Part shown: piece by piece, positions 1 to 64,000 of the stretch
Position numbering within the stretch: the stretch's first letter is position 1
Layout of the letters: each line of letters opens with the position of its first letter
Virus record (IMG/VR): IMGVR_UViG_3300028654_000384
Span: 62,001 to 126,000 of that record
Length of the DNA: 64,000 nt
Strand: one strand, 5' to 3'
Notes under the pieces: model-generated
The model's input: only the letters and a program-made list of their open reading frames with translations
What the model was told of the DNA's origin: nothing
The model's database searches: none
Program-made: the position numbers and the translations under genes

Positions 1-923
1 TTGCGGCGCGCATCATCCCGGAACGTTTCTTGCCCAAGATGGTGACCGACAAGGACGCCGCCGTCCGCGCCGCCGTCGCCATGCGGGTGCCCATGCCCGC
101 GGTTCGCGAGATGATGAAGCGCTTCAAGCACGACGACCAACTACGTGCCATCTATCGCCAACGCAAGCAGGCGCTGCACGAGGCGGGCATCAGCCCACCC
201 AAGGCAGAACCCCTGGGCCATGACCCTGTCGACGGTGCAGAGCGAATGGGCGACGTGGCCCGGACGGCCGAAGGCCCCGAATTGAGCGATGCATGGTACG
301 ACGAACAGGCCCGCCTCTTCATTCACGACTACGCTCGAGCCGAGGCCAATGATCAGCATGCCCGGTTGCTCGATCGGGGGTGGGCATCGCTCGTCGTCCG
401 CCGCTTCTGTGCCAGCACCAAGGCGACGGCGCACGTTGAGATCGATGCAGAGAAGTTGCTGAAGCACGTCAACGACCTGATGGAAGAGAAGGACGATCGG
501 ACGCTGGAACGCGACGCGATGAAGGAGACCCTGGCGTGGTTGGGTGCGCAGGACATCAATGAGTCGGCACTGCCTGAATTCCACGAGATCATCGATCCCG
601 TCCGTGCACTGCTGGAGGCCAACCTGTCGCAGGAACAGTACGTCGCCGAGGCGCTGAAGCTGTTCAACGTCAAGCGGTCGGAGCTGCCCAAGGGCATCCG
701 CAAGTACTGCCTGGGTGAGGCCAACCTGCGGGTGACGTTGGTGCCGTGCCTGGGTAGCCTGCCGCACCAGCACGGTTTCCGCGCCGTCGACGAGCGTGCC
801 CTCGACAAGTTCTGTGAGTCGTGGAACGACGGCCAAGCGCTGGTCGGCGAGCCCTTCGTCCTCAACTGGGGACCTCACCAGGGCGATGCATCGAAGGTCA
901 ACTTTACCGTCACCCTGAAGTAA
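1..923 (+). CDS. Hypothetical protein, probably 5'-truncated by the window edge
   Basis: ORF 30..923 stays open in frame back to the window start; codon usage matches neighbours. Confidence 0.7.
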   Translation, partial: AARIIPERFLPKMVTDKDAAVRAAVAMRVPMPAVREMMKRFKHDDQLRAIYRQRKQALHEAGISPPKAEPLGHDPVDGAERMGDVARTAEGPELSDAWYDEQARLFIHDYARAEANDQHARLLDRGWASLVVRRFCASTKATAHVEIDAEKLLKHVNDLMEEKDDRTLERDAMKETLAWLGAQDINESALPEFHEIIDPVRALLEANLSQEQYVAEALKLFNVKRSELPKGIRKYCLGEANLRVTLVPCLGSLPHQHGFRAVDERALDKFCESWNDGQALVGEPFVLNWGPHQGDASKVNFTVTLK

Positions 924-932
924 GATCTTGAG

Positions 933-1415
933 ATGCAGACGACGCTCGGCAAGCTGAAGTACGTGATCAGCGAGGTGCTTGAGGCCAACCAGGTGCTCAA
1001 TCGCCTGCGTGCCGTTGCTGCTGGCAAGAAGCCCTACATGGTGGGCCAGTGGGCGACGGTGCCCCGAGATTATTCACAGCCCAGCGTGGGCGTCGCTAGT
1101 TGTTGGGTTGCCGAAGACCCCGAGTTGGGCAAGGTGTACCTGACGTTTAGCTCACACATCACCTACAAGAAGGTCAAGAACAGTCGCCTGCGCGATCCCG
1201 GCGGCACCCGCTATGCCTACACCGCGATCCTGTCGTCGCACCCGTGGGAGACGTTTGAGAACCACGGCAATGTGCCTGTCTTCAAGCTGGCGGCGACGGG
1301 TGAAGGCCGCGAGGACGACAAAGCACTGCAGGCGCGCAAGCAGATGGTGAAGCTGTTCGGCGTCGACCCGATGGCCCACAGGGGCCCACTTGAACCGACG
1401 GAGACACGAAGATGA
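933..1415 (+). CDS. Hypothetical protein with N-terminal LKxxIxE tag (putative virion-targeted)
   Basis: Starts MQTTLGKLKYVISEVLE. Confidence 0.75.
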   Translation: MQTTLGKLKYVISEVLEANQVLNRLRAVAAGKKPYMVGQWATVPRDYSQPSVGVASCWVAEDPELGKVYLTFSSHITYKKVKNSRLRDPGGTRYAYTAILSSHPWETFENHGNVPVFKLAATGEGREDDKALQARKQMVKLFGVDPMAHRGPLEPTETRR

Positions 1416-1747
1416 AGACGACAATCAGCAAGCTGAAGCAGTTGATCAACGAGCACCTGTTGGTCGAGGTACCCGTTGGATCCGGCATGCGCAAGCCGCA
1501 GTTCGGCCTGTCGTCGGGAGGCGGTGGTCTCAGGCCCGCCAAGTTCGATCCTGCAGTGCACGATCTCAAGGACGTCATGTGGGCCGTCATGGACGAGTTT
1601 GCGGGCGTTGCCTCTGACCTCGGTGTCGACGACATCAAGGATCCCGCCTTCATCGGTTACATCGGCGATCAGTTGACTGATAAGGGTGTGCCCAACGACA
1701 TCATCCTGCAGGTCAAGGCCAAGCTGCAACGCGGGCAGTCGCGTTAG
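1412..1747 (+). CDS. Hypothetical protein with N-terminal LKxxIxE tag
   Basis: Starts MKTTISKLKQLINEHLL; ATGA overlap with upstream gene. Confidence 0.75.
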   Translation: MKTTISKLKQLINEHLLVEVPVGSGMRKPQFGLSSGGGGLRPAKFDPAVHDLKDVMWAVMDEFAGVASDLGVDDIKDPAFIGYIGDQLTDKGVPNDIILQVKAKLQRGQSR

Positions 1748-1749
1748 GG

Positions 1750-1778
1750 TTGAACATCACGTGCAGTGTGTGTAAGAT
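1750..1778 (+). promoter_or_regulatory. Sigma70-type promoter
   Basis: TTGAAC-17 nt-TAAGAT with TG extension, upstream of 1802 ORF. Confidence 0.75.
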
Positions 1779-1801
1779 CATGAACGTGGGGAGGGCAGCA
1801 C

Positions 1802-2137
1802 ATGATCAATGAATTGTCACAGGCGAGGTTGTCGCCCGAGAGTGATGCGTACAAGCGCGTCTATGACCTGCTCGAGGAACACACAGTCTCGTGGGTGACT
1901 GACGCGTGGAAGAAGAACCCCACGCTCGATGCCATTCAACAGCAACCGCTGTACAAAGTGACGCTTGAACAGGTGTTGAATGCGCCCAACGGGCGTAGTC
2001 TAAATCCACAAAAAGTACGTGCTCACCTGGCGCTTCGTGATCAATTCGTGGTGTTGGCAGTCAATGGTGTTGAGGTTTGCGTGTTCGGTGAAGTTGCTGA
2101 TCAGATCTTCAATGCGTTGGCCGAACATGCGACCTGA
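1802..2137 (+). CDS. Hypothetical protein
   Basis: ORF downstream of promoter and GGAGGG ribosome site. Confidence 0.7.
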   Translation: MINELSQARLSPESDAYKRVYDLLEEHTVSWVTDAWKKNPTLDAIQQQPLYKVTLEQVLNAPNGRSLNPQKVRAHLALRDQFVVLAVNGVEVCVFGEVADQIFNALAEHAT

Positions 2138-2330
2138 TCTTGGTGACATTATTCGGTACAAGTTGGGAATGACAAAGGTGAACGGAGAGTGGGTCGAAGA
2201 GCTTAGTGATGATTTTGGAACTGTTATTTCGGTTAGCGATAATGACATCGGAGTGTTTTGGAGCGTTACTCAACGCATTGAACATCACTCTCCGGGTGAT
2301 CTAGTTGTAGTCGTTCGACGATCCAAGTGA
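2127..2330 (+). CDS. Small SH3-like hypothetical protein
   Basis: MRPDLGDIIRY...GTVISV...WS pattern of small beta-barrel phage proteins; AT-richer. Confidence 0.5.
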   Translation: MRPDLGDIIRYKLGMTKVNGEWVEELSDDFGTVISVSDNDIGVFWSVTQRIEHHSPGDLVVVVRRSK

Positions 2331-2336
2331 AGTGCG

Positions 2337-2618
2337 TTAGTTGAAGCGATCGACGACGTTGCCGTCCCGGTCGACGACCAGCCCCGCCTTGTCGAGTGCC
2401 AGCCCGATGGCGTGCTCGCTCGCACCCAGCCAGCTGACCAGCTCATCGAACGACACCTTGCCCGGTGTCACCCCCTTGGGATCCGTCTTGCGCTTGTTGC
2501 GCAGCGAGCTGACGTAGAGGTCTTCCCACGTCGTCCGCACTTCGTCGGGCGACGGCACCCGCTCGATGTCAATGCTCTCATGGATCAATGAGCGCAGGTG
2601 TTTGACTGTCGTCCGCAT
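2337..2618 (-). CDS. Hypothetical protein with N-terminal LRxxIxE tag
   Basis: True start MRTTVKHLRSLIHESID overlaps the TGA of the upstream minus-strand gene. Confidence 0.75.
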   Translation of the reverse strand: MRTTVKHLRSLIHESIDIERVPSPDEVRTTWEDLYVSSLRNKRKTDPKGVTPGKVSFDELVSWLGASEHAIGLALDKAGLVVDRDGNVVDRFN

Positions 2619-3502
2619 CAGATCTCGCCGTGCTTCTTCATGTTCCACGCCACGGCATACGGGTTCTCGACGCCTTTCTGCTTCTTGAGGGCCTTGACGA
2701 CCTTCTTGCCTCCGGGCGGCGCCACTTCGTCGACCTTCGACCGCTTGTGTTTGGGGTGAGAAGTGCCTGCGGGCATGTTCGACGTGAAGTCCTCGGCACC
2801 GTAGACGATTGACGAACTCTCGTCCGTCAACTTGGCGTCCGCCTTCGGTCGCGCACAGTCTGGGCAGGTGCAGCCGGCGGCATGGCCCGGGTGGCGTGCG
2901 GGGCCGTCGCTTTCCTTGACGGCGCGCTTGGCGCGCTTGGGTTTTTCGCCTGAGCCACCGCACTTCGGGCACTTCTTGGTGTTTCCCGGCTTGTTTGATG
3001 GAGCGAACCCACCACCGTTACACGTCGGACACACGTCTTCGTCGGGTTCGTACGTGGCAACGCCGTATTTGCCTTCGGCCATGTCGGGCGGCGTCCCCAT
3101 CCGTCCGCACTGGGTGCACGTCGACTCGTCCATGCCCATCAGGCCCCCGCACGATTCGCAGGTGGGCTTGTTGATGGGTCCGGGCGTCAGGTCTTCGGCG
3201 ATCGCACCAGTCGCTCGCACATCTTCTTCGCGTACCTCGATGTCCCCCGCCGCGGTCGACACCTTGTACCAGAGCTGACTGCGTTGTTTCTTGCCCCCCG
3301 GCCGGCCGGGGCCGAACATGTGTGAGGTGACCTGACCAGCAACGCGTGCACCGTTGCGCTTGACCATGACGGGTGTTCCTGGTGCGAGGATCGCCCCTCC
3401 CCCGTGTGAGTCATAACTCTCCGTGATGGGTTCACCGAACCTCTCGAGCAGTGACTTCATGATCTTGGCAACGGCGTGTTCACTGAGGGGTTGGCGAGGC
3501 AT
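2618..3502 (-). CDS. Modular Cys-rich (zinc-finger) putative internal head protein
   Basis: CxxC pairs (CESC/CTQC, CPTC/CPKC, CTCPDC), C-terminal EVAPPG..VKALKK..NPYAVAW module, TACTTA upstream. Confidence 0.6.
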   Translation of the reverse strand: MPRQPLSEHAVAKIMKSLLERFGEPITESYDSHGGGAILAPGTPVMVKRNGARVAGQVTSHMFGPGRPGGKKQRSQLWYKVSTAAGDIEVREEDVRATGAIAEDLTPGPINKPTCESCGGLMGMDESTCTQCGRMGTPPDMAEGKYGVATYEPDEDVCPTCNGGGFAPSNKPGNTKKCPKCGGSGEKPKRAKRAVKESDGPARHPGHAAGCTCPDCARPKADAKLTDESSSIVYGAEDFTSNMPAGTSHPKHKRSKVDEVAPPGGKKVVKALKKQKGVENPYAVAWNMKKHGEI

Positions 3503-3543
3503 GTCGTTAAGTATTCACGTCGTGCCCATGTGGGCACGCATCT

Positions 3544-3572
3544 CTGAACACGGGCGCGGGTGATGATAGAAT
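3544..3572 (+). promoter_or_regulatory. Sigma70-type promoter, leaderless transcript
   Basis: CTGAAC-17 nt-TAGAAT, ATG 6 nt downstream. Confidence 0.7.
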
Positions 3573-3578
3573 TGACCC

Positions 3579-3959
3579 ATGGCAAAGCGTAAGGGTTATC
3601 GGCCCCGTCACCTGTTGGTCAAGGACTTCACCACGATCCTCTTTGCTCACGACCTGATGGGTTTGACGGGCTTGGGCTGTCCCACTGACGAGTACGAGAG
3701 CGAGGCGCTGAGCATCGTCGCCCGGATGACGGAGACACAGATGCTCGATGCGGCGTCAGGTGCGTCGGCTGAGGATGCGCTGGCAGTGACCCTCCACATC
3801 ATCAGGGACGTCTTCGAACTGTGGTTCGGCACCATCGTCGACGGGGCGAAGGCCCTTGACTTGGCCCGAGTGTTATTGGCTGAGCACGTGGCATCGTACC
3901 CCGCGTCTAAGAAGAAGACGGCACCCGTGGCTGATACGAGCCCTGAATCAGGTGTATGA
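3579..3959 (+). CDS. Hypothetical protein
   Basis: ORF directly after promoter; DEYESEA motif. Confidence 0.7.
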   Translation: MAKRKGYRPRHLLVKDFTTILFAHDLMGLTGLGCPTDEYESEALSIVARMTETQMLDAASGASAEDALAVTLHIIRDVFELWFGTIVDGAKALDLARVLLAEHVASYPASKKKTAPVADTSPESGV

Positions 3960-4969
3960 TCTGTGACATGAGCCGCAATGTCTTGATCACGGGTGCAGCG
4001 GGGTTTGTCGGCAGTCACCTGTGCAAACACTACCTCGATGCGGGTGACAGAGTCTGGGGCATCGACAACTTCTGCTCGTCAGACGAGCACTCTGAACACT
4101 TGGCGGCACTGAAGGCCCACTCGAACTTCACTTTCTCCATGGCTGATGTTACCGATGATCACCAAGACTGGTTTTCAATCTTTGAATTTAACATGGATAA
4201 TGTCAAGTTCGACCTCATCTTAAATTTCGCGTGTCCCGCCTCTCCTCCGTCATACCAAGACATGCCGGTTTTGACGATGATGACGTGCACACAGGGTACC
4301 GCAAACGTGCTCGACCTGGCAGATGAACACGGTGCCGTCGTCGTCCACGCATCGACCAGTGAGGTGTACGGTGAGCCGCTGGTGTCACCGCAACGCGAAG
4401 ACTATAGAGGAAATGTAAATCCGTATGGGCCTCGGGCTTGTTACGACGAGGGTAAACGTGCTGCCGAAGCGCTGTGCTACGACTACTTGCACATGTACGG
4501 CGTCGATGCGCGTGTGGTTCGGGTGTTCAACACTTATGGGCCGCACCTCGATCAGCACGACGGCCGTGTCATCAGCAACTTCATCAGGCAAGCGTTGCAG
4601 GGTGAACCACTGACGGTGTATGGGCACGGCCAGCAGGGGCGGTCGTTCTGCTACGTTGATGACTTGGTGCGTGGCATCGTCGCGGTGGGTGACCTGCCTG
4701 CGAACCCGCAGGGACCCATCAACCTCGGCAACCCTAATGAATACAGGGTGATTGAGCTGGCGACGAGGGTGCTTGAGAAGGTCGGTGCACTTGAACGGCA
4801 CCGCTTGCGCGGCGATCAAATCATCCACAAGCCCATGCCCATCGACGACCCGACGCAGAGGTGCCCCGACATCACGCGGGCCAAAGAGCTGCTCGGGTGG
4901 GAGCCACGGGTTGGGCTCGACGAGGGCCTAGATCGAACGATAGGCTACTTTCGGCGCGTCGTCAGGTGA
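3956..4969 (+). CDS. uxs: UDP-glucuronate decarboxylase (UDP-xylose synthase)-like extended SDR
   Basis: TGAAGFVGSHL, ACPASPP, STSEVYG, VNPYGPRACYDEGKR, DGRVISNFIRQALQGEPLTVYG closely follow UXS1-family motifs. Confidence 0.85.
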   Translation: MICDMSRNVLITGAAGFVGSHLCKHYLDAGDRVWGIDNFCSSDEHSEHLAALKAHSNFTFSMADVTDDHQDWFSIFEFNMDNVKFDLILNFACPASPPSYQDMPVLTMMTCTQGTANVLDLADEHGAVVVHASTSEVYGEPLVSPQREDYRGNVNPYGPRACYDEGKRAAEALCYDYLHMYGVDARVVRVFNTYGPHLDQHDGRVISNFIRQALQGEPLTVYGHGQQGRSFCYVDDLVRGIVAVGDLPANPQGPINLGNPNEYRVIELATRVLEKVGALERHRLRGDQIIHKPMPIDDPTQRCPDITRAKELLGWEPRVGLDEGLDRTIGYFRRVVR

Positions 4970-5015
4970 GTTCTCCGCACGTGGGTGATACTTAACCACG
5001 AAGGAATTCATCACC

Positions 5016-5456
5016 ATGACGATCGATCCGGTTCAAGTAGCCGCGTATGTTACCGCTGGCGCACTCGCTGCGACGAAGTTGTTTAGTGCGTTTCAACCAC
5101 TGTGGCAAAAACTGCCGCGGTGGCTCGCTGTCGCCTTCCCGATCCTCGTGTTGGATCTTCCGCAGGTTGCCGTCTACTTCGGCCATACTGCCACGACGGG
5201 ATCGCTATCGACAGCGTTGATCGCTTCACTCGCCTTGCTCGTCCCGGGCGTCGCTGAGGCTGAACTTACGCCGCAGCAGGTGACCGCCGCGAAAATCGCT
5301 GCGATTAAATCTGCCGCATCTGACACCGCCGACGCTGCCCAAGCGACGAAAGACGCCCACGCAATGCCCGTGGGTGAAGGCGCACCGATGCCGGCGACTG
5401 TTGCTACGGGTGTCACGGGCACCGCCACTGTCGTGGTGACGCCGCCGAAGGCATAA
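5016..5456 (+). CDS. Membrane protein (holin-like?)
   Basis: Several hydrophobic segments, Ala/Thr-rich tail, TACTTA at 4989. Confidence 0.55.
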   Translation: MTIDPVQVAAYVTAGALAATKLFSAFQPLWQKLPRWLAVAFPILVLDLPQVAVYFGHTATTGSLSTALIASLALLVPGVAEAELTPQQVTAAKIAAIKSAASDTADAAQATKDAHAMPVGEGAPMPATVATGVTGTATVVVTPPKA

Positions 5457-5484
5457 GTTCTTACGTAGAGAGTTTGTTGTTGTG

Positions 5485-5502
5485 TGGTCTCGAAAGAGAC
5501 CA
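5485..5502 (+). terminator. Perfect 7-bp hairpin with GAAA loop, possible terminator
   Basis: TGGTCTC-GAAA-GAGACCA after the 5016 gene; lacks a clear U-tract. Confidence 0.45.
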
Positions 5503-5539
5503 TTCGACGTTAAGGGCGTAGAGTGTTGTACTATGTACA

Positions 5540-6054
5540 ATGAGCCTAAGCATCGAACGTGGTCATGAGTTTGAAAGTAATATGTTTCCCGCCGGCATTG
5601 GTGCAGCTTATGGCATTGTGATGGAAATTGATTCTAGCTCTACTCCCGATCGAATCACTGGAAAGTGGTTGATTGGTGACAAACTGCGTAATTTCTGTGC
5701 TGTTGCGCACAATGAATTTCACCTTCATCATCCTCAATCTGAAATTGGACTGAGTAGGGCGAAGACTATTGGCCAGTGCGACTTTCTGGGTATTGACACA
5801 GTCGGCGTTGTCTCAATGTGGTATGAACAGGAAAAGTGAGGAGAAAATACATGACGAAAAGTTACATATCAGATGTTGATGCGCAACAAGGTGACTTCTA
5901 TGAAGACACTGAACATCGCGTGTATAAGTGTGTCGCAAGGTGCGGCATCACTGTGACGGAAGGAAAGACATCATACACAACTTCATGGGAGTGCGTGTCA
6001 AAGGATGTTGATCTTGCGCCCGTGGGGCATATGAAACAAACTTCACGGCGCTGA
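5540..6054 (+). CDS. Two small AT-rich hypothetical ORFs (5540-5839, 5851-6054)
   Basis: ORF track; GAGGAG ribosome site before 5851; lower GC than flanks. Confidence 0.55.
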
Positions 6055-6504
6055 CGAAAAATTAACGACCTACGGGGCGCACAATTTCTTGGGCACCCCA
6101 TAGATCTGGTTAGATGGTCGTGGCTAGCGCTTAAGCAGAGCGCGCAGCACGATGATCAAAACCAGTAGTGTCTGTAGGTTGTGAATCACGGTGTGTCTCC
6201 TTTCTCGAAGGTGGGAGAAATATCAGGTCAACGGATGGTGCCGTTGACCTGATGCGTTTGTGGGGAACTATTGCCTTCACAGATCGTAAATAGGTGATGG
6301 TTGTCGTATAATACATGTTGGGATGCCTCGTCATGTTCACGAATTTTCTGTGGGCGGTTTGTGGGCACAGATAACCATTCACATTGATACGTATTCACTC
6401 ATGCAACAATCCGCTTTCCGTGATACGGGTGCACACAGTGATGATCATTCAATGATGTTTGTGCGAAGTGATCTTCTCCACCTCTCCATTGTACGATCCC
6501 ACCC

Positions 6505-7352
6505 ATGCCCAGCGATTACTTGGTCGTGACTGACGCAGAACGTGAAAACGCACGCCGCAAGGCGGAGATCATGGCCGCCAACATCATCCGTCGGGGCTGT
6601 GCAGGGGACCGCTCGCGCGTGACGGTAGAAAGTGACTGCAACCGTGGCCTCATCGTCGAACAGCTCCGCAATCGAGGCGATGAGGCCTGGTGGAACGATC
6701 ACTGGGAGAAAGCACAAGTGGTCGGCGATGACGGAGGCATTGACACCCGCGATGGGACTGACCTCAAGGTTATCAGGCCAGGCAATCGCTTCGTGTTTGT
6801 GAAGCGTCGCAGTGCCCGCGCGGAGAACTATGAGGCCTGGGAACTCGACGATGAGTGCATTTTTGCGAGGCGCATGGGCACCTTCACTCGCGGCGACATT
6901 CGCGACAACATCTGGGGCGGTGTCAGCGGTGTCCTCGTCAGTGACCTGAAGTAGTGACCTTCTCCGCCTTTCCGTGGTACAGTCTACTCATGCCCAATGA
7001 CGACGGCTCCGACGCAGGCCTCCGCCGCACCCACCTCCTCTACGAACTGTTGATCACCGAGCTCATTGTCGGCAGGAATACGATCGCCGATGAATTGACG
7101 AAGTCTAAACTCGACCAAGATCCCTACTACCTGATGGGCCAAGCCTCCCTCAACGTCGCCCTGCACAGCGCTGCGTCGGCGTTGGAGGATAGCGGCCTGA
7201 TCGACGAGGATTCGATGCGGTGCCGTGACTGCGGCATGCGCTTCGTCGACCACGATGAGGATACGCACAACGAAGACTTGCCCGAGATTCCGGGTGCAGC
7301 GACTTCGCCCGAGGGTTCTGCTCCCACCAAGCCGCCGAGCAAGCTGAACTGA
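6505..7352 (+). CDS. Two hypothetical proteins (6505-6954, 6990-7352)
   Basis: ORF track; second has TGG-TACAGT -10 just upstream of ATG 6990. Confidence 0.6.
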
Positions 7353-7861
7353 TGTCTTGTGTTGTTTACGTCATTACCAATCGCGTCAATGGCAAACGAT
7401 ACGTTGGGAAAACGATCCACCAAACTACAAGGTGGGCAACCCATGTCAGGGCGGCATTTACAAGTGGGTCACAATATGCGATTCATCGCGCGATCCGTAA
7501 ACACGGAAAAGAGAATTTTGACTTTCAGGTCGTCAGTGAGCACGCCACTGAAGAGGAAGCGTTTATCGAAGAAACTCGGTTGATCCGAGAGTTGAATACG
7601 ACTAAACTGGGCTACAATATGAACGAGGGTGGGAAAGGTGGTATTTCACCGACCGAAGAGGTCAGACAAAAAATCGTTCTAAAAGCCACTGGTCGGAAGC
7701 AAAGCGCTGAACAACGACAACAGGAGAGTGAACGGACGACCGGATCAGGAAACCCGATGTACGGTCGTAAACAGAAGCCTGAAACGCTTGAGAAGATGCG
7801 TATCAAACGTCTTGAATATTGGGCGAAGCGACGAGCTGAACGTACGTCTAAGGTACAATAA
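7352..7861 (+). mobile_element. Free-standing GIY-YIG homing endonuclease with NUMOD3-like repeats
   Basis: VYVITNRVNGKRYVGKT, E..LI....T...GYN, GSGNPMYGRKQ; AT-rich; abuts dnaE. Confidence 0.85.
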
Positions 7862-7864
7862 AAC

Positions 7865-10800
7865 ATGTCACGCGTTCCGAAGAAGTTTGTTGGTCTACAC
7901 GCTCATACAGGGTTTAGTCCCTTCGATGGACTTGGGTATCCGGATGAACACTTCATCTGGTGCATGGAAAACGGTTTGGACGCGCATACTATCACGGACC
8001 ATGGTAACTGCTCTGCTTATGCGCATGCCATGCTCTGGGCAGAAAAGTGGAACACTGAGCACAAAGACAAGCCCTTCAAGTATATTCCCGGCGTCGAGGC
8101 GTACTTTCATCCCGATTTGGCGCAATGGTCTCGAGATAAGGCCGCCGCTGATCAAGCCACCATCGACAAGGCCGCCGCCAAGAAGCTACGCACCAAGCTC
8201 GAGATCCTGCAGACCAAGCTCGTCGTCAATACTGACGGCGATGACGAGTCGGAGTCAATTGAAGTCTCCAACGCCCTCACGCTTGAGGACGAGTCAGAAT
8301 CGAAGAGCACCAAGCACTTCAATCCTGTCAATCGTCGGCATCACCTCGTGCTACTACCCAAGAACCCTGCTGGTCTACTGAAGATCTTCGGTCTGGTGTC
8401 GCAGAGCTATTTGACCGGATTTTACCGTTTCCCGAGGCTTGATGCCAAGATGCTGCGGGAAGCCTGTAAGGAAGGCAACATCATTGCCTCGTCTGCCTGC
8501 ATTGCGGGTCAGCCTGCATACAGCGTCTTTCAAGAGGTGCAGAAGCTGAAGTTCGACGACCTAAACCAGGCGTTGCTCGACGATCCTACCACACTGGAGA
8601 AGTGCATCACTGGTGTCGGTAACACTTACGACCTGATGACGTCGGTGCTGGGCGAAGGCAATTACTACCTCGAATTGCAGTTCAATAAACTACCCGCACA
8701 GAACCTCGTCAATCGAGCCATCATCGAGTTCGCTCGCCGAGCAGGCGTCACCAAGCAACTTATCGTCACCGCCGACTCCCACTATCCACGGCCAGAGCTG
8801 TGGAAAGAGCGCGAGCTGTACAAGAAGCTCGGCTGGATGAATGCGAAGGGAATCGACGCCGATTCGCTGCCCAAGTCGAGGGACGAGCTGAAGTGTGAGC
8901 TGTACCCGAAGAACGCATCGCAGGTGTGGGATGAGTACCTGCGCTCGAAGGTGGGGACGTCGTTCTATGATGACGATCTCGTCGCTGATGCAATTGAACG
9001 CACTCACGACATCGCCCACCAAGTCATCGGCCCGGTGCCGCCCGATCGGTCACCCAAGTTTCCGAATGAGCGGCTGATCCCGAAGGGCACCAAGTCGTTC
9101 GATCACCTCGTCAAACTGTGCAAGGAGGGCCTGACCAAGAGGGGATTGCAGGACAAGCCTGCCTACGTTGAGCGGTTGAAGGAGGAGCTGGGCGTCATCA
9201 AGGCGATGAAGAATGCCGACTATTTCGTGTCATACCAGAAAATCATGGAGTTGGCGCGAAAAGTGGTACTATGTGGGCCTGGGAGAGGCAGTGGTGGTGG
9301 AAGTCTCGTCGCCTACGTGCTCTACATCACTGACCTCGACCCGTTGAGGTGGGAGCTCCCATTTTCTCGCTTTCTCTCGATCTACAGGAAAGGTGCGCCG
9401 GACATCGACAGCGATCTCGCCGATCGCGACAAGGTGCTCGAGCAACTACGCAACTTCTTCGGCTTTGAGAACGTCGTCCCGATCAGCAACTACAACACCT
9501 TCAAGCTGAAGACGCTGGTCAAGGACATCGGCAAGTTCTACAGCGTGCCCTTCGAGGAGACCAATGCAGCAACAAGGACAGTGGAAGACGAAGTTCGCAA
9601 GGCAACGATGAAGGAAAGCGACGACAAGAACCTTTTCACACTGACTTTTGATGATGCGATGTTGTATAGCCCGTCGTTCAAGGCCTTCATCGACAAGTAC
9701 CCGCAGGTCGCCGAGAGCATCAAGATCCTGTTCAAGCAAAATCGTAGTTTAGGACGTCATGCTGGAGGTGTTCTCATAACTGATGACCTGCCTAACAAGA
9801 TGCCGCTGGTCGCTAGTCACGGTGAACCTCAATCGCCCTGGGTAGAAGGCGTGGGATTTAAACATTTAGAATATATTGGTGCGTTTCTTAAGTACGATCT
9901 CTTGGGTCTTGAAACTTTGCGCTATATCGAGCGCGCAATTGAGTTGATCCTGATCAAGGAAGGCAATCCCAAGCCCACCTTTCCCGACATCAAGGCGTGG
10001 TACGACGCCCACATGGCACCCGATGTCATTGACTTCAACGACCAGAAGGTCTACGAGGTCTATGCCGAAGGCAAGTGGTCGGGCATCTTTCAATGTACGG
10101 GTCAAGGCGCCCAACGCCTGTTCAAGAAGGCTAAGCCCAAGTCGATCATCGACATCGCCGCCTTGACGTCGATCTATCGTCCCGGCCCATTGGCCGCCCA
10201 CGTCGACAAGCTGTGGTTGGAGCACGAGCACACACCCTACGATTGGGGTCACCCGCTGATCAATGAGACACTGAAAGAAACGCGAGGATTGTTGGTTTTT
10301 CAGGAATCTGTGATGGCTCTCGTCAACAAGGTCGCCGGCTTTCCCATGGCCGAGACCGACGAAGTGCGCCGTGCCATCATGAAGCGCAGCATCTCGGGAG
10401 GTGAGGCCGCCAAGAAGAAGGTGAAGGAGCTCGAGGACAGCATTGTCTCCGGCGCGGTCAAGAACGGCGTGCCTGAAGCGACAGCTCGCAAGATGTACGA
10501 GACGATATGTTTCATGAGCGGCTATGGGTTCAATCGCGCCCACGCGTGTGGGTATAGCATTGTCTCGTACTGGTGCGCGTGGATGCTGACCCACCACGAG
10601 GAACAGTGGCTGTGCGCCTACCTCGAGGCGATGTCGACGACCCCCGACAAGCGCGCCAAGGCCTTCGGCGAGGTCAAGGCCCTGGGCTACCAGATCGTGC
10701 CCATCGACATCAACCACGCGCAGTTGGGGTGGACGGTGCTGCCCGGCAAGAAGCTGATGCCGTCGATGACGTCGGTCAAGGGGGTGGGTGACTCCGCCGT

Positions 10801-11566
10801 CGAGGAGATCATGTCGCAGCGTCCCTATGAGTCGATCGAGCAGATGCTGTGGAACGACGACGGTTCGTGGCGCCCCAGCAAGTTCAACCGTCGCGCCCTC
10901 GAGGCGCTGATCAAGGTACAGGCGCTCGACAGCGTGGGCTGTATCGGCCCCGACAAGGTCTTCAAGTCGTACCACCACATGCACGAGACGCTGATGGGTG
11001 AGTACGTTGAGACGGTGACCCGCAAGCGCAAGGGTGTCGAGGAGACCGTCGAGATCACCCGCGAGCACGCCGCGCTGATCAAGCGGTCGAACAAGGGCGA
11101 TCCCCACGAGGGCCGCAAGAACTTCTTCGAGCTGGCGCGGCGCCTGGCCGACACCCACGGTGACGAGTGGACGCGGAAGCAGCTCGCCGAGTTCAAGGCC
11201 GACTACTTCGGCACCGTCGACGTGATGACGATGTTTGACCCCAAGTACTTTGAGGCCTTCACCCGTAACGGTGTCGGGCCCATCGAAGACCTCGAGGTGG
11301 GCTCGACGGCGCTGTGTTGGTTGGTCACCACGCTGTCGGCACCAAAAAAGGGTGGGTCACCTGTCGCCGGCGTGATGAAGAAGACGAAGAATGGCAAGGC
11401 CTACCTGCAGGCCTTCGTCACCGGGCAGGTCGGCAAGCCCCTGCGGCTCAACGTGTGGGGCAAGAAGGAGCTGCTCGAACCTTATGTCCTCTATGCGGGT
11501 GAGGTGGAACGCAATGAGTTCGGCTTTTCAACTGCGGCCTTCAAGTTGAGGCTCATCGCCGGGTGA
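7865..11566 (+). CDS. dnaE: DNA polymerase III alpha subunit (family C)
   Basis: PHP motif LHAHT..S..DG, GRGSGGGSLVAYVL.ITD.DP, PDIDSD, GRHAGG, KYDLLGL, FQE, YGFNRAHA. Confidence 0.95.
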   Translation: MSRVPKKFVGLHAHTGFSPFDGLGYPDEHFIWCMENGLDAHTITDHGNCSAYAHAMLWAEKWNTEHKDKPFKYIPGVEAYFHPDLAQWSRDKAAADQATIDKAAAKKLRTKLEILQTKLVVNTDGDDESESIEVSNALTLEDESESKSTKHFNPVNRRHHLVLLPKNPAGLLKIFGLVSQSYLTGFYRFPRLDAKMLREACKEGNIIASSACIAGQPAYSVFQEVQKLKFDDLNQALLDDPTTLEKCITGVGNTYDLMTSVLGEGNYYLELQFNKLPAQNLVNRAIIEFARRAGVTKQLIVTADSHYPRPELWKERELYKKLGWMNAKGIDADSLPKSRDELKCELYPKNASQVWDEYLRSKVGTSFYDDDLVADAIERTHDIAHQVIGPVPPDRSPKFPNERLIPKGTKSFDHLVKLCKEGLTKRGLQDKPAYVERLKEELGVIKAMKNADYFVSYQKIMELARKVVLCGPGRGSGGGSLVAYVLYITDLDPLRWELPFSRFLSIYRKGAPDIDSDLADRDKVLEQLRNFFGFENVVPISNYNTFKLKTLVKDIGKFYSVPFEETNAATRTVEDEVRKATMKESDDKNLFTLTFDDAMLYSPSFKAFIDKYPQVAESIKILFKQNRSLGRHAGGVLITDDLPNKMPLVASHGEPQSPWVEGVGFKHLEYIGAFLKYDLLGLETLRYIERAIELILIKEGNPKPTFPDIKAWYDAHMAPDVIDFNDQKVYEVYAEGKWSGIFQCTGQGAQRLFKKAKPKSIIDIAALTSIYRPGPLAAHVDKLWLEHEHTPYDWGHPLINETLKETRGLLVFQESVMALVNKVAGFPMAETDEVRRAIMKRSISGGEAAKKKVKELEDSIVSGAVKNGVPEATARKMYETICFMSGYGFNRAHACGYSIVSYWCAWMLTHHEEQWLCAYLEAMSTTPDKRAKAFGEVKALGYQIVPIDINHAQLGWTVLPGKKLMPSMTSVKGVGDSAVEEIMSQRPYESIEQMLWNDDGSWRPSKFNRRALEALIKVQALDSVGCIGPDKVFKSYHHMHETLMGEYVETVTRKRKGVEETVEITREHAALIKRSNKGDPHEGRKNFFELARRLADTHGDEWTRKQLAEFKADYFGTVDVMTMFDPKYFEAFTRNGVGPIEDLEVGSTALCWLVTTLSAPKKGGSPVAGVMKKTKNGKAYLQAFVTGQVGKPLRLNVWGKKELLEPYVLYAGEVERNEFGFSTAAFKLRLIAG

Positions 11567-11593
11567 TGCGGGTGAATAATTAGGGTCAATTCC

Positions 11594-12091
11594 ATGGACT
11601 TTCTCGACATGTTCCACGTACCCGACACCGAAGAAGGCAAGCGCGACATCAAGTGGATCGAGAAGGCCCACATTGTCATGTGGCTCCTCAAGGACATGTC
11701 GTGGGTCAACCATTGGCGTTGGGTGGGCATGGCGGCGATCCTGCCGACGTTGGGGTTGGCCATCAAGATCGCCTACGACAGTCGCCATTCGATGGCCGAC
11801 TTTGTCCACGATGTCGCGGTGTGTTGTTGGATCAGCGCCAACATCACCTGGATGCTGGGTGAGTTCTTTGTCAACGACGAAACCCGGCCCATCGCCAAGG
11901 TGTTCTTTTACCTCGGCGCCGTAGTAATATTGAGCTACTACGCCTACGCAGGCTCCAAGAGGTTGCTCCATGCTCATCGCCTTCGACACCAAGTTCCACA
12001 AGCCCAAGAGTCCCTCGGGGGACGAAGTGACGCTGGCGCTCGGCCCGGGGACAGCGATGCTGACGCTGCGCTCGGACAAGTTCAACGTTGA
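11594..12091 (+). CDS. Multi-pass membrane protein
   Basis: HIVMWLLKDMSW, WISANITWMLGEFF and four hydrophobic segments; 3' end overlaps next gene. Confidence 0.65.
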   Translation: MDFLDMFHVPDTEEGKRDIKWIEKAHIVMWLLKDMSWVNHWRWVGMAAILPTLGLAIKIAYDSRHSMADFVHDVAVCCWISANITWMLGEFFVNDETRPIAKVFFYLGAVVILSYYAYAGSKRLLHAHRLRHQVPQAQESLGGRSDAGARPGDSDADAALGQVQR

Positions 12092-12671
12092 GCATAGGCC
12101 CGGCGCGCCGACCGAAGTGGGACTGGCCCGCTACATGACGAAGGACGAGCTGCGAGAGCTGGCCTTGGCAGCGTCGAAGGCGGCCGATGAACTCGAGGCG
12201 CGTCAATCGCCCATCACCGTCGTGGGATCACAGGTGCCTGCCAACGTGACGTTGGCACAGCACAACATTGACTACGTCAACAATCCCGGCATACAGGCCG
12301 GAGCGGCGAGCACCCTGCCACCCGGCGTGACGTTCGTGGTGCGGGACCCGGGCAAAGGTGGGCTGATGGGTGGCTTCACCGAGCGCGAGCTGACGATGTT
12401 GTCGTACTTGATGGCGTGGCTCGTCAAGTCGCCGGCGTCCGCCGGGCGGTTGGTTTCCGTCGCTACTGGAACACAAGATGACTCTACGTTGCTTCCGCTC
12501 CTCAAGGAGCTACAGGAGCTGATCACTACCACGGCGATCGAGCGCAATTTTGCATCCGATCGTGTCACACTGCGCGCCGCGGCGCTGACGTGGTTGGGCA
12601 ACCCACACGCTCGCAAGCATGTCATTGGGAGGTTGCTATTGACGGCACTCGACGCAGGGGAGGTGGGCTGA
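11970..12671 (+). CDS. Hypothetical protein
   Basis: ORF with AAGAGG ribosome site. Confidence 0.6.
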   Translation: MLIAFDTKFHKPKSPSGDEVTLALGPGTAMLTLRSDKFNVEHRPGAPTEVGLARYMTKDELRELALAASKAADELEARQSPITVVGSQVPANVTLAQHNIDYVNNPGIQAGAASTLPPGVTFVVRDPGKGGLMGGFTERELTMLSYLMAWLVKSPASAGRLVSVATGTQDDSTLLPLLKELQELITTTAIERNFASDRVTLRAAALTWLGNPHARKHVIGRLLLTALDAGEVG

Positions 12672-12751
12672 TGTGGCTCGCCGTCCTGATCGTGGTCGCG
12701 GTGTTTAGCATCGGCTTCATCCTTGGTCAAGCTCTGGAGAGGCGGTGATTC

Positions 12752-13699
12752 ATGTCACTGTGCGGAGGTTGTGGATCTACGTTTGACCCATGGTCATTGA
12801 GTGGAAAAGGTAGATTTGTAAGTCGATGGTGTCGATGTTGTGTTGATGGCACTAAACGTCGTCAAGTGTTTGATTGTTTAGGTTGTCATCAACACATTGA
12901 TCGTTGGGTTGAAGGTCTTTATACCTCACCAACTTTTTGTAATAAGTCATGTAGAATGAAGTATGAATATGCTAACAATATTAGGCGTAATTTTCTTAAT
13001 GATAAAACAACGTGGGAATGGTGGGTCAGTAAATACGGCGAAGAAGAAGCACTTCGTAGAAAAGAGCATCATCGCGACGCAACATCACTAGCTACGTCGG
13101 GAGAAAATAATCCGATGTATGGGCGTCATGATCATGTACACGGTTTGAAACGTTTTGCCAAAGAAAAGACTGGTAAAACACTTGAAGAAGTGCATGGCGT
13201 TGATCTAGCAAGGAAAATGCGCGAGAACAAGTCATTACATGCGCGTGGGTCAAATAATCCTGCGTATGGCAAGGTGTATACGAAAGGTGGAAAGAGCATT
13301 AAGGGTTACTACAAAGACAAGTTTTTTCGTAGTCTACTCGAGTATTCATTCATGAAACATCTTGAGAGTGAGGGGTTATCGCTTAACATTGATGTTGATT
13401 ATGAGTGCTTCATTGTTCCATATGTGTTCAATGGTGCTGATCGGACATATCGCGTTGATTTTTACGTGCCAAGTCGTCATGCAGTGTATGAAGTCAAACC
13501 TGCTTATGCTATGAAAGGTGTGACGCCCATCAATGAAGCAAAATGGAGTGCAGCACGTGTATACTTCAACCAACGCGGCATACAATTTTATGTAATGTCT
13601 GAGTTAGATTTTCCAAAGATCATGTTTGATATCGCGAGACAAGACAGCGATGTGACATGGAAAGAAGAGACGTTCAAGTATTTCAAGAGGTCAAAATGA
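12752..13699 (+). mobile_element. Free-standing homing endonuclease, TnsA-like PD-(D/E)XK domain with NUMOD-like repeats
   Basis: GENNPMYG, GSNNPAYG repeats; FRSLLE...YRVDFYV....YEVKP; strongly AT-rich. Confidence 0.75.
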
Positions 13700-14418
13700 T
13701 GCAACGAGTTATCATGTTTGTTGGGCCAGATCGTTGTGGCAAAACGCAAATTGCTCAAGCTCTTGCAAAAAAGATGGGTGCGATGTACTTCAAAGCATCG
13801 TGGGAACATGCCGCATATCAACAAAGCATAGGTCTTCGTCAAGGTCGAGATTTAGATCGGGGTGCAGTCGGTGCTAATCTTGATTTAGTGCGCCATCAAG
13901 TGCGCGAAATTGCTCGACAAGATGATATTGGATTTTGGGTTGCTGAGACAAAAGATAGTGATGGTAAACTCACTCGACAGACTCTTGAACCCAAGGCATT
14001 TACGAAAAAAGATCGATTTTTGAATGAATTACGGTTTGCCGATCCGCGTACATTTGATTTTGTGAAACAATTAGGAGAACAACTTGGAACAAGCGTTGTG
14101 TTTGATCGTGCATACCCTTGTGAAAGTGCGTATTCAACCGTAATGTGCCGTGAAACCGATCAATCAGCGCTTGAACAAATTGATCGTTGGTGGTCATCTC
14201 TTAATACTTTGATTATTGTGTGTCGTCGATCTAACTACAGTGGCATTACAGACGATCTTGATTCTTCAATCAATGGTGACGTACTTCAAAAACTTGATGA
14301 CGCATACATGGAATTTACCACGTGGACGCGGTGCTTCTTCAAAGAACTCAACGTCGACGATGAAGACCTCGACCGCGAAGTCAATGAGATCCTGCAGTTC
14401 ATCGGATGGGAGAAGTGA
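13696..14418 (+). CDS. dNMP (thymidylate-type) kinase with internal insertion
   Basis: P-loop GPDRCGKT, VVFDRAYPCE. Confidence 0.75.
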   Translation: MMQRVIMFVGPDRCGKTQIAQALAKKMGAMYFKASWEHAAYQQSIGLRQGRDLDRGAVGANLDLVRHQVREIARQDDIGFWVAETKDSDGKLTRQTLEPKAFTKKDRFLNELRFADPRTFDFVKQLGEQLGTSVVFDRAYPCESAYSTVMCRETDQSALEQIDRWWSSLNTLIIVCRRSNYSGITDDLDSSINGDVLQKLDDAYMEFTTWTRCFFKELNVDDEDLDREVNEILQFIGWEK

Positions 14419-14604
14419 GGTGATCCATGTGGCTCTATGACAGCGTGGCGAACGTGTGGCACATGTGGGCAATTGCCAGCCCAACGATCGGCACCAAGGC
14501 ATGGTGCGGCTTCGCTCTAACGGCAGATTGCACCCCCACGGGCGGCACCACCGGCATCCGCTGCGTATCGTGCAGTTACCTCTTCACCAAGTCGAGGCCC
14601 CAAC

Positions 14605-15099
14605 GTGCCTAATACCTGTCACTTCTGCGCCAAGCCAACGAAGCCGGGTCACAACTACTGTGATTGGGACTGTCACGTCGCTGATGCCAAGCGCATTGGG
14701 GGCAAGGTCAAGTGTCCCAACGGTCTGCGCATCGCCTGCATCAAGCACAACGGCGACATGCTGGAACACGAGCACGGTGACCACCCGGACTACAAGTTTC
14801 CCGTCACCGTCGAGTACCACGGCACCGACTTCGAGCGCGCCGAGGTGCAGCTGGCGATCTATGGCAAGCTACTCACGCCTGCTGAATTGCTGCGCTCCCG
14901 TGATCAGGTGCACGCGCTGATCTACACCGACGGAACCATCGCGGTGACAATGTACGAATGTTGTTACGCGACGTGGTTCATCAATCAATCAAGCGTTTCC
15001 CGTGTGGTGGGTAACCTGTGGGAGCGCGGTGAGTGGGCGTTATCTGCGGCTTCACGCACGAAGATCAGTGACTTGTACAATGGCTCGCGTGGGCACTAG
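14605..15099 (+). CDS. Cys/His-rich hypothetical protein
   Basis: ORF track; CHFC..YCDWDC. Confidence 0.6.
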   Translation: MPNTCHFCAKPTKPGHNYCDWDCHVADAKRIGGKVKCPNGLRIACIKHNGDMLEHEHGDHPDYKFPVTVEYHGTDFERAEVQLAIYGKLLTPAELLRSRDQVHALIYTDGTIAVTMYECCYATWFINQSSVSRVVGNLWERGEWALSAASRTKISDLYNGSRGH

Positions 15100-15108
15100 A
15101 ATCAGCAC

Positions 15109-15660
15109 ATGAAACTCTACTGGCTTGATCTAGAAACCACGGGTCTCGATCCCTCAAGCACCGAGATTCTTGAAGTGGCGGTCGCCGAGGCTGACTTGCT
15201 CAACCCCTTCGACGTCAAGCACATCTATCACGCGGTGTTGCCGCTCCTCACGCACGTCGAGCAGCTTAACCCGTTCATTGTCAACATGCACACCCAGAAC
15301 GGGTTGTTGGCCGAGTGTCAGGGTCCGAATACCAAGTCGCTAGCGCAGGTTGACAAGGAACTGGCTGCGTTGATTGCGTGGGTCGACGACAAGGACGAGC
15401 GTGCCACACTGGCCGGGTCGAGCATTCACTTCGACCACTCGTACATCAAGGTGTACATGCCGCTGACCAACAAGAATCTGTCATACCGTCACTATGACGT
15501 GTCAGCACTGAAGTTGTTCTGCCAATCGATGGGCATGCCCAAGTTCAAGAAGGCCGAAGCGCACCGTGCCAAGGACGACATCATCGAGAGCGTTGACCAC
15601 GCCAAGGCCTGCAAGGAGTGGCTGACGGCGAACTTGAGCTATGCGCCGGTGATGAAGTGA
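15109..15660 (+). CDS. orn: Oligoribonuclease (DEDDh exonuclease)
   Basis: WLDLETTGLDP..EILEVA, MHTQNGLL, LAGSSIHFD, SYRHYDVS, HRAKDDI.ES. Confidence 0.9.
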   Translation: MKLYWLDLETTGLDPSSTEILEVAVAEADLLNPFDVKHIYHAVLPLLTHVEQLNPFIVNMHTQNGLLAECQGPNTKSLAQVDKELAALIAWVDDKDERATLAGSSIHFDHSYIKVYMPLTNKNLSYRHYDVSALKLFCQSMGMPKFKKAEAHRAKDDIIESVDHAKACKEWLTANLSYAPVMK

Positions 15661-15884
15661 AGCTCGGCCTCATCTTCGTTGGGTTGTTGGCGCTGTGCGG
15701 GTGTTCGCAGACCGCACAGGTCCTGTCGAAGGATGGAACTAAGGTCGCGGCGGTGTGTGAGGGTGGTAACTGGGTGCTGTGCATGACCACAACGTGCCCC
15801 AACGGTTACGACGTTGTCAGCATTGACATGCGAAACAGTGAACGCGCGCCACAGGACGCCAACGCGATCGTCAGGTGCAAGTGA
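15657..15884 (+). CDS. Small lipoprotein
   Basis: MKLGLIFVGLLALCGC lipobox-like. Confidence 0.6.
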   Translation: MKLGLIFVGLLALCGCSQTAQVLSKDGTKVAAVCEGGNWVLCMTTTCPNGYDVVSIDMRNSERAPQDANAIVRCK

Positions 15885-15891
15885 GTGTTGA

Positions 15892-16983
15892 TCAGTCAGC
15901 CAGTCTTGACAGGTGCTCGTACACCAGCTCATCGATGATCTGCCTGGCCTCGTCAATGGGATCCCACGTCTGCGTGTGATCAAAGCCCAGCTTCTTGACC
16001 TTCAACTTGCCGTCGGGGTCACGGGTGACCTTGGCATCCTGGCCTGGGTTGAACCGCGTGTTGGTGGTGGGCCCGGGACCGTAGGCCTTGCCCTTGTAGC
16101 GGGTGTGGACGGGACGGTTGTTCTTGCGGCCGTAGATGCGGTAGGTGTCCTTCGACGCGCCGGGGGTACGGACGCTGTTGGCCGGGTCAGCCTTGGGTTT
16201 CTTGGCCCAATCGGGCTGTTCTGCCTTGGGACGGTCATATGTACCAGCGCTGGGTGGCTTGGCCCAATAAGGTTGTTCTGCCTTGGGCGGGGGTGGGCGA
16301 CCGGGTCGAGGTTTTTCGACATAGCCCTTCTTGCGCTTGTCATTGATCTGTGCCTGCGCCACGTGGACCGCCATGCCGTTTGCACTGTAATCCTCGGTAG
16401 TGGTTTGACCCGCTGAACCGATGCGGCCCCATCGCTTGGTGAGTTTATTACCACTAACGCTGATCTCCCAGAACTTGCTCGATGAACCACCCACGAATTC
16501 GAAGTAGCGAGGCTCTCTGAACCCGCTCTTTCGTTGCTCCTCCTGCGCTTTCTTCGCCGAGGCCTGGTCATTGTATGTTCCACCGGCCGATGCTGGTGGG
16601 GGTGGCTGCTTTTTCCACCATGCATCGCGCTCGTCGCGTTTGCTGGAATTCCATCCGTCTTGTGGCGGGGGAGGTGCTGCCTTGGGTGGTGCCGCATGGG
16701 CCTTCGCCGCCTTGGGATCTTCATAACCCTTGAATTCGGCGCCGAACCTGAACTTGTTGGTGGGGTTGAGCAGCCGATCCTTGGCATTGTTGATGTCGAC
16801 CATCTTGCCGTGGGCGTTGGGATCGCCTGCGTTGCGGTCGGGGTGGTGCTGGAGGGCCAACTTCTTCCATGCCGCCTTGATCTGATCCTCCGACGCACCC
16901 TTGGGCACCCCGAGGATATCATAGGCGTTGAGCAGGGCCTCTTGGATCAGGCGCCTGACCTCGTGGATGTTGAGCCTCATCAC
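15892..16983 (-). CDS. J-domain plus WGR-domain protein with N-terminal tag
   Basis: AYDILGV...LALQHHPDRN; FWEISV......RWGRIGS.GQ...KRKKGY; TATTTA upstream. Confidence 0.85.
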   Translation of the reverse strand: MMRLNIHEVRRLIQEALLNAYDILGVPKGASEDQIKAAWKKLALQHHPDRNAGDPNAHGKMVDINNAKDRLLNPTNKFRFGAEFKGYEDPKAAKAHAAPPKAAPPPPQDGWNSSKRDERDAWWKKQPPPPASAGGTYNDQASAKKAQEEQRKSGFREPRYFEFVGGSSSKFWEISVSGNKLTKRWGRIGSAGQTTTEDYSANGMAVHVAQAQINDKRKKGYVEKPRPGRPPPPKAEQPYWAKPPSAGTYDRPKAEQPDWAKKPKADPANSVRTPGASKDTYRIYGRKNNRPVHTRYKGKAYGPGPTTNTRFNPGQDAKVTRDPDGKLKVKKLGFDHTQTWDPIDEARQIIDELVYEHLSRLAD

Positions 16984-17030
16984 CGTAAATAGGGGTGTAG
17001 ATGGGCGTGTGCGGGAGTAAAATGAAGAGC

Positions 17031-18344
17031 ATGAAGCGACTACTGGTGACGACGCAGTTGAGCAACTTTGTCGACGGTAAAGCAGATCTCGCTTGCGATA
17101 GCGGGTGGCAAATGTGCATCAACCGCATCCGCGAGATGCTACGATTGAACCCCAACCTCTACGTCGACATCATGGGACCCAATGAGGATCAGTTGGTGCA
17201 GCACCCCGCCGACGTCAATCCTGATCTGGTTGCGATGTACGGCGAGATCGACGTGCCACGATTGCGGTACATTGAGCACCCAATCGTCACCAGCGCGCTG
17301 ATCACCCGCTATGACTTCAAGTGGTCGGAGATCGCCGACTCAATGGGCCTCGAGGAACACAAGGCTGATGTCACCCAGCGCTATGACGCCGTCTATGTGA
17401 ATGATCCCATGCAGCTCCGCGCCTTCAAGGCCATGTTCCACGTCGTCGGGGGCTACCAACCCAAGTTCTTCGTGCACTCACACTTCGTCGACGTCCCCGA
17501 GGTCCCCAAGTTCCCAGCCGAAGCGTCGCTGTGGCTGGGCCAGTGCGAGGCCACGCTGAAGGCTGACTACAACTTCTGGCAGTGCGAGTCGGCGATGAAC
17601 CAGTTCTTCGACAGCATGGGCAAGTGGTTCGTGCAGGACGTGGTCGACGACGTGCGGGCTAAATCGCAAGCGTCTGATGACGGGTATTCGATTGCGGAGA
17701 TCACTTCGCCCATATGCCAAGCTAATCTACGGTTTACGGACGCTGAGTGGCGTGCCAAGACTAATGGTAAGGTGGTACTGTTCTTTCCCAATCGCATTAG
17801 CCAGAGTTCAAGTGATTACACGCGTGGTTGGTGGTTCACACATGAGTTCATGCCCAAACTTCGACAACGTCGCCAAGACTATGTCGTGGTGTGCGGTAAT
17901 CCTAACATGAAGCTGTCGAATGATGAACTCGTTCAATTATGTGGGCCTCATGGTTATGTTAAGCTGCACGATCACACGTTCAATCGTGATGAGTATAAGT
18001 ACGTTGCGTCACACAGTGACATTGTCGTAGCGCTGTATGATGCCAAGAGTGACGCGTACGGTGGGACGGCCTCTCGAGAATGCATTGAATTGGGGTGTGT
18101 ACCATGCTGGCCTTCTTGCAATGAATATTTGAGCCTTGCTCGAGAAGCAAGAGTTGAACACCTATTGGCCAAGTCTGACTTGTCTGATTTAGTAGACGTC
18201 GCAGACAATCTCATTGGTCTTGCGGGTTCATCATCTTTGCCATTGAAACAGTACAATGAACGATTGCGTGAAGTTGTACGTAGGCGCTGTTCGTTTGAAC
18301 AGACTGTTCCCACAATGATGAAAAAGATGGGTCTACTATGCTAA
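17031..18344 (+). CDS. GT-B glycosyltransferase-like protein (candidate DNA glycosyltransferase)
   Basis: Two Rossmann-like halves, FPNRIS, DIVV...GGTASRECIELGCVP; start placed 7 nt after TAAAAT; near epimerase and hydroxymethylase. Confidence 0.55.
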   Translation: MKRLLVTTQLSNFVDGKADLACDSGWQMCINRIREMLRLNPNLYVDIMGPNEDQLVQHPADVNPDLVAMYGEIDVPRLRYIEHPIVTSALITRYDFKWSEIADSMGLEEHKADVTQRYDAVYVNDPMQLRAFKAMFHVVGGYQPKFFVHSHFVDVPEVPKFPAEASLWLGQCEATLKADYNFWQCESAMNQFFDSMGKWFVQDVVDDVRAKSQASDDGYSIAEITSPICQANLRFTDAEWRAKTNGKVVLFFPNRISQSSSDYTRGWWFTHEFMPKLRQRRQDYVVVCGNPNMKLSNDELVQLCGPHGYVKLHDHTFNRDEYKYVASHSDIVVALYDAKSDAYGGTASRECIELGCVPCWPSCNEYLSLAREARVEHLLAKSDLSDLVDVADNLIGLAGSSSLPLKQYNERLREVVRRRCSFEQTVPTMMKKMGLLC

Positions 18345-19363
18345 TTGAAGTTCTCGAAACATGGATCAAGACGCCTCGATACAAGAATCGTGGTAAACGA
18401 CGATTGTTAGCGATTGTTGCGTGTGATGCGTGCGGCAAACGTGAACAGCTACCATACATCAACGGAATGTGGGAGACTCGAAAACGCGTCTGTTCACCTG
18501 AGTGTGATACAAAACTACGATCTCGTGGTGGTGCGCTTTATGCAAGTATCACGGCGACGAACGTAGAGCGATATGGCGCAAAGTACGCATCAGCGACTGA
18601 TTTAGGAAAGCACAAACAGGAAGAGACAAATCTTAGAAAGTATGGATATAAGGCATCCTCACAATCACCTGAAGTTGAAGCTAAACGACTTAACACGTGT
18701 CTTTCTATGTATGGCGGACCTGCAGCAACAAGTGACGCGAACGTCAGAGCGAAAGTCAAGTTGACGTGTGATACCAAGTTTGGTGGTGGTGTGTTGCTCG
18801 ATGATGATATTCGAGAGCAATTCAACGCAACTATGGTAGAACGACATGGTGCACCGTGGGCAGCACAATCAGCAATCATTCTCGCTAAACAACATCAGAC
18901 CAACATTGAACGTTATGGAGTTGCGTTTCCATTCCACACAGATGAAGCGAAGTCAAGAGCACACTCACCCCAAGCGCTACTCAAACGCCATGAGACCATG
19001 AAGCGTAATGGCACATACAGGACTTCAAAGCCTGAAGACCGTCTCTATCAAGTTCTGTGTGAGATGTTTGATATAGACGACGTCGACCGCCAGACGCTCG
19101 TATACAAGTGGCCAATTGACTTCTACGCCAAGAGCATTGACACCTACGTACAGTACGACAGTTATTGGCATGGCGTCGGACGCGCAATCATTGAGGTCGC
19201 TGAACACAAGGTGCCTCGAGACGTCTCGATTCACAAGAAGATGCTGACTGACATCGCTCAGGATGCGTACTTCGCCGAACGTGGCATGCGGCTCATTCGT
19301 GTGCAGAGCCTGACGCCTGAACAGATTACCCCCGCGGCCATGCGTCGCATGGGCCTGCTGTGA
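18338..19363 (+). mobile_element. Free-standing homing endonuclease, Vsr/DUF559-like C-terminal domain
   Basis: Repeated TN.E(R/K)YG units; TSKPEDRLY, IDFY, YDSYWHG, D.Y....G.RLIRV; AT-rich. Confidence 0.7.
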
Positions 19364-19364
19364 C

Positions 19365-19691
19365 ATGAAACCCGGTGACCTCATCGAGTGGGCGTACAAG
19401 TCGGACGGCAAAGTCGTTCACCCCCATGAAGAATTGTGGTCATCGATCGAGAAACGCTACGTGCCCATCGGCGGCCTACACCTGTTCGTCAGCAATGTTG
19501 ACGGCACCCTGACATGGCTGCCTCTGGGTGAGAATTGTAAGGGGTTGCTCCACGCGCGCGAGGCTGATACGATGGCCAGGTCGGGCCGGTCGTTCGCGAC
19601 GAGCGGTTGCTCCACGCGCGCGAGGCTGATACCGACCTGTACGGCGAGTGGTGCGACGACGAAGTCGGTTGCTCCACGCGCGCGAGGCTGA
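19365..19691 (+). CDS. MKPGDL-family small protein whose C-terminus is encoded by a CRISPR-like array
   Basis: Clear paralog of 24293 and 24550; stop codon lies in the third repeat. Confidence 0.7.
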   Translation: MKPGDLIEWAYKSDGKVVHPHEELWSSIEKRYVPIGGLHLFVSNVDGTLTWLPLGENCKGLLHAREADTMARSGRSFATSGCSTRARLIPTCTASGATTKSVAPRARG

Positions 19692-19694
19692 TAC
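19543..19694 (-). CRISPR. Cas-less mini-array: three identical 28-nt repeats, two 34-nt spacers, type I-E-like repeat
   Basis: GGTTGCTCCACGCGCGCGAGGCTGATAC at 19543, 19605, 19667; unrelated equal-length spacers; reverse complement plus next base is 19/29 identical, ungapped, to the E. coli I-E repeat. Confidence 0.8.
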
Positions 19695-19742
19695 GGTAGG
19701 CGTGCCGAGACGTCGCCGATTGTACCCACGCCTGTACCACAC

Positions 19743-19771
19743 CTGAACACTGATCTCTCATGTGGTACAGT
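19743..19771 (+). promoter_or_regulatory. Sigma70-type promoter, leaderless
   Basis: CTGAAC-17 nt-TACAGT, ATG 7 nt downstream. Confidence 0.7.
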
Positions 19772-19778
19772 CTAACCC

Positions 19779-20735
19779 ATGACCGAACGGGTATTGATCA
19801 CGGGCGCGGCGGGTTTCATCGGCTCAAACCTGGTCACCCGGTGCCTGGCCGAAGGGTGGGTCGTCCGCGGCGTCGACGACATGAGCAGTGGCCACCGAGA
19901 ACTGCTGCACCCCGCCTTTAATACTGGTAGCCTGTTGATCGGCGACTTTGCCGCTGATTTCGTCCTCAACTCGATCAGGGCACAGGCCTTCGACGTCGTC
20001 ATTCACCTGGCGGCGACGCCCCGCGTCAGCTATTCCGTCGAACACCCGCTGGAAACGCACGACAACAACGTCACCAAGACGCTGAAGTTGCTCGACGCCT
20101 GCACGGGCAACGTCAAACGCTTCGTCTTCGCCAGCTCCAGTGCCGTCTATGGTGGCGCGCTGGAGCTGCCCACTCCCGAGACGGCACCCAAGGAACCCAA
20201 GTCGCCCTATGCACTCCAGAAGTCGATCATTGAGGACTACCTGAAGTTGTACAGCAACCTCTACGGCCTCGACAGCGCTTGCCTGCGGTTCTTCAACGTC
20301 TTCGGCCCGGGCCAGTTGGGTAGCAATCCCTATGCGACGGCGATCGCGGCGTGGCTGACAGCGATCAAGCGCGGCGAGCCCATGCGCAGCGACGGTGACG
20401 GCTTTCAAAGCCGCGACATGTGCTACGTCGACAACGTCACTGATGCCTGTGCCAAGGCGGTGCAGAGCAAGGTACCCCTGATGGGAGCGTGTTACAACGT
20501 GGCCTGCGGCGACAATGTCTCCAACAACGACATCTTGGCGGTGTTGCGGGCCCATTACCCAGAGGCGACCGTCGTCAATGCGCCGGCTCGACGGGGCGAC
20601 GTGATGCACACCATGGCCGACGTGTCGAAGGCCCAGCAACAGTTGGGCTACGTGCCGCTGGTCAAGTTCTGGCCGGGCCTCATCAAGACGATGATGTGGT
20701 ACGAGCGTGAGTGGGAACAGATCAGGAGCCTGTGA
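19779..20735 (+). CDS. NAD-dependent UDP-sugar 4-epimerase (GalE/WbpP-like)
   Basis: TGAAGFIGSNL, HLAA, FASSSAVYG, SPYALQK, LRFFNVFGPGQ, GDGFQSRD. Confidence 0.85.
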   Translation: MTERVLITGAAGFIGSNLVTRCLAEGWVVRGVDDMSSGHRELLHPAFNTGSLLIGDFAADFVLNSIRAQAFDVVIHLAATPRVSYSVEHPLETHDNNVTKTLKLLDACTGNVKRFVFASSSAVYGGALELPTPETAPKEPKSPYALQKSIIEDYLKLYSNLYGLDSACLRFFNVFGPGQLGSNPYATAIAAWLTAIKRGEPMRSDGDGFQSRDMCYVDNVTDACAKAVQSKVPLMGACYNVACGDNVSNNDILAVLRAHYPEATVVNAPARRGDVMHTMADVSKAQQQLGYVPLVKFWPGLIKTMMWYEREWEQIRSL

Positions 20736-21162
20736 TGAAGATCACCTTGACGGCCGATGAAGTGCGCGAGGCCTGCGCGATGTACGTCCGCAGCAAGTAC
20801 GAAAATTTGCGGGGTGCAACTCTGGCGGTGCAACTGCACCGTCGTCAACTGACGCCGCAGGAGGAATTCGACGCCTCGCACGGCTACGTCAACGACATGA
20901 CGGACCGCGTTGAAGCCGTGGTGGACGCATGAGCAATGTCAGGTCAGTCGCAGATTACCATGCAAATCACGCAATTGAAGCACTCAAAGTGCTCATTGAG
21001 TCAACGCCTGAAGGCGAGTTCGTAGATATCCCACAAACACGTCAACAGCTCGAACAGATGCGTCAAAAATTGATCGGCATCGAACACATGAAGGATAGCG
21101 TCGCATACATCGATTATCAACTTGAACAGGGTGATTTGGGAAGGGTACGATTCGCAACATGA
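20711..21162 (+). CDS. Two small hypothetical ORFs (about 20711-20932, 20929-21162)
   Basis: ORF track with coupled stop/start overlaps. Confidence 0.55.
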
Positions 21163-21914
21163 TTACTAACACCGTCTCTGACATGCGACTGGAGCTGGCA
21201 CGTCACCTCGCTGACCAGCGCTTCACCAGCGTCAACCGTGAGGCGTCAATGACGTCGCTGGTCGGCGCCAAGACGATCGAACTGTGTGGTGTCAACTTCA
21301 TCGCCGACCAAGAAGTGCTGTTCGGCAAGCTGAACCACGATTACCTCAAGCGTGAGGAACAGTGGTACCAGTCAATGTCGTGCAGCGTTGATGACTTTCC
21401 GGGTGGCGCCCCCGCGGTGTGGGAGGCAATCGCCTCGAGGGATGGACTGGTCAACTCAAACTACGGCTACCTCATCCGTCACTCCGACAATGGTTATCAG
21501 TTCGACCACGTCGTTAACGAGTTACGAAGGAACCCGGAGTCCCGCCGAGCGGTGATGATCTACACCCGGCCGTCGATGTGGGTCGACTACAATAAGGGTG
21601 GGCGCTCTGACTTCGTCTGCACCAACACGGTGCAGTACCTGATCCGCGACGGTTCGGTGAGTGCTGTGGTGAATATGCGCTCACAAGATTCACACATCGG
21701 ATATAAGAACGATCGCGAATGGCAGCGATTGACGCTCAACGCCGTCGCTGATGCGGTGGGAGTACCAGCGGGCGTGCTGATGTGGCAGGTGGGGTCGCTC
21801 CATGTCTACCAACGTGACTTCTACCTCGTCGATCACTTCATCAAGACGCGTGAAGTCAACATCACCAAGGCGCAGTACCGTGAACTGTATCCCACGTCGC
21901 CGTATAATGAGTGA
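21159..21914 (+). CDS. dCMP hydroxymethylase (T4 gp42-like, thymidylate synthase fold)
   Basis: SDFVCTNTVQYLIRD..VNMRSQDSHIGYKNDREWQ parallels T4 gp42 SDFMCTNTVQYLIRD..VNMRSNDVVFGFRNDYAWQ, including the cytosine-specifying Asp. Confidence 0.85.
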   Translation: MITNTVSDMRLELARHLADQRFTSVNREASMTSLVGAKTIELCGVNFIADQEVLFGKLNHDYLKREEQWYQSMSCSVDDFPGGAPAVWEAIASRDGLVNSNYGYLIRHSDNGYQFDHVVNELRRNPESRRAVMIYTRPSMWVDYNKGGRSDFVCTNTVQYLIRDGSVSAVVNMRSQDSHIGYKNDREWQRLTLNAVADAVGVPAGVLMWQVGSLHVYQRDFYLVDHFIKTREVNITKAQYRELYPTSPYNE

Positions 21915-21930
21915 AGGAGCAACACCGAAA

Positions 21931-22497
21931 ATGACATGCATCGTTGGCGTCGCGAAGGGCAACACGGTCTGGTTGGGCGGCGATAGTGCCGCGACGGGCG
22001 GGAACATGAATCGCACCATCATCAAGGATCCCAAGGTCTTCGTCCGCGGCGAGCTAGCCTTCGGCGTCTGCGGCCTACCTAAGGTGATGGACGCCGTGGC
22101 CCATGGCATCGAAATGCCCCAGCAACAAGGTGATACAAGCGATCGGACCTTTCTGGTCAATGAGCTGGTGCCGGCCCTCCGCGCGGGGCTCAAGCGCCTT
22201 GATTGTACCGCCAAAGACCCGCAATTCGGCACCGTCTTCATGGGAGGCATGTTGATCGGCTACCGAGGTGTCATCTATGAGTTGCAGGGCAATTTTCAAC
22301 TGTGTACCTGCGCTGAAGGCTTTGCCTCGGTCGGCTCGGGCTCGCCCTTCGCCAAGGGCGCCCTCCATGCGTCGAATGGCAAGGGCAGTCCCCGCAAGCG
22401 GATCCTCAACGCCCTCGAGTGCGCGACAAAGGGCAATGCGGGCGTCGCCCCACCCTTTGTCATCGTCAGTGTCAAGCAGAAAAGGAAGTGGCTGTAA
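21931..22497 (+). CDS. Ntn-hydrolase (HslV/proteasome-beta-like) protein 1
   Basis: MTCIVG...GGDSA, K, SVGSGSPFAKGAL; GAAGGAG site before ATG. Confidence 0.75.
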   Translation: MTCIVGVAKGNTVWLGGDSAATGGNMNRTIIKDPKVFVRGELAFGVCGLPKVMDAVAHGIEMPQQQGDTSDRTFLVNELVPALRAGLKRLDCTAKDPQFGTVFMGGMLIGYRGVIYELQGNFQLCTCAEGFASVGSGSPFAKGALHASNGKGSPRKRILNALECATKGNAGVAPPFVIVSVKQKRKWL

Positions 22498-22499
22498 GC

Positions 22500-23081
22500 A
22501 TGACCTGCGTCGTTGGGTTGGAAGATCACGGCATCATCTACGTCGGTGCGGACAGTGCGGGCATCGACTCTCACTCGTTGAGCATCGTCGGCCGCGCCGA
22601 CGAGAAGGTCTTCGTCACCGATGACGGCGACTTCATCATGGGCTTTGCGGGCTCTTTCCGCATCGGTCAGCTGCTGCGCTATGCCCTCGTCACCCCTGAT
22701 CAACCGGGCCGCATGGATGACATGGCCTACATGGTCACCGACTTCATCGACGCCGTGCGCGCAATGCAGCACGACAAAGGCGCGCGAGAGAAGAAGGACG
22801 AACTTGAACAGCACGAGGCCTCGTTCATCGTCGGGTATCGAGGTCACCTCTATGTCATCGAGAGCGACTACCAGGTGGGTCGACCCATCGACAACTATGC
22901 CGCGATCGGTTGTGGAGCTGACATGGCCTTGGGTGCCATGTACGCGACCAAGAAGCTGAAGATGAAGCCTGAAGAGCGATTGATGTTGGCGCTGCAGGCG
23001 GCCGCAGAGTTTAGCGCCGGCGTCAGGCCACCCTTTCACATCCTGAAGCTCGAACCTCCTGTTGTTGACGAGGCAAAGTAG
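22500..23081 (+). CDS. Ntn-hydrolase (HslV/proteasome-beta-like) protein 2
   Basis: MTCVVG...GADSA, K, AIGCGADMALGAM. Confidence 0.75.
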   Translation: MTCVVGLEDHGIIYVGADSAGIDSHSLSIVGRADEKVFVTDDGDFIMGFAGSFRIGQLLRYALVTPDQPGRMDDMAYMVTDFIDAVRAMQHDKGAREKKDELEQHEASFIVGYRGHLYVIESDYQVGRPIDNYAAIGCGADMALGAMYATKKLKMKPEERLMLALQAAAEFSAGVRPPFHILKLEPPVVDEAK

Positions 23082-23090
23082 GAGAACACC

Positions 23091-23710
23091 ATGGGCGCAC
23101 ACCTGATCAATGGTGAGTTTCAAAGCGACAAATATCCGACGTGTCCCCGGGGAAAGGTGCCATTGAGCGTCAAGGATCCGACGGCACAAGACCTGCTGTG
23201 GGAGTACGCGCAGCGTCGCCGCGCAGTTGATGCCGAGTTTGCTGACGATCTGGAGACGGCGCTGCGCGCGTGTGGTTATGAGCCCAGGGGCATCACTAGG
23301 ATTTCAAAGTCCGATGCCGAATACTTGCGAGGCGAGCCTTCACCACTGAAAATTCTGATCCCAAATTCTATTGAAGAAGACGACCCGCCTGAAAGTGAGG
23401 AGTGAACATGACATCGAGAGACTTCTGCTACTGGCTCCAGGGCTTCTTGGAGCTCCGCGATGCAGGTTACTCGGGTACGAACATCTCGCTGACCCACGAA
23501 CAGCTCGACTGCATCAAGCGTCACCTGGCGATGGTGTTCAAGCACGAGATTGACCCGAGCATGGGTGATGAGGCTCACCGTGACGAGCTGCAGGACATCC
23601 ACGACGACGATGCGACTGCCAAGCAACCCATTAGACCCAAACGCGTGAACGTCTCCGTCCTCGACCAGCGCGGTCCCACGTTCGATCCCAACGTCAGGTT
23701 GATGTGCTGA
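23091..23710 (+). CDS. Two hypothetical proteins (23091-23405, about 23402-23710)
   Basis: ORF track; second begins MTSRDFCYWLQGFLE. Confidence 0.65.
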
Positions 23711-23711
23711 G

Positions 23712-24296
23712 ATGGCCGACACCAACGCCTCTCTGATCGTCTTCTGTGGGCCCATGATGTCGGGCAAGACGTCGAAGCTGTTGATGGCCCTCGAGCGCCT
23801 CAAGTACCAGCACAAGCGCGTTGCCGTCTTCAAGCCCTCGCTCGACGTCAGGTACAGCGCCAGCGAAATCGTCAGCCACTTGGGTTGGCGGCACCCGGCG
23901 ACGACGGTGCAAGGCGGCGCCGACATCCTCGAGGCACTGGCTGAGGCCGACGTGGCACCTGATGCGATTGCCGTCGACGAGGCCTTCATGATCCCGGGTG
24001 TCGCAGGGGTGTTGACGTGGTTGTACCGCACCGGCGTCGACGTCGTCGTCTCCACGCTCGACATTTCGGCGACGGGCAAGCCCTTTCCCGAGGTCGAGAA
24101 GTTGTTGCCGTGGGCCACGCACATCGAGAAGTGCTCGGCCGTCTGCACCCAGTGTGGCCGTGACGCCTTCTACACCCACAAGAAGCAGGTGTCGACCGAC
24201 GATGAGATTGAAGTCGGTGGTGCCGAGATGTACGAGCCGCGTTGTAGCCGCCATCACGTCGCGATCGATCTGCGGCCCAAGCTCAATGAGCCATGA
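23712..24296 (+). CDS. tdk: Thymidine kinase
   Basis: GPMMSGKT, KPSLDVRY, VDEAF, CxxC, IEVGG.EMYEPRC. Confidence 0.9.
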   Translation: MADTNASLIVFCGPMMSGKTSKLLMALERLKYQHKRVAVFKPSLDVRYSASEIVSHLGWRHPATTVQGGADILEALAEADVAPDAIAVDEAFMIPGVAGVLTWLYRTGVDVVVSTLDISATGKPFPEVEKLLPWATHIEKCSAVCTQCGRDAFYTHKKQVSTDDEIEVGGAEMYEPRCSRHHVAIDLRPKLNEP

Positions 24297-24553
24297 AACC
24301 CGGCGATCTCATCGCGCGGGTGTACGAATCTGACGGCGTTACAGCACTTCGTAGAGAAGAATTGTTATCATCGGTGACGGGCGATTACGTGCCCATTGGG
24401 GGCATTCACCTGTTGATCAGCTATGTCGATGGAATATTGACATGGTTGCCTTTGGGTGCAAACTGCAACGAGTTGTTTAGTGCGGACGAGAACGACACCG
24501 AAGCCGGCATTGCAGGCGACGACGTCATCTACGTACACGTGAGCCTGACATGA
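24293..24553 (+). CDS. MKPGDL-family small protein, paralog 2
   Basis: MKPGDLI..YVPIGGIHLL..DGILTWLPLG. Confidence 0.75.
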   Translation: MKPGDLIARVYESDGVTALRREELLSSVTGDYVPIGGIHLLISYVDGILTWLPLGANCNELFSADENDTEAGIAGDDVIYVHVSLT

Positions 24554-24840
24554 AGCCAGGCGACCTCATCGAGTGGGCGTATAGGGTTGATAATTGTGTC
24601 GTTGTTCACAGTGAATATTTGTGGTCATCGGTGTTCAATCGTTTTGTGCCCATTGGGGGCATCCACCTGCTGATCGGACGCGCCGATGGGATATTGACGT
24701 GGCTGTCTCTACGTGCAGCTCACAAGGGCTTGTTGCGAGCCGCCGAGCGCGATGTGCTGTGCCTAAGGGCGGAACGTCCTGCCGGCAAGGGTTGTTACGC
24801 ACGTGTCTTCGGGCGCGGTGCGGTGAGGCCGACGGTGTAA
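24550..24840 (+). CDS. MKPGDL-family small protein, paralog 3
   Basis: MKPGDLIEWAY..LWSS..VPIGGIHLL..DGILTWL..KGLL. Confidence 0.75.
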   Translation: MKPGDLIEWAYRVDNCVVVHSEYLWSSVFNRFVPIGGIHLLIGRADGILTWLSLRAAHKGLLRAAERDVLCLRAERPAGKGCYARVFGRGAVRPTV

Positions 24841-24869
24841 TCGATGATCCACCGTGGTATGATCAGTAG

Positions 24870-26009
24870 GTGATACCCATTCGCCGCCCATTCACAATGA
24901 AACTGCCCGCTGAAGTGTTGACCCTATCGAGCCTCTTCAATCAGGTGGGTCATGAGCTCTACGTGGTCGGCGGTGCCGTTCGCGATGCGGTGTTGGGGCA
25001 ATCACCCAAGGACTTTGACGTGGCGACGGGGGCGACACCAGACCAAGTGGTGAAGCTGCTGAAGACACTGCCTGGCGGGTGCAAGATCAATGCCGTCGGC
25101 AAGTCATTCGGCGTCGTCAAGGTGCAGTTCTACGCCGCGCGCAATGAACTCGAGATCGCCACGTTCCGCCAGGACGTGGGTGCAGGGCGAAGGCCTGAAA
25201 GCGTCGTCTTTACCACGATCGACGAGGACGTCAAGCGCCGTGATTTAACGATCAACGCGCTGTTCTTCGACATCGAACGCAGCGAACTCGTCGATCTGGT
25301 GGGCGGGTTGGCTGACCTCGACGCCAAGCTCGTCAGGACGGTGGGCGACCCATTCGCACGCTTTGCCGAAGATCGCCTCCGCATCCTGCGCGCCGTCAGG
25401 TTCGCCTGCAAGTTGGGCTTTGACATCGAAGGGATGACTGCGCAGGCGATCAAGCACGACCCCAACCTTCACGGCGTGTCGCCTGAGCGCATTCACGACG
25501 AGTTCACTCGTGCCGTGGCGACGGCGAAACACGTGCCGGCACTGATGCAGCACCTGAACTACTTTGACCTGTGGCCTCACGTGCTGCCGGGCCTCAACGT
25601 GTCGTACCAGTTGGCCGAAGGCATCACCTCACGCGTGCCTGAGGTCGCACTAGCAGTGCTGCTCGATCACCAGCGACCGTGTGGCATCGACGAGCGTTTG
25701 GCCGCGCTGAAGTACAGCGCTCACGAGATCTCGCGGACGACGTTCCTGTTGAGGTACCGCGACCTCGAGGTGTCGAGTGCCTTCAAGCTGCGCAAGGCCT
25801 TCTTGGCGTGCTCGATGAGCGCTGAGGTGCTGCAGGACTACTATCGCCTGCGGGGCCTGCCCGTCACTGCGTTGGTCAGGGCCTTCAACGACTACCTGCG
25901 CGCGGCGCCCGTCAAGGGCGGCGACGTGATGAAGGATGGTTTTGCTAAGCAGGCGCTTGGCGCTGAGATTGAACGACGTGAGACCGAGATTTTCAAGGGG
26001 TTGCTATGA
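24870..26009 (+). CDS. cca: CCA-adding tRNA nucleotidyltransferase / poly(A) polymerase family
   Basis: VGGAVRD...PKDFDVAT, RRDLTINAL, EDRLRILRAVRF. Confidence 0.9.
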   Translation: MIPIRRPFTMKLPAEVLTLSSLFNQVGHELYVVGGAVRDAVLGQSPKDFDVATGATPDQVVKLLKTLPGGCKINAVGKSFGVVKVQFYAARNELEIATFRQDVGAGRRPESVVFTTIDEDVKRRDLTINALFFDIERSELVDLVGGLADLDAKLVRTVGDPFARFAEDRLRILRAVRFACKLGFDIEGMTAQAIKHDPNLHGVSPERIHDEFTRAVATAKHVPALMQHLNYFDLWPHVLPGLNVSYQLAEGITSRVPEVALAVLLDHQRPCGIDERLAALKYSAHEISRTTFLLRYRDLEVSSAFKLRKAFLACSMSAEVLQDYYRLRGLPVTALVRAFNDYLRAAPVKGGDVMKDGFAKQALGAEIERRETEIFKGLL

Positions 26010-26566
26010 AGAAGACATTCGAGGAAGCATGGGCCGAGAAGGAGAAACAGGGCTACCAGTACGGCGCCGACGCCCTGGAGCAGGTTCGCATGGGATGGGA
26101 GCTGCACGAAGGTGCTGATGAGCCCAAGGTCGGTCGATCACCTTGGCCTACGCGGTGGATGAATGTCGCTCGCTTGCTAGCCAGTGAGTGTTCTTATGAC
26201 CCAAGACTGAAGGTCTGTGCAATCATGGTGCCCGAGGACAATACGGGAATCATGGCTTTTGGGTACAATGGGAATGCGAAGGGCATGCCCAATGAAGTCG
26301 AGTCACTTGTTCCCGGCCAATCAGGTGCGATTCACGCTGAACAAAATTGCCTCATTAAGGCACCATTCCACTTTCCACTCAAGAAACACATGTACATCAC
26401 CCACAGTTCATGCAGGGCCTGTGCCAAGCTCCTGATCAACGCCAACGTGTCGCGCGTGGTCTATGGAGAGCTGTACCGCGACGCGTCGGGCCTCGACCTG
26501 CTGCGAGCAGCGGGAATAGAGGTTTACTCCGAGGCAGAAGCCGTGGCCCTTACGGCACGGGCGTGA
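26006..26566 (+). CDS. dCMP deaminase
   Basis: GYNG, HAEQN, C..CAKL. Confidence 0.85.
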   Translation: MKKTFEEAWAEKEKQGYQYGADALEQVRMGWELHEGADEPKVGRSPWPTRWMNVARLLASECSYDPRLKVCAIMVPEDNTGIMAFGYNGNAKGMPNEVESLVPGQSGAIHAEQNCLIKAPFHFPLKKHMYITHSSCRACAKLLINANVSRVVYGELYRDASGLDLLRAAGIEVYSEAEAVALTARA

Positions 26567-26579
26567 TACTTATGCCAAA

Positions 26580-26891
26580 GTGATGAAGAAGCTACAGGAA
26601 GTCGACGTCATTCGCATCATGCGCGAGGAATGGTCAGCGAAGGTCAAGACCCTTGCCGAGGAGGTTGACGTCGTCATGAACTCCAAGGTGAAGGATGGTA
26701 GCACGGTGGGGGTGCTCTCGCCGGGATTAAAGATAAAACATAAACAAAGTGGGATTTTGTACACCGTCATGTCCGTCGGCCCACGTGATGTGCTGATCAG
26801 GCCGCCCGATGGAGACCCAAATGGATCAATTAGTGACACTGCGATGCTCGTCGATGCTGCTGAGCTAGAGCAGTCCTACAAGCTTGACTGA
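26580..26891 (+). CDS. Hypothetical protein with tag-like N-terminus
   Basis: VIRIMREEW; TACTTA at 26567. Confidence 0.7.
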   Translation: MMKKLQEVDVIRIMREEWSAKVKTLAEEVDVVMNSKVKDGSTVGVLSPGLKIKHKQSGILYTVMSVGPRDVLIRPPDGDPNGSISDTAMLVDAAELEQSYKLD

Positions 26892-26910
26892 AATTGGGAG
26901 ATCAATACGA

Positions 26911-27639
26911 ATGGCACAGCACGATAAAGAAGACCAGTTGACCGATCTCCTCAAGGGCGTCGACATCAAGGGCATCGTCAATGGCGCGTTGCAGAAGGGT
27001 GGTGCTGTCGCTGCCCCCATCGACGAGGCCTACGTGGCGCAGCCCAAGCCCTACTCGCAGGTGACGGAGTTCGTGTCCCAGAAGACGAAGGACGCCCACA
27101 CGTCGCTGTACCAGAAGTACGTCGAGACGTTGAACCGGGTGTCTGCTGAACTCGACACTGCTTCGAAGTCGGAAGCCAACAGCAACCACTCCGACTTCAG
27201 GAGCCTGAAGCTTGATGAGACGCGGTTGCTGAACGCGGTTTGGCTACATGAACTTTACTTCGCCAACTGCTTTGACGTTCATAGTGAGTGCTACATGAAT
27301 TCCATGGCGTACATCCGCCTGGAACGTGACTTCGGCACCTTTGAGGACGCACAGCAGGACATGATGGCATGTGCGCTGGCCTGCGGTGAGGGCTGGATGA
27401 TCACCGCCTACAACATGTTCCTCAAACGCTACGTCAACGTCATGGTCACCGACAACAGCCACGACGTGATGTTGGGGCTGTACCCGATCATCGTCATCGA
27501 CATGCATGCTCACGCGTACTTCAAGGACTACCTGACTGACAAGAAGAGCTACCTCGTAGCGATGATGCGCCAGCTCAACTGGAACGTCATCGAAGAGCGG
27601 TTCACCAAGGCTGAATCGATTGCCGAGGTGGTCAAGTGA
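26911..27639 (+). CDS. Fe/Mn superoxide dismutase-like protein with N-terminal extension
   Basis: AH..LY..Y, LHELYF, FGTFE, GEGW, IDMHAHAYF.DY, NW..IE.RF. Confidence 0.8.
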   Translation: MAQHDKEDQLTDLLKGVDIKGIVNGALQKGGAVAAPIDEAYVAQPKPYSQVTEFVSQKTKDAHTSLYQKYVETLNRVSAELDTASKSEANSNHSDFRSLKLDETRLLNAVWLHELYFANCFDVHSECYMNSMAYIRLERDFGTFEDAQQDMMACALACGEGWMITAYNMFLKRYVNVMVTDNSHDVMLGLYPIIVIDMHAHAYFKDYLTDKKSYLVAMMRQLNWNVIEERFTKAESIAEVVK

Positions 27640-28289
27640 AACTCCGCGTCGGCGACCTCAAGCGCATCCTTGTCGAGGCCCAGCGTGGCCAACTGACGAC
27701 CTATCACCGCATCCTGTTGACCGAGGAGGGCGATTCGGCTGCCCACACCGAAGGTGGTAGCGGTGAGTCGCTCGACAATCAGGTCGACAAGTACCTGATG
27801 CAGTACGAGAACGACTCCAAGAAGACCGACGGTGAAGTCCCCGGGGGTACGGTGGGCCAGATGGAGTCGGCTGACTGGCGCGACATCTGCCGTGGCATTC
27901 TGAATGAGGCAGGCGATGATGACGCCGCCGACAAGCCCGCCAAGCCTGACCCCGATGCCGATGGCACCGAGGACGCCGGCGCGCCCGCCAAGCTCGGTGT
28001 TGACAGCCTCGACGTCGAGAAGTTCGCCAGCAACGTCGTCCGCCTGATCGAGAACTACGACAGCCTGCTCGAGGTGCGCAATACCCTGATGCGCCGCGCC
28101 AAGGCATTCTTGGCCAAGACCTACGATGATGAGGTCTGCAAGACCTACGACGACGTGCTGCGCGATGACCACGGCATGGAGCCCGGTGCCAACAAGGGCG
28201 AGCTCAACGCCGACAAGTACCCAGCGCCCGCCGCCGACCGTGCCAGTGGCAGCGCCGAAGCGGGCCCCGGAGGGGGAGGCGCTCCGTGA
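27636..28289 (+). CDS. Tagged hypothetical (putative virion) protein
   Basis: MKLRVGDLKRILVEA. Confidence 0.7.
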   Translation: MKLRVGDLKRILVEAQRGQLTTYHRILLTEEGDSAAHTEGGSGESLDNQVDKYLMQYENDSKKTDGEVPGGTVGQMESADWRDICRGILNEAGDDDAADKPAKPDPDADGTEDAGAPAKLGVDSLDVEKFASNVVRLIENYDSLLEVRNTLMRRAKAFLAKTYDDEVCKTYDDVLRDDHGMEPGANKGELNADKYPAPAADRASGSAEAGPGGGGAP

Positions 28290-28672
28290 AGAGAAACGGC
28301 GTCCTCAGGAGAAAGAACATACACGTCAAGCTGACCCGGGAGACGCACACTGCCTTCAAGATGCGCCTGTTGGAGCACGACGTGCCGATGCAGCGTGCCT
28401 TTGAGGCCTTCGCCGAGGCCGTCGCCGACGGTTGGCAACCTGCAATCAACATCGTCATCCGCGAAGTCCGCCGGAAGTTGAAAGACGAGTTGTTGTCGGT
28501 GGGCATCAAGCCGATCGACCTGAAGCGCAAGTTGAAGGCGCCTGGTCCTGTCAGTGAACTCGACGCAGACACGTTGTATGATTTGATCAGCGACGACGAG
28601 GATGATTCGGAATCGCCCAATGACGATGAAGAACCACCCATGACGCAAGGACATCACCATGAAGCTGCTTGA
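28286..28672 (+). CDS. Ribbon-helix-helix-like protein
   Basis: KNIHVKLTRETHTAFKMRL...MQRAFE. Confidence 0.5.
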   Translation: MKRNGVLRRKNIHVKLTRETHTAFKMRLLEHDVPMQRAFEAFAEAVADGWQPAINIVIREVRRKLKDELLSVGIKPIDLKRKLKAPGPVSELDADTLYDLISDDEDDSESPNDDEEPPMTQGHHHEAA

Positions 28673-28934
28673 TAAGGCCTTCAACAAGGCGCTGATGTTG
28701 GCTCCACCCATCGTGGAGTTAGTCAATGCCCTCAAGTCATGCGTGGACACGCTGCATGAACTAGCGCAGCACACGGCATCGCTGATTCGTACCCAGACTT
28801 ATCACCAGCGCGTTCTCGAACACCTGCACGCTCAACAGCAGCAGATCATCGGTCGCATGATGGAACACAAGCTCGACACCACGCTGCCCGCACTCGGCGA
28901 CGGCGTCATTGACGACAAGAACAAGCCCAATTGA
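28659..28934 (+). CDS. Hypothetical protein
   Basis: ORF track. Confidence 0.6.
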   Translation: MKLLDKAFNKALMLAPPIVELVNALKSCVDTLHELAQHTASLIRTQTYHQRVLEHLHAQQQQIIGRMMEHKLDTTLPALGDGVIDDKNKPN

Positions 28935-29026
28935 ATTCACGAGGAGAACACCATGGTCGACAAGAAGAAGTCATCGCCTGACAAGGGCACCCAGGGTCAC
29001 GTCATCCCGGGGACGGATCCGATTCT

Positions 29027-29431
29027 ATGAGCCTCTCTGTCTTCGGCGTCGTCCTCAACTTTCTCAAGGCACACTGGGGCGCGATCGCGCTGGTCGGCCT
29101 CGTGGCGGTGGGTTATGGCTGGTTCCACCACCAGAATGCGCTCAACGTCGCTGCACTTGCACAGCTCAACACCGCCCACCAAGTCGAGATCACCGCAATC
29201 AACAAGGCCCGTGCCGACGAGGAAGCACAGCACGCGCAGGAGCAGCAGGCCCTGCAGGCGTCGCTGGCTCAGGCCCAACAACAGTTTGAGCAGGCCACCG
29301 CTGCACTGGCAGTGAAGCAGGCCGCCGAACAAACGAAGATCGCCAAGCAGTACGCCAATGATCCCGTTGGGCTAGCGACGCTGTTGAGCGCCAAGTTCGG
29401 TTTCGCCGTGCAACCCCCGGCGGGCCAGTGA
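29027..29431 (+). CDS. Inner-membrane spanin-like protein
   Basis: N-terminal TM followed by Ala/Gln-rich coiled coil. Confidence 0.5.
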   Translation: MSLSVFGVVLNFLKAHWGAIALVGLVAVGYGWFHHQNALNVAALAQLNTAHQVEITAINKARADEEAQHAQEQQALQASLAQAQQQFEQATAALAVKQAAEQTKIAKQYANDPVGLATLLSAKFGFAVQPPAGQ

Positions 29432-29439
29432 GGTCGCTC

Positions 29440-30000
29440 ATGAATTCACCTCGCATCATCGCCACGGTGACAGTCGTCGCCCTGATCGCTGCAACGTCGG
29501 TGCCCGCTTGGGCCGACGACGCCGTGCTCGCAGCGAACCATGCAGCATCGGATGCAGCCTCCAACGCAGCTAGCGCTCGGGTCACCGTAGCGCTCACTGC
29601 CCCTGCACCGGTGGTCACCACGCCGCCCCCAGTAATTACGCCGCTCAAGCTTGGGCAGGTAGCTCCGTACCCGGGTGTGCTATTTTCTCCCAGCGCTGTA
29701 GGCCAGATCATTGCCCAGCAGGACACGGCGATGGCCACGTTGCAGTTGTCGGTGCAGCACCAGGCGACGATCGACGCAGATCAACAGAAGTTTGCCCTTG
29801 ATGCCGCGGCGACGACGTGCACCACTGACAAGAGCATCTTTAGCGCGCAATTGACCGACGCACAGAAGCAGAACTTGATCCTGCAGGACGAGCTGAAACG
29901 TGAGTCATCGGGCCCAGGCGCGGGCACGTGGATCGGTCTCGGCGTCGTCGGTGGCATCGTCTTGACGGTAGTGACCGCGTTTGCCGTGGGTAAGCTCTGA
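29440..30000 (+). CDS. Secreted coiled-coil protein with C-terminal TM
   Basis: Signal peptide ending AWA, LKLGQVAPYPGVLF, C-terminal hydrophobic helix. Confidence 0.6.
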   Translation: MNSPRIIATVTVVALIAATSVPAWADDAVLAANHAASDAASNAASARVTVALTAPAPVVTTPPPVITPLKLGQVAPYPGVLFSPSAVGQIIAQQDTAMATLQLSVQHQATIDADQQKFALDAAATTCTTDKSIFSAQLTDAQKQNLILQDELKRESSGPGAGTWIGLGVVGGIVLTVVTAFAVGKL

Positions 30001-30034
30001 CCAGCGACCTATTTACGTTGGTGAGGTCGTGCTC

Positions 30035-30406
30035 ATGGCAAACTTGTGGATCAAGGATCAGAACGGCGATCCCAGCGTCATTGTGACACTGGTCGCGGTG
30101 TCGTTTGTGGCGGTGACAGTGGGCTACGTGATGTCGCTGTTCGATCGCATCGGCACCGTGTCAATCAGGCCCTTCGACGTCGCGGCGTGTGGTGCTTATT
30201 TCGGGAGCGTGATGGCCGCCTTCGTGGGCCACCATTGGGTGACGACCAAGTACGTCAATGGTCAAGTCGTCACCGATGATTCGTCGGCGACCGTCACCAC
30301 GACCCAATCAGGCAGCGGTAACACCGTCACCGCGACGACTGATGCAACGTCGACGACCACGACGATGCCAGTGGTGCCAGGAACGAACCCCGGGGTCACG
30401 ACATGA
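30035..30406 (+). CDS. Two-TM membrane protein (holin-like?)
   Basis: Hydrophobic segments, Thr-rich tail, TATTTA at 30010. Confidence 0.5.
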   Translation: MANLWIKDQNGDPSVIVTLVAVSFVAVTVGYVMSLFDRIGTVSIRPFDVAACGAYFGSVMAAFVGHHWVTTKYVNGQVVTDDSSATVTTTQSGSGNTVTATTDATSTTTTMPVVPGTNPGVTT

Positions 30407-31623
30407 CGACCATTGTCACCGACGATGCCCTCCGCGAGATGGTGCGCGAGGCGCTCTCCAACACGGGCTGGAGCAATGAGGACGCGGGCACTGCCAACGT
30501 CAACCCCGTCGTCGATCCGTCGAAGGCCGTCACCGACCCCGTCAACCCCAACTTCACGCCCCAGACCAAGACCGAGTTCGGCGTGGCGATCAATCAGCTA
30601 GTCAGGAACCTACCCGACACCGAGATGCCCGACCTGTATGGCGTCGTCAAGAAGACGCTAGACCAGCGGACTGAAAAAGAAGAGGAACAAGCGATGGACA
30701 AGAAGGCAGTGCAAGGCGGTTCTCAAGAAGCGATCGATGACGCGAAGAAGAAGCAAGCTGAGGCGGTGATCCGCAAGGCCGTCCGCAAGGCGCTGGCTGA
30801 GGCACCCCTGCCCCCGGTCAAGAAGATCCCGATCGGTGTCCACGGCAAGGAATTCAACGATCGGGTCGAGAAGACGAAGGCCGGCCTCAAGAAGTCGTTG
30901 GGCACCGCGGCGGCTGAACTCGATAAGCCTGATCAAGAAGAACTTGATGCTGTTGCCGATGGCGGTAATGCACCTAAAGGGCGCAACAAGGCATACAAGC
31001 CCGGCGCGTTGGGGGGCATGCAGGACGTCGGCGGTCAGTCGTTTGAGGCCATTGCCAAGGAAGTGGGCATGTCGGTCGCCGGTGCCAAGCAGCTCGTCGA
31101 CAAGTCACTGGAGAAGTTGAAGTGGCTGCACCGCCTGCCCGAAGACGACCGTGACATCCTGATCCTCACCACCGCCAACGACTACATCAAGACGCTGGCG
31201 CAATCGGGCGAGCTGACGGCGCCCGACATTCAACTGATGAAGGATCACCCGACGATCGTCACCGAGCTCGACGGTTTCCGCGAGTACCTGCACGACGTCA
31301 TCACCAAGGCACGCAAGCCCGGCAAGAAAATCAACGCCTTCGGCGAGGGGACGGAGGCCGACGAGGTCAACCAGCTCAACGAGTCCGCCAAACGCTTGGT
31401 CACCACGTTGACCGAGGTCATCGGCAACCACGCCGTGGTGCAGGCCGACATGCGAGGCCCCTACATCGTCATCGAGGGCCGCGAAGCCCGCCCGCGTGAT
31501 CCCAACAAGACGCAGTACGCCGCGGGCACCAAGGTGCGAGTGCACCAGCGGGCCAGCAAGGGCGTGTCATTGGTGGAGATGCCCAACGGGGAACAGTGGA
31601 CATTGAAGGGCATGAAGGGCTAA
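30403..31623 (+). CDS. Tagged protein with sigma-region-4-like HTH
   Basis: LREMVREAL; SFEAIAKEVGMSVAGAKQLVDKSLEKL. Confidence 0.6.
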   Translation: MTTIVTDDALREMVREALSNTGWSNEDAGTANVNPVVDPSKAVTDPVNPNFTPQTKTEFGVAINQLVRNLPDTEMPDLYGVVKKTLDQRTEKEEEQAMDKKAVQGGSQEAIDDAKKKQAEAVIRKAVRKALAEAPLPPVKKIPIGVHGKEFNDRVEKTKAGLKKSLGTAAAELDKPDQEELDAVADGGNAPKGRNKAYKPGALGGMQDVGGQSFEAIAKEVGMSVAGAKQLVDKSLEKLKWLHRLPEDDRDILILTTANDYIKTLAQSGELTAPDIQLMKDHPTIVTELDGFREYLHDVITKARKPGKKINAFGEGTEADEVNQLNESAKRLVTTLTEVIGNHAVVQADMRGPYIVIEGREARPRDPNKTQYAAGTKVRVHQRASKGVSLVEMPNGEQWTLKGMKG

Positions 31624-31629
31624 ACGTCG

Positions 31630-32409
31630 ATGGACGGCATCACCACATACGTGCCCAAGACGCAGGTCGTCGCCGCGGTACAATACGAGGTGCGCCTGAT
31701 GCAGCCTCGCGCCAACATCGAGGTCGCCAAGCAACTGTGCTATGAAGCGGCAGCGAAAGGCGCCAAGCTCATCGTGCTGCCCGAGCTGTGCATCGGTGGG
31801 GCGGTGCTGAGGTCGACCGACGAGGCTTTCAAGGTATGCCAAGAGGCCGACGGGTGGCAGACGCAGGCCTTCGTGCCCATTGCCCAACGATTCAACGCCC
31901 ACATTGTCTTCGGCTACACCCAGTGGTGTGAGGGCAAGTTCTACAACTCGGCGGCGATGGTAGGACCGACAGGGTTGGTGGGTAACTGGCAGAAGCACAA
32001 TCTTTTCGGCGGGGATAATTTGTGGGCGCAGCCAAGCGAACAAACACCACCCATCGTGCTGACCCCCGCGGGGCGCGTCGGTGTGCTGATCTGCCGTGAC
32101 ATCAGCAATCGCATGCGCGAGAGCTACGTCTTTCACCAACCCGGCCAGCGTTTCTACAAGCCCGGTCAGGTCGACGTCATTGCGTGCCCGGTCAATTGGG
32201 GCAGCGCCTTCTCATATCCCGCCAGTGAGTGGGTCGAGTTGGTCGAGCAGACGCGTGCCAACGTCATCGTCAGCAATCGGGTGGGCGAGGAACGCGACAT
32301 GAGTTACAAGGGAGGCTCGGCGATCATTGACCGTGACCGCCGCATCTGGACCAATGGCTCCAGTTTCACAGAAGCTGCCGTCGTGGGCGGCGTGGTGGTG
32401 TTGGGATAA
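31630..32409 (+). CDS. Carbon-nitrogen hydrolase (nitrilase superfamily)
   Basis: E-K-C triad: VLPEL, QKHNL, LICRD. Confidence 0.9.
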   Translation: MDGITTYVPKTQVVAAVQYEVRLMQPRANIEVAKQLCYEAAAKGAKLIVLPELCIGGAVLRSTDEAFKVCQEADGWQTQAFVPIAQRFNAHIVFGYTQWCEGKFYNSAAMVGPTGLVGNWQKHNLFGGDNLWAQPSEQTPPIVLTPAGRVGVLICRDISNRMRESYVFHQPGQRFYKPGQVDVIACPVNWGSAFSYPASEWVELVEQTRANVIVSNRVGEERDMSYKGGSAIIDRDRRIWTNGSSFTEAAVVGGVVVLG

Positions 32410-32465
32410 TGTCTGGCGCCTGAGCGGGTTGATTAAGCCCAGTCAGGCCGTCAATTGATCACCGC

Positions 32466-32924
32466 TTACCGAATGTGGACTTCTAGCCCCTGAGGGCCTT
32501 GGTGTTCTTGTGAGTGCTGACGATCCTGCTCTTGGCGCTCTTTGTCCTGTCGCTCTTTGTTCTGTTGCTCTTGCCTCTGTTGCTCCTGAAAATTACGGTC
32601 TTGTTGGTCACGTTCTTCGTGCTTGCGCGCCTCTTCTTGTTTCTGCTTGTCTTCTTGCACACGCTGCTGGCGAAGGCGCTCTGCCTGATTCGCTTGTTCC
32701 TGACGTTGCAGCGCTTGCTGAGCGCTGTTCTGTCGCTGTTGTTCCTGCTGAATCTGAAACTGACGATCGCGCTCGGTGTTGTCAACAACAACGGGCGGGG
32801 CTGCGGGCACGAACACCTGTTGTGGCGCCGGCACGGGTTCTGGCGTGGACTGAACGGGTGCTTGGCAACCGATTGCCACCGTCGACGCGGCGAGTAGTGA
32901 GAATAGAATTGACTTGAATTGCAT
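32466..32924 (-). CDS. Gln/Glu/Arg-rich lipoprotein
   Basis: LAASTVAIGC lipobox, low-complexity charged coil. Confidence 0.6.
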   Translation of the reverse strand: MQFKSILFSLLAASTVAIGCQAPVQSTPEPVPAPQQVFVPAAPPVVVDNTERDRQFQIQQEQQRQNSAQQALQRQEQANQAERLRQQRVQEDKQKQEEARKHEERDQQDRNFQEQQRQEQQNKERQDKERQEQDRQHSQEHQGPQGLEVHIR

Positions 32925-33055
32925 GGTATTTCTCCATCGAATACTTAACTAAGTCAGTGCAATTGTTGTCCACTAATTCGCGATGAATTCTCAATCCGAG
33001 CATGTTGAAAGTTCGCGGAATCCTGACAGCGTACCACCCACGACCTACTTAGATC

Positions 33056-33466
33056 ATGAGCCAGCTGTCTCGCCTTCACGAGAACTTCATTGCCCAGTCC
33101 GAGCGACCCATGGACTTCGGTCGGTTACCCATCACTGCGCAGCAGGCCCAGTCCCCCGTGGTGCCCATGGATCGGTGGCAGGCGATCGACGGTGCCCTGC
33201 ACAAGACGTACCGCTTTCGGGAATCCGAGCACCGCAACGAGTTCATCGTCTCGTGGTTGGCCTACGAGCACCAGACGCAGCACCACGCCCGTTTGACCCT
33301 CGACGAGGGTGAGGTCAGCCTCCGCCTCCAGACCCGCGACACCCAGCGCATCACTGAACTCGATAAGGAAGCGGCTCGCTATGCCGACGTGTTGTACAAG
33401 GACCTCGTCTCGCGCCCAACTACGGTGACGTCGTCGGGTGATGACCAAGACGCTGACACGTTGTAG
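33056..33466 (+). CDS. Pterin-4a-carbinolamine dehydratase-like protein
   Basis: W...GALHKTYRF...F......HH..L....V.L.L.T.D...ITELD...A; TACTTA upstream. Confidence 0.7.
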   Translation: MSQLSRLHENFIAQSERPMDFGRLPITAQQAQSPVVPMDRWQAIDGALHKTYRFRESEHRNEFIVSWLAYEHQTQHHARLTLDEGEVSLRLQTRDTQRITELDKEAARYADVLYKDLVSRPTTVTSSGDDQDADTL

Positions 33467-33475
33467 GATCGTGCT

Positions 33476-33895
33476 ATGGAGCTCAAGGCACAGTCACCCA
33501 CGCTGATGATGAGCGAGGCCCTGAAGGGTCGCCTGACCGACGATGACGGGGTCGTGGGTGAGGATACACCACCCGTCCTTGCGGTGACCGTCGTTGCCGT
33601 CATCAAGGTGGGTGACAAGCAGACGGCGATCGTGGGCCTGCTGAGGAGCGCGCTGTTCGACACGGACACGCCAGAGCTGGAGTTCAAGGTGCAGCTCTCC
33701 GATGCCCTCGACTTCGTCGCCGCCAAGTCGTTGTTGTTTCAAGGCTTTGAGCTGCACCACGGCGCCACCTGCGCCGTCGCTGTTGAAGGCCCCTTCATCG
33801 TCAAGGGTGCCCGGATCGATGACATCAACGTTGTTGAACAATTGTGCGTGCTGTGTTTGGGCCTCGAACGCACGATTCGCACCGTGACCGCCTAG
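33476..33895 (+). CDS. Hypothetical protein
   Basis: ORF with TAGGAT 6 nt upstream. Confidence 0.6.
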   Translation: MELKAQSPTLMMSEALKGRLTDDDGVVGEDTPPVLAVTVVAVIKVGDKQTAIVGLLRSALFDTDTPELEFKVQLSDALDFVAAKSLLFQGFELHHGATCAVAVEGPFIVKGARIDDINVVEQLCVLCLGLERTIRTVTA

Positions 33896-33904
33896 TTATT
33901 TGCC

Positions 33905-34975
33905 ATGAGTGGCATGGTACCTCGCACGGGTGAAGAGACGCTGATCGACATGTCGACGACGGAAGATGACTGCATGGACAGCATGGACCTACAATCAATT
34001 GTCGATCGAAACATGGACATTGCCGTCCGGGACAATGGTTACACCGAGCTTGCCAGCATGTCTCCCGAAAACGCTGCCATTGACTTGTGTACCTATTCAC
34101 AAGAACTTGAAAACTTTGACATCGACGACGTTGCAGCTTGTGTTAGTGTCTGGCGAGCGAGTCACAAGCAACTTGAGGATGCCAACCCGCCCATCGACAT
34201 GTCGATGACGGAAGAGGATGATATAGACACCGAACGCTACGAAGCGACCGTCACCGTCGCTAAACCCGACGAGGCAGTGAAGAGCGCCAAGCAGTGGAAC
34301 CTGCGGGCGACGCAAGCGACGGTGGGTCATTCACACGACGTCACCTTTGAAGGCAACTACGGCGACCTGATGAACTTTATGACGGCATATCTATCGATGT
34401 CGAGTGCCGACGCCGATACCTACGTGGATCGGGTACCGGATCGACAACAGGAGAGCAGACAGATGACGAAACCGATGAACGAGACGATGGATGATGACAT
34501 GGACGAAGGCTCTGCCGACGATGAGAAGTCGCCACGTGGTGATGAGCACGAGTGGCTTGACTTGCCTGACGGCAAGGTCTCACGTGAAGACGACGACGAT
34601 TTTGCCTCAGGTGGCGGTGCTCTCGCGCCTCACATGAGCGAGACGATGGATGACGACGACATGGACGAGGCCGGGCCGCCCCCGCCTCCGTCAACTGCGC
34701 CCCCGACGTCAACGCCGCCTCCGACGACCACGCCGCCGACCAAACCCTCGTCGACTCCACCACCGTCGAGCACGCCGTCGTCGACCCCACCTACGCCGAC
34801 CCCTCCCATAAAGACTGAGTCGACAGAGTTCGATCTGTTCATGGATCGCATTGTCATCGACGAGGCACGCGTCCGTAAGGTCGATCTCCCGGAGAACAAC
34901 CCGATGCGGCGCCTGGCCAAGAACTACCAAGAACGACCCATGGGCCGCACCCGGTTCGTCAAGCGGGGCACGTGA
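33905..34975 (+). CDS. Acidic modular protein with Pro/Thr linker (putative head protein)
   Basis: Repeated M(N/S)ETMDDD(D)MDE, P/T/S tract, TAGTTA upstream. Confidence 0.65.
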   Translation: MSGMVPRTGEETLIDMSTTEDDCMDSMDLQSIVDRNMDIAVRDNGYTELASMSPENAAIDLCTYSQELENFDIDDVAACVSVWRASHKQLEDANPPIDMSMTEEDDIDTERYEATVTVAKPDEAVKSAKQWNLRATQATVGHSHDVTFEGNYGDLMNFMTAYLSMSSADADTYVDRVPDRQQESRQMTKPMNETMDDDMDEGSADDEKSPRGDEHEWLDLPDGKVSREDDDDFASGGGALAPHMSETMDDDDMDEAGPPPPPSTAPPTSTPPPTTTPPTKPSSTPPPSSTPSSTPPTPTPPIKTESTEFDLFMDRIVIDEARVRKVDLPENNPMRRLAKNYQERPMGRTRFVKRGT

Positions 34976-35664
34976 TGACAAAGCACGTCAAGTTGACCGA
35001 CGCCAAGTCGCTGTTCGCCTACATTGACAACGTCTTCGCCGAGGGCATCAAGAGCACCCTGCACCAGAAGGCGTTGGCCGAGAAGGACAAGCAGGGCACG
35101 GGCGGGGGTTCAACCAACGCCAACGATGACCTGTTCGGTGCGGGCAGTGGTGGCGATGATCAGGGCGGCAGCGATCAAGGCACCGACGACCACACCGACA
35201 AACCCAGTTCATCGAAGACGATGGACGACGAGAACAGCAAGCTGAAGGACGCCGACGTCGAGCCCAAGGACATCGTCGACAAGCTGAACTCGATCAGGAG
35301 CGGCAAGTCGTTCAAGGACAGCGCCGTCAAAGGGGCGATGGACGAGTGGATCAACAGCCTGTCGAAGACTGAGCGCGTTGCGCTGTTCGCCTTCGTCCGC
35401 GGCATCGCCCAGATCGTCACCGGTGAAGTGCCCGCCAAGCAGGCTGAGGAGCCCGGCAAGCACCCGGCCGACATCAAGATGGACAAGACCAACGAACCAC
35501 ACACTAAGGAAGTGCGTCCCAATGTTATTAAGGGTGCTGGGGGCGACAAGCCCGCAGGCAGCAAGCACTCGGGCGCCACGAGCCCACAGAAAAAATCGCA
35601 CGGCACCGATGAGGAGAACACCGACGCGCCGATCAGCGCACCAATTCAGGCGAAGCGGCGTTGA
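34972..35664 (+). CDS. Hypothetical (putative virion) protein
   Basis: ORF track; coupled overlap. Confidence 0.7.
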   Translation: MMTKHVKLTDAKSLFAYIDNVFAEGIKSTLHQKALAEKDKQGTGGGSTNANDDLFGAGSGGDDQGGSDQGTDDHTDKPSSSKTMDDENSKLKDADVEPKDIVDKLNSIRSGKSFKDSAVKGAMDEWINSLSKTERVALFAFVRGIAQIVTGEVPAKQAEEPGKHPADIKMDKTNEPHTKEVRPNVIKGAGGDKPAGSKHSGATSPQKKSHGTDEENTDAPISAPIQAKRR

Positions 35665-35689
35665 CCACACAACGTGGATGGTATAAGAT
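35661..35689 (+). promoter_or_regulatory. Sigma70-type promoter, leaderless
   Basis: TTGACC-17 nt-TAAGAT, ATG 6 nt downstream. Confidence 0.75.
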
Positions 35690-35695
35690 TAGCGC

Positions 35696-36209
35696 ATGAC
35701 TGACCCGCAATTCGTCGACATCCGCTACATCCCGCTGCCCATGGGCGGCACCCTCGAAGTCAAGGTGACGCAGCCGTTTCTCGATCGCCTGCGCGCCCAC
35801 TTTGGGCTACTGGCACAACAACCCGTGGATGATGATCAGATCAGGATGTACTTATACGGTGCAATGGACACGGCCGTCACCAAGGCCGAAGCTGAGGTCA
35901 ACAAGGATGTCGTCGAACCCAAGCGAAGCAAGAAGAAGGCAAAGCGAGTCAAGGCGCCTGCTAAGGACGCTGGTAAACCTCGTGGTCGAAAGACGCGTAA
36001 GGGAAGCTGACGTGTCAGACGGCTCGCGGGTGCCCCACGGCTCCAGCAAGCACGTCAAAGATCTGGAGACGCGGATCAGGTCGCTGACCACGTGGCGAGA
36101 CCGACAGAAGCGTGGGTCGGAAGCGCGTGCCAACTATAGTCGCCTCATTCAACGCCTGAAGGGTGAACTTGCCAGCGCTAAACGCGCGTCGGCGAAGAAG
36201 GACGACTGA
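35696..36209 (+). CDS. Two hypothetical proteins (35696-36010, 36012-36209)
   Basis: ORF track. Confidence 0.65.
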
Positions 36210-36211
36210 AC

Positions 36212-37480
36212 GTGGGAGGTGCGAGCGGGCATCTTCGACATTTGCACGACAACCTCGACCTGACGTTCGGGGAGTTGAAGGATGTGTTGTCGTCGGCGGC
36301 CGATGGCAAGCTCGAGCGCACCAGTGAAAAACTCGACGGGATCAACCTAGTCTTCACGTGGGCGGGTGATCAACTGAAAGTAGCCCGCTCGGGCGGTGAC
36401 ATCAAGAGCGGCGGCATGGACGCTGTAGGTCTGGCGACCAAGTTTCAGGGGCGCGGCAACCTGGCCGACGCCTTCAACGGTGCCTTCAAGGTGCTCCGCG
36501 ACGCGGTGGGCTCGCTGAGCGACGCCGTCCGAGCCAAGGTCTTCAACGACGGCCGCACCTGGTACTCGATTGAGGTCATCTACTCCAAGAATCCCAACGT
36601 CATCAACTATGACGCCAACTACGTTGTCTTCCACGCCAGTCCCGTCTTCCACGTCTCACGCGCCGGCGAGGTCAAGAAGCTCGACTCTGCTCCCGGCGTG
36701 GCCTTGTTGGAGAAGCACGTCGACAACATGCAGCGTGCCCTGACGCAGCGTAGTTGGCAGGTCAGGGGCCCGGCTCTGGTTCGCCTCAAGAAGCTGAGCG
36801 ACGGCAACGCCGTCAAACGTGCCTTCACCATGATCGGTCAGGCACAGTCGATCGCCGGAGTGGGTGACGATGATACCCTCGGCGATTACCTCGCGGCGCG
36901 GATGACTGATGAAGTCGCGGGGCTCGACCTGCCACCCAAGGTCGCCAAAGCGGTGACGGCTCGGGCGGTGGGCAACCCGGGCGCACCGTCGTTGCTCAAC
37001 CTGAAGAAGCTCGTCTCGCCCGACCAATATGCCGCCGTCAATCACTTTGTCAAGGCATCGCCGGGCCTGCTGAAGAAGTTCATTGAGCCCATCGAGCGTG
37101 CCGTCCATGAGTTTGCGATTGAGGCCCTGCGTGGCATGCACTCCACGCTCATCGGCAACAACGACGCCGAGGTGCAGCGCCTGCGGGGTGAGGTCGCCCG
37201 GGCCGTCAAGGCGATTGAAGCCAGCGGCGACGCCACGGCGATGGACGTGTTGCAGAAGCAGATGACGAAGTTGGGTAGCATCGAGAATGTCAGCAGCGCG
37301 ATGGAGGGCGTTGTCTTCACGTGGAAGGGCAACTCATATAAGTTCACGGGTGGGTTTGCGCCTGCCAACCAGATCCTCGGCCTGTTCAAGTACGGGCGCA
37401 AGGGCGTAAAGATCCCCGTTCAAGAGGCCTATTTAAGGCACGCGGTCGCTCGGTTGGTCGCCAATGGGAGACACAGATGA
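36212..37480 (+). CDS. Ligase-superfamily covalent nucleotidyltransferase-like protein (DUF6267-like)
   Basis: GGASGHLRHLHD start; motif I EKLDG, motif IV EGVV, motif V-like YKFTG. Confidence 0.65.
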   Translation: MGGASGHLRHLHDNLDLTFGELKDVLSSAADGKLERTSEKLDGINLVFTWAGDQLKVARSGGDIKSGGMDAVGLATKFQGRGNLADAFNGAFKVLRDAVGSLSDAVRAKVFNDGRTWYSIEVIYSKNPNVINYDANYVVFHASPVFHVSRAGEVKKLDSAPGVALLEKHVDNMQRALTQRSWQVRGPALVRLKKLSDGNAVKRAFTMIGQAQSIAGVGDDDTLGDYLAARMTDEVAGLDLPPKVAKAVTARAVGNPGAPSLLNLKKLVSPDQYAAVNHFVKASPGLLKKFIEPIERAVHEFAIEALRGMHSTLIGNNDAEVQRLRGEVARAVKAIEASGDATAMDVLQKQMTKLGSIENVSSAMEGVVFTWKGNSYKFTGGFAPANQILGLFKYGRKGVKIPVQEAYLRHAVARLVANGRHR

Positions 37481-38286
37481 GGGTTAGGTTGGGCTTGTTG
37501 AGAGAGCAGATACGCGCCATTCTGACGGAGTCGCCCGCCTCAAACGCATTTGAGAAGCACGTTGCATCAGCCGTAAAGGCCGCCCTTTCTGGGACAGGTG
37601 CCAAGATTGAACACGCTGGCTCTTCTGAGTACTCTGACATCCGCATTGACATCCCGGGCATTGGGTCATCATTCCTCGAAGTGAAGCTGACGTCAGGTGA
37701 CAACCTTGGCAACCCACGCCTGCAATACGATGGTAATCAGTGGATCGTTGCCGGCGACAGTGGTTCGCCGCTGGCAGCCTATGCAGTAGAGTTCATGAAT
37801 GAGTCACCCGAAGCGCAGGCCTTCATCAATGACCTCAAGGCGTTCCTGAAGACTGACACCGTCAGGTTACAAGGCAAGAAGCCCGGGTCGGTAACGTTGC
37901 CGCAGATCAAGGCGTTCTTAGCCAAACGACCCAACAAGAACATCGCTGAGCTTGACAGCGTCGATGCCGCCGCGTTGGCCACACAGCACTATGCCGTCGC
38001 CAAGAAGGAACCTGCTCACTACGTACAGGCAGGCGACGACTTCTACCTCATGGGTAGTGCAGATCCATTGGACTTGAACCTGGTCAACGATGGGCAGATC
38101 CCCGTCCTCAGGGGCATGGGTCGGCTGGCGGTTCGCATTGCCGATCGCAGCGCGCGCTATGAGGTACAAGTGTCAGTGAAGATGTGGAAGCACGATCCGA
38201 GCCCATTCTCGGCCATGCTGCCGACCTCTAAGGTCAATCCCTTCACTGCACTGGCTAAGTCACTGAAGGCCCGCAAGCGCGGCTAA
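37477..38286 (+). CDS. Tagged PD-(D/E)XK nuclease-like protein
   Basis: LLREQIRAILTES; SDIRI......FLEVK. Confidence 0.6.
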   Translation: MRVRLGLLREQIRAILTESPASNAFEKHVASAVKAALSGTGAKIEHAGSSEYSDIRIDIPGIGSSFLEVKLTSGDNLGNPRLQYDGNQWIVAGDSGSPLAAYAVEFMNESPEAQAFINDLKAFLKTDTVRLQGKKPGSVTLPQIKAFLAKRPNKNIAELDSVDAAALATQHYAVAKKEPAHYVQAGDDFYLMGSADPLDLNLVNDGQIPVLRGMGRLAVRIADRSARYEVQVSVKMWKHDPSPFSAMLPTSKVNPFTALAKSLKARKRG

Positions 38287-38289
38287 GAT

Positions 38290-38318
38290 CTGTACTTCAC
38301 CGCACTATGTGGTAGACT
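38290..38318 (+). promoter_or_regulatory. Sigma70-type promoter
   Basis: CTGTAC-17 nt-TAGACT with TGTGG extension; GGAGGT follows. Confidence 0.65.
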
Positions 38319-38336
38319 GCTCTCGGAGGTGCAATC

Positions 38337-39152
38337 ATGCACTATCGAGACACCGTTTGGTACACCAGCGCGGTCATGGACTTGAATGCTGAGATTGAGG
38401 ACCTTGAGGCCCAAAAGTCGCAGCTAGCCGGCATCAAGTCCAACCTGCGCACGAAGACACAAAAAAACGTCCTGTTGAGCGTCAAGAATCGCCTGAAGAA
38501 GAGGCATAAGTGGGCTCACAAGCTGGAGATGGGTGACCTATCGTACTTCAAGGCATACGAGCTAATCAGGATACTGGCGGAGCTTGAAGGTCGGTTGTGG
38601 TCACCTGCCGAATGCGCCACGTTGGGAGAACCGCGCGCATTGCACGAGGGCCCGGGCGAGAAGGCGATCAAGATGCGGTTGGGTCTAACGCTATCATCGT
38701 CTACTGGCAGAGACCTGCCCAATGGCGAGATCAAGTGGCTCGACAATGGTAAAGGCTCATTACAGGCGATGCAGGTGTCGCTGTGCGGTCAGAAAGCATG
38801 GGGCGCCTTCATCTTTGAACAGGCGGAAGCGGGCCTGTTCAGGGGTCTTGACCCCACTGTCAGGCAGGCGCTCAAGGACGGTGAAGTGCCCAAAAGGATG
38901 ATCGACGTGCTACCTCTCAACGTTCACCGTGAGCTATGCATGGCAGTCTTGCCGGCAAAGGTGCTGGCGGGTTACGGTGACATCTACTGTGCCTTCAATT
39001 TCGGTTACATCGTAGTGCCTGCCGATGACCTCAATGCCTGGCGTTTAACAGGCATCTCCAAGGGCCGACCACGCTATGCACTGAACATTGACTATGTCGT
39101 CATTAAGTTGCTGATCTCATCGTCCGAGCAGCAACTTGACGTAGTGGCGTAG
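38337..39152 (+). CDS. Hypothetical protein
   Basis: ORF after promoter and ribosome site. Confidence 0.65.
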   Translation: MHYRDTVWYTSAVMDLNAEIEDLEAQKSQLAGIKSNLRTKTQKNVLLSVKNRLKKRHKWAHKLEMGDLSYFKAYELIRILAELEGRLWSPAECATLGEPRALHEGPGEKAIKMRLGLTLSSSTGRDLPNGEIKWLDNGKGSLQAMQVSLCGQKAWGAFIFEQAEAGLFRGLDPTVRQALKDGEVPKRMIDVLPLNVHRELCMAVLPAKVLAGYGDIYCAFNFGYIVVPADDLNAWRLTGISKGRPRYALNIDYVVIKLLISSSEQQLDVVA

Positions 39153-39749
39153 CAGCGCCTCGGCGCGGGGCTTGCGAGCCCTGTCGGTCGTCTTGATGTC
39201 CTTGGGCGGGTCTTTCGCTCGGGCCGACAATACGTTCCACACTAGGTCGCGGTCGATGGCTTTGGGCAGGTGCTTGGTGAAGTTGGCCTTGTCACCCGCT
39301 CCGAGCCATTGCCGCATCTGGGTGCCCGACACGTTGACGGTCTGTGACCGCTCGATGGGCCGGAGTTTAATCTGCCCGTGGGCGAGAAGGTTGCCTGCAT
39401 ACTTGCTCAAGGTGGCGTAGTTGGCCTTCAGGTCGTCGGGGTCGGAGTAGATGTTGAAGGTGTCAGTGGAACCTGCTGTGTCGGCATCGCCCAATTCTTT
39501 GTAGACGTGGCCGATGGGTGAGCCACCGTAGGTGACGGTGACGTTGGCGGGTAGACTGGGCTCGATCGTCTCGTCCCACAGCTTCTTCATGTCGGCGCCG
39601 ACGATGGGCACCTCACCCGGCCGCGCCCGATCGCTCAACGACACGTAGAGGTGCACTTCATCGTTGTTGCGCGCGGCGATGTTGACAAGGGCACTATGGC
39701 CAGCCTGCCAGGGCTTGAATGATCCCGCGATGATGCCGATCTTTGCCAA
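39117..39749 (-). CDS. HxGH-class (cytidylyl/adenylyl) nucleotidyltransferase-like protein
   Basis: IIAGSFKPWQAGH, VSGTQMR; TACTTA upstream. Confidence 0.8.
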   Translation of the reverse strand: MAKIGIIAGSFKPWQAGHSALVNIAARNNDEVHLYVSLSDRARPGEVPIVGADMKKLWDETIEPSLPANVTVTYGGSPIGHVYKELGDADTAGSTDTFNIYSDPDDLKANYATLSKYAGNLLAHGQIKLRPIERSQTVNVSGTQMRQWLGAGDKANFTKHLPKAIDRDLVWNVLSARAKDPPKDIKTTDRARKPRAEALLRHYVKLLLGR

Positions 39750-39786
39750 GTGATAGTGTGCTCCTGTCCGTTATAAGGTAAGTACC

Positions 39787-40242
39787 ATGGACGACAAGAA
39801 CAAGGTTCGCCGGAAGGCGACTTCATGTGGCGGTCTACCGTGGCGAGTTCACCTGGGTCGAGTGCAGGTGCTGTTAGTCAAGCAATTTTCACACAGTGAC
39901 AACTGGGGCGTGCCTAAGGGTCACCTCAAACCCGGTGAATCGCTGGAGGACTGCGCACGGCGAGAAATTCGTGAGGAGACTGGCATCGACGTTGGGCTGA
40001 CCGAGCGCCTGCCTGACATCACGACGGTGCACCGTGGTGAGGAAAAGACGGTGGTGCTGTGGCTAGCGCTGCCCACTGCCGACGTTGAACCCTATCACGA
40101 CAACCCCGACAGTGAAGTCGCCGATGCGCGTTGGTTCAACATCGATGCACTGCCCATGATTCACAACTACCAGCGCACCATTGTCAAACACGGCATCGAG
40201 GCGATCAAAGTTGATCTCAACAGCTACGTGCCATCGCCGTGA
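39787..40242 (+). CDS. NUDIX hydrolase
   Basis: PKGHLKPGESLEDCARREIREETG. Confidence 0.9.
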   Translation: MDDKNKVRRKATSCGGLPWRVHLGRVQVLLVKQFSHSDNWGVPKGHLKPGESLEDCARREIREETGIDVGLTERLPDITTVHRGEEKTVVLWLALPTADVEPYHDNPDSEVADARWFNIDALPMIHNYQRTIVKHGIEAIKVDLNSYVPSP

Positions 40243-40481
40243 ACCTCGTTGACCTAAAACCCGGCAGCGTGTTTTACTGCCCACACGGTGCCACGATGTG
40301 GAGTAAATCTGCGGGGACCGGCGCATCAAAGGCGTTGGGTAGACTAAACACCCGCGAGCTGTGTTTAGTGGTGGCCTTGACCAAGGAGTCTGTGCTGATC
40401 GTGACGTCAGCACCGCGCGCGGTGTGGATCGACAAGATCAGTCAACACGGTGACAACGATCGCATCCGCAAGCTGTGGTGA
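40239..40481 (+). CDS. Small SH3-like hypothetical protein
   Basis: LKPGSVFY start; ORF track. Confidence 0.5.
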   Translation: MNLVDLKPGSVFYCPHGATMWSKSAGTGASKALGRLNTRELCLVVALTKESVLIVTSAPRAVWIDKISQHGDNDRIRKLW

Positions 40482-40521
40482 TGTGCCTGTAACTTTGGTG
40501 TGCGTGGCATACTTATCAGCG

Positions 40522-41562
40522 ATGGCGTCCGACAAACTGCTACGTGAGTTCATCAGTGAGGTGGTGCTGCTCACTGAGGAGGGCGAAGGTGGGGGTGAAT
40601 ACGCTGACTTATCAATGGCAGATGCTACGGGCAGTCCCTACGGCATGTCGTTCGGCTCCAACGACGACCTCTACAACACCTTCGTCAAACCCTTCACCGA
40701 CGTGGTGGGCGTGGCCGCGGGCAAGACCAAGGCCCTGTCACAGAAGGGTCAAACCCTGGTACGCGTTGCCTTCGAGGCCGTGGCCACGACGCTGGTGCCC
40801 ATCCTCCGCGACTCCTACGGCGAGATCTTCGAGAAGGAGAAAGAGGAACTCGACAAGATTCGTCGTGACTACCACGACGTCTTTCAGGCCACTTGGGATG
40901 CCTTCGAAGACCACGATGCGTTGCTGGCCGCATTCCTCCATGCGCCGGCGTCGTTCATCACGTCGCGATTGGCCAAGCAATCACCCAAGGTCGTCATCAA
41001 GATGATCAGCGTGCTGACGGGCGGCACCCTCGACACGTGGCTCGATAAGGTGAAGAACGCCTTCGGTGTCGAGGGTGGCCCATCAGGTGCCAACAAGCCG
41101 GTGCACGGTGGTGACAGTGGGCCCATGGAGAGCACCCTGCATGAGGATGGGGGTAACCACCCACCCATTGAGCAGGTGCTGACCAGCGACAAGGTGAGGG
41201 CCCGTGTCGCCGATGCGCCGGTGACCAAGAAGTTGCAGCAACGTGGGACGGAGATCACGCGCGGCACCCTGGAGAAGGTCTACAAGCAGGCCAAGGGGGT
41301 GTTGGGTGCCAAGTCGCTGGAGCAATTGCAACAGTTGGTGCATAGACCGCTCAAGGGCCTCGACAAGATGAAGGGCGTCCCACAACAGGAGCGTCAGGCG
41401 GCGGAACAGCAGATCTTGGCGGCGGCGAAAAAGTCGATGCGTGAATTCTACACGAAAAACCTCGAGGGTCAGGTGAAGCAGGCGCTCGACCAGGGAGTGC
41501 CCGACGACTCGCCTTATATCAGTGACTACCGGCGCGTCATCAGCAAAATCAAAGCACTGTGA
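40522..41562 (+). CDS. Tagged hypothetical (putative virion) protein
   Basis: MASDKLLREFISEV; TACTTA at 40510. Confidence 0.75.
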   Translation: MASDKLLREFISEVVLLTEEGEGGGEYADLSMADATGSPYGMSFGSNDDLYNTFVKPFTDVVGVAAGKTKALSQKGQTLVRVAFEAVATTLVPILRDSYGEIFEKEKEELDKIRRDYHDVFQATWDAFEDHDALLAAFLHAPASFITSRLAKQSPKVVIKMISVLTGGTLDTWLDKVKNAFGVEGGPSGANKPVHGGDSGPMESTLHEDGGNHPPIEQVLTSDKVRARVADAPVTKKLQQRGTEITRGTLEKVYKQAKGVLGAKSLEQLQQLVHRPLKGLDKMKGVPQQERQAAEQQILAAAKKSMREFYTKNLEGQVKQALDQGVPDDSPYISDYRRVISKIKAL

Positions 41563-41592
41563 TCGGTGTAGGATTACCTGAGGAGCACTCAC

Positions 41593-41913
41593 ATGGGCAA
41601 TTGGACGATCGTGATCAAGGGCGTGGGCTGTCATCACAACATGGACTACCTGGGCGACGCCGACCGCATGGCCGCCGAGTTCGTCAAGGCGCTGCGCAAT
41701 GCGGGTCACAGCGTCTCGCACGCGGCAATCACCCACGGTGGTGAGACCGACCTGTCACAGCCCACTGTCTACATCGACAATCAATCGACCAACAAGGGAC
41801 CGCGGTGTGACAAGGAACTGCACCACACTGATGGTACAAAGCCCGAGCACTGTCGGTTGGTCGTGGCCCATGAGGGCGTCTGTCTCCCGCCGGTGAAGTG
41901 GGAGACGCTCTGA
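41593..41913 (+). CDS. Hypothetical protein
   Basis: GAGGAG ribosome site; ORF track. Confidence 0.65.
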   Translation: MGNWTIVIKGVGCHHNMDYLGDADRMAAEFVKALRNAGHSVSHAAITHGGETDLSQPTVYIDNQSTNKGPRCDKELHHTDGTKPEHCRLVVAHEGVCLPPVKWETL

Positions 41914-41953
41914 TAGAGTGACCAAGTGTGCGGTGACGGTATAGAGTGACCGC

Positions 41954-42235
41954 ATGGCAAAGACAGCACCCGCAAAAGCAGTCGCAGAGATGATGCCCGA
42001 CGAGATCACCGCCTTGCGCGCCGTGGTCAACGACTTCATGGGCCAAGTGAGTTCGATCGACAACGAGATTGAGACCCTGAAGGGGGATCGCAAAGAAGTC
42101 ATCGAGTCCTTCAAAGACAAGCTCGATATGAAGACGTTGCAGACTGCGCTGAAGGTCATCAAGCTCCAGAACAGCATTGCGCACAAGGATGCCTATGACT
42201 TGTTCATGGAAGTCCTCGGCGATCCGGCCCAATGA
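41954..42235 (+). CDS. GapR/DUF2312 (T4 DsbA-like) DNA-binding protein
   Basis: LR..V..F......ID.EIE.LK.DRKEV..S.K...D.KTL. Confidence 0.65.
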   Translation: MAKTAPAKAVAEMMPDEITALRAVVNDFMGQVSSIDNEIETLKGDRKEVIESFKDKLDMKTLQTALKVIKLQNSIAHKDAYDLFMEVLGDPAQ

Positions 42236-42444
42236 ACCGCGGCACCGCCTGCAATGACTGCATCAGGTGTGCAGAGATCAAGGTCGCCGCACGTGGGGTG
42301 CGCGCCACTCTTCTTGAACCTGAGTTGAATCGCATGTTCCTGTGTCCGACGTGTGGCAACAAGCGGTGTCCCAAGGCAACCTACCACGACAACAAGTGCA
42401 CCGGCTCCAATGCGCCCGGACAGGAAGGCAGCGACTACAAATGA
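42232..42444 (+). CDS. Small Cys-rich protein
   Basis: CNDCIRC, CPTCGNKRCPKATYH. Confidence 0.6.
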   Translation: MNRGTACNDCIRCAEIKVAARGVRATLLEPELNRMFLCPTCGNKRCPKATYHDNKCTGSNAPGQEGSDYK

Positions 42445-43976
42445 GTGCCGATATTGAGTGGGATAAATCGGTGATCTTGAACGCTGACAATGAACATCTC
42501 CTTGCTTTGCCAGTCATGTCGTTCATCAAGGGATTGGTCGAGCGGTACGGCGCTAGCGTTGACACGTGTCTCGATGCCCGCAAGCACCGCAGCATCGTTG
42601 ACTGCGACTTCGCTCGTTCACCCGAGGAGCTCGACTCATCATGGCGTGCGGCACCCCCACCTGCCGACCTCATCGATCGCCGCGTCGAGATCACCGGGCC
42701 GCCCACCCGCAAGGGCGTCATCAATGCTCTCAATTCGGGCGCTGACGTCTTCATGGCCGACTTTGAGGACTCATGCTCACCGACGTGGGACAACCTGATC
42801 AGTGGTCAGGTCAATCTCTTCAATGCCGTTCGTCGCACCATTACCTACGACGATCCTACGACGGGCAAACACTACTCGCTCAATGACAAGCCAGCGGTGT
42901 TGATGGTCAGGCCCCGGGGCTGGCACCTCAAGGAGAAGCACGTCAGGCTCGATGGCAAGCCCGTGCCTGCGGCCCTGGTCGACTTCGGTCTCTATGTCTT
43001 CAACAATGCACACGAACTGTTGTCACGTGGGTCAGGCCCGTATCTGTACCTGCCCAAGATGGAGAGTCACCACGAGGCGAAGCTGTGGGACGATGTCTGT
43101 TCCTACGCAGAGCAGGTACTCAACCTGCCCATGGGCGCCATTCGCACGACGTGCCTGATCGAGACGCTGCCTGCCGCCTTCTGTATGGACCGCATCATCT
43201 ACGCCCTCCGCGACCGCATCGTGGGCCTCAACTGCGGGCGCTGGGACTACATCTTCTCCTTCATCAAGAAGCGCCACGATGACCCGAGCGCGGTGTTACC
43301 CGATCGCTCGCTGTTGACGATGGACAAGGCATTCCTCAACGCCTACGATGAGCTGTTGGTGCAGACGTGCCACAAGCGCGGCATCCACGCGATGGGCGGC
43401 ATGGCGGCGCAGATCCCGATCAAGGGCAATGCCGAGGCCAATGACGTCGCCATGGAGAAGGTACACACCGACAAGTTGCGTGAAGCAGCGATGGGCCACG
43501 ACGGCACTTGGGTCGCCCACCCGGGTCTGATCCAGATCGCTCGTGAGGCCTTCAAGGACTGCGGGCCCAATCAGATCGATCGGCCACGCACCAATCGACC
43601 CATCACTCGCGACGAGCTGTTGTTGGTGCCGTCAGGTCCCTGCACCGAGGAAGGCCTGCGCCACAACATCAGGGTTGGCATCCAATACCTCGAGGCGTGG
43701 TTGAGCGGCAATGGCTGCGTGCCCCTGTACAACCTGATGGAGGACGCGGCGACGGCCGAGATCTCACGTGCCCAAATATGGCAGCAACTACACCACGGTG
43801 CGATCGTCGGCGGGCGCCCACTGACCTACGTCAGGTTGGCGGACATCATCAGCCAAGAAACAATGCCACTGGTGGGCGCGCGGATCGACGATGCGATCAG
43901 GTTGTTCATGAAGGTTGCATGCGACCCGCACGAGTTCACCGACTTTCTGACGCTGCCCGCCTACGACATGCTGTAA
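42441..43976 (+). CDS. aceB: Malate synthase A
   Basis: RRVEITGP, NALNSGADVFMADFEDS, VRPRGWHL, YLPKMES, LIETLPA, GLNCGRWDY, MGGMAA, GHDGTWVAHP, LMEDAATAEISRAQ. Confidence 0.95.
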   Translation: MSADIEWDKSVILNADNEHLLALPVMSFIKGLVERYGASVDTCLDARKHRSIVDCDFARSPEELDSSWRAAPPPADLIDRRVEITGPPTRKGVINALNSGADVFMADFEDSCSPTWDNLISGQVNLFNAVRRTITYDDPTTGKHYSLNDKPAVLMVRPRGWHLKEKHVRLDGKPVPAALVDFGLYVFNNAHELLSRGSGPYLYLPKMESHHEAKLWDDVCSYAEQVLNLPMGAIRTTCLIETLPAAFCMDRIIYALRDRIVGLNCGRWDYIFSFIKKRHDDPSAVLPDRSLLTMDKAFLNAYDELLVQTCHKRGIHAMGGMAAQIPIKGNAEANDVAMEKVHTDKLREAAMGHDGTWVAHPGLIQIAREAFKDCGPNQIDRPRTNRPITRDELLLVPSGPCTEEGLRHNIRVGIQYLEAWLSGNGCVPLYNLMEDAATAEISRAQIWQQLHHGAIVGGRPLTYVRLADIISQETMPLVGARIDDAIRLFMKVACDPHEFTDFLTLPAYDML

Positions 43977-43991
43977 ACAGAGAGGTGCGAC

Positions 43992-45374
43992 ATGGATGAC
44001 ATCAAACGACCCTACACTCCCGCTGACGTCAAGCGCCTGCAGGGCCGCACCCGAATCGTACACTCGCTGGCCGAGAATGGTGCCGGTCGATTACGTGCTA
44101 TGATGGTGAACCAATCCGTGCGGGCGTTGGGAGCGCAGACTGGCAACCAAGCGGTGCAGATGGTCAAGGCAGGATTGAAAGCCATATATGCGTCAGGTTG
44201 GCAAGTTGCCGCCGACGCCAACACGTCAGGCCAGACCTACCCAGATCAGTCACTGTACCCCGTCGACAGCGTGCCCACCCTGGTCAGGCGCATCAACAAT
44301 GCACTGCTCCGTGCCGAGCAGATCGATGCGATGGAAGAGGCAGATGGCCAACGCAGCGAGAATCATCGTCACTGGTTAGCGCCCATCGTTGCAGATGCTG
44401 AGGCAGGCTTTGGCGGTCACCTCAACACCTATGAACTTGTCAAGGCGTTGATCGAGGCCGGTGCGGCAGGCATTCACCTCGAGGATCAGCTGTCGAGCGC
44501 GAAAAAATGCGGGCATTTAAATGGGAAAGTGCTCATCCCGACGTCTCAAGCGATCAACAACCTCGTCGCCGCCCGCCTCGCTGCCGACGTGCTCGAGGTG
44601 CCGACGGTCATCATTGCTCGCACCGATGCACTGAGTGCGCAATTGATAACCAGTGATATTGACGAACGAGATCGCCAGTTCGTTGCACCAACTAGTCGCA
44701 CTTCGGAAGGTTTCTACCACCTGACGGGCGATCCCATGCAGCGGACGATCGCTCGTGGCCTCGCCTATGCGCCCTACGCCGACCTGCTGTGGTTCGAGAC
44801 GTCAACGCCCGATTTGGCGCAAGCCAAGCAATTCGCTGAGGCGATCCACGCACAGTTCCCGGGCAAGCAGTTGGCCTTCAATTGTTCGCCGTCGTTCAAG
44901 TGGCGCAAGCACCTGACGGACGATCAGATCGCCTCGTTTCAGGATGACCTACACGCGATGGGTTATGTCTTCCTCTTTGTAACCCTCGCGGGTTGGCACG
45001 CCAATGCCAGCAGCGTCTTCGAACTGGCGCTCGATTATCACCAGCGTGGCATGGGTGCCTACGTCAAGTTGCAGGATCGGGAATTCACGCTCGAACAAGC
45101 GGGCTACACCGCCGTCAAGCACCAGCGCGAAGCCGGCACCTCATACTTCGACGCGATCGTTAGTGTCATCACCGGCGGTACTTCGTCGACGTTAGCGATG
45201 AAGGGCTCGACTGAGGCCGAGCAGTTCTCTGAACATGCAACCCCGTACGGGGTAGGATTACCCTATGGCGAAGAAGTCGAAGAAGAAGCGGGAAAAGACG
45301 GTGGTGTGCACGGATGTCGGGCAAGCGAAGTTCGCGCCCCAGCAGACGTACGCCCTGACGCTGACCCGGTTTGA
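43992..45374 (+). CDS. aceA: Isocitrate lyase
   Basis: [72 protein letters not shown]. Confidence 0.95.
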
Positions 45375-46298
45375 GGTCCTCCACCTACGCGACCTGTTTA
45401 GCATCACGTTGCCCACCGACGTCAAGCAGACGGTGAGCCAGGGATTGGCCGCCGTCGAGGATCGAGAGATCGTCGAAGCCAAGCTGTGGCGCAAGGTCGC
45501 CACCTTGTGTCAAGCGGCGGCAGTGCCGACTGACGATGCGGCCCCTGACTTCGTCTGCGCGGCGTCGCAGGCACCCCCGGTCGGCGTCTTCAGGCTGGCG
45601 CACGATCCGCAGGAGGGTCAGGAGAATCAGTCACCAACCGGGAGCGTGTTGGATAACATCGTGACCGGTGATGAGAACGTTGATGATCCGGGTGACGACG
45701 ACCCGTTCATGGGCGCCACGCCGTCATGGCCCACCGGTGAACCGATCGGACAACGTACACCAAAGAAGGCGAAGCAGCCGTGACCGCCTACAAGATCGGC
45801 CAGCTGATCTATGTGGTTCTTCGTGGCCAGAACACGGTGTACCCGATGATGATCACCGAGGTCATCAGCAAGCAGACGATGGAAGGTGACAGCATCACCT
45901 ACATGGTCGCCGGGGGTTCAGGTACGGGCGCGCAGGTACTGCCGATCGACAAGGTAGACGGTGAGATCTTCACGTCGGCGGCCGAAGTCAAGCGGATGTT
46001 ACTCGAGCGGGCGACCAACGGCATCAACCAGCTGGTCAACAACGCCGTCACTAAGGCGAAGGAGTGGTACCCGACTGCAACAGAAGCGACGACTGAGGGG
46101 TGGAAGTCCAATACTGAACCTCCTCACAAGAGCATCCATGCGCCTGGGCCGCAGATCAAGGCGCGAGGTGCCAAGTCGACCAAGGCGCGCGAAGAAGTGC
46201 CGCCCGTGACTGAAGAATTACCCGTCGATGGTGATGGCGTCACAGTGCAGATGCCCGACGGCACTGTCGCCCGCGTCAAGCTACCCGCCTCGATGTGA
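45265..46298 (+). CDS. Two hypothetical proteins (45265-45783, 45780-46298)
   Basis: ORF track; TAGGAT 6 nt before ATG 45265. Confidence 0.7.
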
Positions 46299-46308
46299 TG
46301 GGAGCCGA

Positions 46309-46314
46309 TAGTTA
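46309..46314 (+). promoter_or_regulatory. TANTTA motif (putative late promoter), representative of about 15 copies
   Basis: TAGTTA 5 nt before ATG; equivalent copies are listed in the findings. Confidence 0.6.
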
Positions 46315-46319
46315 GCTAC

Positions 46320-46640
46320 ATGAAGACGACAGTGGGCAAGTTGAAGCAGTTCATCACAGAAGCGATGGACATTCCGCAGTTCAAGTCGATCAAGGGGTTG
46401 TCACGCTTTGTACACAACAAACATGCACACGGTACCGTGGTGACTCGGGAAGCGATCGCCTTCACCAATCCTCCTCCCGAAGCAGTCAGGTTCACCGTCG
46501 GCGCTGGTTATTTGGTCGGTTGGAACACTGATGACCCACGACAACGTAACATTGATTGGGAGCTCCACATCAATGAGCCGGGTGGGTTTACCGATGGACC
46601 ACCTTGGGAATACAAGTGGGTGAAAGTGGGGACGGGATGA
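46320..46640 (+). CDS. Tagged hypothetical protein
   Basis: MKTTVGKLKQFITEA; TAGTTA at 46309. Confidence 0.75.
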   Translation: MKTTVGKLKQFITEAMDIPQFKSIKGLSRFVHNKHAHGTVVTREAIAFTNPPPEAVRFTVGAGYLVGWNTDDPRQRNIDWELHINEPGGFTDGPPWEYKWVKVGTG

Positions 46641-46900
46641 AGACGACAGTCGGCAAGCTTCGTAACCTCTGTGCTGAGGCGGTCTCGGCGCACCCCGACT
46701 ACTTGAAAAAGGAAGCGCTGCGTGAGGCCCTCCAACAAATCATCACCACGTCGGTAGCATCAGGTGATGTAGCGACCCAAGAAAGGCTCGATGGCCTCTT
46801 CGGCGACCTATCGATGGCACTGAACGCCTTGAAAGGCGTTCCCTTTGACGTGTGGGTGAAGATGGCGACGAAAGCGACGAAGGTGAGGAAGTCCCGTTGA
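46637..46900 (+). CDS. Tagged hypothetical protein
   Basis: MKTTVGKLRNLCAEA. Confidence 0.75.
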   Translation: MKTTVGKLRNLCAEAVSAHPDYLKKEALREALQQIITTSVASGDVATQERLDGLFGDLSMALNALKGVPFDVWVKMATKATKVRKSR

Positions 46901-47283
46901 GTGATAACACGACGCCGGCGACGACGCTCTTCTACGTGTGGTTGACGACCTTCGACACCAGCTATGTCGATCAACTGTGCCTCAAGCTGATCAAACGTGG
47001 CTTTGTGGTGGGGGCGATGGGCCGCAAGTTGTTCACTGAACACGAAGATAATGCCGTCAGCGTCGTTGCGTTGTCGATCCACCGTCATCCGGTGAGTGAA
47101 GAAGAGAAACGAGACTACACCGCGACGGGTATCCACGCCGAGATCACCGACGTGTTGCGGACACTGAAGGCCAAGTGGGCCAGCATGGTGGTGTCAGTCA
47201 CCGCAGGCTGCACGTGGAACATCGGTAATGTTCGGGTGACTGCCGCCGAACGCGCCGTCGAATTGACCAAGAAGTTGAACTGA
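46897..47283 (+). CDS. Hypothetical protein
   Basis: Probable TTG start overlapping upstream stop. Confidence 0.55.
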   Translation: MSDNTTPATTLFYVWLTTFDTSYVDQLCLKLIKRGFVVGAMGRKLFTEHEDNAVSVVALSIHRHPVSEEEKRDYTATGIHAEITDVLRTLKAKWASMVVSVTAGCTWNIGNVRVTAAERAVELTKKLN

Positions 47284-47285
47284 AC

Positions 47286-47702
47286 ATGCGTGACGCGGGT
47301 TGGCTGGTGCTGGCGATCGTGGGTTGGGGTTGTTGGCCCGTCACCCAGGCGCTGGCGACTCGCTACATGCACCCGTTGTCAGTGCAGTTGACCAACGTTT
47401 GCATCTGTGGCGCGCTGGCGCCCATCCTCTACGTGTGGATGCGATCGAACGCTCAAGTGGGCAGCTTCAACGTGCCCGGGGTGTTGTGGACGCTGGCGTC
47501 GACAGTGCTAGCGGGCATGGCGGGCCTCGGCTTTCTGTTCGCCACCAAGCAACGACCCGCCAGTGAAGTGCTGTCGTACACTCAAGTCTACCCGGCCCTA
47601 TCATTCATCATGTGTTGGGTGACACTGGGCGAGACGTTCACACTGGTGAAGGTCATCGGCGCGGTGCTGTTGGTCGCCGGTTGCGTCGTCATGAACCAGT
47701 GA
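47286..47702 (+). CDS. EamA/DMT-like small membrane protein
   Basis: Five hydrophobic segments, YP.L..I.....LGETFT..K.IG. Confidence 0.7.
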   Translation: MRDAGWLVLAIVGWGCWPVTQALATRYMHPLSVQLTNVCICGALAPILYVWMRSNAQVGSFNVPGVLWTLASTVLAGMAGLGFLFATKQRPASEVLSYTQVYPALSFIMCWVTLGETFTLVKVIGAVLLVAGCVVMNQ

Positions 47703-47789
47703 GGGTGCAAAAGTGCGGTGGTGTGAGGTAGGATGGTCACATGGCATTATTGTTCACCAGCTGCCGACGGTGTGATAGAGTAGTACTCG

Positions 47790-49332
47790 ATGGCCACCAA
47801 GCTGCTCTTCACCCAGGTATATCACGGATTCGAGGCCTTTGCCGACTACTTTCGTGACGTGCACGAAGCAGTCGATGCCGACTTCAACCCGGCGATGAAG
47901 GACATCCCGGGCGAGTTTCAAGGCAAGGTCACCGTCACAATCACCTACGAACCTGAGGACGACAACACATGAGCGCGAAGCTGTCAACGGAGAAACTGAA
48001 GGAATTGATCGGCACCTGGCTGGCGACCGATGCGGCCCGACATGACCTGAAGCACCACTCCGACCTCGACAATCCCGACGAGATGACGGTGGATTGGGCC
48101 AATGGCGACGTTGAAGTGACGCGGCTACAATACGTGTGCCGACTGTACGGTGCACCACTCGACTCAACGTTGGTGCAGCTCGAGGAGTTCATCTGGCACA
48201 TGTGGTGCGATGGTTCGCAGTGGAAGCGCTGTGAGAAGCGCCAGTTGAAGGACGAGGCCGAGGACACCTTCACACAGGTGGAGTACATCGGCGAGTGGAA
48301 AAAGGGTCTGCCTGGCAACCAGCAGGCACGTCGCACTGTCGAATCGTTCCCGTGCGACCTGATGGGCGAGCACAACCCGGAGCTGGTCACCAAGTTCTTC
48401 AATGACCTGAAAGCGGCACAGAAGTGCATCTATCGCACGTTCGTGCCCAACAACCAGCTCGCCGACAACTACCGTCTCGAAGTGATCACCACACCCGATG
48501 ACACTGAAGTCGTGGGCTGGTGGGTGACGGTGGACTGACATGAGTAAGCAACGCTTTGAAGAACAGGTCGGCATTGAGCTGACGCGCTGTGGCAAGGTGA
48601 TGCCGCTCGGTGGCAACCTGTCACTGCGTGGTGCTGCAGGCGCGACCGAGACGCGGTTGGGTTATGAGTGCAGCAAGTGCTTCCGTCGAGTTGCCGTCGT
48701 CAATTGCTGGCCTCCACCGGGCAACACTATCTACTTGAACGATGAGGAGCCGTGATGACCGATCGCTTCACCTGGGACTCCGACGGCGTCCTCAACTATG
48801 CCTTCACCGGCGCGGCACTTGACGAACAATGGTCACGTGAATTGTCACAGATGCATCACTTGTCGTACGATGAGGGCGGTGCCGTCAAGTTCCTGAAGGC
48901 GCGCCTGGGCAGGCAGAAGTTCTGTTGGCAGGGGTCATCTGTTCGCAATTGGGTCTGGGAGGGCGACGATTGGCGTGCCTTCGCCTCGACCCGCGGCGTC
49001 TCGTTCGAGGTACGCACGGGCTCGACGGTTGAACAGGCCTTCGCTGCGTGGCAGGACTTCAAGCGAAAGGTGGGACTAACATGATTCACTATAGGTCAGG
49101 TGACGTACCCATGGTCGGCGATCGGGTGATGATTTCGCCCGAGTCGCCACGCGTTCGAACAGGACGAAGGGCAGCAAAGAGCGAAGGCACCGTAACACAA
49201 TTGGGTTGTGACTTGTGTGATCCGATGCCAGACTTAGTCTTCGTCGATTGGGACGATGAGATTGGGTCGACAATGCCGACAAGCGACACCATGTTGAGTG
49301 ATCTGATTCTAGTGAAGAGAGGTTCAACATGA
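47790..49332 (+). CDS. Cluster of five small hypothetical ORFs (47790, 47969, 48540, 48752, 49081)
   Basis: ORF track with coupled overlaps. Confidence 0.6.
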
Positions 49333-50165
49333 GCATCCTCGTTCTCGACGGCGCAAATTTGCTACACCGCGCCCGCAGTGGCTTTCAATTGGGTGACTTC
49401 GCAACCGTCTACAACTTCTTCCGCCAGCTACGCCCGTTGGTCGACCAATTCAAACCTACGAGGGTCTATATGACACTCGAGGGGGCACCCAAGCGGCAAC
49501 TGGCGCTGCTCCCGGAGTACAAGGCCCACCGCATCATCGACGTCACCACTGACGAGGGTGCCAAGAAGCAGGCGTCACTCGTCGACTTTCGCCGGCAGTC
49601 TGCGCTGATCGTTGAGCTGGTGTCCGCACACTTTCCCATCAGCGTCATCCGTCATCCCGATTTTGAGGGGGACGACGTGATCATGTCTATCGTGAACCGT
49701 TCGTCGTCAAGTGCTGAGTTCATCATTGTGTCGACCGACAGCGACTTCACACAGATGTTGCAGAATGGCGTCGGCAACGTGCGCCTCTACAACCCGGTGA
49801 CCAAGAAGTTCGTCGAGGCACCCGTCGATTATTCTTACGTGCTGTGGAAAGCACTACGAGGCGATGGCTGTGACAACATCCCGGCACTGGTCACTGAAGC
49901 GAAGGCACTGGAGCTGGTTCATGATCCTGAGTCGCTTGAGGGAATGCGCCTGATGCCGGCCTTCGCCGAACAGTTCGAGCGCAACTATAAGCTCATCGCC
50001 TTGTGCACGTTGACGGATGCCGAGGCGATGCAGACGCAGTCGTCTGCGCCCACCCGCGACTGGGACGCGGTGAAGGCCAAGTTTGATGAGTGGGCCTTCA
50101 AGTCGCTGACCAAGGACGGCACCTGGGACAAATTTGTGGCGACGTTTGAACCCCTGTGGGGGTGA
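49329..50165 (+). CDS. 5'-3' exonuclease / T4 RNase H-like flap nuclease
   Basis: LDGANL, YKAHR, EGDDVI, STDSDF, LRGDGCDNIP. Confidence 0.9.
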   Translation: MSILVLDGANLLHRARSGFQLGDFATVYNFFRQLRPLVDQFKPTRVYMTLEGAPKRQLALLPEYKAHRIIDVTTDEGAKKQASLVDFRRQSALIVELVSAHFPISVIRHPDFEGDDVIMSIVNRSSSSAEFIIVSTDSDFTQMLQNGVGNVRLYNPVTKKFVEAPVDYSYVLWKALRGDGCDNIPALVTEAKALELVHDPESLEGMRLMPAFAEQFERNYKLIALCTLTDAEAMQTQSSAPTRDWDAVKAKFDEWAFKSLTKDGTWDKFVATFEPLWG

Positions 50166-50198
50166 CGTCGAGCCCACCTACCCTCAACGGAGTGGACG

Positions 50199-50338
50199 AT
50201 GCGACAGTGGCAGCGTGCGATCGGCTGGTTATGGGCAGCGCCGTTGACGGCGTGTGGCCTGCTCTACGTCAACCTCTTCACCCTGTTGGGTTGGTACCGG
50301 CGCCAACAGAAGGTCATCGTCGACACCCTCTGGGTTGA
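50199..50338 (+). pseudogene. Truncated duplicate of the 5' part of the 50769 gene
   Basis: WAAPLT..GL.YVNLFTLLGWYR shared; 59/70 nt identity. Confidence 0.7.
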
Positions 50339-50343
50339 TACTT

Positions 50344-50703
50344 ATGAGGATGCGATTAAAACTCGGTACGTTGAAACGACTCATCAGGGAGGCTTCGATG
50401 GCATCTGCTGTTGATCTGTTGTCACAATGGGCAAAGAGATACGATTTCGAACCTTCTTCGGGAAAAGAGTGTGAACGCTATCTCGAAGACATGGCAGAAA
50501 CAGAAATTCCCAAAGTTTGTTTTTATGACAACAATAGCACAGTTCATGAACCACCGATTGCTTGGGTTGCAGCTGATGATCGGATCATGATCGTCAGCGA
50601 CGGAAGTGGTCCCACGGGCGTATTCTGTCGCGAAGTTTCGAAAGACGAACTTGAAGCGGCACTTCAACCTGACGCGGCGCCAACTGACATCACTCCGGAG
50701 TGA
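50344..50703 (+). CDS. Tagged AT-rich inserted gene (moron-like)
   Basis: MRLKLGTLKRLIREA; TACTTA at 50339. Confidence 0.7.
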   Translation: MRMRLKLGTLKRLIREASMASAVDLLSQWAKRYDFEPSSGKECERYLEDMAETEIPKVCFYDNNSTVHEPPIAWVAADDRIMIVSDGSGPTGVFCREVSKDELEAALQPDAAPTDITPE

Positions 50704-50768
50704 TGGACACGTTTACTTCTGACCTCTGACGCGCTCGGCGGGCCTACATATCGCAGGAGGTGTGTCCC

Positions 50769-51254
50769 ATGTCCAAGGTCACGCAAGTAGCGGGCTACGT
50801 TTGGGCAGCACCGTTGACGCTGCTCGGTCTCATCTACGTCAACCTCTTCACCTTGTTGGGCTGGTACCGGCACCTGGGCACCTTCGGCGATGCACTGGCT
50901 TGGGAACCCAAACCGCACTGTTTGCCGCCGTGGTTGGCACGCCACTGGCACCTACGAGCGGGCCAATCACTGGGTAACGTCGCTGTCCTCAATGTCAACC
51001 TCGCCACCCACACGGGTCAATTGGCACTGCACCACGAGCAGGACTGCATCAGGCAGGCGATGACGTTGGGCCCGCTGTACCCGGTCGCCTATGCCGTAGT
51101 GTGGGCAGCGATGAAGGCGGCGTGCCCGCGGTCGAACCCCCACTTCTCGCACCCGTTCGCCGTCGAGGCACGTCGAGCCGCGGGTCAGCTCATTGACGTT
51201 GAGGGTGCCTACGAGAAGCTACGGGCACACCATCACCCCGCGAAAGGCGACTGA
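50769..51254 (+). CDS. Hypothetical membrane-associated protein
   Basis: WAAPLTLLGL, LHHEQD, PF.VEARRAAG. Confidence 0.65.
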   Translation: MSKVTQVAGYVWAAPLTLLGLIYVNLFTLLGWYRHLGTFGDALAWEPKPHCLPPWLARHWHLRAGQSLGNVAVLNVNLATHTGQLALHHEQDCIRQAMTLGPLYPVAYAVVWAAMKAACPRSNPHFSHPFAVEARRAAGQLIDVEGAYEKLRAHHHPAKGD

Positions 51255-51301
51255 TCGGCCTATTTCGGCCTGAGGTCTTCAGACTGAGGGTATTTAGCGG
51301 C

Positions 51302-51553
51302 ATGGCCCGCATTGCCCTGACACCTGACCGCCTCAAGCACATCATCAAGGAAGAGCTCGCACAGGCCCCCGTCGCAGGCGCGGGCATCGGCAAGCTACTG
51401 AGCGATCTCGTCGGCACCTTCGAGGCCAAGCTGAGCCAACAGTACCCGGGTGACGTCGTCAAGCGCGAGGCCGCTGATCTCAAGACGCAGATCGAGGCGT
51501 TGCTCCGTGCCGCGGTGACCAAGGTCAAAACCGCACAGGGGAAGGCGTCGTGA
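51302..51553 (+). CDS. Tagged small protein
   Basis: DRLKHIIKEEL; TATTTA at 51291. Confidence 0.7.
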   Translation: MARIALTPDRLKHIIKEELAQAPVAGAGIGKLLSDLVGTFEAKLSQQYPGDVVKREAADLKTQIEALLRAAVTKVKTAQGKAS

Positions 51554-52140
51554 GGACGTCAGCTGCAGGCATACAATTTATAACGCATGAAGAAGGCGTC
51601 GTGCTCCACACTTACAATGATGTCGGTGGGAAAGCAACGATCGGAATTGGCCACCTGCTCGGCCCGGGTGAGTCGTATCCCAACGGCATCACCCTTGCAC
51701 AGGCACAGGCCATGCTCGCGAACGACCTTGCCCGGTTCGAGGCCGCCATCAGCGGCGGCGTCAAGGTGACGATCACCCAACACATGTTCGACGCGCTCGC
51801 CAGCTTTACGTACAACCTGGGCACCGGCGCACTCGCCTCCTCTACACTCCTCAAGCTCCTCAACAAGGGTGACTTCGCCGGTGCGGCCGCCCAATTTCCG
51901 GCCTGGGACAAGGTCGACGGCGTGCCCAATGCCGAGATCCTCGGCCGGCGCAAGCGTGAAGCTGCACTGTTCTTGACCCCCGATGCGGCCCACGTCGCTC
52001 CCCCGCCCGCGCCGCCTGTTCCCACCCCTCCCGTGCCGCCGAGTATTCCTGCGGTCCCCGTGGCGCCTCCACCCGCGCCCACCAATGCATTCGCCGACTT
52101 CTTTGCGATGATCTTGAGACTGTTCACCGGAGGCAAGTGA
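51550..52140 (+). CDS. GH24 phage lysozyme (endolysin) with Pro-rich tail
   Basis: HEEG....YND.GGK.TIGIGH, FDALASF.YNLG, RRKREAALF. Confidence 0.9.
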   Translation: MRTSAAGIQFITHEEGVVLHTYNDVGGKATIGIGHLLGPGESYPNGITLAQAQAMLANDLARFEAAISGGVKVTITQHMFDALASFTYNLGTGALASSTLLKLLNKGDFAGAAAQFPAWDKVDGVPNAEILGRRKREAALFLTPDAAHVAPPPAPPVPTPPVPPSIPAVPVAPPPAPTNAFADFFAMILRLFTGGK

Positions 52141-53000
52141 TGACGCAGACATACCGCAAGACGTGGCGACCTGATAGCACCCAACCACTGCCCGCAGGCC
52201 AAGCCGCATTCCACGACCTGCCACTCGGGGCGGCTAACCTCGCCTCGGTGCTGGCGGCGGGCGCTGCTGTGCCCAATCAGATCGTGGAACAGGGTGGCAT
52301 CCTCGACCTCAGGCCCCTGTGCCCACCAATTGACAACCAGTACCAAGTGTCCGACTGCGTTGCCGATGCCACGTGTTCGGCGTTGGAGTTCTGTCAGATC
52401 CGCAATGGCCTGCCCTTCGTCAAGCTGTCACGCCTGTTCATGTACTACAACGCTCGATTGCAGACGCAGGACACCGCCAACGATGCAGGCACCTACATCA
52501 GGTTGGCCTTTAGCACTCTCGCGTCGCTGGGCACCTGTCCTGAGTCCACGTGGGCCTATGACACCTCAATGATCTTCACCCGCCCGTCGTGGGAGAGCTA
52601 CCGCGAGGCGTATCCCAACAAGGTCACCAACTTCTACTCGATCAGCCAGCTGTTGATCGCGGCGAACAACATCATCAATCCCAATTCGTTGACGGCCTCC
52701 ATCAAGCAAGCACTGCAGGCGATCCACCCGGTCGTCTTCGGCATGACCGTTGATGAAGGTTACGACAACACGGGTCGCGACGGCATGGTGGCGATGCCGG
52801 CATCGAAGCGCATCAGTCCCGGTGGCCACGCACAGATGATCTGTGGCTACAACGACAACCTACAGCGATGGATCGTCAAGAACAGCTGGGGCACTGGTTG
52901 GGGCGACGGGGGATACTGCTACGTGCCCTATGCCTACTTGGGTGCGTCCGGCGTCGACGACATCTGGGTGCCGACGCTGGCACCGGGCCAGCGGGCGTGA
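52137..53000 (+). CDS. Papain-family (C1) cysteine peptidase
   Basis: DLR...PIDNQ..VSDCVA, GGHA...GY, IVKNSWG..WGDGGY. Confidence 0.9.
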   Translation: MMTQTYRKTWRPDSTQPLPAGQAAFHDLPLGAANLASVLAAGAAVPNQIVEQGGILDLRPLCPPIDNQYQVSDCVADATCSALEFCQIRNGLPFVKLSRLFMYYNARLQTQDTANDAGTYIRLAFSTLASLGTCPESTWAYDTSMIFTRPSWESYREAYPNKVTNFYSISQLLIAANNIINPNSLTASIKQALQAIHPVVFGMTVDEGYDNTGRDGMVAMPASKRISPGGHAQMICGYNDNLQRWIVKNSWGTGWGDGGYCYVPYAYLGASGVDDIWVPTLAPGQRA

Positions 53001-53332
53001 CACACCTGCTGCGCACCTTCATCCACGAGGCATTGCTCCACGAGCTGCGCCGTGACCACAAGTTCATCACCCACCTGCGGACTTCTGGGTTGGGCGAGCC
53101 CGGGTCGAAGGAAGGCTTTGAAGCGCGACGACTGGCGGATGATTGGCTGCGCGACGTGGAATTAGAGCTGGGTCGGCCCCTGCGACCCGCTATCAAGGCA
53201 GGCGTCCGCAAGTTCGTCGAGCGGCGGTGGGCAGGCCTCCGCGCACGTTTCAAGGGCGATGAACAGGCGGCGCAACAAACGCTTTCCAACTTGCTCAATA
53301 CCAAGTACGTTGACCTGAGGACGGGAGACTAA
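52997..53332 (+). CDS. Tagged hypothetical protein
   Basis: MTHLLRTFIHEALLHE. Confidence 0.7.
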   Translation: MTHLLRTFIHEALLHELRRDHKFITHLRTSGLGEPGSKEGFEARRLADDWLRDVELELGRPLRPAIKAGVRKFVERRWAGLRARFKGDEQAAQQTLSNLLNTKYVDLRTGD

Positions 53333-53333
53333 G

Positions 53334-53834
53334 ATGGGCATCAAGATCTTGCGACACTACACTAGCAGTGCACGGCCTCTCATACAGATCGCGGCGTGGG
53401 CAGCCGTCGCCGGCACGGTGACGCTGGCACTGGCCACGTGCACGTCGTGTCACAGCACCGGGGTGCTCATCGTGCCCACCAACCCGCCGACCATCACCGA
53501 TCAATCGGCATGTGCACAGGCGTGTGGCAACCTCGTGGCACTGGGTTGCGTGGAAGGCACGCCCATCGACACTCACCAGACGTGTAAGGTCGACGCCGAC
53601 TGCTTGGGAGTGACAGGCGTCCACGATGAATATCAGACGTGCTCCGTCGCCTTCACCTGCATGGTCACCTGCGTCAACTTCTGCACCGCGACGGAGAACA
53701 CCGGCGTGTGGCTCGACCCCACGTGTGCGGCCAAGATCACTTCGTGTGACCAACTGAGCACCTGTCCGGGCCCACAGACGGCGGGCACCAGCTGCACCGG
53801 CCCGGGCTGCAAGGTGGCGCCGAGTGGCAAGTGA
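53334..53834 (+). CDS. Cys-rich secreted protein / lipoprotein
   Basis: Hydrophobic leader ending ATCTSC; many Cys in mature part. Confidence 0.65.
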   Translation: MGIKILRHYTSSARPLIQIAAWAAVAGTVTLALATCTSCHSTGVLIVPTNPPTITDQSACAQACGNLVALGCVEGTPIDTHQTCKVDADCLGVTGVHDEYQTCSVAFTCMVTCVNFCTATENTGVWLDPTCAAKITSCDQLSTCPGPQTAGTSCTGPGCKVAPSGK

Positions 53835-54396
53835 CCGTGACCTGTTGCGGCAATTGATCCGCGAAGTTCTCACCGACTTCAACACCAAGACGCTCGGCAA
53901 GGACGGCGTTGCGGGCAACGTCTTCAACACGGGCCTGACGACGGGCGGTGCGGGTGTGTTGAAGCAGAACGGCAACATCCTCGATGATGAGGATGCCGAC
54001 GAACAGCACGACGAACAGAGCACACAGCGGGCGGCGTGCTGTTTAATCGTGGGCCACGATGGGACAGTGCTGTGCGTGTCACGGAAGGATGATCCCACCG
54101 CTTGGGGCATGCCGGGAGGGAAGGTTGATCCCGGCGAAGACGACGAGACTGCTGCGGGTCGAGAGTTGACGGAAGAAGTGGGCCTGACAGCGACGGCGCT
54201 GCACCCGGTCTTCACTATGCGCGACAGGCAGGGGTTCACAACGACAACATTTGCCTGTGAAGTTGACGGCCAGATCAACACCAGCGAATCGGGCGTCATC
54301 AGGTGGGTGCACCCGAGCCTGTTGTGCAATGATGCCCACTCGCCGTTCGCTGCGTATAATCGGGCCCTGTTTGCCGAGCTGGGAGTGAAAACTTGA
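53824..54396 (+). CDS. Tagged NUDIX hydrolase
   Basis: DLLRQLIREV; PGGKVDPGEDDETAAGRELTEEVG. Confidence 0.9.
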   Translation: MASDRDLLRQLIREVLTDFNTKTLGKDGVAGNVFNTGLTTGGAGVLKQNGNILDDEDADEQHDEQSTQRAACCLIVGHDGTVLCVSRKDDPTAWGMPGGKVDPGEDDETAAGRELTEEVGLTATALHPVFTMRDRQGFTTTTFACEVDGQINTSESGVIRWVHPSLLCNDAHSPFAAYNRALFAELGVKT

Positions 54397-54438
54397 ACTG
54401 ACTTGGGGTAGGATCAGATCTAAGAGGGTCGTCGCTCC

Positions 54439-55197
54439 ATGAAGTCGATTGTACTGGCAACGTCACTGGCGCTGATCACGGTGGGTTGTGGTGGCACTGC
54501 TTCTCCGGGTGGGAGCGCAGCGCTGTGCGTTCACGACGTCAACCGAGCAACTCCCAACGGTTGGTTGTTGAAGTCGCCTGTCGTGCGCTTCGACTTCTGG
54601 GGTTCGTACTGGCAACAATTGCAACCCGCCGACGTGGGCAGCGACGAGGCACCCACCGTCGACGGTGCACAGGATGAGCTGAACACTTGGGATAGGCTGC
54701 TCAACCAGGGACCCATCAACGTGTTGCAGAGGCTGACCGAGTACGGCATCGGTGCACCCATTATGTCTGACGTCATGGTCATCGACAACGTCAACGTCGT
54801 CAACTCCTTCGTCGATGCCACCGTCGGCGATGAACTCAATGCCGAGATCCAACGTGGCGACATCGCTGCACCCTCCGTTGACGGCGAGACGCTGTACGTC
54901 GTGGTGTTGCCGCCCAACGTGCTGTCGGCATACATGATCGCACAAGGCGCCGGCGGTTACCATTCCTGGGCCACCTACGGCACCACCAAGTATGCCTTCG
55001 CCATCGTCAAATTCCGTGATGACATAGCCCTTTCACACGAGATCTATGAGGCGGTGACTGATCCGGGCGACGGCTCGGGTTACATTGAACGCAACAGCGG
55101 GAAAGAAATCGGTGACTTCTGCGAGCAATCGAGCGAGATCATCAATGGCTACAACGTCCAGAAGGTGTGGTCACAGGCCGCGTGTCAGTGTGAATGA
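54439..55197 (+). CDS. Lipoprotein with HExxE motif (metallopeptidase-like?)
   Basis: LITVGC lipobox; GGYHS, SHEIYEAVTDP, EIGDFC. Confidence 0.55.
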   Translation: MKSIVLATSLALITVGCGGTASPGGSAALCVHDVNRATPNGWLLKSPVVRFDFWGSYWQQLQPADVGSDEAPTVDGAQDELNTWDRLLNQGPINVLQRLTEYGIGAPIMSDVMVIDNVNVVNSFVDATVGDELNAEIQRGDIAAPSVDGETLYVVVLPPNVLSAYMIAQGAGGYHSWATYGTTKYAFAIVKFRDDIALSHEIYEAVTDPGDGSGYIERNSGKEIGDFCEQSSEIINGYNVQKVWSQAACQCE

Positions 55198-55413
55198 GGA
55201 GAAATGTGATGAGCGTCAAAGAAGACTACAGTACTGAACACATGTTGCAACAGGCGGAAGATGACGGCATCGCGGTGACGAGTGTCACTGACCGTCACAT
55301 GTTCATCTTCACCAAGCGCCACGTTGAAGGCCTATTGAAGACGATGGCCGACTCGGGCAACGATAAGTGTATGGTCTTCGTCAAGCGCCCCGTCGCTGGC
55401 AACGGCAACTGAC

Positions 55414-55884
55414 GTGAACATCTTCGTCGTCGATGAAGATCCAATTCTGGCCGCGCGCGACCTGTGCAACAAACACGTGGTCAAAATGTTGCTGGAGAGC
55501 GCTCAACTGCTAGTCACCGCTTTCCCACCCGGGACTACGCGCTACAAGCACACGCACGTCAATCACCCGTGTGCCAAGTGGGTGCGCGCATCATTGTCGA
55601 ACTATGAGTGGCTGTTGAAGCACGCTTGTGAGCTCTGCAATGAATACACGCGGCGTTACGGCAAAGTTCACAAGACCGAGGAAGTGATCGCTTCGCTCGA
55701 AGAAGCTCCCACGCTCGATGATGTCGGGTTGACGTCCTTCGTGCAGGCAATGCCCGACAAGTACAAGGGACCCAATGCAGTCGCGGCATACCGCGCCTAT
55801 TACGTCGGTGACAAGGCACGCTTTGCCAAGTGGGCACCTCGTGCTGTGCCTCCTACGTGGTGGCCTCATGAGGAGACACCGTGA
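55414..55884 (+). CDS. Pyrimidine-dimer DNA glycosylase (DenV-like family)
   Basis: MNIF.VD.DP..AA..L..KHVVKM.LESAQLL, THVNHPC.KW.R....NY.WL. Confidence 0.75.
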   Translation: MNIFVVDEDPILAARDLCNKHVVKMLLESAQLLVTAFPPGTTRYKHTHVNHPCAKWVRASLSNYEWLLKHACELCNEYTRRYGKVHKTEEVIASLEEAPTLDDVGLTSFVQAMPDKYKGPNAVAAYRAYYVGDKARFAKWAPRAVPPTWWPHEETP

Positions 55885-56050
55885 AAAATACGGGCTTCTT
55901 TCTCCGCTTTCTTCGTGGGTTCACGTGCAAACACGAGTGGGGCAACGTCGTCGAAATCGTTCACGACGAAGGTGACCTCATTCGCGACTGGCTCGGTTCG
56001 AGCTACACCAGACACACGTACATCTGCAATCAGTGTGGCAAGGAAAAGAC

Positions 56051-57115
56051 ATGGACACGTTGACGAAAGAGCCTGGTTTCACCCGTTCACTGCGGGAAGA
56101 GTTGGTGCAGGTGTCGCCCGACTTTCAGGTTCGGGTGCACCGGCCGGGGGCGTTGTCCGACGCTGAGTTGATGGCACTGACGATGCGGCACGATGCTGAC
56201 CCGGCGATGTATCACCCGGAGCCCGTTAATGCCAGTGGAGTATCGATCCTGGGCGACGTCACCCCTGCCGACGAGGCGATGGGCATGAGCGCGATCAAAC
56301 GCGGTGAAGTTGCCATGGTGGTACTGGCGGGCCGGGCCCCCAAGTTGCTTGCCAAGATCCCGGGCGTTGACACCAGCATGCTGGCGTGGAAGCTGATGCA
56401 GGGCGGCGACATGCCCGTGTGGATCATGGTGGCGCCTGACCAATTGGCGCCGGCGGAGCACCACATCAAGCAATTGGTGCTGTCACCCAACCTCAGGGGC
56501 ACCCTCTTCACGCAGTTCGAGGGGTACCGCCTGACACCCGACAATAGGATGGCATGGGTGGCACCGGGGGTGCCCGACTTGGGCCCGTTGGGCAACGGTG
56601 ACCTGGGCCCGGCACTGCACGAGGCAGGCATCCTCGCCGAACACCCCAACGTCAAGTGGGTCTTCATCTGCAACGTCGACAACGTCATGGCGTCGCCGCA
56701 CGAGGGCCTCATCGGCCTTCACATCAGGCACCGGGCACCCATCACCTGTGAGGTCGTCGACCTGCACCCGGACGATCGGGGCGGCGTGCTGGCTCGCGTC
56801 GAGGGTTATCGTCAGCTCGCCGAGGATTGGCGGTTACCGTCAGGTTTTGCGAAGCCGGGCATGTTCTATAGCACTAACACCATGCTCGTCAACGTCGAGG
56901 TGTTGCAGACCCACTTTGCATGGCGCTGGCACCGCATCCGGCGGGAAGTGGGCAATCGACTGGTGGTGCAGCACGAGCGCTTGCTCCAGCAGTACACCGA
57001 GGAATTCGGTGCCGTCTACGTGCGGGTACCGAGGGACATGCGGTACGTGTCGGCCAAGACGACGGCGGGTCTCGAAGAAGCGGGTAAGGCAATCCTACGA
57101 ACGAGGCACCCATGA
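56051..57115 (+). CDS. UDP-sugar pyrophosphorylase (UGP/UAP, UDPGP family)-like
   Basis: VAMVVLAG, TQFEG, PLGNGDL...L..AG, FICNVDN, GGVL, STNT. Confidence 0.7.
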   Translation: MDTLTKEPGFTRSLREELVQVSPDFQVRVHRPGALSDAELMALTMRHDADPAMYHPEPVNASGVSILGDVTPADEAMGMSAIKRGEVAMVVLAGRAPKLLAKIPGVDTSMLAWKLMQGGDMPVWIMVAPDQLAPAEHHIKQLVLSPNLRGTLFTQFEGYRLTPDNRMAWVAPGVPDLGPLGNGDLGPALHEAGILAEHPNVKWVFICNVDNVMASPHEGLIGLHIRHRAPITCEVVDLHPDDRGGVLARVEGYRQLAEDWRLPSGFAKPGMFYSTNTMLVNVEVLQTHFAWRWHRIRREVGNRLVVQHERLLQQYTEEFGAVYVRVPRDMRYVSAKTTAGLEEAGKAILRTRHP

Positions 57116-57468
57116 TCCTCTCACTCGTCGCTGTCGTGGCGGCATCGGCATTCGGTTCTGTCGTCATCATCACCAAGTCGGCGCTGGCATTCGCCAACGT
57201 CTTCGACAAGCGCGAGCGTGAAGACGACAGTGGCGTGAAGCTGTACCCATTCGAGCACGTGGTCAATGGAAAAACTCGCTGTGTAGTGTGTGGTTACTAC
57301 GCTAGTAATGCCACTAGTGGCAATCCTGCATTGGGACCAGGGGCACCGCGTGCGTGCGAGGATGATACTTGCAGTGCTCGGTGGGATGACATCGCTCACC
57401 TTCACATGACGTGTCGTTCGTGCCGCAGCGCGTGGTTGATGAGGACGGCACCGGCTGACCTCACGTGA
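57112..57468 (+). CDS. Membrane-anchored zinc-ribbon protein
   Basis: N-terminal TM; CVVC, C..C, CRSC. Confidence 0.6.
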   Translation: MILSLVAVVAASAFGSVVIITKSALAFANVFDKREREDDSGVKLYPFEHVVNGKTRCVVCGYYASNATSGNPALGPGAPRACEDDTCSARWDDIAHLHMTCRSCRSAWLMRTAPADLT

Positions 57469-57884
57469 GGATACCACCCGTTTCACCCTACGGCCTCATT
57501 CAGGAGACGCTGTGGCCCGACGAATGGTTGATCCTCGTCACCGGCACCATGCTCAATTGCACCACGCGCAAGCAGGTTGAACGGGTGCTGCCCGACTTTC
57601 GTTGTCGGTGGCCCACCCCTCAGGTCTTTGTCACCGCCTCATACGACGACGTCTTTGAGTTGATCAAGCCACTGGGTTTCGGCAACAGGCGCACGGGCAA
57701 CCTGTTGAAGATGACGCGTGCCTACCTGATGACCGACTGGCACCACGCCCGTGAACTGCCCGGCGTCGGCGAGTACGGTGCACGCAGTTGGGAGATCTTC
57801 TGCTTGGGCGTGTTGGGCACGACGCCACCGAAGGATCATGCCTTGCTACAGTATTGGGACTGGGCGGTGACCTTACCGAGCTGA
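57465..57884 (+). CDS. MBD4-like HhH DNA glycosylase
   Basis: PYGLIQE.LW...W..L...MLN.T, LIKPLG, LPGVGEYG..SW.IFC, catalytic-position PKDHAL..YW.W. Confidence 0.8.
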   Translation: MRIPPVSPYGLIQETLWPDEWLILVTGTMLNCTTRKQVERVLPDFRCRWPTPQVFVTASYDDVFELIKPLGFGNRRTGNLLKMTRAYLMTDWHHARELPGVGEYGARSWEIFCLGVLGTTPPKDHALLQYWDWAVTLPS

Positions 57885-58748
57885 CAACGGGCCGATGATC
57901 TTGTTGTGCTCGAGGAAGCCACGAATGGTGTCGTGGCAGGTGAACAGCGAGATGTCAGGCACGTTCCTCTTGAAGCTGTCGGCGGTGCCGATGAGGTCGC
58001 CTGCAGCATTGAAGGCCGGGCCACCCGAGTTGCCGAAGAAGACGGCCGCTGACACCTGCACGTAGTCGTGAGGTTTACCTTCATTGTTGGTGTACTCTGA
58101 CAGGTGCCCCGACACGTAACCGTGGGTGTATGTCCACCACATGCCCGCCGGCATGCCGATGATGTGAACCTCGTCGCCAGGTGAAGGTGTGGTCGACATC
58201 AGGTGAGCAATGGGATGATCACCAGGATCCTTGACGCGGATCAACGCTAGGTCATTGTACATGTCGACGGCGATGCACGCGCTGTCATGGTACGTTTGTT
58301 GTGAGTCGGCGATGTCGCCGCGCGTTGAGTATATCACGGGTTGACCCACCGGCGTCCACTCCGTCAACTGAGGAGGCGGTGCCGTCGTCACTCCGTTGAT
58401 CTGGTCGATCATTTGTTTCAGGATCGCCGTCGCGTCGAGCGGTGGCTTAGCGTCGGCGGGCTTGCCGATGTCATCAATGCAGTGTTCGGCCGTCAGGATG
58501 ACGTTGGCACTGACCCACACGCCGGTGCAGTAGGAGTGCAGCTTGGCACCGCGCCCTGCGTTGATCGGCTCGATGACGTTGCCCTCACTGTCGGCGTAGT
58601 GTACCAGGGCGACGGTCTCATACTCCAGTTGGGCGATCATCTCGGCATGTGTCAATGGAGGTGGTGTAGCAATGGTGATGTAGTGGTAGGCATGTGTACA
58701 GCAAGCGGGTAGAAAGGCAATGCCCAACCAGGCCAACAACTTCTTCAT
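57873..58748 (-). CDS. Trypsin-like serine protease with lipoprotein-type leader
   Basis: LTAEHC, DLALI, GNSGGP; leader ..LPACC. Confidence 0.9.
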   Translation of the reverse strand: MKKLLAWLGIAFLPACCTHAYHYITIATPPPLTHAEMIAQLEYETVALVHYADSEGNVIEPINAGRGAKLHSYCTGVWVSANVILTAEHCIDDIGKPADAKPPLDATAILKQMIDQINGVTTAPPPQLTEWTPVGQPVIYSTRGDIADSQQTYHDSACIAVDMYNDLALIRVKDPGDHPIAHLMSTTPSPGDEVHIIGMPAGMWWTYTHGYVSGHLSEYTNNEGKPHDYVQVSAAVFFGNSGGPAFNAAGDLIGTADSFKRNVPDISLFTCHDTIRGFLEHNKIIGPLSAR

Positions 58749-58881
58749 TCACTGCACCTCTGATCTATACTATGGCGTCTCGTGCGCACCTACACCACAT
58801 TGTCACCGGGATGTAACACAATGAACGGGGAGCGTGTACGGGTGTGATGTCATACAGTAGAGTGTTGAATGGAGCACTACA

Positions 58882-59736
58882 ATGCCAGAGGGACCTGAAC
58901 TTCGAAAAAGTCGCGATGACCTACAATTCTTGGTCGGTCGCTACATCACCCGCGTTGAGGCGGTGGGCGGACGCTATGCGAAGGTGCCGCCCGTTGGTCT
59001 CAACGACTTCACTGGCTCAAGCAAATGTGCCGAGTGCCTCTACCTGAAGGAGTACGGTCGCATCGAGGAAGTCGAGGTCAAGGGCAAGTTCATGTGGTGG
59101 AGCATTCGAGCGGCGTGGTCGCTGTGGTGCACCTACGGCATGACGGGCAGGTGGAGCACCACCCGAGACGATAAGCACTGTGCTGTGGTGCTGACCCACC
59201 GTGGTGCTGCAGGCGACGAGGCCTGCGTCTACTTCAATGATCCACGGCACTTCGGCACCCTGAAGTTCGTCTATGACCGTGACGGCGACAAGACGCAGGC
59301 CAAGCTCGACGCGCTGGGTCCCGACATGTTGGGCTCACCGCCGGCCCCTGAACAATTCATCGCCCGGCTGGGCAAGAAACCCAATCGCACCCTGGCCGAG
59401 GCGCTGATGGACCAATCTGTCGTCTCGGGAGTGGGCAATTACGTCAAGGCCGAGGGCCTCTACATGGCCGCACTATCGCCACACCGCACCGTCGCCGAGT
59501 GTTCGGTCGCCGAACTGATGCACTTGGGCACGCGGTTGACCCAGGTCATGATGGAATCGTACACGTCTGGTGGCGCGACGATCAGCACCTACCGCACCGT
59601 CGACGGCACCAAAGGTGGGGCGCAGCGACGCTTTGCGGTGTATGGTAATATGACGGACCCGATGGGTCACCCGGTGATCAAAGAGGCGACCAAGGACGGG
59701 CGCACTACCCACTGGTGCCCGGCGATCCAAAAGTGA
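58882..59736 (+). CDS. Fpg/Nei DNA glycosylase
   Basis: MPEGPE, KGKF, GMTG, NDPRHFG, LGPD, DQSVVSGVGN, GRTTHWCP. Confidence 0.9.
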   Translation: MPEGPELRKSRDDLQFLVGRYITRVEAVGGRYAKVPPVGLNDFTGSSKCAECLYLKEYGRIEEVEVKGKFMWWSIRAAWSLWCTYGMTGRWSTTRDDKHCAVVLTHRGAAGDEACVYFNDPRHFGTLKFVYDRDGDKTQAKLDALGPDMLGSPPAPEQFIARLGKKPNRTLAEALMDQSVVSGVGNYVKAEGLYMAALSPHRTVAECSVAELMHLGTRLTQVMMESYTSGGATISTYRTVDGTKGGAQRRFAVYGNMTDPMGHPVIKEATKDGRTTHWCPAIQK

Positions 59737-59998
59737 ACCCCAACCATGCATGACAACATCATCTCCTTCATCAGATCACTGTCACAGGGTCGTTGCTCGT
59801 GCTACCAGATCGGTGGCAGCCTGAGCATCGGCACCTATGACCCATTGACGGGTGCTGAGACGCCGTTCAAGTCAACGCCCGGGACGACGATCAAGTGCCA
59901 GCGTTGCAAGGCGAGGGCGATGCTCGAGGCCGATGGCATTGAGTACGAAAAGGTCGATCACTTGCCGGTGTACACGACGTGAGAGAAAGAACTACACC

Positions 59999-60790
59999 AT
60001 GACCAAGCCCAACAAGACCGAGATCATCTTCGTCGTCGACCGCAGTGGATCGATGAGCAACATTGCCGTGGCCATGAGCGCCGGCTTTGACGAGTTCATC
60101 AACAAACAGAAGTCAGTGCCGGGGGAGTGCCTGGTGACGGCCACACAGTTCGACGACAAGTATGAAGTGTTGTACACCGCGAAGCCGCTGGTCGAAGTGC
60201 CGGCCTACGTGCTGGTGCCTGGCGGCATGACGGCGCTGTACGACGCCATTGCACAGACGATCACCGCGACGGGCACGCGCCTCAATCTGATGCCCGAGAC
60301 CGAACGTCCGAGCCAAGTCCTCTTCGTCATCATCACTGACGGCGGCGAGAACTCATCACGAGAATTTGCAGGCGAAGCGGGTCGACAACGCGTGCACAGC
60401 ATGATCACTCACCAGCGCGCCAAGTACAGCTGGGAATTCGTGTTCTTGGGCACCAACCAGGACGCCATTGCCACGGGCACCTCGCTCGGCGTCAGTGCGA
60501 CCAACTCTGTCACCTACGTCTGTTCGTTGACGGGCAGTCAGAACTTGATGCGTGGGTTGTCGGCAAACGTGGGTGCATACCGCCAGTCGAATCAGGCGAC
60601 GATGGACAACCTCTACAATCAAGCGTCGTACGATTCGCTGATGACTGACGATGCGGTTGAACCGCAACCCACCTTGTGGACGGGCCCGATGATAATTCCC
60701 GGCGGTGCGGTGCCCAACATCACCTGTGCGCCGACGATCCTACCGGGCACCACAATTGGCACTGTCACCGTCAATCCGCCTAAGCGTTGA
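59999..60790 (+). CDS. von Willebrand factor A domain protein
   Basis: MIDAS DRSGSM, T.LYDAI, IITDGGENSS, WEFVFLG. Confidence 0.9.
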   Translation: MTKPNKTEIIFVVDRSGSMSNIAVAMSAGFDEFINKQKSVPGECLVTATQFDDKYEVLYTAKPLVEVPAYVLVPGGMTALYDAIAQTITATGTRLNLMPETERPSQVLFVIITDGGENSSREFAGEAGRQRVHSMITHQRAKYSWEFVFLGTNQDAIATGTSLGVSATNSVTYVCSLTGSQNLMRGLSANVGAYRQSNQATMDNLYNQASYDSLMTDDAVEPQPTLWTGPMIIPGGAVPNITCAPTILPGTTIGTVTVNPPKR

Positions 60791-61279
60791 GTGGCGGTGT
60801 AAAACGCCCGGTTGTGGGCTTACAATGGAGTTCATGACCAAGGAAGAGTTTCTCGAGCACGTGAGAGACGCCATCGACAATGTCAACTCGCCCGGTGGTG
60901 AGTATGCTGCCTTCATTGTTGAAGGGGAGCAAAATGCTCGCAACATGGCACAGCACGATCCCGTGCTCGGCCAGAAGGTCACCCGCGTCGTCGAGGCCAT
61001 GAAAGACCTCGGCACCTACCTCAAACACCGCGGCGAATCTCAATAACACGTCTCGTCATGGAGGATGCACTCACAGTACGAGCGTGCCTCAACTTGCTGC
61101 GTGCAGGTCACAAGCGCCTCGTCAGGAACACCCTCCGAAATAAGGGTACCGTCGTGCTTGAAGCCTGTGGTACCCGTTTGATCACCCCCGAAGAAGCGAC
61201 GACGTTATTCATGTTACAGCGCACTCCCTGGTACGTGAGAGTGTGGTGGGTCAAGTAACCATTCAAGAGAGGATTGTCC

Positions 61280-62236
61280 ATGTTGAACCGTAGTTTTACG
61301 ATCGTGGCACTGTTGGGCACGTTGGCCTTCAATGCAGGCTGTTCGAGCCAAGACGTGCCGCCTGCACACAAGGGGCGCATGTTCGAGAAGACGGGCATGT
61401 TGAAGTTCTACACCGGAGGCAAGGGGTTTGATGGGCCAGTGTTGGGCCCGGGCACCTATTTCACCGGCGTGTATCCCGAAGTCAGGATCGTCGATTGCTC
61501 GACGCGGACGTTCAAGGAACCCATGACGTCGATGACGAAGGACGGCGTCCAATTCGCGCTCGATGTCTACATCACCGTCAGTGCCAACTGCGACAATGAT
61601 CAGGCCACCGAGATCCTGCTCAATAAGCTGGCCCCCACGGGCAAAGTCGACGCACCGAACCCGGGTGCCGGTGCAGGTAACGGCGTTCCCGACGAGAAAG
61701 ATCCCGTTGAGACTGATGCTGACCGTGCCATCACTTCGAGGCAGGTGTACAGCACCTTCGTGCGCCCCGCGTTGGGCGAAGCGGTGCGGCAGGCGATCGC
61801 CAGCTACGACGCCAACGACATCAACTCCCACCGGGAAGAACTGTTCGGCCGCATCAAGACGAAGCTCGACTCTGACCTGAAGGGTTCACCATCGCTGGTC
61901 ACCGTCGTCAACTTCAACCTGTCCAACTTCAAGCTGCCCGATGAGATGGCCAACGCCGCCGCCGACCGAGCGACACAACAGGTGCTCCGCGACAAGTCGG
62001 TCGCTGAACAGGAACGCATCAAGGTTGAGACGGCGACGGCACTGTTGCAGGTCGACAAGACCGCCGCCGAGGCACAAGCTGAAGCACGTAAGATCGATGT
62101 GGTCGGTGCTGCGCTGCACCGCAATCCCGAGTACTACGTCCGCGACGTCTATTACTACGCCGCGGAGCACGGAGGCAGCGTGATGCTACCGACGAATCCC
62201 AACGTCATCCTGTCGATGACGCCCGGACACAAGTAG
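61280..62236 (+). CDS. SPFH/band 7 family lipoprotein
   Basis: AFNAGC lipobox, VPP.H.G, TKDG, C-terminal coiled coil. Confidence 0.75.
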   Translation: MLNRSFTIVALLGTLAFNAGCSSQDVPPAHKGRMFEKTGMLKFYTGGKGFDGPVLGPGTYFTGVYPEVRIVDCSTRTFKEPMTSMTKDGVQFALDVYITVSANCDNDQATEILLNKLAPTGKVDAPNPGAGAGNGVPDEKDPVETDADRAITSRQVYSTFVRPALGEAVRQAIASYDANDINSHREELFGRIKTKLDSDLKGSPSLVTVVNFNLSNFKLPDEMANAAADRATQQVLRDKSVAEQERIKVETATALLQVDKTAAEAQAEARKIDVVGAALHRNPEYYVRDVYYYAAEHGGSVMLPTNPNVILSMTPGHK

Positions 62237-62244
62237 AGAACGCC

Positions 62245-63531
62245 ATGGTCGTCGCCGATGTCATTGCGCTGTTCGTCGTCCTGGGCCTGTTCGGCCTGGG
62301 CGGCAAGACGATCTTCTCGGCGTGGAATTCGTTGCGCGAGCGCCATAAGGAGAAGGTCGTTGACCACGACCGCATGCGGAATGAACTACGTGCTGCTCTC
62401 AATTCGCGTGACTACAAGCAGCTCGAGGACTTTCTCATCGTCTGGGACGCCGACATCAATAGCGTCACCCGAGACGTCATCAGACAACGCATCAACGAAC
62501 TGATCAGCGAGCACGGGCTATGAGCACCAAGCTCCCCGACGTGGCGTCCGTCTTCCTGCAGCTCGACGCCGCGCTGTGCCTACTGTCGCGCGCCAAGGGT
62601 GAGAAGCCGCCGGCACAGTACTTCGACCAACGCTCAAAGCACGTCTGTCGACTGACGCTCGACGGTCACACTTATCAGTTAGTCATTACCGAAGTCTAGG
62701 AGAGAACATGATTGATTCGCTAGGAACACGATGGGTAAAGTGCGTGCGTGCAAGCAACACGCAGGGGCAGCTCCACGTCGGGAACATCTACCATGTGCGC
62801 GGTGAGATCGGTGCCTACACCTACTTCGATGGAATGCAGGACGGATTTCTCACGCGGCGGTTCGTCGACTGCGATCCACCACCGGCACGAGGTTCGACCT
62901 TAAAGTCGAGGAGGGCTCGTGCCCGACGCTAGGGAAGTGCGCGCACCCGATTGCGAAGGTTGGTGGCTACGGGGCAAGGGTGGCTTCAATGTCAAGCTGT
63001 TCTTCGTCCAGGGCTTCGACGACGGCACGCCTCTCAGCATTTGGGATGAAGACATTGAAGATTTCATCCCGGTGACCAAGTACGTCAAACCCCTAGTACG
63101 TTGGTGGGGGCCCATCGTCCACACGTTGAGCGATGAAAAGTTGAGCTCTACATAGGGGTGCAAATGAAGTGTTTGATCTACATCGTCGGAACAATGAACA
63201 TTCTGATCTGGGGGTGGTGAAGTGCGAAGATCAGCGTTGGTTTTGCACCATCAATGGGGTCAACATTGGGTCGACGTCATCGCTGCGATGCTAGGATTGC
63301 CCGTAGAGCTGATGTTCATCGCAATGAGCGTCTACATCATGTTGCCAGTGGCGAGAGAATGATATGAGGAGCAAACTTACGGCGCCACAGTGTACTGACC
63401 CCAACTGCAAGTACAACATACGTGGCATTCGCCACACGTGTGGACAGTGCAGCTTTTTGTCCGAAGTGAAGTGTGCTTGCTATGAGAAGAACGTGAAACG
63501 GGGTCTCAAGGCACATGTTGACAATGAGTGA
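62245..63531 (+). CDS. Cluster of small hypothetical ORFs (62245, 62520, 62708, 62919, 63364)
   Basis: ORF track plus manual reading. Confidence 0.5.
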
Positions 63532-63551
63532 CGTGAATGATAGGTTAAGAC

Positions 63552-64000
63552 ATGTGCACCCTCATCGTCCTCAGTGAAGCGATCGATGGTTACCCACTCG
63601 TCGTCGCCGCCAATCGCGATGAGCACTATGATCGGCCTTCGCTGCCGCCTGCAATCACCGGTGATGTCATCTGCCCGCGTGATCTCCACAAGGGTGGCAC
63701 GTGGCTGGGCGTGGCTCGTGGTGGCTGGTTCGCCGGGTTGACCAACCAAGTCGACGCCCACCAACCGCACCTGCTGGCGTCACGAGGCCACGTCGTTGAT
63801 GCTTGCCTCAAGGCCGGCAATCACCTGGCCGTGGCCCAATACCTGCAGGGGCTTGATCGTGGCGTCTACAACAACTTCAACCTGGTCTTTGGCAGGCCCG
63901 GCGCCATTTTTTTGTGCCGTGTCTGGGGGCTGCACGCGCTGGAGATGCTCGTGGTGCCTGCAGGAACCAGCGTCTTCACCAATGATTGTTGGGACGGGCA
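63552..64000 (+). CDS. NRDE/TANGO2-family Ntn hydrolase, 3'-truncated
   Basis: MCTL...LVVAANRDE.Y.R, RDL..GGTWLG, SRG. Confidence 0.85.
   Translation, partial: MCTLIVLSEAIDGYPLVVAANRDEHYDRPSLPPAITGDVICPRDLHKGGTWLGVARGGWFAGLTNQVDAHQPHLLASRGHVVDACLKAGNHLAVAQYLQGLDRGVYNNFNLVFGRPGAIFLCRVWGLHALEMLVVPAGTSVFTNDCWDG

What the first reader, a model, noticed from the sequence alone, without database searches (positions are those of the whole stretch)
933..54396. About 15 unrelated proteins share an N-terminal L-(K/R)-x-x-I-x-E tag: putative capsid-targeting/cleavage signal
Seen: MQTTLGKLKYVISEV (933), MKTTISKLKQLINEH (1412), MRTTVKHLRSLIHES (2618-), MRLNIHEVRRLIQEA (16983-), VIRIMREE (26580), MKLRVGDLKRILVEA (27636), LREMVREA (30403), LLREQIRAILTES (37477), LLREFISEV (40522), MKTTVGKLKQFITEA (46320), MKTTVGKLRNLCAEA (46637), MRLKLGTLKRLIREA (50350), RLKHIIKEE (51302), LLRTFIHEA (52997), LLRQLIREV (53824). 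A similar helix sits at the C-terminus of 36212 (EAYLRHAVARL) and 39117 (EALLRHYVKLL). Established: T4 internal proteins use a roughly 10-aa capsid-targeting sequence (MKTYQEFIAE) cut after Glu by the prohead protease. Inference: this is a packaging tag that loads an enzyme toolkit (NUDIX, nuclease, J-domain, HTH protein) into the head for injection.
Basis: partly seen in the sequence, partly recalled or inferred. Interest (0 to 1): 0.7.

Follow-up and report, generated by a model that had tools for sequence, protein, structure and literature searches.

The report
Capsid-address tag on many phage proteins
An uncultured 359-kb soil phage with a T4-type head puts the same 14-residue N-terminal peptide, ending in the T4 prohead-protease cut site, on about 30 otherwise unrelated proteins; this is most likely a label that loads them into the capsid, a mechanism known from T4 but here used on a much larger scale.

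Summary
All 15 listed N-termini are in the sequence: 14 are strong and 26580 is weak. The motif is far more common at N-termini than chance allows.

- **Consensus:** M-(K/R)-(L/T)-(T/S)-h-x-x-L-(K/R)-x-h-I-x-E-(A/V). Glu is invariant, and in 13 of 23 tags it is exactly residue 14.
- **Count:** the 216-kb contig holds at least 27 tagged genes. With the tag removed, their bodies show no similarity to one another.
- **Level of selection:** codons vary at synonymous sites, so selection acts on the peptide and not on the DNA.

- **Head genes:** the window is 100% identical to part of a 359-kb assembly. That assembly carries a T4-type head module with a Peptidase_S77 (gp21-like) protease and a Gp23 capsid protein.
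- **Tags in the head module:** four more tagged proteins lie in that module, two of them just downstream of the protease. The same is seen in independent relatives.
- **Cut site:** the tag ends in I-x-E followed by A, which matches the published T4 gp21 site L/I-x-E.
- **Promoter:** many tagged genes carry the promoter-like motif that also precedes the capsid, scaffold, neck and tail genes.

Packaging, cleavage and injection remain untested. I rate this a new member of a known kind (the T4 capsid-targeting sequence), with an unusually large and partly enzymatic cargo.

The parts
933..1415 (+). Tagged gene, 160 aa, MQTTLGKLKYVISE|V; no known family
   Evidence: first possible start after an in-frame stop
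1412..1747 (+). Tagged gene, 111 aa, MKTTISKLKQLINE|H
2337..2618 (-). Tagged gene, 93 aa, MRTTVKHLRSLIHE|S; its start overlaps the stop of the upstream gene (TGATG)
15892..16980 (-). Tagged gene, 362 aa, MRLNIHEVRRLIQE|ALLNAYDILGV; J-domain (residues 19-77) plus WGR domain. The tag abuts the start of the J-domain.
   Evidence: DnaJ 63 bits, WGR 58 bits
16985..16991 (-). Class B promoter-like motif TATTTAC, 4 nt before the start of the J-domain gene
26567..26573 (+). Class B promoter-like motif TACTTAT upstream of gene 26580
26580..26891 (+). Weak tag candidate, 103 aa, (V)MKKLQEVDVIRIMRE|E; has an ortholog in relative G001 (MKIISAKDIEAMVEA)
   Evidence: scores below the matrix threshold
27636..28289 (+). 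Tagged gene, 217 aa, (V)KLRVGDLKRILVE|A; the G001 ortholog lacks the tag
30403..31623 (+). Tagged gene, 406 aa, MTTIVTDDALREMVRE|A; weak sigma-70 region 4 match, below threshold
   Evidence: same start called independently
37477..38286 (+). Tagged gene, 269 aa, MRVRLGLLREQIRAILTE|S; weak lead to a restriction-endonuclease-like fold. Structural matches begin at residue 16-18, after the tag.
   Evidence: same start called independently
40510..40516 (+). Class B promoter-like motif TACTTAT, 5 nt before the start at 40522
40522..41562 (+). Tagged gene, 346 aa, MASDKLLREFISE|VVLLTEEGEGGG. In 90 homologs the N-terminus LLREY(V/I)RxVLKEDDGG and a Gly-rich linker are conserved. In relative G002 the gene lies beside the portal gene.
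46309..46315 (+). Class B promoter-like motif TAGTTAG, 4 nt before the start at 46320
46320..46640 (+). Tagged gene, 106 aa, MKTTVGKLKQFITE|A
46637..46900 (+). Tagged gene, 87 aa, MKTTVGKLRNLCAE|A
50339..50345 (+). Class B promoter-like motif TACTTAT, 4 nt before the start at 50350
50350..50703 (+). Tagged gene, 117 aa, MRLKLGTLKRLIRE|A. A public gene caller chose Met-17 at 50398 instead.
51291..51297 (+). Class B promoter-like motif TATTTAG, 4 nt before the start at 51302
51302..51553 (+). Tagged gene, 83 aa, MARIALTPDRLKHIIKE|E
52997..53332 (+). Tagged gene, 111 aa, (V)THLLRTFIHE|A
53824..54396 (+). Tagged gene, 190 aa, (V)ASDRDLLRQLIRE|V; NUDIX domain at residues 68-173. The G002 NUDIX homolog (150 aa) lacks the tag and the N-terminal extension.

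Best explanation
The peptide is a T4-type capsid-targeting propeptide. My reading of how it works is below; the last three steps are inferred, not shown.
1. The tagged proteins are made late in infection, together with the head proteins.
2. The N-terminal amphipathic helix, with conserved L-(K/R)-x-h-I, binds the scaffold and core of the assembling prohead, so the protein is enclosed.
3. The phage's gp21-family serine protease then cuts after the invariant Glu (I-x-E, then usually A or V). This frees the mature protein inside the head.
4. At least some of the cargo, such as the J-domain/WGR protein and the NUDIX hydrolase, then leaves with the DNA at the next infection.

Shown: the tag, its strict N-terminal position, its presence on unrelated proteins and on head-module proteins, the protease and the T4-type head genes in the same genome, and the shared promoter-like motif.

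Inferred: binding to the core, cleavage, and ejection.
For: 1. **Enrichment and fixed register.** 15 of 18 strict motifs lie in the first 20 residues (2.2 expected). Glu is residue 14 in 13 of 23 tags.
2. **Match to the T4 site.** In the 23 tags P1 is always Glu, P3 is I in 17, V in 3 and L in 2, and P1' is Ala in 11. T4 gp21 cuts after L/I-x-E, first seen at a Glu-Ala bond, and T4 targeting peptides are 10-19 residues long (PMC9026906).
3. **Glu is specifically kept.** When the Glu column is left out of the scoring, N-terminal matches in three independent relatives still carry Glu in 11 of 15 cases and never Asp. Only 2 of 33 internal matches in the same three relatives carry Glu.
4. **Same genome holds the machinery.** Locus L127 is 100% identical to 21,041 bases of the window and lies on the same 359,321-bp contig as L136. 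L136 carries Peptidase_S77 and Gp23. Scores on the near-identical locus L137 are 84.5 and 255 bits. The protease aligns to T4 gp21 structure 5JBL at E = 1.8e-14.
5. **Tags in the head module.** Four tagged proteins sit there: two between terminase and portal, and two shortly downstream of the protease, after a 126-aa gene and the deformylase gene.
6. **Relatives show the same.** Tagged small proteins lie next to the protease in G001, G002 and G003, and 2.7-3.8 kb upstream of the capsid gene in many of 80 related loci.
7. **Bodies are unrelated**, and synonymous codons vary at about the rate codon usage predicts (216 identical against 195 expected).
8. **Shared promoter-like motif.** TA[CGT]TTA precedes the capsid, scaffold, core, neck, sheath and tube genes. 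It is found at 9 of 25 tagged genes against 13 of 346 others (p = 1.8e-6).
9. **Precedent.** The internal proteins of T-even phages are diverse proteins that share only the targeting sequence (PMC3012670).
Against: - There are no protein data of any kind: no virion proteomics and no mapping of N-termini.
- No cultured relative is close. The best capsid-protein match among isolates is 34.5-48% identical.
- The upstream half of the tag, L-(K/R), has no counterpart in the T4 targeting sequence as I recall it.
- The tag is not stable between orthologs. The G002 NUDIX and the G001 ortholog of gene 27636 lack it.
- About 30 cargo species is more than T4 has.
- The mature parts show no bias in charge (median pI 6.2 against 6.4 for all proteins), unlike the basic T4 internal proteins.
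- I first noticed the promoter motif partly on tagged genes, so the association test is not fully blind. That the motif marks late genes is inferred only from which genes it precedes.
- The capsid protein's own N-terminal L-x-E-G is not conserved; this phage has LAAG there.
Confidence: 0.65

Rival explanations
1. The helix is a general docking or oligomerisation peptide for some other shared partner. Candidates are the phage's own GroEL or J-protein chaperone system, a replication or transcription hub, or the membrane. On this view it is not cleaved and has nothing to do with the capsid.
For: - The tag is a short amphipathic helix with conserved hydrophobic positions.
- The phage encodes GroEL and a J-domain protein.
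- Tagged genes are scattered among replication and metabolic genes rather than sitting in the structural block.
Against: - This does not explain why Glu is invariant and Asp never occurs.
- It does not explain the fit to L/I-x-E followed by A.
- It does not explain why the tag sits on small proteins in the head operon in this phage and its relatives.
- It does not explain the promoter motif shared with structural genes.
Confidence: 0.15
2. The peptide is only a protease-removable propeptide, or a degradation signal, that keeps the proteins inactive or short-lived until late in infection. It has no role in targeting, and the proteins are not carried in the virion.
For: - The cut-site part (I-x-E-A) is the best conserved part of the tag.
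- In T4, targeting and processing depend on different residues (PMC9026906), so the cut site alone does not prove targeting.
Against: - The gp21-family protease acts inside the prohead in T4 (PMC9026906).
- The conserved upstream L-(K/R) and the fixed 14-residue register go beyond what cleavage needs, since T4 needs little more than L/I-x-E.
- The same full tag is present on small proteins in the head operon that by position look like core proteins.
Confidence: 0.12
3. The similarity arises at the DNA or RNA level. Either a mobile promoter-plus-start cassette is spread by recombination, as proposed for T4-type phages, or the first codons are constrained by translation start on leaderless messages.
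For: - Many tagged genes have a promoter-like motif only 3-8 nt before the ATG.
- The MKTT subgroup shares more identical codons than expected (68 against 46.6), and two members share 86% identity over 37 nt.
- Regulatory cassettes that shuffle genes are described for T4-type phages (PMC2839356, title and abstract).
Against: - Outside the MKTT subgroup, codon identity is at the codon-usage expectation (51 against 53.6).
- Leu, Lys/Arg and Glu are each encoded by several different codons.
- About 25 leaderless genes with the other promoter class lack the tag.
- The peptide is conserved in relatives whose G+C content is 37-44% against 58% here.
Confidence: 0.04

Closest known systems
T4 capsid targeting sequence (CTS) of internal proteins IPI, IPII, IPIII and Alt, removed by the prohead protease gp21
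   Same: - A short N-terminal peptide (10-19 residues in T4, 14 here) on otherwise unrelated proteins.
- It ends in hydrophobic-x-Glu, matching the gp21 site L/I-x-E, often before Ala.
- The same genome holds a gp21-family protease, a gp23-family capsid protein, and portal and scaffold genes in T4 order.
- Tagged genes are scattered outside the head module, as the T4 ip genes are.
   Different: - The consensus adds a conserved Leu-(Lys/Arg) five to six residues before the Glu, and the Met-to-Glu distance is fixed.
- There are about 30 tagged proteins, against a handful in T4.
- The cargo includes a J-domain/WGR protein and a NUDIX hydrolase.
- The mature parts are not notably basic.
- There is no experimental proof of packaging or cleavage here.
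Propeptides of head and ejection proteins in phiKZ-like giant phages (phiKZ, 201phi2-1, SPN3US), cut by a diverged gp21 homolog
   Same: - A large phage with many head-internal proteins processed after Glu by a gp21-related protease.
- The processing status of homologs varies between related phages (PMC5694885), as tag presence does here.
   Different: - Their site is S/A/G-x-E, whereas here P3 is I, V or L, as in T4.
- Most of their propeptides are longer than 100 residues; here the tag is 14.
- This phage shows T4-type head genes: a Pfam Gp23 capsid protein, a portal matching Portal_T4, and T4 gene order.
T4 prohead core proteins gp67, gp68 and scaffold gp22
   Same: - Small proteins encoded beside the protease, and a long helical scaffold-like protein, carry one or several hydrophobic-x-Glu sites (MALSRSELKSVIKELLVEILSEG; MSKQLFEEALAD...).
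- Gene order matches T4.
   Different: No detectable sequence similarity: Pfam and PHROGs give no hit. Their identity as core proteins rests on position alone.

Membership tests
T4-type capsid-targeting propeptide system | A gp21-family (Peptidase_S77) prohead protease in the same genome | tested here: met
   It is absent from the 216-kb IMG/VR contig. It is present on the 359-kb assembly that is 100% identical to the window. PF03420 scores 84.5 bits against a cut-off of 27. The protein aligns to T4 gp21 structure 5JBL at E = 1.8e-14.
T4-type capsid-targeting propeptide system | A T4-type head module: gp20-like portal, scaffold and gp23-family capsid protein | tested here: met
   Portal_T4, Gp23 (255 bits) and Terminase_6N are present in T4 gene order.
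T4-type capsid-targeting propeptide system | A short N-terminal peptide ending in L/I-x-E | tested here: met
   In the 23 tags P3 is I in 17, V in 3, L in 2 and C in 1. P1 is Glu in all 23. Glu is residue 14 in 13 of 23. Glu persists in relatives when it is not used for scoring.
T4-type capsid-targeting propeptide system | The tag is shared by proteins that are otherwise unrelated | tested here: met
   BLASTP of the tag-less bodies gives no pair below E = 0.01.
T4-type capsid-targeting propeptide system | The same signal or site is on prohead core and scaffold proteins | tested here: met
   Tagged small proteins lie in the head operon near the protease in this phage, in G001-G003, and in many of 80 related loci. 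That they are core proteins is inferred from position only.
T4-type capsid-targeting propeptide system | Expressed together with the head genes (late) | tested here: inconclusive
   The promoter-like motif TA[CGT]TTA is shared with capsid, scaffold, neck, sheath and tube genes. It is enriched at tagged genes (p = 1.8e-6). No RNA run was listed.
T4-type capsid-targeting propeptide system | Physical incorporation of tagged proteins into proheads and virions | not testable with these tools
   This needs virion proteomics or reporter fusions.
T4-type capsid-targeting propeptide system | Removal of the peptide by cleavage after the Glu | not testable with these tools
   This needs mapping of protein N-termini. 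The protease-tag complex prediction gave no answer.
phiKZ-type head propeptides | Cleavage motif S/A/G-x-E, mostly with long (>100 aa) propeptides | tested here: not met
   P3 is I, V or L and never S, A or G in the 23 tags. The tag is about 14 residues long. The motif is as given in PMC9026906 and PMC5694885.

The most novel reading that the evidence does not exclude
The 14-residue tag may be a clade-wide address label that can be read straight from sequence. If so, the packaged and ejected protein set of a large, widespread group of uncultured T4-headed jumbo phages could be listed from metagenomes alone. In this phage about 8% of genes would be cargo, including a J-domain/WGR protein, a NUDIX hydrolase and a possible nuclease, which would mean a far larger injected enzyme kit than in any studied phage. 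The tags also appear to move between genes: orthologs differ in having one, and the MKTT subgroup shares codons. The peptide deformylase gene inside the head operon might be tied to the maturation of these N-termini.
Probability: 0.3. Interest if true: 0.75.

Novelty: new member of a known kind. Interest (0 to 1): 0.55.

Why it matters
- **Predicting cargo from sequence.** If the tag works as in T4, packaged proteins of uncultured jumbo phages can be predicted from sequence alone. Such proteins are usually the first weapons against host defences and the first tools of host take-over.
- **Testable candidates.** Most of the cargo here has no known family, so the tag turns about 30 unknown genes into candidates that can be tested.
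- **A possible engineering tool.** It may offer a portable packaging tag for phages outside the T-even group.
- **Spread of the mechanism.** It shows that the T4 solution, diverse cargo with one address, reaches far beyond enterobacterial phages. More than 578 related capsid genes were found in IMG/VR.

Tried and rejected
- **Protease-tag complex prediction.** I folded the protease from L137 with residues 1-40 of gene 46320. Verdict: no answer, score 0.16 against a mark of 0.34. It counts neither for nor against.
- **Protease in the contig.** A Peptidase_S77 search of the 216-kb contig found nothing. The contig simply starts after the head module. Four walking look-ups reached it.
- **Phage collection, DNA search.** A megablast of 20 kb against 50,697 phage records gave no match. 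No close cultured relative exists.
- **Family searches.** Pfam and PHROGs on tagged proteins and on the small head-module proteins gave mostly no hits.
- **Protein-atlas search.** For gene 30403 there was no usable hit and the model was poor. For gene 37477 there were only weak leads to a restriction-endonuclease-like fold.
- **RNA runs.** None was listed. The 21 runs that hold the DNA are rhizosphere metagenomes.
- **Search of the 359-kb record by handle.** The record is not held.
- **Charge of the mature parts.** No bias, so it is uninformative.
- **Capsid N-terminus as a tag copy.** I considered that L-x-E-G at the capsid protein's N-terminus is a copy of the tag and rejected it. The Glu is Q or A in several relatives and in this phage. 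A conserved R-L-x-E-K-W at about residues 25-29 is a better candidate site, but it is untested.
- **Translation-start constraint.** Rejected, because the other class of leaderless genes lacks the tag.

Full report
**What the window is.** The window is bases 62,001-126,000 of a 215,857-bp IMG/VR viral contig that CheckV rates 63% complete. G+C content is about 58%. The contig encodes:
- a T4 gp13-like neck protein, two tail-sheath paralogs of about 1000 aa each, and a protein resembling a tape measure;
- a DnaE-type polymerase of 1233 aa (window 7865-11566), plus UvsX, a gp32-like SSB, DnaB, ribonucleotide reductase, thymidylate synthase and GroEL.

No phage in the collection of 50,697 records is similar at the DNA level.

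**Checking the observation.** I called genes on the whole contig with a codon-bias model (367 genes).
- The strict motif L[KR]x[LIVMF][LIVC]xE occurs 18 times in 62,208 residues. Fifteen occurrences are in the first 20 residues, against 2.2 expected.
- Re-examining start codons added four more N-terminal cases. A later scan added 18575, 140707, 182681 and 191501 in contig coordinates. The contig therefore has at least 27 tagged genes.
26580 is weak, and 50350 has a rival start at 50398.
- Aligned on the Glu, the 23 best tags give M-(K/R)-(L/T)-(T/S)-h-x-x-L-(K/R)-x-h-I-x-E-(A/V). Leu is at -6 in 20 of 23, Lys or Arg at -5 in all 23, Ile at -2 in 17 of 23, and Glu in all 23. The start Met is exactly 13 residues before the Glu in 13 of 23.
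- A matrix from these tags gives 20 N-terminal matches at score 12 or more, against 0.4 expected from the internal rate.
- For 15 of 27 genes no alternative in-frame start lies upstream, so the N-terminal position is not an artefact of my choice of start.

**Are the proteins unrelated, and is the conservation in the protein or the DNA?**
- With the tag cut off, all-against-all BLASTP gives no pair below E = 0.01.
- The codons for the conserved Leu, Lys/Arg and Glu differ from gene to gene.
- Across 14 tags in the same register, identical codons at identical residues number 216 against 195 expected from codon usage.
- Only the six-member MKTT subgroup shows an excess (68 against 46.6). The others do not (51 against 53.6).
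- Selection therefore acts on the peptide. Some tags are recent copies of one another.

**Relatives and the head module.**
- The neck protein found relatives in IMG/VR. Three long ones were fetched whole: G001 (140 kb), G002 (119 kb) and G003 (66 kb), with G+C of 37-44%.
- Each has the T4 gene order: terminase, portal, a gene of 269-285 aa, the protease, small genes, a long helical scaffold-like gene, then the capsid gene. The protease scores 85-96 bits against Peptidase_S77.
- In all three, small proteins next to the protease begin with the tag: MKMTRNDLKNLVKECLVEILAEG and MATKLTPDMLRKLVLEE in G001; MKITRSELKSVIKECLKELITEG in G002; MNRKQLKELVKECLVELLSEG and MAILSEKMLRQLVQEE in G003.
- The matrix trained on the window's genome finds N-terminal enrichment in these independent genomes.
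- A capsid-protein alignment found more than 578 relatives. Among the 80 loci fetched, tagged small genes cluster 2.7-3.8 kb upstream of the capsid gene, and other tagged genes follow downstream, for example MKLTERQLRKIILEE.
- When the Glu column is left out of the scoring, N-terminal matches in G001-G003 still have Glu in 11 of 15 cases and never Asp. Only 2 of 33 internal matches in these three genomes have Glu.

**The phage's own head genes.**
- A homolog search with the protein of gene 40522 showed that the identical protein lies on assemblies of about 359.3 kb.
- Locus L127 from one of them is 100% identical to 21,041 bases of the window.
- Walking upstream from the contig's start passed a patatin gene, seven Gly-rich paralogs and a 2512-aa repeat protein. 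It then reached the head module, on the same 359,321-bp contig as L127 (L136) and on a near-identical contig (L137).
- In L137 coordinates the module reads as follows:

| L137 coordinates | Gene | Note |
|---|---|---|
| 1145-3985 | terminase, 946 aa | |
| 4023-4658 | 211 aa | MTTQTPKIGLLRLRHLINEE, tagged |
| 4655-4960 | 101 aa | (V)IRVSVERLRRLIKEE, tagged |
| 5020-8463 | portal, 1147 aa | carries an intein |
| 8460-9326 | 288 aa | |
| 9323-9997 | protease, 224 aa | PF03420, 84.5 bits |
| 10001-10381 | 126 aa | |
| 10381-10875 | peptide deformylase, 164 aa | |
| 10883-11344 | 153 aa | MALSRSELKSVIKELLVEILSEG, tagged |
| 11393-11665 | 90 aa | MKTNVKSVKLTPALLKRIIEEE, tagged |
| 11686-12228 | 180 aa | |
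| 12285-14381 | scaffold-like, 698 aa | MSKQLFEEALAD... |
| 14445-16394 | capsid protein, 649 aa | PF07068, 255 bits |

- The protease aligns to the T4 gp21 structure 5JBL at E = 1.8e-14.
- The missing protease was therefore an effect of contig truncation, and four more tagged proteins sit in the head module.

**Fit to the T4 system.**
- According to PMC9026906, gp21 cuts after Glu in the short motif L/I-x-E, first seen at a Glu-Ala bond.
- The T4 internal proteins carry N-terminal propeptides of 10-19 residues that target them to the prohead core and are then removed.
- Targeting and processing depend on different residues. Asp in place of the final Glu blocks processing but not targeting.
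- PMC3012670 states that the internal proteins of T-even phages are a diverse set sharing only the targeting sequence.
- The tag here ends in I-x-E followed by A or V, is 14 residues long, and has an invariant Glu. The site is of the T4 type, not the phiKZ type (S/A/G-x-E).

**Promoter context.**
- Two promoter-like motifs stand out in an unsupervised k-mer count upstream of genes.
- Class A, cGTGGTAGrrTTAGATC, directly abuts the ATG of about 25 small genes in the 148-213 kb part of the contig. None of these has the tag.
- Class B, TA[CGT]TTA, lies 16-28 nt upstream of the capsid, scaffold, 90-aa core and other head genes. In the 20-kb head locus, 7 of its 9 occurrences are intergenic and just upstream of a gene. 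It also lies upstream of the neck, sheath-2 and tube genes.
- Class B lies 3-8 nt upstream of many tagged genes. It is present at 9 of 25 tagged genes against 13 of 346 others (odds ratio 14, p = 1.8e-6).
- Several tagged genes without their own motif follow a tagged gene in tandem: 933/1412, 46320/46637, 52997/53824.
- This fits co-expression with the structural genes. However, I first saw the motif partly on tagged genes, and its late timing is inferred.

**What the cargo is.**
- Solid assignments are a J-domain plus WGR protein (window 15892-16980, minus strand) and a NUDIX hydrolase (53824-54396). In the J-domain protein, cutting after Glu-14 would leave ALLNAYDILGV, a normal J-domain start.
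- The 406-aa protein at 30403 has only a sigma-70 region 4 match below threshold and no usable atlas hit.
- The 269-aa protein at 37477 has weak leads to a restriction-endonuclease-like fold. Structural matches start at residue 16-18, after the tag.
- The 346-aa protein at 40522 belongs to a family of 90 or more phage proteins with a conserved N-terminus LLREY(V/I)RxVLKEDDGG followed by a Gly-rich linker. In G002 its gene lies beside the portal gene.
- The remaining tagged proteins have no recognisable family.
- Tags are not stable in evolution. The G002 NUDIX and the G001 ortholog of gene 27636 lack one. This resembles the variable processing of homologs reported for phiKZ-like phages (PMC5694885).

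**Verdict.**
It is supported by five independent lines of context: the fit to the cut site, the invariant Glu, the protease and T4-type head in the same genome, tags on head-operon proteins across the clade, and the shared promoter motif.
- It has no direct support: packaging, cleavage and injection are untested. The complex prediction gave no answer and no RNA data could be listed.
- I put the capsid-targeting reading at about 0.65. The further claim that the enzymes are injected as a toolkit is weaker.
- In kind this is the T4 capsid-targeting sequence in a new, uncultured lineage. It has its own consensus and a much larger cargo list.

Noticed in passing
contig G000 148,000-213,000 (outside the window); weaker copies at window 921-927 and 33049-33055: A second promoter-like motif, cGTGGTAGrrTTAGATC, directly abuts the ATG of about 25 small genes. 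It looks like an extended -10 element placed so that the messages would have no leader. These are probably early genes, and none carries the tag.
   Followed up: partly
L137 739-17042; window 26567-26573, 40510-40516, 46309-46315, 50339-50345, 51291-51297: The motif TA[CGT]TTA lies just upstream of the capsid, scaffold, core, neck, sheath and tube genes and of many tagged genes. It is a candidate late promoter. At the tagged genes it is only 3-8 nt from the ATG, which implies messages with little or no leader.
   Followed up: partly
window 42441-43976 and 43992-45374: Malate synthase and isocitrate lyase genes lie side by side, so the phage carries the whole glyoxylate shunt. Nearby are a CN_hydrolase (31630-32409), a pterin-4a dehydratase (33056-33466) and a second, untagged NUDIX gene (39787-40242).
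   Followed up: no
L137 10381-10875; also G003 22400-22882: A peptide deformylase gene sits inside the head operon, between the prohead protease and the tagged core proteins. A link to the maturation of the tagged N-termini is conceivable but untested.
   Followed up: no
L137 5020-8463 and 1145-3985: The portal gene is 1147 aa long and carries an intein with an HNH domain. The large terminase is also unusually long (946 aa).
   Followed up: no
L134 1-9934 and L135 2459-9997 (just upstream of the IMG/VR contig's start): A 2512-aa repetitive fibre-like protein is followed by seven paralogous genes of 237-271 aa, at least three of them Gly-rich. These repeats probably explain why several assemblies break at this point.
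   Followed up: partly
window 36242-37480 (+) and 39117-39749 (-): A ligase-like protein (KxDG motif) and a cytidylyltransferase-like protein both end in EAxLRHxV. In relative G001 the two are fused into one 580-aa protein ending in EITLRSFV. This is a conserved C-terminal helix of unknown role and is distinct from the N-terminal tag.
   Followed up: partly
L003 6131-9115 and 9963-13013; L003 14558-16024 and 16847-18538: There are two tail-sheath paralogs of about 1000 aa each. A GIY-YIG endonuclease gene lies between them, and two HNH homing-endonuclease-like genes lie on either side of the tail-tube gene.
   Followed up: no
capsid genes of about 70 related loci (L045-L124) and L137 14445-16394: The capsid protein's N-terminal L-x-E-G is not conserved; this phage has LAAG there. 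The sequence R-L-x-E-K-W at about residues 25-29 is nearly invariant and is a better candidate for the capsid maturation site.
   Followed up: partly

What the first reader, a model, noticed from the sequence alone, without database searches (positions are those of the whole stretch)
3956..21914. Candidate pentosyl (xylosyl/arabinosyl)-hydroxymethylcytosine DNA modification pathway
Seen: a gp42-like dCMP hydroxymethylase (21159, GYKND with the cytosine-specifying Asp), a GT-B glycosyltransferase (17031), a UDP-sugar 4-epimerase (19779), a UDP-xylose-synthase-like enzyme (3956), a UDP-sugar pyrophosphorylase-like gene (56051), a dNMP kinase (13696) and a dCMP deaminase (26006). Established: T4 makes hmC with gp42 and glucosylates it; RB69 carries an arabinosylated cytosine derivative; UXS converts UDP-GlcA to UDP-xylose, and 4-epimerisation gives UDP-arabinose. 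Inference: this high-GC, DnaE-using phage may put a pentose on hmC by a UDP-xylose route. No UDP-glucose dehydrogenase is in the window, and the sugars could serve surface glycans.
Basis: partly seen in the sequence, partly recalled or inferred. Interest (0 to 1): 0.78.

Follow-up and report, generated by a model that had tools for sequence, protein, structure and literature searches.

The report
Phage hydroxymethylcytosine glycosylation gene module
A soil jumbo phage carries a T4-like enzyme for making hydroxymethylcytosine next to a previously unclassified sugar-transferase and sugar-nucleotide enzymes, so its DNA cytosines are probably sugar-coated to escape bacterial nucleases, but whether the sugar is a pentose remains unproven.

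Summary
21159-21914 is a T4 gp42-type dCMP hydroxymethylase (E 2e-71). It has the catalytic Cys and the three residues that separate hydroxymethylases from thymidylate synthases and from 5-hydroxycytosine synthases. 17031-18344 matches no sequence family, but its model is a GT-B/GT4 glycosyltransferase (Z 29), with the same structural neighbours as published phage DNA glycosyltransferases. 3956-4969 is a genuine UDP-xylose synthase. 19779-20735 is a UDP-sugar 4-epimerase of unknown substrate. 13696-14418 is a thymidylate-kinase-like nucleotide kinase homologous to RB69 gp45, not a T4 gp1 kinase. The glycosyltransferase family is narrow (153 representatives among 1.8 billion proteins). In four different phage backgrounds it sits next to a cytosine-type thymidylate-synthase homologue, three times with the kinase as well. 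A glycosyl-5hmC DNA modification is therefore well supported (about 0.7). The pentose part is weaker (about 0.3). UXS is present in every contig of this clade that was searched. It is missing from the flanks read around the transferase in other phages, and it persists in one relative without the transferase. The epimerase looks most like UDP-HexNAc epimerases. Relatives also carry a second sugar cluster with UDP-glucose-dehydrogenase-like genes. This is a new variant of a known kind.

The parts
3956..4969 (+). UDP-glucuronate decarboxylase (UDP-xylose synthase, UXS type SDR)
   Evidence: PDB 4gll/2b69 human UXS1 E 1e-88, 301 bits against 117 bits for the next family. The motifs GAAGFVGSH, ASTSEVYG and CYDEGKR align to UXS1. 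Orthologues of 49-63% identity occur in all 8 related contigs searched.
13657..14418 (+). Thymidylate-kinase-like nucleotide kinase (probable start 13696), candidate 5hm-dCMP kinase. This copy has a ~60-aa insert.
   Evidence: Family profile against RB69 gp45: hhalign 94%, E 9e-8. Profile against PDB: deoxynucleoside kinase 2jas E 8e-6, and YorR. The model's fold neighbours are almost all thymidylate or deoxynucleoside kinases. The gene is conserved between DnaE and the GT in nearly all clade loci with the GT. Homologues lie beside the GT in L058, L060 and L066, and a faint Thymidylate_kin gene lies beside it in L064.
17001..18344 (+). GT-B (GT4-like) glycosyltransferase of an unclassified family (probable start 17031), the candidate hmC-DNA glycosyltransferase
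   Evidence: No sequence-family hit. AF2 pLDDT 90.9. VIA Z 29 to BshA, 27.9 to PimA 2gej, 27.2 to MshA 3c4q, 26.9 to SPS 6kih. The family has 153 representatives in 1.84 billion proteins. Members lie beside Asp-type TS homologues in four backgrounds.
18338..19363 (+). Homing-endonuclease-like insertion between the GT and the epimerase (not part of the pathway)
   Evidence: PF24308 DUF7487, and phrog_3339 homing endonuclease. GC3 is 0.47. It is absent at this place in L001, where the GT and the epimerase are adjacent.
19779..20735 (+). NAD-dependent UDP-sugar 4-epimerase, substrate unresolved
   Evidence: PF01370 E 6e-50. PDB 6wjb E 1.5e-56, then WbgU and WbpP. NCBIfam GalE 154 bits and TviC 147 bits, both below the equivalog cut-offs. 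It lies next to the GT in 29 of 31 loci.
21159..21914 (+). dCMP hydroxymethylase (T4 gp42 type)
   Evidence: PDB 1b49 E 2.3e-71. About 50% identical to T-even gp42 genes. Asp three residues before the catalytic Cys (SDFVC), Asp kept in RSQD, Asp in GYKND. Only 31% identical to RB69 gp48, which reads RSQN.
23712..24296 (+). Thymidine kinase (nucleotide-metabolism context)
   Evidence: PF00265 E 2e-35.
26006..26566 (+). dCMP deaminase (diverts dCMP to dUMP for dTMP synthesis)
   Evidence: PF00383 E 2.5e-15. Syntenic in relatives.
56033..57115 (+). UDPGP-family UDP-sugar pyrophosphorylase-like protein (probable start 56051). Its link to the module is weak.
   Evidence: PF01704 37.8 bits. Atlas 0.97, TM 0.80-0.86. 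An orthologue was found only in G001 (59% identity), not in G003 or G004.

Best explanation
The region is the nucleotide and sugar part of a DNA hypermodification pathway that replaces cytosine with a glycosylated 5-hydroxymethylcytosine.

**Nucleotide steps**
1. dCMP is hydroxymethylated by the gp42-type enzyme at 21159-21914. This step rests on strong homology and on active-site residues.
2. 5hm-dCMP is phosphorylated by the thymidylate-kinase-like kinase at 13696-14418 (inferred). Host enzymes then make 5hm-dCTP, and the phage DnaE replicase incorporates it (inferred).
3. dCMP deaminase, ThyX and thymidine kinase keep dTTP synthesis separate. A dUTPase_2-family pyrophosphatase upstream of the window may deplete dCTP (inferred).

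**Sugar transfer**
4. After replication, the GT-B enzyme at 17031-18344 transfers a sugar from a UDP-sugar to the hydroxymethyl group. This rests on its fold and on gene association.
5. The linkage is probably alpha, because the fold class is the retaining GT4 type (inferred).

**Sugar donor**
6. The donor is made or adjusted by the adjacent 4-epimerase. It may come from the phage UDP-xylose synthase, which would give xylosyl- or L-arabinosyl-hmC. The sugar's identity is not settled.

**Function (inferred from known systems):** protection of phage DNA from restriction enzymes and CRISPR nucleases.
For: **Hydroxymethylase**
- E 2.3e-71 to T4 gp42.
- It carries the residues that PMC13326640 uses to tell products apart: acidic at ThyA L143, Asp kept at D169, Asp at N177.
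- A separate ThyX exists in the same contig, so this enzyme is not needed for dTMP.

**Kinase**
- Homologous to RB69 gp45.
- Thymidylate-kinase-like fold.

**GT**
- GT4 fold with Z 29.
- Its neighbours (3mbo, 2gej, 3c4q, 6kih, 8ixp, 7qsg, 5ze7) are also listed for the DLP3, RB69 and RL38J1 DNA glycosyltransferases in Table 1 of PMC13326640.

**Association of GT and TS**
- 29 of 29 evaluable clade loci have an Asp-type TS homologue within about 5 kb of the GT.
- Distant GT relatives sit beside such TS homologues in a PolB phage (L058), another DnaE phage (L060) and a third backbone with SHMT and dUTPase_2 (L064). L058, L060 and L064 also carry the kinase.
- It is the only GT detected in the 216-kb contig.

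**Sugar genes**
- UXS is in all 8 related clade contigs searched.
- UGD-family genes are in all four long relatives.
Against: - There is no chemical evidence. The phage is known only from rhizosphere metagenome contigs.
- Synteny within the clade is inherited, so those loci are not independent. Only about four independent contexts exist.
- The GT has no detectable sequence similarity to any proven DNA glycosyltransferase. A GT4 fold does not show the acceptor.
- No T4 gp1-type kinase and no MazG dCTPase were found.

**Against the pentose in particular**
- UXS is 12 kb away from the GT.
- UXS is absent from the flanks of GT relatives elsewhere.
- UXS is retained in G005, which has no GT or epimerase.
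- GT-bearing G009 and G010 have no epimerase orthologue.
- The epimerase resembles UDP-HexNAc epimerases.
- Relatives have a second sugar cluster that could consume these sugars.
Confidence: 0.7

Rival explanations
1. The same hmC pathway, but the GT attaches a hexose or N-acetylhexosamine (for example galactose or GalNAc). The adjacent epimerase makes this donor from host UDP-Glc or UDP-GlcNAc. UXS and the UDPGP-like enzyme would serve another glycan, such as virion or cell-surface sugars.
For: - The epimerase's best solved relatives are 6wjb, WbgU and WbpP, which I recall to be UDP-GlcNAc/GalNAc 4-epimerases.
- Its RRGDVMHTMAD segment has a small Thr where, from memory, WbpP has the Ser that widens the pocket for acetamido sugars (a lead only).
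- The epimerase, not UXS, is the gene adjacent to the GT.
- GT relatives in other phages have epimerases but no UXS in the flanks read.
- G005 keeps UXS without the GT.
- Galactose is the base-proximal sugar in phage RL38J1.
- Relatives carry a second sugar cluster.
Against: - UXS is universal in the GT-bearing clade and absent from the 96%-complete outgroup G006, which lacks this GT.
- No other GT was detected in the 216-kb contig to use UDP-xylose.
- G009 and G010 have GT and UXS but no epimerase.
Confidence: 0.35
2. The GT and the sugar-nucleotide enzymes do not act on DNA. They would glycosylate virion proteins, host envelope glycans or a small molecule, and the hmC (if made) would stay bare.
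For: - The nearest solved structures act on small molecules, lipids or polysaccharides.
- Relatives hold a large PseB/PseC-type sugar cluster typical of surface glycans.
- There is no sequence similarity to proven DNA glycosyltransferases.
Against: - The GT family is narrow. In every informative context it lies inside nucleotide-metabolism or replication modules next to a cytosine-type TS homologue, and three times with the kinase too.
- It is never seen in the second sugar cluster.
- Proven DNA arabinosyl- and glucosyltransferases have the same structural neighbours.
Confidence: 0.1
3. The GT modifies a nucleobase in RNA rather than DNA, for example a queuosine-type tRNA glycosylation. The phage encodes a CCA-adding enzyme nearby.
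For: - Weak PF12038 QTMAN_N hits in 4 of 30 family members and in P0136.
- A Swiss-Prot fold hit to tRNA-queuosine mannosyltransferase at rank 7.
- A CCA-adding enzyme at 24870-26009.
Against: - The hits are marginal (best E 0.0075).
- No queuosine genes were seen near the GT in the flanks read.
- The recurring partner is a dCMP-specific TS homologue with a nucleotide kinase, and that pairing points to DNA precursors.
Confidence: 0.04

Closest known systems
T-even phage glucosyl-5hmC system (T4 gp42, gp1, gp56, alpha-GT/beta-GT)
   Same: - A gp42-type dCMP hydroxymethylase of about 50-55% identity with the same active-site residues.
- dCMP deaminase, thymidine kinase and a separate thymidylate synthase.
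- Predicted post-replicative transfer from a UDP-sugar by a GT-B enzyme.
   Different: - The replicase is DnaE, not gp43.
- There is no gp1-type kinase. A thymidylate-kinase-like kinase is present instead.
- The GT has no sequence similarity to T4 alpha-GT or beta-GT.
- The phage encodes its own sugar-nucleotide enzymes (UXS, epimerase, UDPGP-like), which T4 lacks.
Arabinosyl-5-hydroxycytosine system of RB69, DLP3 and HY126 (PMC13326640)
   Same: - The cluster logic is the same: a TS homologue, a thymidylate-kinase-like 'nucleotide kinase' (RB69 gp45, homologous to the window's kinase), GT4-fold DNA glycosyltransferases, and phage-encoded synthesis of a UDP-pentose.
   Different: - The TS homologue there has Asn at ThyA position 169 and makes 5-hydroxy-dCMP with a flavin. 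The window enzyme keeps Asp and is gp42-like.
- UDP-arabinofuranose there comes from ribulose-5-phosphate through an isomerase, a kinase/uridylyltransferase and a phosphatase. Here the candidate route is UDP-GlcA to UDP-xylose by UXS.
- The GT sequences are unrelated at profile level.
Shewanella phage Thanatos cytosine-pentose modification (PMC12838424)
   Same: A pentose-type sugar on cytosine with UDP-xylose chemistry involved. TH1_063 is a UDP-xylose pyrophosphorylase, and a TS homologue lies next to GT-like genes.
   Different: - Thanatos activates xylose-1-phosphate with a pyrophosphorylase, and no UXS or epimerase is mentioned in the parts read (the word 'epimerase' does not occur in its text).
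- PMC13326640 lists its TS homologue among the D169N homologues that made 5hodC.
- It is a Straboviridae phage of about T4 size, which is my recollection.
Eukaryotic and bacterial UDP-xylose synthase (human UXS1)
   Same: About half of the residues are identical across the whole length, with the NAD-binding motif and the catalytic Thr/Glu and Tyr-x3-Lys motifs aligned.
   Different: It is encoded by a phage beside replication genes. Its role there is unknown, and the UDP-GlcA source was not found in this contig.

Membership tests
T4 gp42-type dCMP hydroxymethylase (5hm-dCMP synthase branch of the ThyA superfamily) | Full-length sequence similarity to gp42 well above that to thymidylate synthases | tested here: met
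   243 bits to 1b49, against at most 44 bits to MilA and 42 bits to any ThyA. PF00303 54 bits.
T4 gp42-type dCMP hydroxymethylase (5hm-dCMP synthase branch of the ThyA superfamily) | Catalytic cysteine (T4 C148, E. coli ThyA C146) | tested here: met
   FVCTNT aligns with T4 FMCTNT.
T4 gp42-type dCMP hydroxymethylase (5hm-dCMP synthase branch of the ThyA superfamily) | Asp at ThyA N177 (T4 D179), which selects cytosine | tested here: met
   GYKND aligns with T4 GFRND. The rule is stated in PMC13326640.
T4 gp42-type dCMP hydroxymethylase (5hm-dCMP synthase branch of the ThyA superfamily) | Acidic residue at ThyA L143 (admits water, so the product is hydroxymethyl rather than methyl) | tested here: met
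   Asp three residues before the Cys (SDFVC), as in T4 SDFMC.
T4 gp42-type dCMP hydroxymethylase (5hm-dCMP synthase branch of the ThyA superfamily) | Asp retained at ThyA D169 (Asn marks 5-hydroxy-dCMP synthases) | tested here: met
   The window reads MRSQD and RB69 gp48 reads MRSQN in the pairwise alignment. The diagnostic comes from PMC13326640.
T4 gp42-type dCMP hydroxymethylase (5hm-dCMP synthase branch of the ThyA superfamily) | Makes 5hm-dCMP from dCMP and methylene-tetrahydrofolate | not testable with these tools
   Needs expression and LC-MS.
UDP-xylose synthase (UXS) | Closest to characterised UXS rather than to ArnA, RmlB or GalE, with the GxxGxxG, Thr/Glu and YxxxK motifs | tested here: met
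   301 bits to human UXS1 against 117 bits or less to other SDRs. The motifs are aligned. NCBIfam holds only a model of the bifunctional bacterial type (107.6 bits, below its cut-off of 294).
UDP-xylose synthase (UXS) | Decarboxylates UDP-glucuronate to UDP-xylose | not testable with these tools
   Enzyme assay needed.
GT-B fold, GT4-like retaining glycosyltransferases | Two Rossmann-like domains superposing on GT4 enzymes over the whole length | tested here: met
   Z 29.0 with 353 residues aligned to BshA 6d9t. 957 of the 998 chains compared had Z of 8 or more. Foldseek E 2.5e-11.
GT-B fold, GT4-like retaining glycosyltransferases | Match to the sequence models of the family (Pfam Glycos_transf_1 and relatives) | tested here: not met
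   No Pfam hit for the protein, and none for 30 family members even at E of 1 or less. PF00534 and PF13692 do not match anywhere in the contig.
Phage DNA (hydroxymethyl)cytosine glycosyltransferases | Sequence similarity to a proven DNA glycosyltransferase (T4 alpha-GT or beta-GT, RB69 gp46:47) | tested here: not met
   tblastn against 50,697 phage records found no match. hhalign against RB69 gp47 gave probability 0.4%. Only fold-level resemblance was found, for example S-TIM5 'DNA alpha-GT' at TM 0.50.
Phage DNA (hydroxymethyl)cytosine glycosyltransferases | Gene linked to a cytosine-specific TS homologue across unrelated genomes | tested here: met
   29 of 29 evaluable clade loci, plus L058, L060 and L064 in other backbones. 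All the TS homologues have Cys, Asp at position -3, RSxD and Asp at position 177.
Phage DNA (hydroxymethyl)cytosine glycosyltransferases | Transfers a sugar to 5hmC in DNA | not testable with these tools
   Needs an assay on hmC-DNA.
T4 gp1 deoxynucleoside monophosphate kinase | Sequence similarity to gp1 (PDB 1dek/1del) | tested here: not met
   1dek is not among the PDB hits. RB69 gp1 finds nothing in the contig by phmmer or tblastn.
Thymidylate-kinase-like 'nucleotide kinase' of cytosine-hypermodification clusters (RB69 gp45, DLP3 gp78, RL38J1 gp214) | Homology to RB69 gp45, a thymidylate/deoxynucleoside-kinase fold, and a position in the cluster | tested here: met
   hhalign 94%, E 9e-8, 142 columns. 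Foldseek top hits are thymidylate kinases plus 3kb2 YorR, 4gmd and 1w2h, the same entries as in the paper's Table 1.
UDP-xylose 4-epimerase (UDP-L-arabinose forming) | Substrate preference for UDP-pentoses | tested here: inconclusive
   It is an SDR 4-epimerase by family. The nearest characterised relatives act on UDP-HexNAc. No UDP-xylose epimerase was available for comparison.

The most novel reading that the evidence does not exclude
A widespread clade of 200-370 kb DnaE-type soil phages replaces cytosine with xylosyl- or L-arabinopyranosyl-5-hydroxymethylcytosine. The pentose would come from a phage-encoded UDP-glucose to UDP-glucuronate to UDP-xylose (to UDP-L-arabinose) line. A previously unclassified GT-B family would install it, and that family marks cytosine hypermodification in several unrelated phage lineages. 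This would be a new DNA base and a new biosynthetic route, distinct from the ribulose-5-phosphate route to arabinosyl-5-hydroxycytosine.
Probability: 0.3. Interest if true: 0.82.

Novelty: new variant of a known kind. Interest (0 to 1): 0.62.

Why it matters
Sugar-coated cytosines are one of the main ways phages evade restriction enzymes and CRISPR nucleases. They also supply tools for epigenetic sequencing.

**What the known cases cover**
- Glucose on 5hmC (T-even phages).
- Arabinose or hexoses on 5-hydroxycytosine (RB69, DLP3, RL38J1).

**What this finding adds**
- **A new glycosyltransferase family.** It is narrow and unannotated, absent from Pfam and PHROGs, and tracks cytosine-type thymidylate-synthase homologues across phage lineages. 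It could serve as a marker for finding new DNA hypermodifications in metagenomes.
- **A candidate new sugar source.** The donor could be UDP-xylose made by UXS. This would make a pentosyl-5hmC base testable with four or five recombinant proteins, even though the phage is uncultured.

Tried and rejected
**Searches that found nothing**
- Megablast of 16000-22000 and tblastn of the GT against 50,697 phage records found no match. No cultured relative carries this GT. The best phage DnaE match is only about 30% identical.
- T4-type parts are missing from the contig: no gp1 kinase, no MazG dCTPase and no trimeric dUTPase. Only a dUTPase_2-family ORF was found, at contig 51873-52271.
- UDP-glucose dehydrogenase and the GT families GT1, GT2 and GT1_4 are absent from the 63%-complete contig. 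Seeds from relatives also found none.

**Readings I rejected**
- The TS homologue is not a 5-hydroxycytosine synthase like RB69 gp48. It keeps Asp at the diagnostic position and is 31% identical to gp48, against about 50% to gp42.
- The TS homologue is not the phage's thymidylate synthase. It has Asp at the uracil/cytosine selector, and a ThyX is present.

**Evidence I decided not to over-count**
- I did not treat the roughly 30 syntenic loci as independent support, because they are one clade. I looked for distant GT relatives instead.

**Steps not taken or blocked**
- Sequencing runs that hold the phage are all stored as assembled contigs, which cannot show base modification.

Full report
**Source.** The window is bases 62001-126000 of a single 215,857-bp viral contig from IMG/VR. 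The contig is linear, CheckV rates it 63% complete, and its GC is 57.5%. Near-identical sequence occurs in at least 15 rhizosphere metagenome runs. No cultured phage is close to it. Megablast of the region found nothing, and the best tblastn match to its DnaE in 50,697 phage records is about 30% identical.

**The hydroxymethylase (observation).** ORF 21159-21914 matches T4 dCMP hydroxymethylase (1b49) at E 2.3e-71 over almost its whole length. The next families are MilA at 1.6e-10 and thymidylate synthases at 7e-10 or weaker. It is about 50% identical to the gp42 genes of T-even phages.

**The other listed genes (observation).**
- ORF 3956-4969 matches human UDP-xylose synthase at E 1e-88 (301 bits), against 117 bits for the next SDR. 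The NAD-binding and catalytic motifs align.
- ORF 19779-20735 is an SDR 4-epimerase. Its best solved relatives are 6wjb, WbgU and WbpP. Its NCBIfam scores for GalE (154 bits) and TviC (147 bits) fall below the equivalog cut-offs.
- ORF 26006-26566 is a dCMP deaminase.
- ORF 56033-57115 is a UDPGP-family protein.

**The glycosyltransferase.** ORF 17001-18344 has no hit in Pfam, PHROGs, NCBIfam or PDB sequences.
- An alignment of 30 homologues gave an AlphaFold model with pLDDT 90.9.
- The model is a GT-B/GT4 fold: Z 29 to BshA, 27.9 to PimA, 27.2 to MshA and 26.9 to sucrose-phosphate synthase.

**The kinase.** The ORF at 13657-14418 shows only a P-loop to single-sequence searches and has no similarity to T4/RB69 gp1.
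- A profile of 22 orthologues hits deoxynucleoside kinase and YorR in PDB.
- The same profile is homologous to RB69 gp45 (hhalign 94%, E 9e-8).
- The model's fold neighbours are thymidylate kinases.
- It is therefore a thymidylate-kinase-like nucleotide kinase. This is the same kind as the 'nucleotide kinase' found in the published cytosine-glycosylation clusters of RB69, DLP3 and RL38J1.

**Which product does the TS homologue make?** Lee et al. (PMC13326640) showed that RB69 and DLP3 carry arabinosyl-5-hydroxycytosine, not a modified hmC.
- Their TS homologues make 5-hydroxy-dCMP, and Asn at E. coli ThyA position 169 marks them.
- T4-type hydroxymethylases keep Asp169, have an acidic residue at L143 and have Asp at N177.
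- The window enzyme has SDFVC (Asp at the L143 position), MRSQD (Asp169 kept) and GYKND (Asp177).
- In a direct alignment RB69 gp48 reads MRSQN, and the two proteins share only 31% identity.
- The contig also encodes a ThyX at 47777-48688 and a dUTPase_2-family ORF at 51873-52271. dTMP synthesis is therefore covered separately, as in T4.
- I conclude that the enzyme is a 5hm-dCMP synthase. This rests on homology and residues, not on an assay.

**Is the GT tied to cytosine modification within the clade?** The GT family search found 355 proteins, all unnamed, many of them on contigs of 100-370 kb. In 31 loci from IMG/VR and JGI the gene order is conserved: DnaE, kinase, GT, epimerase, TS homologue, HslV-like, CCA enzyme, dCMP deaminase.
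- A TS homologue follows the GT in all 29 loci that are not cut by a contig end. This includes L011, where only Pfam found it.
- The TS homologues are of three types: gp42-like, about 280 aa, and about 335 aa. All have the Cys, Asp at position -3, RSxD and Asp177.
- This synteny is inherited within one clade, so it counts as little more than one observation.

**Is the tie independent of the clade?** I searched 1.84 billion representatives with the family profile. The family is narrow, with 153 proteins at E of 0.001 or better. Four distant members gave informative contexts.
- **L058 (a PolB phage):** TS homologue, thymidylate-kinase-like gene, epimerase, UDG-family gene, GT.
- **L060 (another DnaE phage):** UDG-family protein whose gene includes a stretch homologous to the kinase, GT, TS homologue, methyltransferase, dUTPase, dCMP deaminase, three further GT1 genes and an epimerase.
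- **L064:** GT, thymidylate-kinase-like gene, dUTPase_2, dCMP deaminase, a 408-aa TS homologue and SHMT.
- **L065:** GT, nucleoside deoxyribosyltransferase-like gene, U32 peptidase and dCMP deaminase.
- The TS homologues in L058, L060 and L064 again carry the cytosine/hydroxymethyl signature.

The GT's structural neighbours also appear in the fold-hit table published for experimentally supported DNA arabinosyl- and glucosyltransferases. BFVD neighbours include GTs of phages KARL-1, Muldoon and SP-15, and a cyanophage 'DNA alpha-GT'.

**What is the sugar? Evidence for a UDP-xylose route.**
- UXS orthologues (49-63% identity) occur in all eight related clade contigs searched.
- UXS is absent from G006, a 96%-complete outgroup that also lacks this GT.
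- G009 and G010 have GT and UXS but no epimerase orthologue. This would fit direct use of UDP-xylose.
- All four long relatives encode UGD-family proteins. G001 has a full three-domain 441-aa one and also an orthologue of the UDPGP-like gene. In G001 the whole line UDP-Glc, UDP-GlcA, UDP-Xyl could therefore be phage-encoded.
- No other GT was detected in the 216-kb contig.

**What is the sugar? Evidence against a UDP-xylose route.**
- UXS lies 12 kb from the GT.
- It is not in the flanks of GT relatives in other phages.
- It stays in G005, where the kinase is followed directly by the hydroxymethylase with no GT or epimerase. G005 is a 44%-complete fragment.
- The epimerase resembles UDP-HexNAc epimerases.
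- The UGD genes of the relatives sit in a separate ten-gene cluster with PseB-like and DegT-like enzymes and weak GT hits, which could feed another glycan.
- I put the pentose reading at about 0.3, and a hexose or HexNAc on hmC at about 0.35.

**Comparison with known systems.** Functionally this is a T4-like hmC pathway joined to the cluster logic of the arabinosyl-5hoC phages: TS homologue, thymidylate-kinase-like kinase, GT4-fold transferase and phage-made UDP-sugar. Four things differ:
- the base (hmC, not hoC);
- the transferase family, which is unrelated in sequence;
- the candidate sugar route, UXS instead of the ribulose-5-phosphate route;
- the host virus, a DnaE jumbo phage from soil.

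No paper in the library describes a UXS-linked or xylosyl-hmC phage modification. The nearest is Thanatos, where a pyrophosphorylase makes UDP-xylose.

**Verdict.**
- It is a new variant of a known kind.
- Confidence is 0.7 for glycosyl-5hmC DNA and about 0.3 for a pentose.

Noticed in passing
window 7352-7861, 12752-13699, 18338-19363: Three homing-endonuclease-like ORFs interrupt the replication and nucleotide module: GIY-YIG+NUMOD3, NUMOD3+TnsA-like, and DUF7487. Their GC3 is low (0.34-0.47, against roughly 0.65-0.83 for most neighbouring ORFs). The third splits the GT-epimerase pair, which is adjacent in relatives.
   Followed up: partly
window 13657-14418: The kinase gene has GC3 of 0.34. 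It also has a ~60-aa insert (residues ~53-113, pLDDT mostly below 60) that is absent from all 21 orthologues. It may have been co-converted with, or invaded together with, the neighbouring endonuclease gene.
   Followed up: partly
L032 1463-11766 (G001), also L033, L034, L035: All four long relatives share a second sugar cluster that is absent from the window's incomplete contig. It contains a GT1_4-like gene, a PseB-like 4,6-dehydratase, a DegT aminotransferase, a 326-aa UGD-like protein lacking the C-terminal domain, and a NUDIX+cytidylyltransferase. G001 alone adds a full UGD and a GT2-like gene. It looks like a nonulosonic or amino-sugar pathway of unknown target.
   Followed up: partly
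contig G000:C1 47777-48688 and 51873-52271 (10-14 kb upstream of the window): A ThyX-type thymidylate synthase and a dUTPase_2-family pyrophosphatase. The second is a candidate dCTPase/dUTPase for the hmC pathway.
   Followed up: partly
window 15892-16983 (-), 21802-23081, 24870-26009, 26884-27639, 31630-32409: A DnaJ+WGR protein on the opposite strand, a pair of HslV/proteasome-like ORFs, a CCA-adding enzyme, an Fe/Mn superoxide-dismutase-like protein and a carbon-nitrogen hydrolase. This is an unusual set of auxiliary genes.
   Followed up: no
L042, L046-L048 (DnaE match spans 5.0 kb); L064 13971-17260: The DnaE gene of several relatives is about 1.3 kb longer than in the window. In L064 it is called as two genes, the second with an Intein_splicing domain. 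This suggests inteins or introns in the polymerase gene.
   Followed up: no
L065 2500-6402: A distant GT relative lies beside a nucleoside deoxyribosyltransferase-like gene, a U32 peptidase and a dCMP deaminase, with no TS homologue in the 7-kb contig. RB69's arabinosyl-5hoC cluster also contains a U32 peptidase (gp50). This may be a different cytosine chemistry.
   Followed up: no
L058 4758-5330, L060 5215-6285: UDG-family proteins sit directly upstream of the GT in two unrelated phages. In L060 the protein includes a stretch homologous to the kinase. The role is unknown.
   Followed up: no
GT family (A1); P0136 in L064: A few family members give weak matches to the N-terminal domain of tRNA-queuosine mannosyltransferase (PF12038, best E 0.0075), and there is a Swiss-Prot fold hit to that enzyme. 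It is another glycosyltransferase that acts on a modified nucleobase.
   Followed up: partly

What the first reader, a model, noticed from the sequence alone, without database searches (positions are those of the whole stretch)
9250..51655. Short A/T-rich recoded patches centred on enzyme active sites
Seen: GC-rich genes switch abruptly to A/T-ending codons (tta, ata, cta, gga, aaa) at catalytic motifs. Examples: dnaE GRGSGGGS (~9250-9310), GRHAGG to KYDLLGL (~9735-9925), FQE (~10265-10320) and GFNRAH (~10500-10565); hydroxymethylase RSQD..KND (~21670-21722); deaminase HAE (~26190-26400); SOD HELYF (~27240-27300); nitrilase KHNL (~31995-32045); ICL KKCGH (~44500-44535); lysozyme HEEG (~51570-51655). 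Established: homing endonucleases target conserved coding motifs and repair copies flanking donor sequence; the FNKSH region is a known DnaE intein site. Inference: these are scars of repeated endonuclease attack repaired from AT-richer relatives, or synonymous escape recoding. This would record phage-phage conflict across the genome.
Basis: partly seen in the sequence, partly recalled or inferred. Interest (0 to 1): 0.62.

Follow-up and report, generated by a model that had tools for sequence, protein, structure and literature searches.

The report
AT-rich codon patches in phage DnaE
Only two of the ten claimed A/T-rich patches, both in the phage's DNA polymerase gene, are statistically robust internal patches; they lie on or beside sites where relatives carry selfish endonuclease or intein insertions, so they may be scars of that conflict, but no genome-wide link between such patches and enzyme active sites exists.

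Summary
The window is part of a 215.9-kb rhizosphere jumbo-phage contig (GC 57.5%). A/T-ending synonymous codons do cluster more than chance: 51 of 273 genes at p<=0.05, against 13.7 expected.

The clustering has ordinary sources:
- a 5'-end effect, with AT3 1.24-1.40x the expected value in the first 15 codons;
- A/T-rich tracts flanking the genome's own A/T-rich homing-endonuclease genes (8 of 8 neighbouring gene ends);
- a few internal patches.

Of the ten claimed patches, three pass a synonymous-shuffle test. These are DnaE 9737-9916, DnaE 9257-9304, and the lysozyme patch, which is simply the gene's first codons.

Across 81 genes and 22,797 codons, A/T-ending codons are not enriched at conserved residues (z = -2.1; smoothed r = -0.03).

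The two DnaE patches are real, specific to this lineage and identical in independent assemblies. Patch 1 is centred on a split-intein/endonuclease insertion site (G475|S476). Patch 2 ends about 10 codons before the commonest gene-splitting site (~residue 700), which the two closest relatives occupy with a GIY-YIG endonuclease.

Endonuclease-linked gene conversion or resistance is the best reading for DnaE only. No donor sequence was found.

The parts
7865..11566 (+). Uninterrupted DnaE-type DNA polymerase III alpha gene (1233 aa)
   Evidence: Translation; colinear with unsplit relatives; aligns to Taq and E. coli Pol III alpha structures.
9737..9925 (+). Patch 2: main A/T-rich synonymous patch, residues ~625-687, covering GRHAGG through KYDLLGL (third catalytic Asp motif). 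It ends about 10 codons before insertion site ~700 (window ~9962).
   Evidence: Score 22.2 against null 5.7+-1.2. GC3 0.43 against 0.73 for the rest of residues 31-699, the lowest of 87 alleles. Synonymous codon identity to the closest relative 0.25 against 0.54, p=0.0012. Sharp left edge at 9738. Private residues T639, G664, A673, Y687 are unique among 80 relatives and 119 protein clusters.
9257..9304 (+). Patch 1: A/T-rich patch over GPGRGSGGGS, residues 465-480, centred on the split-intein insertion point G475|S476 (window 9289|9290).
   Evidence: Score 10.6, z about 4. Relatives carry IntN ...GPGRG|CFTPETRV and IntC ...VHN|SGGGS with an Endo-I-like endonuclease gene between them. The window is the only one of 81 alleles with AGA...AGT...AGT at R474/S476/S480.
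10274..10318 (+). Weak A/T run over ETRG|LLVFQES, centred on intein site ~808
   Evidence: Not significant as a gene-wide maximum (5.5). Local excess +0.75 per codon. Synonymous identity to L158 0.11, p=0.03. Intein N-halves ...|CLTGDT sit at this point in P0029 and P0052.
10547..10597 (+). Cluster of window-private amino-acid substitutions (C895, G896, V900, M907, H911) just after the GFN(K/R)(S/A)H intein site 892. It is not A/T-rich.
   Evidence: Split-intein N-halves at GFNKS| in L086, P0034, P0065, P0113 and L158.
7886..7948 (+). N-terminal A/T-rich patch of DnaE (codons 8-28)
   Evidence: Score 11.4. It fits the genome-wide 5'-end effect.
12752..13699 (+). A/T-rich free-standing homing-endonuclease-like gene (TnsA/Endo-I-like PD-(D/E)xK domain plus NUMOD3), 1.2 kb downstream of DnaE
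   Evidence: Pfam and PHROGs. Remote similarity (25% over 190 aa, E=0.065) to the endonuclease sitting in the DnaE 475/476 split intein of L155.
18338..19363 (+). A/T-rich homing endonuclease gene (DUF7487 / phrog_3339)
18072..18338 (+). A/T-rich 3' tract of gene 17001-18344 abutting that endonuclease gene; used as the positive control for co-conversion
   Evidence: Score 30.5 against 8.5+-2.1. GC3 falls from about 0.8 to 0.4 over the last ~180 codons. Orthologues in G001 and G002, which lack the endonuclease, are flat. G004, with a different endonuclease at the same spot, also dips.
51559..51594 (+). Lysozyme patch, codons 4-15 of the gene
   Evidence: Score 9.0. Explained by the 5'-end A/T3 excess of 1.24-1.40x. 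The family's catalytic Glu happens to lie near the N-terminus.
26887..26931 (+). SOD N-terminal patch. The claimed HELYF patch at 27238-27255 is marginal.
4403..4462 (+).
   Evidence: Score 11.0, z 4.2; conservation 0.80 in the patch against 0.41 in the rest of the gene. No insertion at this point in the L155 orthologue.

Best explanation
The window belongs to a GC-rich (57.5%) rhizosphere jumbo phage. Its genome carries at least seven A/T-rich free-standing homing-endonuclease genes, and its relatives range from 34 to 62% GC.

Clusters of A/T-ending synonymous codons are real, but they have three separate causes:
1. A general 5'-end effect in the first ~15 codons of genes. This explains the lysozyme patch and the N-terminal SOD and DnaE patches.
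2. Tracts of 200-500 nt in host genes that abut resident endonuclease genes. These are best read as donor sequence co-converted with the endonuclease from A/T-richer relatives.
3. A few internal patches.

There is no general tendency for such patches to sit on conserved or catalytic motifs.

The exception is DnaE. In this phage family DnaE is broken at eight or more sites by split inteins with free-standing endonucleases, or by GIY-YIG endonucleases.

The window's DnaE is uninterrupted, but it carries two lineage-specific patches. In both, synonymous sites, and in patch 2 several otherwise invariant residues, have diverged from every known relative. One patch is centred on the G475|S476 intein site. 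The other lies immediately upstream of the ~700 splitting site, which its two closest relatives occupy with one endonuclease family.

Inferred mechanism: the homing site was cleaved during co-infection and repaired from an A/T-richer, unsampled relative. Either the conversion tract stopped short of the endonuclease gene, or the element was lost later. What remains is a diverged allele that is probably resistant to cleavage.

Shown here: the patches, their statistics, their lineage specificity, and the insertion sites in relatives. Inferred: the cleavage, the donor and the resistance.

The confidence given (0.55) is for the whole account. The decomposition into ordinary causes and the failure of the genome-wide rule I hold at about 0.85. 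The endonuclease-linked origin of the two DnaE patches I hold at about 0.45.
For: Clustering genome-wide: 51 of 273 genes at p<=0.05 against 13.7 expected.

5'-end effect: A/T3 1.40x, 1.27x and 1.24x the expected value in codons 1-5, 6-10 and 11-15.

Resident endonuclease genes are identified.
- All 8 neighbouring gene ends have lower GC3 in the 60 codons nearest the endonuclease.
- The 17001-18344 tract matches endonuclease presence or absence across four relatives.

DnaE patches:
- Scores 22.2 and 10.6 against a null of 5.7+-1.2.
- Absent at these positions from 27 relatives with GC3>=0.5.
- Identical in independent assemblies from many samples.
- Synonymous identity to the closest relative 0.25 against 0.54, p=0.0012.
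- Private substitutions clustered at 639-691 and 895-911.
- Serine TCN-to-AGY family switches at 4 of 5 positions inside the patches against 5 of 23 outside, p=0.026.

Insertion sites in relatives.
- Alleles split at ~700 have an A/T-enriched upstream flank (mean delta GC3 -0.065 against +0.003, MWU p=0.018).
- The window is the extreme at -0.30; none of 79 unsplit alleles is as low.
- The site-700 endonucleases of L008 and L158 are homologous (49% identity).
- The 705-892 block has two deep allele classes bounded by sites 700 and 892.
Against: - No donor. The best nucleotide identity to patch 2 (residues 618-692) is 0.68-0.71, and 0.57-0.70 for patch 1, no better than the flanks and no better for A/T-rich relatives. 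An exact 23-mer of patch 2 occurs only in the same phage. No protein among 5.8 billion shares the private residues as a set.
- Pooled over all eight insertion sites the A/T excess is not significant: p=0.06-0.15 against random positions and 0.23-0.34 against conservation-matched positions. Sites 213, 516, 744, 892 and 927 show little or none.
- With eight sites in 1232 residues, a 75-codon patch lies near some site by chance more often than not.
- Patch 2 stops about 10 codons short of site 700 and does not span it.
- L008's own DnaE shows no significant A/T patch next to its endonuclease.
- Relatives are at most 83% identical in protein, so synonymous sites are near saturation and no event can be dated.
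- In a gene with GC3 0.75, any accelerated synonymous turnover looks like A/T enrichment. The A/T shift alone therefore does not prove an A/T-rich donor.
Confidence: 0.55

Rival explanations
1. Ordinary homologous recombination, with no endonuclease involved, imported short tracts from an A/T-richer relative. Such tracts would land in conserved regions because that is where diverged phages share enough identity to recombine.
For: Relatives of widely different GC co-occur in similar habitats. Seven of nine internal patches not adjacent to an endonuclease gene lie in above-average conserved segments. The epimerase patch at 4403-4462 has no insertion in the one orthologue examined. Patch 2's left edge follows a 26-nt run identical to the closest relative.
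Against: No high-identity recombinant tract to any sampled relative anywhere in the genome: nothing reaches 85% identity over more than about 100 nt. This reading does not explain why alleles split at 700 share the upstream A/T shift, or why patch 1 is centred exactly on an intein insertion point.
Confidence: 0.22
2. Recoding in place. Repeated endonuclease attack selected point mutations, synonymous and conservative, in the homing sites, giving a resistant allele without any foreign donor. A variant of this is mutagenic break repair with a GC-to-AT bias.
For: Both patches are unlike every known relative. The private residues are unique. Patch 1 is the size of a typical endonuclease recognition site, and its changes concentrate within +-10 nt of the insertion point. 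Random synonymous change in a GC3-rich gene lowers GC3.
Against: Four serine TCN-to-AGY switches need non-synonymous intermediates or double hits at highly conserved serines, which suggests long divergence elsewhere. Patch 2 (~190 nt) is far larger than a recognition site.
Confidence: 0.15
3. The patches are functional features of the mRNA or of translation, such as slow codons for co-translational folding of the palm domain, or a local relaxation of RNA structure.
For: The 5'-end effect shows that selection on codon composition operates in this genome. The patches lie at domain-core motifs.
Against: None of 27 GC3-rich relatives has a patch at these positions. Genome-wide, conserved residues use slightly fewer A/T-ending codons than expected. 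No promoter, terminator or repeat is found in the patch. This reading does not explain the private amino-acid changes.
Confidence: 0.07
4. Assembly chimera: a metagenome assembler stitched a relative's sequence into the conserved region.
For: The contig comes from a metagenome, and conserved motifs are where assembly graphs can cross.
Against: IMG/VR contigs from other samples are 100% identical across the patch. Several separately assembled runs hold all sampled 31-mers, and single-run contigs cover 9736-9929 and 9810-10064 without any difference.
Confidence: 0.02

Closest known systems
Co-conversion of flanking markers and localized marker exclusion by free-standing homing endonucleases of T4-like phages (SegB, SegG, mobE; PMC2330249, PMC2790892, review PMC2988022)
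   Same: Free-standing GIY-YIG, HNH and PD-(D/E)xK endonuclease genes sit between or inside essential genes. Cleavage of a competitor's allele is repaired from the endonuclease-carrying genome, which copies flanking donor sequence. Here the host-gene ends next to all seven resident endonuclease genes are compositionally foreign.
   Different: Nothing was shown experimentally here. The DnaE patches have no endonuclease gene beside them and no identified donor. The signal is compositional (A/T-rich tracts in a GC-rich genome) rather than a genetic cross.
Nuclease genes at boundaries of genetic exchange between phages (ICP1 phages; PMC10448857)
   Same: Endonuclease positions coincide with switches in relatedness. 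In DnaE the 705-892 block has two deep allele classes bounded by site ~700 and intein site 892.
   Different: A different phage group and much deeper divergence. The boundaries here rest on 8 relatives, not on population samples.
Fractured genes: split inteins with a free-standing endonuclease between the halves (Dassa et al. 2009, PMC2677866), which included three DnaE loci at different integration points
   Same: Relatives L004, L077, L078 and L155 show exactly this arrangement: IntN, an endonuclease ORF, then IntC ending HN|S or HN|C.
   Different: The window's own DnaE is intact, so it is not itself a fractured gene. One endonuclease (L155) is Endo-I/TnsA-like rather than Vsr-like. Many alleles are split at ~700 with a 46-aa tail that lacks a Cys/Ser first residue.
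5'-end codon bias: A/T-rich, weakly structured starts of bacterial and phage genes (established knowledge, not read here)
   Same: A/T3 is 1.24-1.40x the expected value in the first 15 codons of 273 genes. This accounts for the lysozyme, SOD and DnaE N-terminal patches.
   Different: It does not explain the internal patches.
Intron-encoded endonuclease used in competition between jumbo phages (PhiPA3 against PhiKZ; PMC11620839; abstract only read)
   Different: That case is intron-encoded and demonstrated experimentally. I read only its abstract, so I do not know which gene it cuts. Here only sequence footprints exist.

Membership tests
Homing-endonuclease co-conversion tract (DnaE patches) | An endonuclease gene, intron or intein adjoins the tract in the same genome | tested here: not met
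   The window's DnaE is one continuous 1233-aa ORF. The nearest endonuclease-like gene is 1.2 kb downstream, at 12752-13699.
Homing-endonuclease co-conversion tract (DnaE patches) | The tract lies at a site used by homing elements in related genomes | tested here: met
   Patch 1 is centred on G475|S476. Patch 2 ends ~10 codons before site ~700, which is split in about 30 of the 120 listed protein clusters and in the two closest relatives. The pooled association over all eight sites is not significant.
Homing-endonuclease co-conversion tract (DnaE patches) | The tract is phylogenetically discordant and traceable to a donor lineage | tested here: inconclusive
   Synonymous divergence is elevated against all relatives and the private residues are unique, but no donor was found.
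Homing-endonuclease co-conversion tract (DnaE patches) | The endonuclease cuts the naive allele within or near the tract, and the converted allele is resistant | not testable with these tools
   Needs cleavage assays.
Homing-endonuclease co-conversion tract (tracts beside resident endonuclease genes, e.g. 18072-18338) | A foreign-composition tract abuts the endonuclease gene and is absent from relatives that lack the endonuclease | tested here: met
   8 of 8 flanks; G001 and G002 lack the endonuclease and are flat; G004 has one and dips.
5'-end codon bias | The patch lies within the first ~15-30 codons, and the genome shows the effect in general | tested here: met
   Lysozyme patch at codons 4-15, SOD at codons 2-16, DnaE at codons 8-28. 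Genome-wide excess 1.24-1.40x.
   A/T3 is 0.241 at conserved residues against a shuffle expectation of 0.248+-0.003, z=-2.1. Smoothed correlation r=-0.026 against a null of 0.002+-0.026. DnaE alone gives r=0.31, z=2.25.
Fractured gene / intein-containing DnaE | Intein blocks or a split ORF in the window's own gene | tested here: not met
   The gene is colinear with unsplit relatives and has no extra residues at any of the eight sites.

The most novel reading that the evidence does not exclude
The intact DnaE of this phage is a survivor allele. Its patches at G475|S476, upstream of ~700, and perhaps at ~808 and 892-911 would be cleavage-resistant versions of the homing sites of several different endonucleases that have fractured the same gene in its closest relatives. 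Synonymous recoding, together with a few tolerated substitutions in catalytic motifs, would then be a readable signature of immunity to homing elements in an essential polymerase.
Probability: 0.25. Interest if true: 0.65.

Novelty: new member of a known kind. Interest (0 to 1): 0.4.

Why it matters
If the DnaE patches are endonuclease scars or resistance alleles, compositional patches could be used to find past homing events and likely cleavage sites in metagenomic phage genomes that no longer carry the element. They would also offer natural resistant/sensitive target pairs for several uncharacterised endonucleases.

The negative result matters as much. Short runs of rare codons at catalytic motifs are mostly chance or 5'-end effects. 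They should not be read as conflict scars without a shuffle test.

Tried and rejected
- DNA search of DnaE against 50,697 phage records found no match. The protein-mode search found only relatives below 31% identity.
- An exact 23-mer from patch 2 searched in IMG/VR found only the same phage.
- Rfam on the interrupted relatives L008, L004 and L017 found no group I or II intron, so those insertions are free-standing endonuclease genes or split inteins.
- A promoter, terminator and repeat scan of 9100-10200 found nothing.
- Laying contigs from four rhizosphere runs showed no variant allele; the low word shares were low coverage.
- A search for recent recombinant tracts (blastn of the whole genome against four relatives' genomes and all loci) found nothing at 85% identity or more over more than about 100 nt (after an over-strict first attempt). 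The apparent 98% identity to L003 at residues 541-560 is therefore shared GC-ending codon bias at conserved residues, not recombination.
- ICL was not found in four relatives, so its patch could not be compared.
- The longer epimerase orthologue of L155 has its extra length at the N-terminus, not as an insertion at the YxxxK patch.
- A first list of nine insertion sites included two BLAST artefacts (764, 870). It was corrected to eight sites after reading the junction sequences.
- The site-700 endonuclease has only a catalytic-domain homologue in this genome, at genome 50834-51139. A self-immunity explanation for patch 2 therefore has no direct support. The window's 12752-13699 endonuclease is only remotely like the 475/476 one.
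- Structure prediction, complex prediction and the large representative-protein search were not used; they would not have borne on the question.

Full report
**Setting.** The window is bases 62001-126000 of a single 215,857-bp contig with GC 57.5%. It is classed as a linear virus record about 63% complete. It is found at 100% identity in several rhizosphere metagenomes. No phage in the 50,697-record collection resembles it at the DNA level. IMG/VR and metagenome scans gave about 100 loci encoding DnaE relatives, the closest at 67-83% protein identity. These relatives range from 34 to 62% GC. I fetched four relatives' genomes whole (G001-G004).

**Checking the observation.**
- Method: I called 273 genes with a simple codon-usage caller. 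I scored each codon as log(A/T-rich usage / genome usage), found maximal-scoring segments, and compared them with 200 within-gene shuffles of synonymous codons. These shuffles keep the protein sequence and the gene's codon usage.
- Clustering is real genome-wide: 51 genes at p<=0.05 against 13.7 expected.
- Only three of the ten named patches stand out: DnaE 9737-9916 (22.2 against 5.7+-1.2), DnaE 9257-9304 (10.6) and lysozyme 51559-51594 (9.0 against 4.6+-1.1).
- ICL 44502-44528 and SOD 27238-27255 are marginal.
- DnaE 10274-10318 and 10500-10565, the hydroxymethylase, the deaminase and the nitrilase are within chance.

**Where the clustering comes from.**
- By hand count, about 20 of the 38 genes with p<=0.02 have their top patch in the first ~30 codons.
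- Genome-wide, A/T3 is 1.40x, 1.27x and 1.24x the value expected from the amino acids in codons 1-5, 6-10 and 11-15, and falls to 1.0 by codon 30. The lysozyme patch covers codons 4-15. Its overlap with the catalytic Glu is a coincidence of that family's architecture.
- The strongest patches in the genome (scores 30-46) abut A/T-rich ORFs. Pfam and PHROGs identify five of these ORFs as homing-endonuclease-like: window 12752-13699, window 18338-19363, and genome 34173-35081, 36150-37082 and 188605-189240. Two GIY-YIG genes, at genome 9151-9876 and 137776-138639, have flanks with smaller GC3 drops.
- In all 8 neighbouring genes, the 60 codons nearest the endonuclease have lower GC3 than the rest of the gene.
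- For gene 17001-18344, GC3 falls from about 0.8 to 0.4 over the last ~180 codons. The orthologues in G001 and G002 lack the endonuclease and are flat. G004 has a different, GIY-YIG-like ORF at the same place and also dips.
- This is the expected picture for co-conversion of flanking sequence with an endonuclease gene that came from A/T-richer relatives (PMC2330249, PMC2790892, PMC2988022).

**The general claim fails.** I used 81 genes with orthologues in at least two of the four relatives (22,797 codons, first 25 codons excluded).
- A/T3 is 0.241 at residues identical in all relatives and 0.243 at variable residues.
- Synonymous shuffling within each amino acid predicts 0.248+-0.003 for conserved residues, giving z=-2.1.
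- A 15-codon smoothed correlation between A/T excess and conservation gives r=-0.026 against a circular-shift null of 0.002+-0.026.
- Among 11 internal significant patches, 8 are more conserved than the rest of their gene, but three are much less conserved and the weighted means are 0.48 against 0.43.
DnaE alone shows a positive correlation (r=0.31, z=2.25).

**DnaE in relatives.** The family is heavily colonised. Reading junction sequences gave eight insertion sites, numbered in window residues:
- ~213: split intein plus a Vsr-like endonuclease (L004, L077, L078).
- 475/476: IntN GPGRG|CFTPETRV, an Endo-I-like endonuclease, then IntC ...VHN|SGGGS (L155, P0007 and others).
- 515/516: ...HN|TD.
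- ~700: split in about 30 of the 120 listed protein clusters. A homologous GIY-YIG endonuclease sits there in L008 and L158 (49% identity). The N-pieces carry a conserved 46-aa tail.
- 743/744.
- ~808: |CLTGDT, just before LLVFQE.
- 892: GFNKS|.
- 922-933: GIY-YIG (L016-18).

No intron model matched. The split-intein arrangement is the 'fractured gene' of Dassa et al. 2009, who already listed three DnaE loci (PMC2677866).

**The two DnaE patches.**
- They are lineage-specific: none of 27 relatives with GC3>=0.5 has a significant A/T patch at 465-480 or 625-684.
- They are not an assembly artefact.
- Against the closest relative L158 (83% protein identity over 1-700, GC3 0.79), synonymous codon identity is 0.25 in 625-692 (n=59) against 0.54 elsewhere (block permutation p=0.0012). 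It is 0.11 at 804-818 (p=0.03). At 465-480 it is 0.33, which is not significant.
- The left edge of patch 2 is sharp, at 9738, after a 26-nt run identical to L158.
- The window has 23 private substitutions at positions invariant in eight close relatives. Ten of them fall in two clusters, 639-691 and 895-911. T639, G664, A673, Y687, C895 and G896 occur in none of 80 aligned relatives. The set T639/G664/A673/L675/Y687/A691 occurs in none of 119 other protein clusters from a search of 5.8 billion proteins restricted to residues 610-700.
- Conserved serines switch from TCN to AGY at 4 of 5 positions inside the patches against 5 of 23 outside (p=0.026). The AGA...AGT...AGT combination around G475|S476 is unique among 81 alleles.
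- Alleles split at ~700 have a lower GC3 in 618-692 than in the rest of their N-piece (mean -0.065, n=7). Unsplit alleles do not (+0.003, n=79; one-sided Mann-Whitney p=0.018). The window, at -0.30, is beyond all 79 unsplit alleles.
- The 705-892 block has two deep allele classes, and their boundaries fall at sites ~700 and 892. This matches the observation that nuclease genes mark boundaries of exchange (PMC10448857).

**Limits.**
- Pooled over the eight sites, the local A/T excess is not significant. Only sites 476 (+0.82 per codon) and 808 (+0.75) are strong. The six intein sites pooled give p=0.014-0.016 against random positions but only 0.10-0.12 against conservation-matched positions.
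- With eight sites in 1232 residues, proximity of a long patch to some site is expected by chance.
- No donor was found. A/T-rich relatives are no closer to the patches than GC-rich ones.
- No recent recombinant tract to any sampled relative exists anywhere in the genome.
- Patch 2 does not span site 700.
- In a gene with GC3 0.75, any fast synonymous turnover lowers GC3.
- The relatives are too distant to date anything.
- My gene calls are home-made, and some start codons may be wrong.

**Conclusion.** Endonuclease-linked conversion is well supported for the tracts beside the genome's own endonuclease genes. It is the best, but unproven, reading for the two DnaE patches (about 0.45 for that step). 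Its rivals are endonuclease-independent recombination (0.22), recoding in place under endonuclease pressure (0.15), a translational function (0.07) and assembly error (0.02). The remaining examples are chance runs or the 5'-end effect.

Noticed in passing
L008:5098-5244; proteins P0003, P0004, P0016, P0044, P0056, P0070, P0093 (last ~46 residues): DnaE N-pieces that end at residue ~700 carry a conserved ~46-aa tail (GGIVELDVDGV..KL.DG.....L..GDD.V.P.E). It looks Hint-like but lacks a Cys/Ser first residue. It may be a degenerate intein half or a docking domain that holds the two polymerase pieces together.
   Followed up: partly
L159:3594-4021; L160:3654-4537: Some alleles are split at ~700 with no full-size endonuclease gene between the pieces, only small ORFs. 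The split appears to persist after the endonuclease is lost.
   Followed up: no
L158:5001-11344: The closest relative's DnaE is in three pieces. It is split at ~700 by a GIY-YIG-type endonuclease gene, and at 892 by a split intein with a second intervening ORF (9393-10211).
   Followed up: partly
window 43992-45374: An isocitrate lyase gene in a phage. No homologue was found in four relatives' genomes, and its GC3 (0.67) is below the genome norm, so it may be a recent acquisition. Nearby auxiliary genes include Fe/Mn SOD, a CN hydrolase, dCMP deaminase and a thymidylate-synthase-family enzyme.
   Followed up: partly
window 111401-114690 (genome 173401-176690; L025:1521-4219): The largest A/T-rich island (GC 0.41) holds two ORFs of 580 and 319 aa with no Pfam or PHROG match. 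The upstream gene's 3' end has the highest patch score in the genome (46.4).
   Followed up: partly
window 13657-14418: An A/T-rich ORF with weak AAA/P-loop matches lies directly after the endonuclease-like gene 12752-13699, inside the same A/T-rich island (12661-14470).
   Followed up: no
genome 6035-9115 and 9963-13013 (L150): Two ~1020-aa tail-sheath paralogues are separated by a GIY-YIG+NUMOD1 endonuclease gene at genome 9151-9876.
   Followed up: no
genome 41788-43212 (DnaB-like helicase) and 43349-45856 (ribonucleotide reductase large subunit): Relatives carry 1.65-kb (G004, at residue ~213) and 1.7-kb (G003, at residue ~593) insertions in these genes. The window's genome shows no significant A/T patch at either point.
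   Followed up: partly
L006:3001-6690 (G003, classed as provirus): The DnaE reading frame of this relative contains two in-frame stops, although it aligns end to end. The cause could be sequencing error, a pseudogene or an alternative code; I did not examine it.
   Followed up: no
genome 47858-48181 (ThyX gene 47777-48688; L023): A long A/T-rich patch (score 21.6, residues 27-134) lies in the flavin-dependent thymidylate synthase gene and is more conserved than the rest of that gene (0.62 against 0.45). Its cause is unexplained.
   Followed up: no
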